Assembly: GCA_965202585.1 (NCBI GenBank)
Contig: OZ241829.1
Span: 4,154,001 to 4,218,000 of the forward strand
DNA length: 64,000 nucleotides
Reading direction: 5' to 3'
Source: Thalia democratica
Taxonomy: Eukaryota
Shown: in pieces, positions 1-64,000 of the stretch
Layout of the letters: every line of letters begins with the position of its first letter
Numbering within the stretch: position 1 is the stretch's first letter
The notes under the pieces: generated by a model
What the model saw: only the letters and a program-made list of their open reading frames with translations
Databases searched by the model: none
What the model was told of the DNA's origin: nothing
Program-made: the position numbers and the translations under genes

Positions 1-1704
1 GGCTTGCCAGCGGAGTAATTAGCCCACTACGAATTTTGTGGTTTGAAAATAATTCTTTTCAAATATTTAAGATTTAACTAAAACTTAATAAAGTGTTTAT
101 ATTTAATTTTCAGCTATACAGCAGTGTTTATTTTATTAATAGCGCATTGTATATAAAAGTCTTAGGATTTAAATTTATTAATTACTGCAATTAATTTTCA
201 TAGTAAATTCGGCCCTCAAATGAAAATCTAAGATGAAACTAAAAAATATTTTCCTTAATTTTTACAAACCATAAAAGTGTTCAGTAGCCCAAAAACAAAT
301 TCCATTAAACAATTGCAAGCAAAAAGTTGTCAATTACTTAACAGTTGTCAGGCTAATAACACTTAATTGGATAAAAGTGTCTGTTTCACAAAAAAGTCAA
401 TCCTCTTTTTCCGGACCTATTTCTAAACACCTTATAAATGGAGGGAAAATATTCAAGCATTTAGTCTCGTTTTTTGCACAGAAGCTGGGAATATTTAGTT
501 TAGTTCAGACTTTTCGTCTGGAATTTCCTTCACACCTAGTGCTTTTGAATAGACTGACAATTATAATGGCATTCCAGTTTCCCGTAAGCAAAATAAATGC
601 ACTTAAAACTGAAAATTTTAGTTAAGGTTTAAAACTTGTAGTTAAAAATATGAAAAATCTTTAATCGTGTGTTTTTTATTTAAAATGAACCGTGATTCGA
701 AAGTTTTAACTTTTTGAAATAATTTCATGAATATAACTTCGAAAAAAACAAAAACAATTTTAACAGTGGTTATACATGTTTATTATATAGATATGATCAA
801 AAACAATTAACTCAATGTAAATTAAATCGTTTATTGCTATTATAAATGCTAAACTGCTATCAGTAGATTAAATTGTTAATAAAGTTCTTTGTTATCTTAA
901 ACCGCGCTCTATTTTTAAATTGTTTTAAGATAACATAAAAGCTTTTTATTCCAAGGTTATGTTTAAACTAATTCAAGCTTGAACTGAAAAATAAGTTCAC
1001 TATAAAATTTTGTAATTGTTTTTTTTACTATAGAATTAGTTTCAGTAAAAAAATGAAACTTTTAGATGTTTTTTGAAAAGAAATATTTCTTATTTTAAAT
1101 TCCTTTGGATAAAACCAACAAGTTCTGGTATTATAAATACTTAAAAAAATTATGGTTTTGGTGATAAGTTATCTAGAAATACCTTGTAGTGTCTTAGAAA
1201 ATATTAAAAACCTTTAATTAATACTTACAAACGTTTTATTATTAGTATTTTTTTTTTCTAATGCTTTCAACTTTGTATTTTGAGCAGAATTTAAAAAATA
1301 AAAAAATTCAAATAGCAAAACAAATCAATTTATTAGTGAAAGAATGTTGAATATAAAGTAGGAAAAAACAATGAAAAACACAAAAGTATAATTTAAAAGA
1401 AGGATATGATACAACAGATTTCAAAATATTCTAAGAAATTAAATAATCTAAATAAGTCACTTGCCTCGTAAATCAAATTAAAAATAATGTTAAGTTCTAT
1501 TAAAAAAACAATTATCAATTTAAAAACTTTTAAAAACTATTCCTCTCACTGTGTTATTTATAAAAGACGTAAAAAATAATAATAAAACATTTTAACTTTT
1601 GTTACAAACTACTTCCTCTTTCCCATCGCCAAACTTTTTACTTACGACGTCACAGTTATTTTATTTACGAGTGATTGTAGGCCATAACGTATTATGACGT
1701 CACA

Positions 1705-27546
<25,842 letters not shown>

Positions 27547-28573
27547 TTTGGTCGTTTTGTAATATATTTTTTTACAAGCAGGGACGACTTATTGAAGCAT
27601 GCTAACTTAATGCTGATGTTAATATAATTAATTTGTGATAATCTGTTGAACAATTAGCAAGATTAACTGCTGTTGATGCGGTTTGCTTGCAGTTGTTAAC
27701 ATTTATTACAAGTTACAATGTTTGTTAACAACTGTGTTTATTTATTACCAAATACATATGTTACTAGTATATGTTTAGTTAATTATGTAACCATGTAAGT
27801 TTTATTTTTTAAAAGCTTTGTTTACATTGAAAAGCTTTGGCATACTTTTATTTTATTATTTACAAAACTTAAAATACGTGATGAGTTTCTAAAAAGAAAA
27901 GAATATTTTGTCAATGTATACTCATTTAAAAACAGCAGATATACTTTAAAAAGGAATAATACTTATCTTGTTTATGTTGCAGACTCAGCAGTTAAATATT
28001 GCTAACTTGCTTATCAGCTTTTGATGAGGCCTGCAACATTTCAAAATGTTGTACAGTTGATGTGTAATAATGAATCGTAGCTTGATTATTTTACAAACAA
28101 ACAAACTTTTTTATTAACTCCATTTAATTTTACTTTTCATTAACTACTTTACTTGAAAAAGTCATAACTTTTAAAAGACAATTACTTTAAAGCCAACCTG
28201 TCTAAATTATTAATAATTAAGTTTGAATAACTTAAGCTGCTTGAATGTAGATTAACACAACAATTTATTTAGCGACACGTGCCTCGGTTATTATGACGTA
28301 ACAATTAGCAAACAGCTCAACAGGCCTTCAAACAATATCAAGTTGACATTATTTACATTAAAAGGGGACTTGAGCAACTGTTGAGCAAACATGAGTGCTC
28401 TTGAACATTTAAAACTTTCCTAATCCAAACAAATCATTCTAGTAAAGTAAAAATCAAACAAACCACATTCCGACTGATCAAACAAAAAATAAATTAAATT
28501 AAAATTAAGACTAACAAGTTGTAAAAGTTTCAACTTTTTAAACAGCTCTTGTCTACTGATATGATATGCTCAC

Positions 28574-29030
28574 ATTTTAACTTTTCAATTTCATTTCTTC
28601 TCCTCTCTCGCTCCGATCTGCCTCGGGCTTGATGAAGTCATCCGAGCGTGAAAGAAGAGGAAGCCGCAACAAGTCGACACGATTGAATGGTTTCATCGCA
28701 CTTTAAACGTTCAAACTCGGTGCTTTTTTCATCGCTTCTCTTTTTTGTTTTCTGTTTCAAATCGAAATAATTTTGTGTTTCTTTGAACGGGTGCAATGAA
28801 GCTTCTTGTTGCTGATTGATTGATTTGAAGCCGATTGTTTTCTGTTTTTCCCAACAAACAGAAGTACCTCGACTCCCGTCTTTCTTTGAGGTAATTGGAT
28901 CACTTTGGTGGGTATCACACGGGGTACGCTAATATTTGAAAGAATTTTAACAAAGTTTAAATAAACAAACATCCATCAAAACTTTGGTGCGTGAAAAACA
29001 AACTTTTTATGTGTTTTGAGGCTCAATCTT
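28574..29030 (-). other. Putative non-coding first (5' UTR) exon or proximal promoter region of Gli
   Basis: GC-richer island about 1 kb upstream of the ATG exon with a minus-strand donor-like gtgagc at 28573; strongly conserved in copy B. No transcript evidence is available. Confidence 0.35.
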
Positions 29031-29499
29031 TGTTTAGTGCCGAAAAAATAATTTCAAGAATGCAAGTAATTTCTAAAAATTGTAGTTTTCACGTTATAAT
29101 ATAATTTCACCTTTAAATTATTTTGAATAAGTTTAATTTCACGTTATTACATAAGTTTCAAAGTTTCAACAGACTCAAGTATTTAAGTATGAAAAGTAAC
29201 TTAAAGTAAACAAGTTTCAATCAATTTTGAAATATAACACTTTCACAATTTAAAAGAACTTCACCTTTCAGTCTGTTTTAGTCAATTCTACATATTTCAA
29301 ATAATATAGTTTTATTATTGTTTTCGAGTTTCTACGCTTAGAAAAAAATCACTTAAAATATACAATGGTAATAAAGTTTAAAGACCGTTTAATAGCTTAA
29401 AGCTTGTATATATATACATTTAGCAACACTTTAAAGCATTTATTAGCCTTTTAAAAGTTTCAAACCAATTTAGTATATTATGCTCGTTAAAAGAATTAT

Positions 29500-29840
29500 T
29501 AACTTTAACAGCCAGCCCATTATGCAGATTCCTGCACGCTCCAAAACCAACAAAAAATATTTTCTCATCAATCCGCATAATTACCGTCAATTATGACGTC
29601 ACTAACGAGACTCAATAGCGGAAATGAGATTTTCGATATTTTTTTACCAACTTGTGCGTAGCAACGAGCCAATAATCGCATCGCAGGTAATCGGTTGCCA
29701 TGACAACGGTTTTGTGGGAGCCAGTGGTTGAATCGGATTAGTTCGGATGCTGATTGCGGATGGTTAGTTGTTGGCGGATAACTGAAGAATTGTTTGTTCT
29801 GTTGCCTGTTTGCGGTTGTCACTTGTAACTGATACAACAA
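29500..29840. promoter_or_regulatory. Conserved cis-regulatory module upstream of Gli, copy A (CRE, CCAAT, RFX X-box, GGATTA)
   Basis: GC-richer island with TGACGTCA 29594-29601, gccaat, GTTGCCATGACAAC 29694-29707 and GGATTA; retained in all three copies. Confidence 0.65.
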
Positions 29841-32800
29841 AACAGCAAACTGTTTTTTTTTTTCAAGGATGATTTTTAACAGGGTATTTTAATGTACATA
29901 TTTTGTTTACTTTTTTCTAAGGTGTTAAAAACCACAATCGTAAAAATATTGAAAATAAGTTATATTCAACAATCATTTTCTACATTTTGTTTTGTTTACT
30001 TTTACTTGTGATCATCGCACTAGCGTAAGACAATTGTTAAGTAATAAACTTTTTAACAATTTAACTTTTGTAATAATTGTATCATTTTCTACATACATAC
30101 TATTAATACTTGTTGCAATATTCAAAAGTTTAATATATAAATACAAAACAGAAAGTTTAAAACTAAAAATTATACAATATAATATAAAAATACTTAAATT
30201 ATATAGAATCTAATAATAATAAAATAATTTTAAAATTATTAGCTTGAGTAACAAAAAGTTTAATAAACTTTTCAATAAAAACTTTTTCAGATATTTAAGT
30301 TTTTTAGGTTAAAAAATACAACATTATAGGATTAAAAATAGAATTTCAAAGTCTATGATAAACTGTGTAAACTTTTTTCTGCTAAAATTGATATTTTTTT
30401 TGCAACAAACGTTCCTATTCTAGTACTTAAAATGCACGTAATTAGAATGTTAAACACTTGAAACTTAAAGTAAAAAAGATTTTAAAATATTGATAAACAT
30501 CATAAAACTTGAAAAGTGATTGTTCTAAATACAATGTAATTAAATACTAACACAATTTTGCACTTTTATATGGAATGTAAAGGTCAATGAAATAGAAAAG
30601 TCACACGTTTGTTAGAGTGAGCAACTTTACTGTAAATAGCACAGATGCTAAACACAGGTGGCAAAAATTTAAATTTGAAAAAAGACGGTGTATTACAGTG
30701 AAATCTTAATAAAAAAATGTGAGTAATTTATATTAGTAGAAGTTTTTAAATGTTTCATGTGTATCTGTTTTTGATATTTTCATCTATCTATAGTATAGCA
30801 ACGTTTGAAATCAAAAAGTCAACCTTGATATAAATGTTTAACTTATTTATCAATACTTTAAAAATAAGTACATATTACTATTTTATTTATTACGTATATA
30901 CTTTACAAAAGTTTGAAAAGGTTAACGGACTATGAAGTTTAAAAAGTTATTAAGCACATTTTTAATTTTTGTTTGACAAAAAATATTATAAAACTCGTTA
31001 TAAACCAGTTACGCAAACAACTAAAAAATAACAATGTATTTTAATTCTAAAAAAGAAGTTACATACATATTTTACAAAAAAGTAAGCGACTACTTTTATC
31101 ATTATTTATTATTGTTGCTTTCCATTATTTAGTTTTAATACTTTAAAGATTAACCAATCAGGTTTAATTAAGTTTTTCAGTTTCGAATTCTATTCATTAT
31201 CGTTTTAAAGTCTGTTTTTTACTTATAGCAACTTATGTTGATAGGTAGTTCGACTTCCTATTAAGCTTTACTGCTTGATTTTAGCTCGAGGGTTAGACAG
31301 TGTGTGATTATTTTACATAACAGACTAAAGTACCTGAAAACATTGTCATGTCTGTTGTAATAACAAAAATATTTAAGAAGCCAAAACGTTCAAGTTTAGT
31401 TTTACAAAGTCTTTTACAGCAGTATTTGAACATTTCAAATTCGTTGAATGTATTTTTGATTGTATTTAGCAGTTTACATAACTTTTGACTTTTGAATTAA
31501 TGTTATCAATTGTGTATTAAGAAAGAACATGAATATTTTGTTATTCGTTGACTTTTTATAATTTCTTATTGTTTTTAAGATGTTTTACATATTCTAGTTT
31601 AAAAAAAATCAAACTTTTAAACACTCTATATATAAGCTCGCTAATAGGGTAGTAAAACGTTAGTTTTAGTTATTAGTTTTATTCTTTTTCAGCTAATTAA
31701 AAAAACTTGAAAAAAAAAAAATAAAGTTCTTTTTACACTTCTAAAGTAATAGCAAATATTTTTATTTTGAAAGTTAGTTATTTGTTAGTTTTACAACTGT
31801 AACTTAGAATAACTTTCAACAGTTGAACTGATAGTAACTGAAAAAAATCATTGAAAGCATGACAACTTTTGTGAGTCAAACCGAATGAAGTGTTTTATGA
31901 TGCAATATAAAATGCTGTCATACACAATACTTGAATGTTGTGTTTGTAGCTCAATTGACTGACTTGATACAATTACTTTGTACTTTTTAGTTTAACTTTT
32001 AAGTTGTTTCAATTTTTCTGAGTTTTAGTAGTTGAGTTATTATTTTCTATTTCGTTATAATGCACAAAGTTTATGCCGTTAAAGGGTTTTAGGACAAATA
32101 TAGTTAAACAATGTTTTAATACAATGATTAAAATATAATATACTTGTTTTATGTGTAGCTTGTTTTAACAGCAATATGGTATTACCCTTTATAAATGAAA
32201 ATAAGCACTTTTAAATAAAGTACTTTGATTGAAAACAAAAATATTGGTTGGTTCTACTATCTTTATATTTATACACTTTAAATTCATATATATAAATCTT
32301 AAGTCACAAATTCTAAAATATAGATTTAATAAAAAAAAATATTTAAATTTACTGTTTTATTGTTGCAGCTAGTTGATTATTTAATTTAAAATAAAATATT
32401 AATTTATACGTGTAAATAAAGTTGGAACAGTTTATCTTTTATTATTAACAATATCTTTTTTTTTAATTACTTAAATGTCATTAATAAAATTATAATAATC
32501 TAAAAAGTACTACATTATTACACGCAGTAGATGCTTAAGAATGTTGCTGACATAAACAAATTATCAGAATTTTATATCAGTTACAATTAATTGCTTACAT
32601 CTGTTGCAACTTTTATGTTCGGCTTCAAGTGACAGCCAAAACATAAATCAACAAAATACAATAAAACTGTTTGAATAATCCAAACTTCAAAAGTTTCATG
32701 ATATTTTATGCAGATTTAGTTTGATATTAAGATTACCTAAAACAACAAATTTATTTGTTTGTCAAAAACTAAAAATGAAAAGTTTTAACATAAAAAAAGT

Positions 32801-35800
32801 TATTATCTATTACCATTTACTAAAAGGATCTTTTTTAAAGGATATGTTTTCAAAAACAATTTGATTTTATATTTTCAAAACTTTACATACTTGTATGAAC
32901 CGTATACATTATAACTTGGTTAAGTTTTATATTACGTTAAAACCATACTTGTCAGTTTAACCATATCTGACAGTTAGTAAACTTTACAATGATGTATCAC
33001 AAACTGATAAATCAACAACACTTAAGTTCATGCTTTTTTATTAATTATGCTTGTCAGTTTATCTTGTATTTTTGCTGAGGTTTAAAATTTACAACAAGTT
33101 ACCAGAATGGAAGGCATAACTAATAACTGGTAACAAATTGTTGTTATTACAAACAGTGAAGCAGTTTAAAAGTTGTGATTATAACAATAAGTTTGAAATT
33201 TGATCCGTTTCTAACTGTCTTGTAAAACTGTACAGTATTATGTTGAACTTTTACAGTACCTAGTTATACTCTGAGATTTTGTTTTAGTTTTAAAACCTTT
33301 GAGAATTAACTGGATTCTTTACGTTTCGTATTAAGCTTTCGTTGGCTTTAATAAACTTGACTATTTGTTCTCTGTTTAATAAACAAGCTACAAAATTTAA
33401 AAAATTTTAAGAAGTAATTAAAATTACTATTAACGATGAAAAAGCCAACATACTTTAATTAACTTCCAGTTTTTTACATTCAAATATAAAGTAATAGGTA
33501 GAAAGAAGTAAAAACAACAATTCATAAAAAATTAGCTTTTTCTCATTCAATTTATTCACACTTTTCAGTTTTTCAGCTAATTTACAAAAAGGTCACCTAA
33601 TCTGATCGATGACCCTACAGTTCGGCTTACAAGTTAAGCGGAGCATTTCGACACTAAAACTTTTCTCAACTTTATTGGCGAGACTTCACTAACACGGCTT
33701 TATTAATTTGCATGCTGATGTGATTTGTTCGGACTATTTTGCTTACCGATTCAACGGTTGGTAGTGAAAACAAGCAGAATTGGGAAAAACCAAAAAGTAA
33801 TTTAGTTGTAACATTATAAGTAGCCAAAGATTTGTCGACACAACATATTTGAGCACACACAGCTATCAGTATCAGTAAAATAACAAACATTTATTTCCAT
33901 GAGAACAGTTTCATGTTGACGGACAGCAGAATTACGCGCCTCTCTCACATTCGGAAGCTGTTCTCTCGTTTTCTTATTCTCTCTGGAACAGTTTCTCTTT
34001 TTTTTATTTATAAATGCGTTTTTGATGTTTACGTCTTTTTACGGTCTACCAGTCCCGAGGTCTTAATGGACTTTTTACAGCTTGGTAACAAAAAACGGCT
34101 CCCATATAATTTTCTTTGGCATTGATTTAATTTGATATAATTTTTAGCCCTTAATTTATTGGTTGTTTCTTTCAACTGGATGGTACTACTGGATGGTAAT
34201 TAGCAAAGCTGTTTTCGAATAAAAGACTAAAACGTATCTTCGAAGTAAAATAAACATATTTTAGTAATGTTTAAGAAGATAAACTTTTATATGTAAACTT
34301 GTTTACTTTTCAACTTTTTAAAAATTAAATATTATTGCTGAATGAATTTATATAAGTTGTTTTAAAATCCTCAAGTTTTACATTTCAAATTTGTGACGTC
34401 TTTTTTGAAGATAAATTATATATTGATTGTCGCAATTATTTATAAAATCCTTGTTGGTTGTCTGAAAAAATTATAAAATGGTTTGGGAAACATATTAATT
34501 GAAAAGTAAACTAAGCTTTTATGAAAGATAGCTTTTCAAAATGGTATATTAAGCTAGAGAACCAAAGTTAAAATAACTTTTTTAGAAATAAAATTGTGCA
34601 GCAACAATTTATTAGTTCTTAAAGAAAACTAACTGTTGTTGTCTTGTTTAAATTTAAATTAATATAAAACTATACAAACAACAAATATAAAATAATTCTT
34701 TTTATGTTAAAACAAAAGTTGTATTTTGTTGTTTTGAAAAAAGATTGTATCTATTTTAAATATAAATAACATTTTCTATTAAAACATAAAAAAACCAACG
34801 TGGGCTTTTATCTACTTGATACTGAAACTAAAACATCTGATGATAAAATTTTCATTCCGTAGGGTTGTTTATATGATAAGAAGATTTTGCAGTAATGAGT
34901 CATATTTTACTGCGTGGTACTTTTTGTTTATTTGCATGAAATTATATAAGAACCAATAAAATAATGAATTTTCACCTTTGTTTGGCACTTGCTGATTTGG
35001 CATGAAATTATACATATTCTATGCAAAAATTGTCATTTAAAGTTAATTTGTAGTTACTGAATATGTTTATATATTTATTTATTTCTTTTTTGTTTATATA
35101 AAAATATAAAGGTTTATACGACCGTTTCGTTTATGTACTATATTACCTCATATACTCCTAAGTAAAGCTAAAATTTATTAACAATGTTTAAAAGAATTTT
35201 AGAGTTTGAAAATTTCCTGAGTACATGACGTAGTATTAATGAAAGTTTTGTACAGCTAATTGAGTTTGAAAATATGCTGATCTTGTTAGTTTAATGATTT
35301 AAACATAATAGTTTAATATATATATGTGTATACACTTTACTTTTTATTCTTGCATATAGTGTTTTAGAAAAAAAATATTATAATTTATATAAAGCTGATT
35401 ACTTTTTAGGGTGTACATTATTTTACTATTGTTTTGCTTAACTGTTTGAAATTTAACTATTTTTTTATCACTCAGTAATTTAAACTATTTGTAATTTTGA
35501 AAGTTCTCAATATATAATTTAAACTTCAATTATAAATATTTAAGCAGCTAGTCTGATAAAAATACCTGTCTTGTAAAATTCGTTAGACGTTTAATCATTA
35601 ATTAAGACCTGAATATTTTCTTAATTTGAGAAAAAGTCCAGGTGTTTGAAAATTCCTGAAAGATCAGTCAACGTTTTTCATTCATAAATTTCAACTTGTA
35701 AACTTTATGTCTGCTTAATGAGGCTTATTGAGAGGGCAAGTAAATCTAATGTTTTTAACTTCCTCCTAAAATAAATTTTCTTAAATTTTTATACTGTTAC

Positions 35801-37270
35801 TATTAGCCTGAAATCTCATCACTTTTAAGTTTAATTAAATCTGTTTACAGAACTGTTTTATTTTAAGTTTTAAACTGGTAGTGAACCATAAATAATTGAA
35901 TAGTTAATTATTTTGATACTTGTCACAAGGCTGTTTTAAAGTAATTTATAGTACAACTTACAGATAATTTTATTAATAGACTTATTAACATTCTCGTTAA
36001 TGCTAAATGGGTGATGAATTGCATTCTACAAATTTGTGCTCAATTTATTTTACTGGTGATTTATGAGGAATTTTTAAAGATTTTTCTCAAATAACAGTTT
36101 TTAAGTTTTAAATATGTGATGTTTTTTAACTTTATGAGGTTTATAAGCTATTTAACTGTGTAAAACTTTGTTTATACAATTTTATCAGCTTGTCTTTAGT
36201 AAAAAGTTGCTACTTTTCCCTTAAAAGAAAATGACAAGTTTAACAAATAGCTAAAAATTTACATTTCTTTACGTTTCCTTCAATTCAGAGCGGTATAAAA
36301 GAATGCTTAAGCCTGTGTAAAAACTTGTCCTTATCTTAGAAATTATATTTAAAAGTAATCGACGTTTTTGTCACGATAATAACGTCCTTGTGACACCTAA
36401 AAACTTTTCATGCGGAAAAAATACTTAAAATTCCCAACAAACAAAATTAAGTATCTCACAAACGAACGGAATAACCACCTAATTTGCATGAAATCTGTAT
36501 AATACTCGTGCAAAACAAATATCAAAAAGTTTATTTTACCTCTAATGAACTTGTAAGAAAATATTGCATTAAGTTTAACTCATTTGTGGTGACTTGTTTA
36601 CTTTATATAACGTATTAGTTATTTTTTTTAAAGTACAGTTTTACCAGTTTACTTAGTTATAGACATATGTATATAGGTTTCATAATACATATAAAAATAA
36701 ATATTATGTTATGTGTTACAATTAAACTGGTGTTTTAAATGGCTAAATAAGAAATTCAGAACTTTGCTAAACATTTAAACTAATTGGCTTATATTTCGAC
36801 GCGAAAATGTCAAAAATATTCCTAAAAACTTTACTAATTTAAATGACGTCTTTACTGTATTATACTACATTTTTTCGTATTTAAAAACATAATAAGTTCT
36901 TACTTCTTTAAAACTGTTACCCAAATTTTAATACTTAAAAAATTTTTAAGACTATTTACATTGAAAATCGAAATTATACTTCTTTTTTCTTAAGCAGTAA
37001 TTAAATTCAATCAAACAAAAACAAACATAGCTAACGTTAAATGAAACAATTAAAGATGCTAACTTTAAATTTCAGAGAACCTGTACAAATCATTTTTTTA
37101 CAGATAAAAATTTGAGTTTTAACTTAAACAGATTTTAAATGATACATAATATTAAACTTTTTAATTTTATCGTTGTTTATCAAATACTCATATCAATTTT
37201 TTGTGAAGTAGCTGAGAATATTTGTCTGCAAAGTCTAACAGCTGAGGTCAACTTAGCAAGGATTAACAAA

Positions 37271-39029
37271 TGTAGTGATGTACCGGACCCGGATCCGGAC
37301 TTTTTTTTCAAATCAGAATCCGGCCGGAACCGGATCCGGACTTTTTTTTCAAATTAGAATCCGGCCGGAACCGGAATTTTTTTTCAAATTAGAATCCGGC
37401 CGGAACCGGATCCGGACTTTTTTTTTAAATTAGAGTCCGGCCGGATCCGGATATCAGACAAAAATGGAAATATCCGGCCGGACCCGGACCCGGATAGTGA
37501 GTACGGTACATCATTAGTATAAACTAGCCTAAGTCACAATGAGGTTTTTAAAAACTAAAAAAATAACTTTAATCTAATAATAAGTAGAACAGCTAGCTAC
37601 AAGGTTTACAAATTTAGGTGTTATTTACAATTAAAAATCTGAAACCAAGTTCATGAACAAAATACACTAGAAAATTACAAAATATTGAAAACTGGATCAG
37701 CTCAAACTCATTCAAAATCTAAAAAAAAACTAGCTTGAGTTTTTACAAAAAACTAAACTAGCTTGAGGCAGGCAGTCCAAGATTTTCTAAAATTCCCAAA
37801 AATTTTCAAACTAGCAGGGTTGCCACTGTTTAAGTCAATAAAACTAGCTAGAGTGAGTATAAACAAGCCTGAGTCAGAATGAAGTTTTTAAAATTACTTT
37901 AATTTAATAATCAGATAACAGCTAGCAAAGGTTGACAATTTGGTAGTAAAGTTGTGGACTGATTGTGGTACACTTAACTTTTTAGTAGTACCCATCATAA
38001 TTAAATCCTACCGTATATAATTAATATCTAACAAATAGTAAATTCAATCTGAGACTACTTTCTACAATCAGACACGACAGTTTTGAGTGATGAATCTTTT
38101 ACATAAAACACAACAAGAAATACTAGCATATTCAAAATTGTTAATTACTTTGGTAACACTTTATAAACTGGAAACTATTTAAATCTATTTCAAAAGACTT
38201 AAAACAATATACTAAAAATTAAATAAAACTTTTAGTAAACAAGAAACTGTAAAATTTTTCATAAACTATTAAACTATAAACCTGGCTTAATGTTTAAACA
38301 ATTAAACACCAGTTGAAATATTCACTTTTAAAACAAAACACTACTTACAATAAGCATTCACAAAAAGTTCAAGATATTTTGTTGCTTCAAGCTGCTCACC
38401 AAACTAACTAACTAACTGCTTACATATAAACTACCTGTCATGTTCTGATGTTTTGTTGCATCAGTATTTAGTTTGAAACATTTCGTCATATGATTCTCAT
38501 TGGCTCGTACATTCAACCGTATTAACTCTAAATATTCTCTGAACTCAACTTTAAACAACAAATAATGCAAGTATTCATTCCAAAGTTTTCAATTTTACAA
38601 CATTTGTAAAGAGTTGCATTTCTTAAATGTTTATTTCATAGTTTAAATGTAAACAAGTGTAAATTAGTCACGTGCACGAAATGAGCCAATCGGGGTGGGT
38701 GTTTAATTTTAAGTGACGAAAATGACTCTTATTAATTAACACAGGGTTTGTTTTTAAAAAAATATTTTTCAATATGCTCTTTTTTACTAACTAGATTCGG
38801 GTCCGGCCGGATCTCTATTAGGATCCGGCCGGACCCGAATCCGGACTTTTTTTTTAAAATAGAATCCGGCCGGAACCGGGCCCGGACTATTTTTTTAAAT
38901 TAGAATCCGGCCGGAACCGGATCCGGACTTTTTTTTCAAATTAGAGTCCGGCCGGATCCGGATATCAGACAAAAATGGCAATATCCGGCCGGACCCGGAC
39001 CCGGATAGTGAGTCCGGTACATCACTACA
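37271..39029. mobile_element. MITE-like (possibly hAT-related) non-autonomous element: two palindromic CCGG-rich modules bounded by an 18-bp perfect inverted repeat
   Basis: TGTAGTGATGTACCGGAC at 37271 and GTCCGGTACATCACTACA ending 39029. Modules 37271-37516 and 38794-39029 carry about 41-bp internal repeats (tagaatccggccggaaccggatccggac-T run-caaat). No ORF and no clear target-site duplication. Confidence 0.65.
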
Positions 39030-42000
39030 AATTAGTAAGCTTTTAAGCAGAAATTCAATATAATAAACACTTGCCTTCAGTATAAATATAAGTAAATTAA
39101 AATTTTAAAAACGAACAAAGTAAATACCAGAAAAAAAACAATATTTTAAAACAGTTTGACTCTTTTTTTCAGTCGTTAGTATTTATTAGTGCTACAAAAA
39201 TGTTGAACTACTTTATTTTTTTTAATGTAAAAATTCTCTTAGTTAAAAAAAAAGTAAAACTAAAGACTGATGGTAAGTCTTAACAACTTTTTCATCAAAA
39301 ATAAGCAATAGGATATACTTATGAATTTCCTTTTAATTGAAACTTGTCAGAATGGTTTAACATTTTTACACTAATTACAATTTATCTAGGTGAATATATA
39401 CATTTTTAGCAAAACAATATTTAAATAAATGTTTTAAATGTATAAAATACTTTAAGCATATTTGTAATTATCGAAAAATTTAATTATGTAAAACTAGCCC
39501 AAATTTTTAGATGCATAATAAAAAATTTCATAGATTTAGTGTACATACAGATATATACAGATATATGATTAAAATCAGCTAGGGTCGTTTTACAGTTAAC
39601 TTTACCTAAAACAAAGAAATTCTGTTCGATATAGTTTTTTTCAAATTAGGAGCTTCATACACTTTTTCGATATATAAACTTAGTGCATTATAAACAGTTA
39701 AACTACAGCAGTTTTTTGCAATAAAGTTGCTTTGATTAATAGCTATTTACTTTTAAACTTAATTATGTTTATAGTTTGAAATCAATCAATAGTAACTTTT
39801 AAATTTCTTAATATTTTTAGTAAAACTTTCAAAACATAAGTAATTTATTCATATCCGGTCTTACGAATGTTTTTATATTACTTAAACTGATCAATAAATA
39901 ATAACAAATAAAGAGATTTTCATTGAGTCGTTATATAAAAAACTCTACATTGTAAACGATGTTAATTAAATTAAACAAATGATAATTATTATAATTTATA
40001 TCTAAAATGTTTTATTTCAGTTTGTCGGTTCAGTTTTTTTTAACTTAATTGATTTTTCTTAGTGATTTAGACTTTTTATACATAAAAATAGTTTTAGAAA
40101 TTATTTTCTAATTAAAAAATTATGACGTATTACCAAAAGTTATTTTGACGAAATATCAATATCAAGCATTATAAATATTTAATTTTAAGCACATCTAAAA
40201 TAATGCTTAGTTGGTGTTTTTAATGACTGGTTCTTAGGTATAAGTGTTTGAATAACTATTAGGCCAAAAAAACTAAAGACTAAGCAGGTAAAAAATACCC
40301 TGTGAATAAATACAAACTAATTTACCTATATTTAACACTTTTTTTTCTTTAAATATTTTTATTTACTATAATTTAAATTGCATTCTATGTGTCTAACTAT
40401 AAAAGCTTTTACTCTATCAAGTTTTTTATTAAGCTACTTATTAAGATTTAGCTGAAGTAAATGCAGCAGCATATCAGTATAATAACATGATATTCGACAC
40501 TAATGATTCAAAATTACTGCTTTGTAAAGAATAATTTCGAGTAGCGATATCAAGCATAAACAATAACAAACTAGTATTTATGATGTCAGTATTTTTAGAA
40601 ATTTATAACTTTACTTTTAAAATATGCTACTTTACTCAAACTATTCTTAAAAACTTGATTAGTAACATATTTTAGTAGTATAGTACCAACTTTTAAGTAA
40701 AATATATTCTTTTGGTGATTTTTAGTACTGCCTTTTTTTTTGTGTGTTCTATCACACTAAATAAGTACAACTAAACCAAAGTTTTTATCCTGATTAAAAT
40801 TTCTTTAAATGCGTATTAAAATTAGTGTTAATAAATTTTAGCTGAAGCGGGCACAAGTAAGGTAAAGTTAAAAGTATTTTGAAATATCAAACAAACTTTA
40901 AAAAGTAATTAAAATTCCACTTTATCATCATATAAAGTATGTTATTGACAAATTATTTTATTAATTTTATAGTTTAAATATTTGAATAAATGGTAATACG
41001 AATAGTAAAGCAATAATTATAAACATTTTTTTTAATAGTAAATTAATTTTTGTGTGCTAAGTTGAGTTAAGCTACTAAATTTTTTAAAGTTAAAAAAAAC
41101 TGTTTTGTATTAAGCACTAAGTAATTGATAAAACTTTGGAGGTTTATTTAAATTCTTAAGCTTAACTTTTGTGGAAGATGTATGCGATTTTTAAGTATCA
41201 TAATAAGGTAGTTTTACATTTTTTACAGTTATTATGTTTTGTTTAACTAGAATGAGTTTATCTAAACTCTTAGACTAAAATAGATGTTATTTAATACTTT
41301 TATTCTTTTAGAATTTAAGTTAATTTTAACTTAAGTTAAAAATAGTTTTCAAAAATGAAATAAAATACAGTAGTATTTTAATAAAAAATCTGTTTTAGAT
41401 TTTTTTCATTTTTATTAAACTTTTAACCTTAGGTTTGTTTTTAGAGTTCTATATCAAAAAATACTTAATTGTCAATTTACACTATATATATCAATTAGTA
41501 CTGTATTTCAACCACCATATTCATATTTTGTAAGAATTTAAAATAGACTTTAAAAATTTCTTATTTTAGATTTTCAAAAACGATTATGAAAATAGTGATG
41601 TGTGATAAAACAACTTTGTAAATTAAAAATTAAGTAATAGTTCTTTTTTCTAAAAACTTTGCTTTTAATACGTTTTCTATATTATACACCAAAAATTAGG
41701 ATATTTAATCGAACTAAAACATTCGTAGAATTTTTATTTGGGTATATTTAGTACAAACATAAAAATCATTTGTAAGTGTAAAATTGTTTAAGATGTCGAA
41801 TATACTTAAAGTAGAATTAAAACATGTTTTAATAGATTTTGTTAACAAGTTTTACGTATTTGTTGTATACATAAATGAGTTTTTTTGAATGTTTTATTGC
41901 TTATAAAACAATTAAATTTTTTTTTATAATTAAAAACCTATTAATAACATATTCAAACAATTTTTCTTTGTTCCAACCTTAAATTATTTTTAGCAATTTT

Positions 42001-45000
42001 AAAATGCCCTCAAAAAACTAAAAATAAAAAACAATGCTAAAAGTTAGCTGCAAAATAAAAGAATAAAAAAGTATTCAACATTTGAAGTAATTTATTAAAT
42101 TAAAAATGTTGTATTGCTTTTTTAACAATAAAAAAGGTGAATAAAACTACAGTTAAATACTGTTAACAGATAAATAGTTTTCATTAATTGAACATAAGCT
42201 TGCTTAAATTAAATTATCTAGTGTTCTTAATTTTGTTCCCAGACAAGTCTACATAAAGTTTTTAATCTTAGATTTAAATATCAATTAAAAAAAAGAAATT
42301 GTATGTAAGTAAGACTTTAAGTCCAAACAATTTTTTTTTTGGTTCACTAATAATTTGCATTTTCTTTAAAAGTTTAGTTTAAAAAAGTAAGTATATAAGA
42401 AAATGTTCGTTTAGTATCATATAAACTTAAACTAAATAATTAGTTTAGTACTGTATATTTTTTTTAGATTGAATAAAAATAAACAGATTAATAAATTTAA
42501 TTTTTCAAAAGATTTGTAGCACAGCATACTCAATGTAAAATACCTTTTTAACTTGGCTAAAAGAAAATTTTTAATCAATTTTAAGATCAAAAAGATCATA
42601 TGTTAATAAATAAATATTTTACTAGCTATATTTTAATTAAGTGTAGAATACACTGTTCATGTTTTTAATTCTAGAAACGTTTAATTAAAGGTAGAAAATT
42701 TTTTTAATTTTTTTTTGTTTTAACTGTACTTAAAATTTCAACCATTTCAAAATAAGTCAAGCATAAAATCCAAAAACGTATTAAAAAATGATAGCTATTA
42801 AATATAGCCCAATGGTTTTTGTAGAAGAACTTAAATTTCTGTTGTATATGCGGTTAACAGATAAAAAATTTTCTAATAATTTAAAACCTGTTTTTTCGCA
42901 AGGCAGTCTGATATTAATTGCTTAATAACTTTCTTTTAGTGGTTAGCTGATTAATCCGATCAATTATTAAGTATTAGGTTTAATTTGTTTACTAATTAAC
43001 TTTTTAACCTTTGTCTGCTTAGCTTCCGGTTTATTATTCGTGTTAGTACATAAATTAGTATGATAGATAAGATTCTTAGTATATTTAAATCTATATTCTA
43101 ATACGTTAAATTTTTTGTGAATAACCGTTGATTGTAAGACTTTGTCATGACTCATTGAATTTATCAGATAAATGCATTTGTATAAAACTGCAGATTTTCA
43201 AAGCCAAACAAGAAAGTGGTTTTAATAATTTATATATACGAAAACTACCAGATTAACTAAACATTAGGATTTTTTAAACATTTATTAAAGATTATGATTA
43301 AACAATAAACTGTTGTAAGCTATTTAAGTTAATTTACACTTAATGTACAACGATTTGGATTGTTTAAATATTACGTAAAGAAAAAAAAATCTTAAAAAGT
43401 TTTCCTATGCTCAACAATCCACCTTTTTAATCATATAAAAAGATTAACTGCCTTTGTTTTTAAGAATAATAAGTGATTATTATCCTATGGTGTTGCCATT
43501 TAGAATAACTTTACTGATATTTAGTAAGAACTCTGTTTTAGATTAGTAATTAATAAACTAGTTTATTAAGTTATATTTTAACAGGTTTTAACTGAATTGT
43601 TTTTATAATATTCTTAAGTTAAAAGCTTGAGCATTCAGTTTTGGAAAATATTCTAAAACTAGATTTAATTGAGAGATTTTGATAAATAACTTTGATGAAA
43701 GCATTTGCTATTTGTTTAAGGGTTATTCAGTAACTTTTTGTACATTATATAAATAAAGAACGTTTAAATACTTATATTGTAGTGAAAATTACGAGCTTAT
43801 ATGTTTATTTTGGTAAAAAAAGTAAGAAAAAAAACTAAGTTTTAAAAGTAAGCTTTTAGATTTTTAGTTTTTATGGGTTTCATAAATGGTGTCGTAATAT
43901 GTATAAAGCCGTAAGTGTTTTATCAAAATCCGTTAGAATACTAAAACATCAAAACAAGTACATTTAACACCTTTGGTAAACATCATTTATTTTAGTAAGT
44001 CTAATGACAAACTAATTATTAAGCTTTATATGAAGTAGATGCAGCAGAAAATCTGTCTAGTACTATGATATTCGACACTAATGAGTCAAAATTACTGCTT
44101 TAAAATAAATAACTTCAAGTAGCGATACTGAATATCAACAACAACAACAACAAATTAATTGTCAGCTTTTTTACCAAAAGTTATTCAAACTGTTTACAAA
44201 CTAGATATAGTTTGTATTTACATGCATTTACATTTCAAAACGTTTTGAGTTGGTAAGAAAATTATCTTTGTAAATTAATATATGATTTTTTAATTTTCTT
44301 GATTTGTAAATATTCACTTTATAGTTTTGTTATTAAGTTTCTAACAACTATTTTAAACAGAAAATAAAAGATTGTAAATAGCAAACTTTAAAGATAGAAA
44401 ATTTAGATTGTTTTCTTTGAATAACCCAAAAAGTTTATAATTGAGTTCATTTGCAAGAGTTTGCTTTTGAGGAAAAACGTATTTTAAATACATTTTTAAT
44501 GAAGATTGTGGGAAAGCAAAAAGGAACTATAACCAAAAGCTTTTAATATGATATTAACTTAAGGTTTATCCAATATCAAAAATATGTTAATAGTATTTTA
44601 TGTAAAACAAAAAGTTAATTTAGTTTAGTTCAAAATACCAAACTGAGTTTGTCTAAACTTTTAACAAGAAAATATATATGATATAAAGTAAACAAGTTAT
44701 GTTAATCTTGAATAATCAAGAATTAAAATAATGTCTTACTAAATACTTAAAAGTGATATTTTTAGCATATGTAAAACCATCAGTAATTAATCTTTTACAG
44801 TTGATTTTAGTAAAAAGTAAACTTTTTACGTAAAGATTTTTTTGCATTTTTTAAACTATAAAAAATTTGAACTTTACTGGTAGTCTCTTTTGATTAATTT
44901 CTAAAATGTATTGGTAAAGTGGGTTAGGGATAAGGTTATAAATATAAACAAACTAAAATAACTTAAAATAGTTTGCCGACTCAGCAAATGTGTAAATCAA

Positions 45001-46324
45001 ACTAATCTTAAAATATACCTCGCCATCACTTTAAAATATATTTTTATTTTTTTTTCGACATTTAGTTTTAACAAAAGTTGTACAAAGTGAGTTTATTTAA
45101 ACTTTGCTTAAACTATTTAAAGAAAAATAATAAAGTATAAAGATTTATTTCAGTAATACAGTAAATATTATAATTTTTATGAAATGGGATATTAAAAAAT
45201 TTAATAACATACAAAATTAAAGTGCAAAGTATTATCTTAAACTGTTTTCAGTTCAAAGTATTCTTTTGGCGTATAGCCTGTCTAATATTAAGTTTAGAAG
45301 TTTAGATATTTACCACATATTAAAATAGGTCAGTTTACATTCAAATTTTCTTAGAAATTTGTCACTTTTTATACAACTCTTGTGTACTGAATATTATATG
45401 CCCACACTTTAACTTTTTAATTTTTTTCCTTTTCCTCTCTCGCTTCAATGTGCCGAAGGTCTGCACGAAGTCATCCGAACTTGAAAAAGAGGTAGCCGAC
45501 ACGCTTGACTGATTTCATCGCACTTTAAATGTTCAAACTCGGCGCTTTTTTTACCGTTTCTCGTTTTTATCTCTGTTTCAAATCGGATTTTTATGTGTTT
45601 ATTTGAACGGACGTAATGGAGCTTCTTGTTGCTGATTGATTGATTTGAAGCCGATTGTTTTCTGTTTTTGCCCAACAAACATGAGTAACTCGACTCCCGT
45701 CTTTCTTTGAGGTAATTGGATCACTTTGGTGGGTATCACACGGGGTACGCTAATATTTGAAAGAATTTTAACAAAGTTTAAATAAACAAACATCCATCAA
45801 AACTTTGTTGCGTGAAAAACGAACTTTTTATGTGTTTTGAGGCTCAATCTTGTGTAGTGCCAATAAAATAATTTCAAGAATGCAAGTAATTTCTAAAAAT
45901 TGCAGTTTTCACGTTATAATATAATTTCACGTTTAAATTAATTTGAAAAAGTTTAATTTCACGTTATTACATAAGTTTCAAGTTTCAACAGACTCGAGTA
46001 TTTACATATGAAAAAGTAACTTAAAGTATGCAAGTTTTAATCAATTTTGAAATGTAACATTTTCACAATTTAAGAGAACTTCATGTTTCAAACTTTTTGA
46101 GACAACTATATTTTACTAATTTCTGAAAAATATAGTTTTATTATTGTTCTTGAGTTTCTACGCTTAGAAAAAAAAATCACTTAAACTATACAGTGGTAAT
46201 AAAATTCAAAGACCGTTTAATAGCTTAAAGCTTGCATATATACAATTAGCAACACTTTAAACCATTTATTGGACCTTTTAAAAGTTTCAAACCAATCTAG
46301 TATATTTTGCTCGTTAAAAGAATC

Positions 46325-46665
46325 ATTAACTTTAACAGCCAGCCCATTATCCAGACTCCGGCACGCTCAAAAACCAACAAAAAACGTTTTCTCATCAATC
46401 CGCATAATTACCGTCAATTATGACGTCACTAACGAGTCTCGATAGCGGAAATGAGATTTTCTATATTTTCTTACCAACTTGTGCGTAGCAACGAGCCAAT
46501 AATCATTTCGCAGGTAATCGGTTGCCATGACAACGGTTTTGTGGGAGCCATTGGTTGAATCGGATTAATTCGGATGCTGATTGACGGATGGTGAGTTGTT
46601 TGCGGATAAGTGAAGAATTGTTTGTTCTGTTGTCTGTTTGTGGTTGTCACCAGTAGCTGATACAA
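46325..46665. promoter_or_regulatory. Conserved cis-regulatory module, copy B
   Basis: TGACGTCA at 46421, X-box at 46521-46534; CCAAT and GGATTA intact. Confidence 0.55.
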
Positions 46666-49600
46666 CAAATAGAGAATTGTATTTTTTTTAAAGATGATTT
46701 TAACAGGGTATTTTATTGTACATATTTTGTTTGCTTTTTTCTAAGCTGTTAAAAACCACAATCCCCAAAATATTAAAAATAAATTATATTTAACAAACAT
46801 TTTTTACATACATACTATTTATATTTGTTGCGATATTCAAAAGTTGAGTATAAAAATACAAAATAGAAGGTATAAAACTAAGCTATACAAAATAGTATAA
46901 AATGTACTTAAATCATAAAGCGTCTACTAATGTTACATAAATAAAGTTAACTTTAATAGCTTGAGTAACAATACGTTTAAAAAAAAAATTTAATTAAAAC
47001 TTTTACTGATGTTAAATTTTTTTAGTTAAAAAAAACACAACATTATAGGATAGAAAAAGAGTTTCAAAGTCTATGATAAACTGTGTAAACTTTTTTTGCT
47101 AAATGTGATTTTTTTTTGCAACAAACGTTCCTATTCTAGTACTTAAAATGCACGTAATTAGAATGTTAAACACTTGAAACTTAAAATAAAAGAGATTTAA
47201 AAATATTGATAATTATCATAAAACTTGAAAAGTGATTGTTCTAAATACAATGTAATTAAAAAAAAAACACAATTTTGTACATTTATATGGAATGAAAAGG
47301 TCAATGAAGTAGATAAATTACACATATGTTAGAGTGAGCAACTTTTCTGTAAATAGCACAGATGCTAGACACAGGTGGCAAAAATTTAAATTTGAAAAAA
47401 GACGTGTGTATTACAGTGAAAACTTATTAAAAAAATGAGAGTAATACATATTAGTAGAAATGGTTAAATATTTTATGTGTATCTGTTTTTAATATTTTCA
47501 CCTATGCATAGTAAAGCAACGTTTGAAATTAAAAGTTCAAACTTGATACAAATATTAAACTTATTTATCAATACTTAAAAAAATAAGTACATATTAGTTT
47601 TTTATTTATTACGGATTTACATAACAAAAAAAAATTGAAAAGTTTAACGGACTATGAAGTTAAAAAAATTATTGGGCGTGTTTTTTTATTTTTGTCTTAC
47701 AAAAAATATTATAAAACTCCTTATAAACCATTTAAGCAAACAACTAAAATATAAATATGTATTTTTTTTCTAATAAGAAATTACATATACCCTTTTACAA
47801 AAAAGTAAGCAACTCTTTTTATCATTATTTATTATTGCTGCTTTCCAATTATTTAGTTTTAATACTTTAAAGATTAACTAAACAGGTTTAGTTAAAATTC
47901 GTCAAGCAAAGCTTTTAGTTTCAAATTCTATTTGTTATCGTTTTAAAGTCTGTACTTATAGCAACTTATGTTGATGGCTAGTTCGACTTCCTATTAAGAA
48001 GTTTTACTGCTTGATTTTAGCTCCAGGGTTAGACAGTGTGTGATTAATTTACATAACAGACTAAAGTACCTGAAAACATTGTCATGTCTGTTTTAATAAC
48101 AAAATATTTGAGAAGCCAAAACTTTCAAGTTGTATTTTACAAAGTCTTTTACAGCAGTATTTGAAAATTTCAAATTCCTTGAATGTATTTTGATCGTATT
48201 TAGCAGATTACATAACTTTTGACTTAAGAATTAATATTATCAATTGTATATTGAGAAAGAAAATGAATATTTTGTGTTATGTTGACTTTTTATATTATCG
48301 ATTTGTTTTGAAGATGTTTTACATATGCTAATATTTAAAACATCAAATGTTTTAACACACAATATATAATTTCGATATTAAGTTAGTAAAACATTAGTTT
48401 TGATTTTTAGTTTAAATCTTTTTAAACTAATCAGAACAACATTAAAAAAAGTTTAAAACTCATTAATACTTCTAAAGTAATAGCAAATTAATTAATTTTG
48501 AAAGTTAATATCCGTTAATTTTACAGCTGTAAGTAAGAATAATCTTCAACAGTTGAAATGATAGTAACTGAAAAACCTCATTGAAAGCATGACAACTTAA
48601 GTGAGTCAGACCGAATGAAGTATTTGTATGATGCAATATAAAATGCTGTCATACATAATACTTGAATGTTGTGTTTGTAGCTCAATTGACTGACTTGATA
48701 CAACTACTTTGTACTTTTTAGTTTAACTTTTAAGTTGTTTCATTTCTTCAGTGTTTTAGTAGATGAACTTTATTTTTAATTTTGTTAAAATGCACTAATT
48801 TTATGCCATTATAGTGTTTTAGGAAAAATATAGTTTACTCATGTTTAAATACATTGATTTAATTATAATGTATTTATTTTGTGTGTAGCTTGATTTAACA
48901 GCAATGTGGTACCAACCTCTATCAATAAAAATAAGCATTTTTAAATATAGTACTTTAATTGAAAAAAAAATATTAGCTGATTTTACAATTTATATATTTT
49001 AAGACTCTAAATAAATATATTTAATTCGTAAGTCACATATTGTAAATTAAAACAGACTGGAATAAAATTGTCTTTTTAACTATTTGTGGTAAATGTTTCT
49101 TAAATCAAAAAACATTTTTTTGCCAATAAATTGAGTATATAGTTTTACATTAAGTATTAATTTATACGAGTAAATAAAGTTAGAACAACTTATATTTTTT
49201 ATTTACACTATTTTATTCGGTTACTTAAATGTCATTAATAAAAGTATAATAAACTACAAAGTACTACATTATTACACGCAGTAGATGCTTAAGAATGTTG
49301 CTGACATAAACAAATTATCAGCATTTTATATCAGCTACAATTAATTGCTTACATCTGTTGCTCCTTTAATGTTTAGCTTCAAGTACAGCCAAAACATAAA
49401 TCAACAAAATACAATAAAACTGTTTGAATAATCCAAACTTCAAAAGTTTTATGATATTTTATGCAGATTTAGTTTGATATTAAGATTACCTAAAACAACA
49501 AATTTATTTTTTTTCAAAATTAAAAAACTTTTACTAAAATCAATCTGCTAGCATCAATGAAATAGTCGGCTATAAAAGTTTTACTAAAAGTTTTTTAAAA

Positions 49601-52600
49601 TTGTATGTATTTAAAAACAAATTGATTTTATATTTTAAAAGTTTTACATACTTGTATGAACCGTATACATTATAACTTGGTTAATTTTTATATTACGTAA
49701 AAACCTAGGTTGTCAGTTTAACCATATCTGACAGTTAGTAAACTTTACAATGATGTATCATAAACTGATAAATCAACAACACTAAAGTTCATGCTTTTTT
49801 ATTAATTATGCTTGTCAGTTCATCTTGTATTTTTGCTGAGGTTAAAAAATTACAACAAGGTACCAGTATGAAAGGCATAACTAATAACTGGTAACAAATT
49901 GTTGTTATTTCAAACAGTGAAGCAGTTTAAAATGCCTTATTAATATCAACACGCTTAAAACTTGTTTCGCTTGATAATACCTTGTAAAACTTTTCAACAT
50001 TCGACAAGTTCTGTGTTCATGTTTTACAGTATTTTATTTTATAATGGATTTTCTTTTGCTTCTACAAATAAACCATTTAGAGGAAACTAATTTTTATACG
50101 TTACTTATTAATTTTTATCAATTTCATATTTCACTAACTTTAAATCAACTTAATAATTTGTTTCTCTTTTTTATAAACAAGCTACAAACTTCTAAGTTTT
50201 CTAAGGTTAACTATTAGTATAAATTACGACAAATCCTTTACATATTTTAATAAACTTCCAGGTTTTAAAATCTTAATCACGAGATAATAGGAAAAAAGAA
50301 GAAAAAATAGCAATTCATAAAATTTTAGCTTTTTCTCAATCAATTTATTCTCACTTTTCAGCTTTTCAGTTAATTTACAAAAAGGTCACCTAATCTGATC
50401 GATGACCCAGCGATTCGGCTTACAAGTTAAGCGGAGCATTTCGACCATAAAACTTTTCTCAATCTTATGGACGAAACTTCACTAACACGCTTTATCAATT
50501 TGCATGTTGATGTGGTTTGTTCGGATTATCTACCTTGCTAACTGATTCAGCAGTCGGTAGTAAAAACAAACAGAGTTAGTGAAAACAAGCATTAATTTAG
50601 TACAAACATTATTAGTAGCATAAGGATTTGTCGACACAACAAATTTGAGCAGACACAGCGATCGGTATCAGCAAAAAAATATATTCTATTTTCCATAAGA
50701 ACAATTTCATGTTGACGGACAGCAGAATTACGCGCTTCTCTCATATTTGGAAGCTATTCTCTCGTTTTTAGTTATCTCATTTTTAGTTCTCTCGTCATTT
50801 TCAACTGCTTTTTTGATGTTTACGGCTTTTTACGGTCTATCAGTCCCGAGGTCTTAATGGACTTTTTGCAGCTTGGCAACAAAAAATGGTTCCCATTAAT
50901 TTTCTGTAGCGGATTCAATTAGATATCTTTCTAAACGGTTTTACTGGACGACAATTAGCAAAGTTGTTTTTGAACATGATGAGTCTAAAGCGTATCGTAA
51001 GTTCTCCAAATATTATACAGTATATTAATTTTAGTTATGTCTATTTTAGCAGCTATTCTGGGAAAAAATACCTGATTAATGAAGTTCATTAGACATTTAA
51101 TCATTGACTAAGACTTAAATATTTTTAACATTTGAGAAAAAAGTCCAGATGTTTCAAAATTCCTAGTAGATCATTCAACGTTTTCCATTCATAAATTTCA
51201 ACTTGTAAACTTTATGTCTGCCTAATGAGGCTTATAGAGAGGGCAAATAAAATCTAATGTTTTAAGCTTCCTCCTAAAACTAATTGGTTTATTCTTTCTC
51301 TAAAATGAAGCTTTCAAAACACTTATTTTAATGCTGTTGCTAGTTGCTTAAAAACTCTCAATTATAAGTTTAATTAAGTCAGGTTGTTAACAGAACAATT
51401 TTCTTTTTTAAGTTTTAAACTGGAAGTGATCATAGATAATTGAAATGTTGATTAATTTGATACTTGTAACTAAGTTGTTTTGTACTAGTTTCTTGTTTTA
51501 TTTGTAATTAAGTAGATTGTTAGGCTTCTTAACATGCTTGTTAGCTACTTAACTTATGTGTAGCTTTATACATCATTTATGGTAAGTTTTTTTTTCTTAG
51601 GATTTTTAAGCTAGTTTGAAAAATTTTTTTTTTTAACCATTTCTCTTTTAATTTTAAAATTGGAACTTTTATTTTTTACTTAAAAGAACAACTCGAATGC
51701 AATAAATAACCAAAGATTTACGTTTGCTTTAATTTAAAGAGATATAAAAGAATACTAAAGCTTGTGTAAAAACTTGTCCTCATTTTAGAAGTTATATTTG
51801 TAACTAATCGACGTTTTTGTCACGATAATAACCTGCTGGTGACATCTAAAATTTTTCATGCGGAAAAAATATTTTAAATTCCCCACACACAAAATTAAGT
51901 ATCTCACGAGCGAATGTGTCATTAAAAACCACCTTAATTTGAATGAACTCGATATAATGCCCGTGAAAAACAAATACAAAAAAATTAATTTACTTCCTAT
52001 GAACTCGTAAAAAAATGTTGCAATAAGTTTAATTGATTTATGGTAACCTGTTTATTTTATATAACGTATTAAGTATATTTTTTTAAATTACAGTTTTACT
52101 AGTTTAAAAAGTTATAAACATATGTATATAAGTTATAAAAAACAAATAAATAAAAATATAATGTTATGTATTATCATTAAAATGGTGTTTTTAAAGGCTA
52201 AATAAGAAATTTAGAACGTTGCTAAACATTTTAACCAATTGGCTTACATTTCGACGCGATAATGTAAAAAGTATTCTTAAAAACTTTACCAATTTAAATG
52301 ACGTCTTTACTGTATTATATTACGTTTTTTCGTATTTAAAAACATAATAATTTCTCACTTCTTTAAATTTTTTAACCCGAATTTTAATACTTTAATTATT
52401 ATTAAGACTATTTGTTTTAAGAATTGAAAAAAAAACTTATTTTTTCTTAAGCATTGATAAAATCAATTAAACAAAAACAAACATAGCTAAAGTTAATAAA
52501 AACTATTAAAGATGCTTCGATACAGTCATGTTAGATAGAGTTTTTTTCAAATTAAGAGCTTCATACACTTTTTTGACATATAAACTTATTACATTATAAA

Positions 52601-54368
52601 CAGTTATACTACAGCAGTTTTTTGCAATAAAGTTGCTTTGATTAATAGCTATTTTTTAACTTAATTGTGTTTATAGTTTCCAATCAATCAATAAAAAGTT
52701 TTAATTTTTTTAATTTCTTTAGAAAAACTTTAAAAATGTAAGTAATTTATTCATATCCGGTCTACAAATGTTTTTATATTACTCAAACTGATCAATAAAT
52801 ATCAACAAATAAAAATGTTTTCATTAAATCTTTATATAAAAAACTCTTCATAATAAACGATGATAATTATATTTCACCAGTAATAATTATTTTAATGTAT
52901 ATATATAAAGTCTTTTATTTCAGTTTGTCCGTTTATATGTATTAACTTAATTTAATTTTCTTAGTGATTTAGATTTTTAATACAAAAAAATAGTTTTGAA
53001 AACTTTTTTTTAATCAAAAATTTATGACGTAGTAGCAATAATTTTTTTGACGAAATATTAATATAAAGCATTATAATAATTTAATTACCAACACATTTAA
53101 AATAATGTTTAGTTGGCGTTTTTTATGACTGGTGCTTAGGTATAAGTGTTTGAATAACTATTCGGCAAAAAAATTTATAAAGGGCCAACTTAACAGGTAT
53201 AAAATACCCAGTGAATAAACACAAACTAAATCAAACATTTTTTACACTTTTTTTTTTCTTTAAATGTTGTTATTTATTATAAATTAAATTTCATTCTCTG
53301 TGTCTAACTGTAAAAAACTTTTACTCTAACAAGTTTTTACTCAAGCTACTTATTAAGCTTTATCTGAAGTAAATGCAGCAGTATATCAGTATAATAACAT
53401 GATATTTGACACTAATGACTCAAAATTACTGCTTTGAAAATGAATAATTTCGAGTAGCGATATCAAGCATAAACAACAACAAACTAGTATTTTTGATGTC
53501 AGTGTTTTCAACAAGTCATAAATTTATTTTCAAAAATGCTACTTTATTTTAACTACTCTCAAAAACTAGTATCACTTTTAAAAAATTATATTCTTTTTGT
53601 TATTTTTAATACTGAAATCTTTTTTTTTTGTGTTTCTATCACACTAAGTAAGTATAACTAAACCAATAATGATAATATATTTCTTTAAATATTTATTAAA
53701 AGTAGTGTTAATAAATTATAGTTGAAACGGGCCTAATCAACGTAAGGTTAAAAGTGTTTTGAAATAATAAAAAAAAACTCAAAATTTAACTAAATTTCCA
53801 GTTAATCATTACTGTAAAGTATATTATTGAAAAATTAATTTGTTATTTTAAAGTTTAAACTTTTTGAATAAATGGTAATACGAATAGTGAAGTAATAATT
53901 CTAAACATTTATTTATAGTAATAAATAAAGCTTTCAGTTTTCAGTTAGTATAAGCTACTAAAATCTTTAAAATTAAGAAATATAGTTTTATATTAAGCAT
54001 CGAAAAACTGATAACATATTTTAGCTTTATTTAAGTTCTTCAATTTAATTTTTGTGTAGGATGTATGTGATATTTAAATATCATAATAAGGTAGTTTTAC
54101 AATTTTTACAGTTAATATGTTTTGTTCAACTAGAATGAGTTTATCCAAACTCTTAGACTAACATAGATGTTATCTAATACTTTTATTCTTTAAGAAACTA
54201 AGTTAAATTTAAACTTAAGTATAAAATAGTATCTAAAATGAAATAAAATACAATTACAGCTTAATAAACTATCTGTTTTAGGTATTTTTATTTTTTAGTA
54301 AACTTTTAACCTTAGGTTTGTTTTGAGAGTTCTATATTAACAATAAAAACTTAATAGTCAATTTAAAC

Positions 54369-54391
54369 TATATATATATATATATATATAT
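54369..54391. repeat. (TA)n microsatellite in duplication copy B
   Basis: About 11 TA units; the homologous site in copy A (near 41482) has only about 4-5. Confidence 0.9.
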
Positions 54392-57300
54392 TAGTACTGT
54401 ATTTCAACCACTATATTCATATTTTGTAAATATTTAGAATAGACTTTAAAAGTTTCTTTATCTTAGATTTTATTAAACGATTATGAAAGCTGTGATGTGT
54501 GATAAAACAACTTTGTAGATTTTATAAATTTAGTGATAATTCTTTTTTCTATAAACTTTATTATTAATACATGTTTCAAATTATACACCAAAAATTATGA
54601 TAATTAAACGAACTAAATTATTCATAGAAGCTATATTGGTATAATTAGTACAAATATAAAAATCATTTGTAAGTGTTAATTATTTTAAGATGTCGAATTT
54701 ACTTAGTAGTATTTAAAACTTGTTTTAGTAGATGTTGTTAAAAAATATTATTTTCTTAAACTATTACCTATTTCTTGTATATTTATATATATATGAGCTT
54801 ATTGAATGTTTTGTTGCTTAGAAATCAATTAAATTTTATATTTTTATAATCAAAAATCTATTATTAATATGATCAAATTTTTTTTTTATTGTTTCTACCT
54901 TAAATTATTTGTAGCAACTTTGAAATCTACCCAAAAATTACTTTTTGCAGTTTTAAAACAAATGCTAAAAGCTAACTGCAAAAAAAAGAATAAAATAAGT
55001 TTTCAACATTTGAAGTATTTTATTAATTTACAAATGTTGTATTTTATAAACAATAAAAAAGGTAAATAAAACTACAGTTAAACACTGTTAACAGATAAAT
55101 AATTTGCAGTAATCATACATAAGCGTACCTAAATTATATAATCTAGTGTTGTTAATTTTATTCCCAGACAAGTCTAGATAATTGTTTGCTCTTAGATTTA
55201 AATATCAAATGAAAAAAATATTTATTGTATGTAAGTAAAACTTTAAGTTCATAAATTTTTTTTTGGTTCACTAATAACTTACATTTTCTTCAAACATTTT
55301 GTTTAGAAATGTAAGTGTATAAGAAAATATTTGTTTAACAACATAAAAACTTAAACTAAATAGTTAGTTTTGCACTGTATACTTTTTTTTTGTATATTGA
55401 ATACAAATAAACAGATTAATACGTTTATATTTTCAAAAAATTTGTAGCACAGCATACTAAATGTTAAAGACCTTTTTAACTTAGCTAAAAGAAACTTTTC
55501 AAATAAATTTTTTGACCAAAAAGATTATAGGTTAATAAATAAATTTTTTACTAGCTATTTTTTGATTAAGTGTAGAAAAAATGTTTATTTTTTTATTCTA
55601 AAATTATTAAATAAGTTATAAAGATAGAAAAATTTTAAAGAATTTTTTTGTCTTAACTTTACTTAAAATTTTAATTTTTTATACATGAATCAAGCATAAA
55701 ACTAAAAACGCATTTAAAAATGATAGTTATTAAATATAGCCCAGTGCTTTTTATAGAAAAACTTAAATTTTTGTTGTTTATGTGGTTAATAGATCAAAAA
55801 ATTACTATTTAACTTAAAACCTGTTTTTTGCTAAGTAGTCTGGTACTAACTTCATAATTATTTTCATTTAGTGGTTAGAAAATTAAACCGATCAATTACT
55901 AAGTATTAGGTTTAACTTATTTACTAATTAACTTTTTAACCTTTGTCTGCTTAGCTTCCGATTTATTATTCGTGTTTTTAAGTACACAAACTAGTCTGAT
56001 AGATAATACTCTTAGTATAATCAAAACTATATTCTAATACCTTAATTTTTTTTATGAATGTCCGTTGATTGTAAGACCTTTTTTTGACTCATTGAATTTA
56101 TCAGATAAATGTTCTTGTATAAAACTGCAGGTTTTCAAAGCCAAATAAGAAAGTGATTTTAATAATTCATATACGAAAACTACCAAATTTACTAAACATT
56201 AGGATTTTTTAGACATTTATTAAAGATTATGATTAAACAATAAACTGATATAAACTATTTAAGTTCAGGTACACTTAATGTACAACAATTTTAGTTTTTA
56301 GAAAAAAAACATCTTAAAATGTTTTCCTATGTTCTACAATCCACTTTTTCAACCATATAAAAAGGTTAACTGCCTCTGATTTTAAGAATAATAATACATT
56401 CTTAACTTATGACGCTGCTATTTTAGCACAACCTTACGTATTTTTAGTGAGAACTCTGTTTTAGATTATTAATTATTAAGTAAGTTAATTAAGTTATATT
56501 TTGATACATTTTAACGGAATTCTTTTTACACTCTTCTTATATTAAAAGCTTAAACATTTAGTTTTGGAAAATATTCTAAAACTATATTTTTTTGAGAGTT
56601 TTTGATAGATAACTCTGATGAAAGTATTTGCTATTTATTTAACGATTAATCAGTAATTTTTTGTACAATATATAAAAAAGAACATTTAAATACTTATATT
56701 GTAGTGAAAATTACTAGTTTATATGTTTATTTTTATATAAAAAGTAAGAAAAAAAACTAAGTTTTTAAAGTAAGCCTTTAGATCTTTGTTTTTATGGGTT
56801 CTATAAATGGTATCGTAATATGTATCAAGCCGTAAGTATTTTATCAAAATCCGTTAGACTACTAAAACATTTACAACCAGTACTTTTAAAACCTTTGTTA
56901 AACACTATTTATTTTGGTAAGTAACTACTTATTAAACATTCGCTGAAGTAAATGCAACAACATATCCGTATAATTATATTATATTTGAAACTAATGACTC
57001 AAAACTACTGCTTGGAAATAAATATTTTCGAGTAGTGATGAAGACCATAAACAATAGCAAACTAGTGTTTACCAGTTTATCAACTACGGCTATTATCAGT
57101 TTTCAATAGACTAAAAGAAGTGTATATATGCATTTACATTCAACAAGTTTTATATTGGTGAGAAATTTGATTATGTTAATTATTATTTGGTTTTTAACGT
57201 TTATTGATTTTTAGATATTCCTTTTGTAGTTTTGACATTAAGTTTCTAACAGTTATTTAAAAAAATGTAAACAGCAGACTTTCAAGATGAATAAGTTAAA

Positions 57301-57884
57301 TTGTTTTCTTTAAAAAACCAAAAAAGTTTATAAATGTTTTCATTTGCAAAAGTTTTGCTTTTAAGAAAAAACAAATTTTAAATTTGATTTTAATGAAGAC
57401 TGTGGGAAAGCAAAAAGGAACTATAACCGAAAGCTTTAAATATCACTTTAACTCAAGATACATAAGATATTAAAAAAATATTACTTGGTGTTTTGTGTAA
57501 AACTAAAAACTAATTTAGTTTAGTTCAAAATACCAAATGGAGTTTGTCTAAACATTTAATCAATTATATATATTTAATATAAAAAATAAATATAAACAAA
57601 AAATTAGTTTACAGCTTATGTGTTACTAAAATATTTACAAAAATTTGTTTATCTTATTTGTTGTAAAGATATTCGTTATCATCACATATTTTGTTAATAC
57701 TGATGTAAACTTATTGCACTTTTTAAACACTATGATATACTTTGAAATAATTGAAGCAGATAAAATGTTCCAATTATGTCATTGGTAGATTCGTATCGAT
57801 AAATTTAACCTTAAAACCCTATTTCAAATCATTTCTTATTTCAAATCATTTCTCGTTACACATTGTTATACATTACAGAAATAT

Positions 57885-60800
57885 TAATCTTTGTTTAGTG
57901 CCGAAAATACAATTTCAAGAATGCAAGTAATTTCTAAAAATTGTTGTTTTCACGTTATAAAATAATTTCACGTTTAAATTAGTTTGAAAAAGTTTAATTT
58001 CACCTTATTTCATAAGTTTTAAAGTTTCAACAGACTTGAGTATTTACATATAAAAAAGTATGCAAGTTTTAATCAATTTTGAAATACAACATTTTCACAA
58101 TTTAAGAAAATTCATGTTTCGAACTTTTTGAGACAATTTTATTTTACTTATTTCTAAAAAATATAGTTTCATTATTGTTCTTGAATTTCTACGCTTAGAA
58201 AAAAAAATCACTTTAACTATACAGTGGTAATAAAATTTAAAGACCGTTTAATAGCTTAAAGCTTGAATATATACAATTAGCAACACTTTAAAGTATTTAT
58301 TAACCTTTTAAAAGTTTCAAACCAATCTAGTTTATTTTGATCGTTAAAAGAATCATTAACTTTAACAGCCAGCCCATTATGCAGACTCCGGCACGCTCCA
58401 AAACCAACAAAAAACATTTTCTCATCAATCCGCATAATTACCGTCAATTATGACGTCACTAACGAGACTCGATAGCGGAAATGAGGTTTTCGATTTTTTT
58501 TTACCAACTTGTGCGTAGCAACGAGCCAATAATCGCATCGCAGGTAATCGGTTGCCATGACAACGGTTTTGTGGGAGCCAGTGGTTGAATCGGATTAACT
58601 CGGATGCTGATTGACGGATAGTGAGTTGTTGGCGGATAACTGAAGAATTGTTTGTTCTGTTGCCTTTTTGCGGTTTTGATGTTTCTTGTTTTCTTAAAAT
58701 AGAGAATTGTATTCTTTTTAAAGATGATTTTTAATACATTTCTTTATGTTAATGTTTTCTTTACTTGTCTTTTTAGTTGTGATAAAGAATTTAATATACG
58801 ATGTAACAAACAAATCTCTTTAAGTTTTCAAACAGTTAATAAATATTTTCTTTGATTGTTAAAACTGTTTATGGTTAAAATTTGTTCTCTTCAAACTTAA
58901 AAAAAAATGGTAAAAATTATAAAGTTTACAGTTTACATTATTTTAATAACGTTTTTTTTTAAACAGCTTGATTTTAATAGCTTAAAATTTAAACTAAAAA
59001 AATTTAGCATATATACTACAAAAATAAACACTTTTATGAACATTGAAAACAAAACCTTTCAATTTGATTTCTTTAAAAATAAAAAAATAAATAAAGTTAT
59101 ACTTGTTTAATAAACGGTAAAAACCTTACTGCTATTTCTAAAGTTTATTTGTTTTTAATAAACGTTTCTGTATACTAAAAGTTTCTTTTTTTAATATATG
59201 ATAATAATAACACTTAATTAAAATTTTAAACACTTCAAACTTAAATTTGAAAATATTGATAATTATCATAAAACTTGGAAAGTTGTTGTTCTAAGTACAA
59301 TGTATTTATTTACTTACACAACTTTGCACTTTTATATGTAAAGGTCAATAAAGTAGATAAATTACACATATGTTAGAGTGAGCAACTTTACTGTAAATAG
59401 CACAGATGATAGACACAGGTGGCAAACGTTTAAATTTGAAGAGGTAAAGTAATTCTTTTATTACAGTGAAAATTTAATAAATAAGCGATAGTAGTTTAAA
59501 TTGGTAAAAATATTTGAATATCACATTTGTTCATGTTTAAAAAGTTTTCTTTAAAAGTGTTATTTGGTTTAAAAGCAAAAGGTCAAACTTTATGCAAATC
59601 TTTTTATTTACCTGATTTTTATCAACATTTAAACAAAATACCATAAATAGTAATCTATGTGCTATAATTTTGTTAATTAAAAAAGTTGATCTGTATACTT
59701 ACCTTATAAAAGTTTTAATAAGTTGAATAACCAATCTGTTTTGTTAATAAAAATTATAAAACTGATTTATTTTTATTACGTTAAAGTAAAATGATTTACT
59801 TATCAACAAATATACTCAACTAATTGGAAAAAATAAACAAATAGTCAGGTAAAACCTAAATTACGACATAATTAGTTATAAGAAAAATTAGCAACTGTTT
59901 TTAATACTATTTAGTAGTTTAAAGACTGAAAGATTAATCAAAAAAACTTAATTATAGTTTGTCAAGCAATATTTTAGTTTCAAATTCCGTTCTTTATCGT
60001 TTTAAAGTCTGTCTTTACTTACAGCAATTTTTGTTGATGAGTAATTCAACTTCCTATTAAGAAGTTTTACTGCTTGATTTTAGCTCGAGGGTTAAACAGT
60101 GTGTGATTAATTTACATAACAGACTAAAGTACCTGAAAATATTGTCATGTCTGTAGTAATAACAAAATATTTGAGAAGCCAAAACGTTCAAGTCGTGTTT
60201 TACAAAGTTTTTACAGCAGTATTTGAACATTTTAAAATCCTTGATTGTATTTTTAGTCGTATTTAGCAGTTTACATAACTTTTGACTTAAGAAGTAATAT
60301 TATCAATTGTGTGTTGAGAAAGAAAATAAATATTTTGTTATACGTTGACTTTTTATATTATCGAGTTGTTTTGAAGATGTTTTACATACTCTGGTCTTTA
60401 AATAATCAAAGTTTTAAACACTTAATGTATGAGTTCGCTATTAAGTTAGTAAAACTTAAATTTAGATTTTTAGTTTTACTCTTTTTCACTTAATTAATAA
60501 AGGTCAAAAAAAATTTAAAGTTCTTTTCACACTTCTAAAGTAATAGCAAATAATTTTATTTGAAAGTTAGTTATTTGTTAGTTTTACAACTGTAACTTAG
60601 AATAATCTTCAACAGTTGAAATGATAGTAACTGAAAAACGTCATTGAAAGCATGACAACTTAAGTGAGTCAAACCGAATGAAGTGTTTGTATGATGTAAT
60701 ATAAAATGCTGTCATACAGAATACTTGAATGTTGTGTTTGTAGCTCAATTGACTGACTTGATACAATTACTTTGTACTTTTTTAATTTAACTTATAAGTT

Positions 60801-63800
60801 GTTTCAAATTTTCTGAGTTTTAGTAGATGAGTTATTATTTTTTATTTTTATAAAATGCACTAATTTTATGCCATTAAAGAGTTTTAGGACAAATATAGTT
60901 AACAAATTTAAAATAAATATATTATATTTTATATGTAGCTTGTTTTAACAGCAATGTGGTATAAACCTATATCAATAAAAATATGGTACTTTAATTGAAA
61001 ACAAAGATATTTGTTTATTCTAACTTTTTTACATTTATACACTCCAAATCTTATATAAATCTTTAAGTCACAAATTCTCAAGTGAAATAGATTCGATCAA
61101 AATTATTTTTTAATTTATTTTTGTTAAATGTTTGTTAAATTAAAGTACAAGTTTATTACTTTATTGTTGCATCAAGTTTATTATTTAATTAAAAATTAAC
61201 TTATACGTGTAAATAGAGTAAGAACAATTTATCTTTTTTTTATTAACAATATCTTTTTTTGTTATTTAAATGTCATTATTAAAATCATAATAAACTACAA
61301 AAGTACTACATTATTACACGCGGTAGATGCTTAAGAATGTTGCTGACATGAACAAGTTATCAGCATTTTATATCAGCTACAATTAATTGCTTACATCTGT
61401 TGCTGTTTTAACGTTCGGCTTCAAGTGACAGCAAAAACATAAATCAACATAATCCAATAAAACTGCTTGAATAATCCAAACTTCAAAAGTTATATGAAAT
61501 TTGATGCTAATTTTAATTTGATGTTTAGATTACCTATAAAAACAAATTCATTCGTTCAAAAAAAAATTCAACATTATTAAGATTGTCGGCTATTGAAATC
61601 TTACTAAAAGATTCTTTTTTTAATTAATATGTTTTGAAAAAAAATATAATTTATATTATCAAAATTCTACATACTTGTATGAACCTTATACATTATAACT
61701 TGTTTAAGTTTTATATTACGTAAAAACCTAGGTTGTCAGTTTAACCATATCTGACAGTTAGTAAACTTTACAATGATGTATCATAAACTGATAAATCAAC
61801 AACACTGAAGTTCATGCTTTTTTATTAATTATGTTTGTCAGTTTATCTTGTATTTTTGCTCGGTTAAAAATTTACATTACCAATATGAAAAGGCATAACT
61901 AATAACTGGTAACAAATTGTTCTTATTACAAACAGTGTAGCAGTTTGAAAGTTGTAATATTAATAACAATAAGTTTAAATCATGTTTCGCTTCAAACTGT
62001 CTTGTAAAACAGTACAGTATTATGTTTTGTGTTAAACTTTTACAGTATCTGTTTATACTATGAGATTTTGTTTCAATTCTAAAACTTTTAAAAATTAACT
62101 GAAATTTTTACGTTGCGTATTAAGCTTTCGTTGACTTTAGATTTTACTAAACATAATTATTGGTTCTCTTAAAAATAAAAAAAGCTACAAACTATTAAAA
62201 ATTTAAAGGTTTAATTGGAATTACTATTAACGATTACAAAGCCAAACATACTTTAATTACCTTCCTGGTTTATACATTTAAGTATAAAATAAAAAGTAAA
62301 AAGAAGTAAAAACAACAATTCATAAAAATTAAGCTTTTTCTCATTCAATTTATTATCACTTTTCAGTTTTTCAGCTAATTTACAAAAAGGTCACCTAATT
62401 TGATCGATGACCCAACAGTTCAGTTTACAAGTTAAGCGGAGCATTTCGACATTAAAACTTTTCTCAATTTTATTGGCGAAACTTCACTAACGCGCTTTAT
62501 TAATTTGCAAGCTGATGTGATTTGATCGGATTATCTTGCTTGCTAACCGATTCAACGGTCGGTAGTAACAACAAGCAGAATTTTAGTAGAAACATTATTA
62601 GTAACACAAGGATTTGTCGACACAACAAATTTCAGTAGACACAGTGATCGGTATCAGTAAAAATTTTTAGTTTGTGTGTTCCATGAGAGTGTAATCATGT
62701 TGACGGACAGCAGAATTACGCGCCTCTCTCACATTCTGAAGCTGTTCTCTCGTATTTAGTTATCTCGTTTTTCAACTCTCTCATTATTTTTTAATTGCTT
62801 TTTTTTATGTTTACGGCTTTTTACGGTCCATCAGTCCCGAGGTCTTAATGGACTTTTTGCAGCTTGGCAACAAAAAACTACTCCCATATAATTTTCTTTG
62901 GCATTGATATAATTTGATATAATTTCTAGCTCTTGTTTCTTTAGTTGTTTTGTTCAACGGTTACTTCTGGACAGTAAATAGCAAAGTGTTTTTGAATAAA
63001 AGACTAAAACGTATTTTCGAAGTAAAATAAACATATTTTGGTAGTGTTTTAGAAAATAAACTTTTATATGTAAACTTTTTTACTTTTAAACTTTCTAAAA
63101 ACTAAAAATAATTGTTGAAATACTATATACCAGTTATTTCAAAACTCTCAAGTTTTACATTGTAAATGTGAGACGTCTTTGTTGAGAACAAACTACACAT
63201 GATTTATTGCAATTATTTATAAAATCTTTGATTGGTTGTCTAATTATAAAATGATTTGGGAAACATACTACTAGAAAACTAAACTAAGCTTTTATGGATG
63301 ACTGCTTTTCAAAATTGGAATATTTAGCTAAAGAAAAAAGTTAAAATACTTTTTTTAGAAACAAAATTGTGCAACAACTATTTATTAGTTCTTAAAGAAA
63401 ACTTACTATTGTTGTCTTCTTAAAATTTAAATAAATATAAAATTGTACAAACATAAAACATAATATAATTCTTTGTATGTTAAAGCTAAAATTGCTTTTG
63501 TTGTTTCGAATAAAGATTGTATCTATTTTAAATATAAATAACATTTTTATTAAAACACAAAAAGTCATCGTGGGCTTTTATCTACTTGGTACTGAAGCTA
63601 GAAAATCTGAAGATAAAATTTTAATTCTGTAGGGTTGTTTGTACGATAAGGAAATTTGCAGTTATGAGTCACTTTAAACTGCGTGATGGTTTTTGTTTAT
63701 TTGAATGAAATTATGTAAGATTAAATAAAATAATGAAATTTCAAATTTGTTTGACACTCGCTGATTTGGCATGAAATTTTACATATTCTGTGCAAAAATT

Positions 63801-64000
63801 CACAGTATAAAGTTAGTTTGAAGCTACTGTGTATATATACACATTTATATATTTTTTTTATAAAAAAAATAGGTTTATACGACCATTTTGTTTATGTAAT
63901 ATATTACCTCATATACTCCTAATTTAAACTAAAACTTATTAACAATGTTTAAATGAATTTTAGAATTTGCAAATTTTGTAAGTATATGACGTAGTATTAA
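57885..64000. repeat. Segmental duplication copy C (partial, runs off the window)
   Basis: Begins at the equivalent of A about 29025; window end equals A about 35239; anchors 58551 (A 29694) and 62701 (A 33916). Confidence 0.93.
58365..58675. promoter_or_regulatory. Conserved cis-regulatory module, copy C
   Basis: TGACGTCA at 58451, X-box at 58551-58564; CCAAT and GGATTA intact. Confidence 0.55.

What the first reader, a model, noticed from the sequence alone, without database searches (positions are those of the whole stretch)
28530..64000. The Gli upstream non-coding region is tandemly triplicated, with selectively conserved islands
Seen: three head-to-tail copies (about 16.8 kb, 12.5 kb and over 6 kb) with no coding gene lie directly 5' of a normally single-copy developmental regulator. 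AT-rich spacers differ heavily by substitutions and indels, while discrete 100-350 bp islands are nearly identical in all copies. Inference: the islands stayed under purifying selection in every copy after duplication, so the regulatory landscape was amplified without duplicating the gene. The copies give a built-in phylogenetic footprint of Gli enhancers. Three copies and heavily diverged spacers argue against simple haplotype mis-assembly.
Basis: partly seen in the sequence, partly recalled or inferred. Interest (0 to 1): 0.72.

Follow-up and report, generated by a model that had tools for sequence, protein, structure and literature searches.

The report
Triplicated non-coding flank of Gli
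The roughly 17 kb of non-coding DNA just upstream of the single Gli gene of this AT-rich planktonic tunicate really is present as three old tandem copies, but the "conserved islands" mostly come from copy-to-copy sequence exchange and from the way they were picked, so they are not a reliable map of Gli enhancers.

Summary
Self-BLAST shows three head-to-tail copies: A 28533-45363, B 45364-57885, and C 57886 to about 9.5 kb past the window end. Pairwise identity is 76-84%. The unit is confined to this locus and has no conserved ORF, Pfam hit or Rfam hit. Gli is single-copy, on the minus strand, so the array lies 5' of it. Contigs of four public runs from four studies carry both A-type and B/C-type letters, which argues against a haplotype artefact.

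Identity is over-dispersed, and base composition does not explain this. However, the slow and fast stretches of the three copies barely coincide. Shared rate variance is about 0.00-0.03, against 0.15 expected if the islands evolved 4x slower in every copy. Where the outlier copy is 4-10x closer than usual, the other two copies are only 0-22% closer. Simulations fit a shared slow-down between none and about 2-fold and reject 3-4-fold. Genealogies switch at kb and sub-kb scale, which points to unequal crossover or gene conversion.

One roughly 400-bp block, kept in all copies, holds an X-box, a CCAAT box and a CRE. It is the best candidate for a real regulatory module. No RNA or chromatin data were available.

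The scan has noted similar non-coding arrays elsewhere in this genome (FLRT, GATA, FGF).

The parts
2900..21656 (-). Recognisable coding exons of the Gli/Ci gene. Zinc-finger exons: 12290-12541, 10117-10335, 9650-9838, 8454-8687. N-terminal exons: 13682-13984, 16356-16604, 20340-20744, 21327-21656.
   Evidence: Stop-free frames. Exon 9650-9838 best matches five-finger GLI, PDB 2gli, E 3.2e-42. There is only one full match in the genome.
27463..27546 (-). Candidate first coding exon of Gli: an ATG in good context, 28 codons, then AAG|GT. It overlaps an X-box at 27491-27504. Not verified.
   Evidence: Read directly from the sequence. No RNA data were available.
28533..45363 (.). Copy A of the tandem unit (16,831 bp), the one next to Gli.
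   Evidence: Self-BLAST. The left boundary is sharp at 28533. Exact-match contigs are present in run X1.
45364..57885 (.). Copy B (12,522 bp). It lacks the A segment 34139-35500, the transposon of A, and the last ~676 bp of the unit.
57886..64000 (.). Copy C. It starts at the equivalent of A position 29025, so it lacks the first 492 bp of the unit. It runs about 9.5 kb beyond the window, and its end matches the end of A.
   Evidence: using loci L011 and L014 fetched.
57584..57885 (.). About 300 bp of unrelated filler at the B/C junction. It replaces the end of B and the start of C, so this junction differs from the A/B junction.
29342..29817 (.). Best-kept block ("island 2") in copy A. Its copies lie at 46170-46645 (B) and 58201-58675 (C). 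It carries a CRE TGACGTCA (29594), a CCAAT box (about 29668) and an X-box (29694-29707), all unchanged in the three copies.
46521..46534 (+). X-box GTTGCCATGACAAC in copy B. The matching site in copy C is 58551-58564. Two further independent X-boxes lie in unique DNA at 25187-25200 and 27491-27504.
   Evidence: Genome-wide the motif class has 266 matches against 1 for the reversed control.
28790..29030 (.). Stretch about 98% identical between A and B (B: about 45611-45850) and absent from C. A possible splice donor on the minus strand lies at about 28573, 40 bp inside the unit boundary.
   Evidence: The splice-donor reading is inference only.
31339..36478 (.). Segment R3, where A groups with C and B is the outlier. 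In 29826-31338 and 36479-45363 A groups with B instead.
   Evidence: Site-pattern counts. Heterogeneity among segments gives chi-square p about 7e-55.
37283..39027 (.). Young dispersed transposon inserted in copy A only. It has CCGG-rich 41-bp arrays at both ends.
   Evidence: At least 40 copies at 92-97% identity across the genome. Tandem arrays seen.
29991..30082 (.). 92-bp very high-copy element inserted in copy A only.
   Evidence: Dozens of 92-98% matches genome-wide. Contig depth is about 56,000 against about 100-200 nearby.
40418..40583 (.). Locus-specific element present twice per unit (second site 44009-44173 in A). This is an internal duplication older than the triplication.

Best explanation
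A stretch of about 17 kb of non-coding DNA beginning roughly 1 kb upstream of the likely Gli start codon was duplicated in tandem at least twice. This produced three head-to-tail copies that now fill about 45 kb of the roughly 60-kb gap between Gli (minus strand) and a divergently oriented C-type-lectin gene.

Since then the copies have behaved as a small concerted-evolution array. They decay neutrally (AT-biased substitutions, many indels, transposon insertions, deletions). This decay is interrupted by copy-to-copy exchange (unequal crossover and/or gene conversion), which resets divergence in patches.

The "islands" are mostly places where recently exchanged or by-chance little-changed patches of all three copies overlap. 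Picking them by three-way identity exaggerates their conservation. A slow-down truly shared by all copies is between none and about two-fold.

The roughly 400-bp block with an X-box (RFX-type site), a CCAAT box and a CRE is the most plausible working element. It is probably part of the Gli promoter-proximal control region, and it exists in three copies.

Shown: the structure, its locus specificity, its non-coding nature, the mosaic genealogy, and the lack of shared rate variation. Inferred: gene conversion as the process, and regulatory function of the motif block.
For: Structure
- Three copies and their boundaries.
- Confined to this locus.
- Non-coding and no RNA-family match.

Copies coexist in several samples
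- 33 of the 40 best-supported "other letters" in runs X1, X3, X4 and X5 equal the B or C letter.
- A-type contigs of X3 differ from the reference by about 2.4% and sit at about diploid depth.

Mosaic genealogy
- The segments differ in which copy is the outlier (p about 7e-55).
- Significant sub-kb discordant fragments: 29240-29376 (p=0.0007), 32470-32743 (p=0.004), 29542-29813 (p=0.02).
- Island genealogy is star-like and does not mirror the neighbouring spacers (p=0.0005-0.01 in three of four segments).

No shared slow-down
- Shared variance is 0.03, -0.004 and 0.008, with upper 95% limits of 0.12, 0.07 and 0.08. Own-lineage variance is 0.15-0.26.
- Independent-branch permutation gives 22.8 conserved windows against 26 observed (p=0.16).
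- The young-pair ratio is 0.78-1.09 where the outlier branch is 0.09-0.37 of normal.
- Simulation rejects rate factors of 0.33 and 0.25.

Motif block
-.
- The X-box class has 266 genome-wide matches against 1 control match.
Against: - Some co-location of conservation exists: triple-low windows number 21 vs 15.9 in the proximal half (p=0.05) and 23 vs 12.8 overall (p=0.0035).
- At matched GC, island-grade windows are 40% of proximal windows but only 2% of distal ones.
- All four substitution classes are equally reduced in the islands, with no AT-to-GC excess, so GC-biased conversion is not the driver.
- The motif block has branch lengths about half those of the youngest spacer branches, as expected under 2-fold constraint.
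- Normalising by segment removes the largest island from the shared-variance test.
- Lineage-specific misalignment near indels could mimic lineage-specific rate patches.
- No outgroup species and no spanning reads were available.
Confidence: 0.58

Rival explanations
1. The islands are Gli enhancers or promoter elements that have been kept by purifying selection in all three copies, giving a triple set of redundant (shadow) regulatory modules.
For: - Islands are concentrated in the promoter-proximal 5 kb (11 of 14), and composition does not explain this.
- Islands are almost free of indels (0-1% gap columns, against 16-39% in spacers).
- All substitution classes are reduced equally, and island GC (0.31) lies above the mutational equilibrium (0.27).
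- The motif cluster is intact in all copies.
- There is a modest excess of triple-low windows.
Against: - The cross-validated slow-down on independent lineages is only 0-22%.
- Shared rate variance is near zero.
- Simulations reject a shared 3-4x slow-down.
- Island genealogies are star-like and discordant with the spacers.
- Several "islands" are really two-copy patches. In 30592-30641 copy A has 6 private changes in 50 bp. In 32470-32743 copy C is the odd one.
- There are no functional or cross-species data.
Confidence: 0.25
2. Each unit carries a promoter plus a first non-coding exon. The array would then provide alternative Gli promoters and leader exons (A and B; C lacks the leader part), or it would drive unannotated non-coding transcripts whose exons are the islands.
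For: - X-box, CCAAT, CRE and a TATA-like run at about 29405-29416 resemble a core promoter.
- A GT donor candidate at about 28573 is kept in B, 40 bp inside the unit boundary.
- The stretch 28790-29030 is about 98% identical between A and B.
Against: - No holder among the listed runs is on record as RNA.
- An ATG-bearing exon candidate lies outside the repeat at about 27546.
- The islands show no folding signal or Rfam match.
- Splice sites were not tested.
Confidence: 0.12
3. Assembly artefact: the copies are diverged haplotypes or a mis-joined repeat, not three tandem paralogues on one chromosome.
For: Exact A-type contigs in run X1 sit at about half the depth of the unique flank (about 50 vs 95). 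No junction-spanning reads were examined.
Against: - Divergence is 16-24%, with kb-scale indels and two different junction structures.
- Up to four distinct sequences occur at one position in X1.
- A-type contigs at about diploid depth occur together with B/C-type contigs in X3.
- The same mixture appears in two marine metagenome runs.
- The 134 kb examined contains no N.
Confidence: 0.04

Closest known systems
Tandem duplications of non-coding regulatory DNA next to developmental genes, for example the IRX1/IRX2 intergenic enhancer duplications of rumpless chickens (PMC13696352) and the PRDM13/IRX1 duplications in North Carolina macular dystrophy (PMC9674966)
   Same: A non-coding flank of a developmental transcription-factor gene is duplicated in tandem and the gene is not. 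In the chicken case, extra enhancer copies raise activity in a dose-dependent way (abstract of PMC13696352).
   Different: Those cases are recent variants with a phenotype and tested enhancers. Here the copies are old (spacer divergence 16-29%), carried by every sample examined here, three in number, and untested for activity.
Concerted evolution of tandem paralogues by gene conversion or unequal crossover (general principle; my own knowledge)
   Same: The genealogy is a mosaic along the unit. There are patches in which different pairs of copies are closest. There are star-like, young-looking patches within older sequence.
   Different: This process is usually described for genes or rDNA. Here the array is purely non-coding, and the patches had been read as enhancers.
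Shadow or redundant enhancers and paralogous conserved non-coding elements
   Same: The same motif-bearing block occurs in several copies near one target gene.
   Different: Redundant function is not shown. A conservation signal shared by all copies is weak (at most about 2-fold).
RFX X-box promoter modules with co-occurring CRE sites (RFX3/CREB co-binding in human neurons, PMC11888390)
   Same: A near-palindromic 14-bp X-box lies about 100 bp from a perfect TGACGTCA in the best-kept block. The paper reports CRE as a top motif co-occurring in RFX3 peaks.
   Different: No binding data exist for this animal. Gli is not an established RFX target as far as I know.

Membership tests
Local tandem segmental duplication (not a mobile element) | Head-to-tail copies that are collinear over kilobases | tested here: met
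   Collinear HSPs at offsets of about 16.8, 12.1 and 28.8 kb.
Local tandem segmental duplication (not a mobile element) | The unit is absent elsewhere in the genome | tested here: met
   Only the three local copies match. Other hits are short inserted repeats.
Local tandem segmental duplication (not a mobile element) | Copies lie on one molecule, shown by spanning reads | not tested
Concerted evolution / inter-copy gene conversion | The closest pair of copies changes along the alignment | tested here: met
   Segment heterogeneity p about 7e-55. Sub-kb fragments p=0.0007-0.02.
Concerted evolution / inter-copy gene conversion | Rate patches are lineage-specific and not shared between copies | tested here: met
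   Own variance 0.15-0.26 against shared variance of about 0.
Concerted evolution / inter-copy gene conversion | GC-biased signature in converted tracts | tested here: not met
   No AT-to-GC excess in the islands; all classes are reduced 0.24-0.29. Unbiased conversion is not excluded.
Conserved non-coding elements under purifying selection in every copy | Substitution slow-down shared by independent lineages at the same positions | tested here: not met
   For the claimed strength. A shared factor of 0.33 or lower is rejected; factors of 1.0-0.5 are compatible.
Conserved non-coding elements under purifying selection in every copy | Conservation in other species | not testable with these tools
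   The genome has no relatives in the collections (header). The metagenome pattern scan found nothing.
Enhancer / promoter | Open chromatin, transcription start or reporter activity | not testable with these tools
   No holder among the listed runs is on record as RNA.
Gli/Ci zinc-finger gene | Five-finger Gli-type DNA-binding domain | tested here: met
   Exon 9650-9838 vs 2gli E 3.2e-42, ahead of ZIC3 at 1.9e-23. The other finger exons were read.
RFX X-box site | Match to the 14-bp palindromic consensus, and the motif class enriched in the genome | tested here: met
   Five matches in 134 kb against 0.00 expected. 266 genome-wide matches against 1 for the reversed control. Binding itself was not tested.

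The most novel reading that the evidence does not exclude
All three copies keep a working RFX/CREB/NF-Y-type promoter-enhancer module, maintained by selection helped by gene conversion. Gli in this tunicate would then be driven by a fixed natural array of three control cassettes. This would also tie Gli transcription to the ciliogenic RFX programme. It would be one example of a genome-wide habit of amplifying the control regions of developmental genes (FLRT, GATA and FGF arrays noted elsewhere in this scan).
Probability: 0.2. Interest if true: 0.6.

Novelty: new member of a known kind. Interest (0 to 1): 0.33.

Why it matters
If the copies were independent witnesses of constraint, the array would give a free map of Gli enhancers in an animal that has no functional genomics. 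The tests here show that this shortcut is unsafe: paralogous copies exchange sequence, and choosing the most similar windows inflates apparent conservation about four-fold.

The same caution applies to the other "amplified regulatory landscapes" reported in this genome. What remains of interest is a fixed three-copy promoter-proximal block with RFX, CCAAT and CRE motifs upstream of a single-copy Hedgehog-pathway effector. This is testable by reporter assays.

Tried and rejected
- Coding exons in the islands: no open frame shared by the copies, no period-3 pattern, no Pfam hit.
- Structured RNA, miRNA or tRNA: Rfam gave only sub-threshold hits in the CCGG arrays of the transposon. There are no tRNAs. 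Fold z-scores ranged from -3.5 to +2 with mononucleotide shuffles. A first folding script with my own dinucleotide shuffle hung and gave nothing. The second script timed out after 12 of 14 islands.
- Dispersed transposon as the unit: rejected.
- A fourth, older copy in 73.5-88 kb or in the unique DNA next to Gli: only weak, non-collinear, AT-rich matches.
- Base composition or low complexity as the cause of uneven identity: these explain little (R2 0.31 even with position included).
- GC-biased gene conversion: no AT-to-GC excess.
- Cross-individual diversity in islands vs spacers from public runs: not usable. The listed differences are almost all paralogue cross-mapping (33 of 40), and 335 rows were not shown.
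- Related species in metagenome contigs, using the CRE, CCAAT and X-box spacing pattern: 0 hits.
- Gli binding sites (GACCACCCA): none in the 134 kb.
- RNA evidence: no holder among the listed runs is on record as RNA. The first attempt failed because the server was busy.
Full report
**What is there**

The window is AT-rich (about 28% GC) with no N. Earlier notes of this scan describe the genome as that of an AT-rich planktonic tunicate. It is an 802-Mb assembly, and the window is C5:4154001-4218000.

A Gli/Ci gene lies on the minus strand.
- Zinc-finger exons are at 12290-12541, 10117-10335, 9650-9838 and 8454-8687.
- N-terminal exons are at 13682-13984, 16356-16604, 20340-20744 and 21327-21656.
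- Exon 9650-9838 best matches the five-finger GLI structure 2gli (E 3.2e-42).
- The Gli-specific finger-5 exon has only one full match in the genome.

Higher coordinates are therefore 5' of a single-copy Gli. A possible ATG exon lies at 27546-27463 but is unverified.

**The triplication is real**

Self-BLAST gives A 28533-45363, B 45364-57885 and C from 57886. I fetched 70 kb beyond the window. C runs to about 73,533 in extended coordinates, and its last 300 bp match the end of A. No further copy follows.

The next gene starts at about 88.2 kb on the plus strand. It has C-type lectin and F5/8-type-C domains. The array therefore fills about 45 of the roughly 60 kb between two divergently oriented genes.

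Junctions and size differences:
- The A/B junction joins unit end to unit start.
- The B/C junction lacks the last ~676 bp of B and the first 492 bp of C, and holds about 300 bp of unrelated DNA.
- Copy A carries a young 1.75-kb transposon (at least 40 copies at 92-97% identity) and a 92-bp high-copy element.
- Copy B has a 1.36-kb gap relative to A and C.

The unit itself occurs nowhere else in the genome.

**It is non-coding**

No open frame is shared by the copies. Island substitutions show no period of three. The longest frames have no Pfam match. Rfam, tRNA and folding scans gave nothing convincing.

**It is unlikely to be an assembly artefact**

I laid contigs from four public runs on 28500-34499: two organism labels and two marine metagenomes, from four studies.
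- X1 has exact A-type contigs.
- X3 has A-type contigs that are about 2.4% different from the reference, at about diploid depth.
- All four runs also carry the B/C-type letters. Of the 40 best-supported differences, 33 equal the B or C letter.

The copies therefore coexist in several individuals. Spanning reads were not examined.

**Is identity uneven?**

Yes. Three-way identity in 50-column windows has a dispersion index of 4.4 (p about 1e-78), and this persists within GC bins. At GC 0.2-0.3, 40% of proximal windows are island-grade, against 2% of distal ones. Picking windows with three-way identity of 0.9 or more gives 14 islands (2.1 kb in total), 11 of them in 29030-34100. In these islands all four substitution classes appear about 4x reduced, and gaps are almost absent.

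**Why I do not read this as selection in every copy**

1. The genealogy is a mosaic. In the spacers, A groups with B in 29826-31338 and 36479-45363 (dAB 0.12-0.16, dAC about 0.29-0.32). A groups with C in 31339-36478 (dAC 0.16, dAB 0.21). Heterogeneity among segments gives p about 7e-55. Sub-kb fragments also switch partner: 29240-29376 (p=0.0007), 32470-32743 (p=0.004) and 29542-29813 (p=0.02).

2. Island genealogies are star-like (pairwise 0.055-0.08 everywhere). They do not mirror the neighbouring spacers, as a uniformly slowed clock would (p=0.0005-0.01 in three of four segments).

3. This is the key test. Changes private to A, to B and to C arise on independent lineages, so shared constraint must make them co-vary along the unit. 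They do not.
   - Shared variance is 0.03, -0.004 and 0.008, with upper limits of 0.12, 0.07 and 0.08. Each lineage has its own extra-Poisson variance of 0.15-0.26. A 4x slow-down in a quarter of the windows would give a shared variance of 0.15.
   - Windows with 5 or fewer variable sites number 26, against 22.8 when the three lineages are permuted independently (p=0.16).
   - By circular shifts, triple-low windows are 13 vs 9.0 in R3 (p=0.08) and 21 vs 15.9 in the proximal half (p=0.05).
   - Where the outlier copy is 4-10x closer than usual, the other two copies are only 0-22% closer.

4. Simulations with the observed means fit a shared rate factor of 1.0 to about 0.5. They reject 0.33 and 0.25.

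The apparent 4x reduction is thus largely a consequence of choosing windows by their three-way identity.

**What remains in favour of function**

There is a modest excess of co-located conservation. Islands are restricted to the promoter-proximal third at matched composition. Island GC lies above the mutational equilibrium, with no sign of GC-biased conversion.

The block 29373-29774 has branch lengths about half those of the youngest spacer branches. It carries, unchanged in all three copies, a CRE (TGACGTCA), a CCAAT box and a 14-bp X-box.

Two further independent X-boxes lie at 25187 and 27491. Genome-wide the X-box pattern occurs 266 times, against 1 for its reversed control. Five sites within 34 kb is therefore exceptional. 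RFX and CRE motifs co-occur at RFX3-bound sites in human neurons (PMC11888390). Retention of a 14-mer inside a block with 0.91 three-way identity is not significant on its own (0.91^14 is about 0.27; my arithmetic).

**Most likely history (inferred)**

A first duplication separated C from the A/B ancestor. It is about twice as old as the A/B split (Jukes-Cantor 0.37 vs 0.18). Later exchange events made A resemble C over about 5 kb and homogenised shorter patches. A deletion then remodelled the B/C junction. Duplicated enhancers can act in a dose-dependent way (PMC13696352), so extra copies could matter. No activity data exist here.

**Context**

The scan has noted similar non-coding arrays in this genome beside the FLRT, GATA and FGF genes. 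One follow-up on a matrix-protein gene cluster also concluded that the islands there were gene-conversion islands. I did not test those loci.

Noticed in passing
window 12012-12363: A 35-bp unit repeated about 10 times (93% matches). Read on the minus strand, each unit contains the end of the zinc-finger-1 exon (..QEQLVQ) followed by GTATGT. This is an array of about ten copies of the exon end plus its splice donor.
   Followed up: partly
window 37283-39027: A young 1.75-kb non-coding transposon with CCGG-rich 41-bp tandem arrays at both ends. At least 40 genomic copies at 92-97% identity were scored, out of 3,245 first-look candidates.
   Followed up: partly
window 29991-30082: A 92-bp element with dozens of 92-98% matches on many contigs. 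Contig depth is about 56,000 in run X1 against about 100-200 for neighbouring DNA. It is probably a very abundant miniature mobile element.
   Followed up: no
genome-wide; e.g. G000:C1:25800165-25885743, C4:34183790-34595956, C2:57669269-58126223: The X-box pattern GTTRCCATGRCAAC occurs 266 times, against 1 for the reversed control. Many sites lie in same-strand rows spaced 8-100 kb apart, which suggests further tandem arrays whose units carry an X-box.
   Followed up: no
window 25187-25200 and 27491-27504: Two independent X-boxes lie in GC-richer blocks of the unique DNA between Gli exons and the repeat. The one at 25185-25201 shares an exact 17-mer with the repeat's block. The one at 27491 lies inside the candidate first coding exon.
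   Followed up: partly
window 1695-18292 and extended region: The palindrome TGACGTCA occurs 14 times in 134 kb, against 0.73 expected. Three of these lie within 80 bp at 6660-6738, inside Gli.
   Followed up: no
window 40431-40597 vs 44009-44173 (and 53342-53482 vs 56925-57071 in copy B): A roughly 165-bp locus-specific element occurs twice per unit at 78-83% identity, with no similarity in its flanks. This is a duplication older than the triplication.
   Followed up: partly
L012:4264-8533 (about 88-92 kb in extended coordinates) and onward to about 111 kb: The upstream neighbour is a large plus-strand gene with many C-type lectin domains and F5/8-type-C domains. It is oriented head-to-head with Gli.
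   Followed up: partly
window 2960-3247: Imperfect 36-39-bp tandem repeats lie within the last large Gli coding exon. They encode a repeated Q/N/H/S-rich peptide.
   Followed up: no
window 27587-28737: In runs X1 and X3 the unique DNA just Gli-side of the repeat is covered by single long contigs (1,151 and 1,669 bp) at full depth with almost no differences. The repeat itself is broken into short half-depth contigs. This stretch seems unusually invariant between individuals.
   Followed up: no
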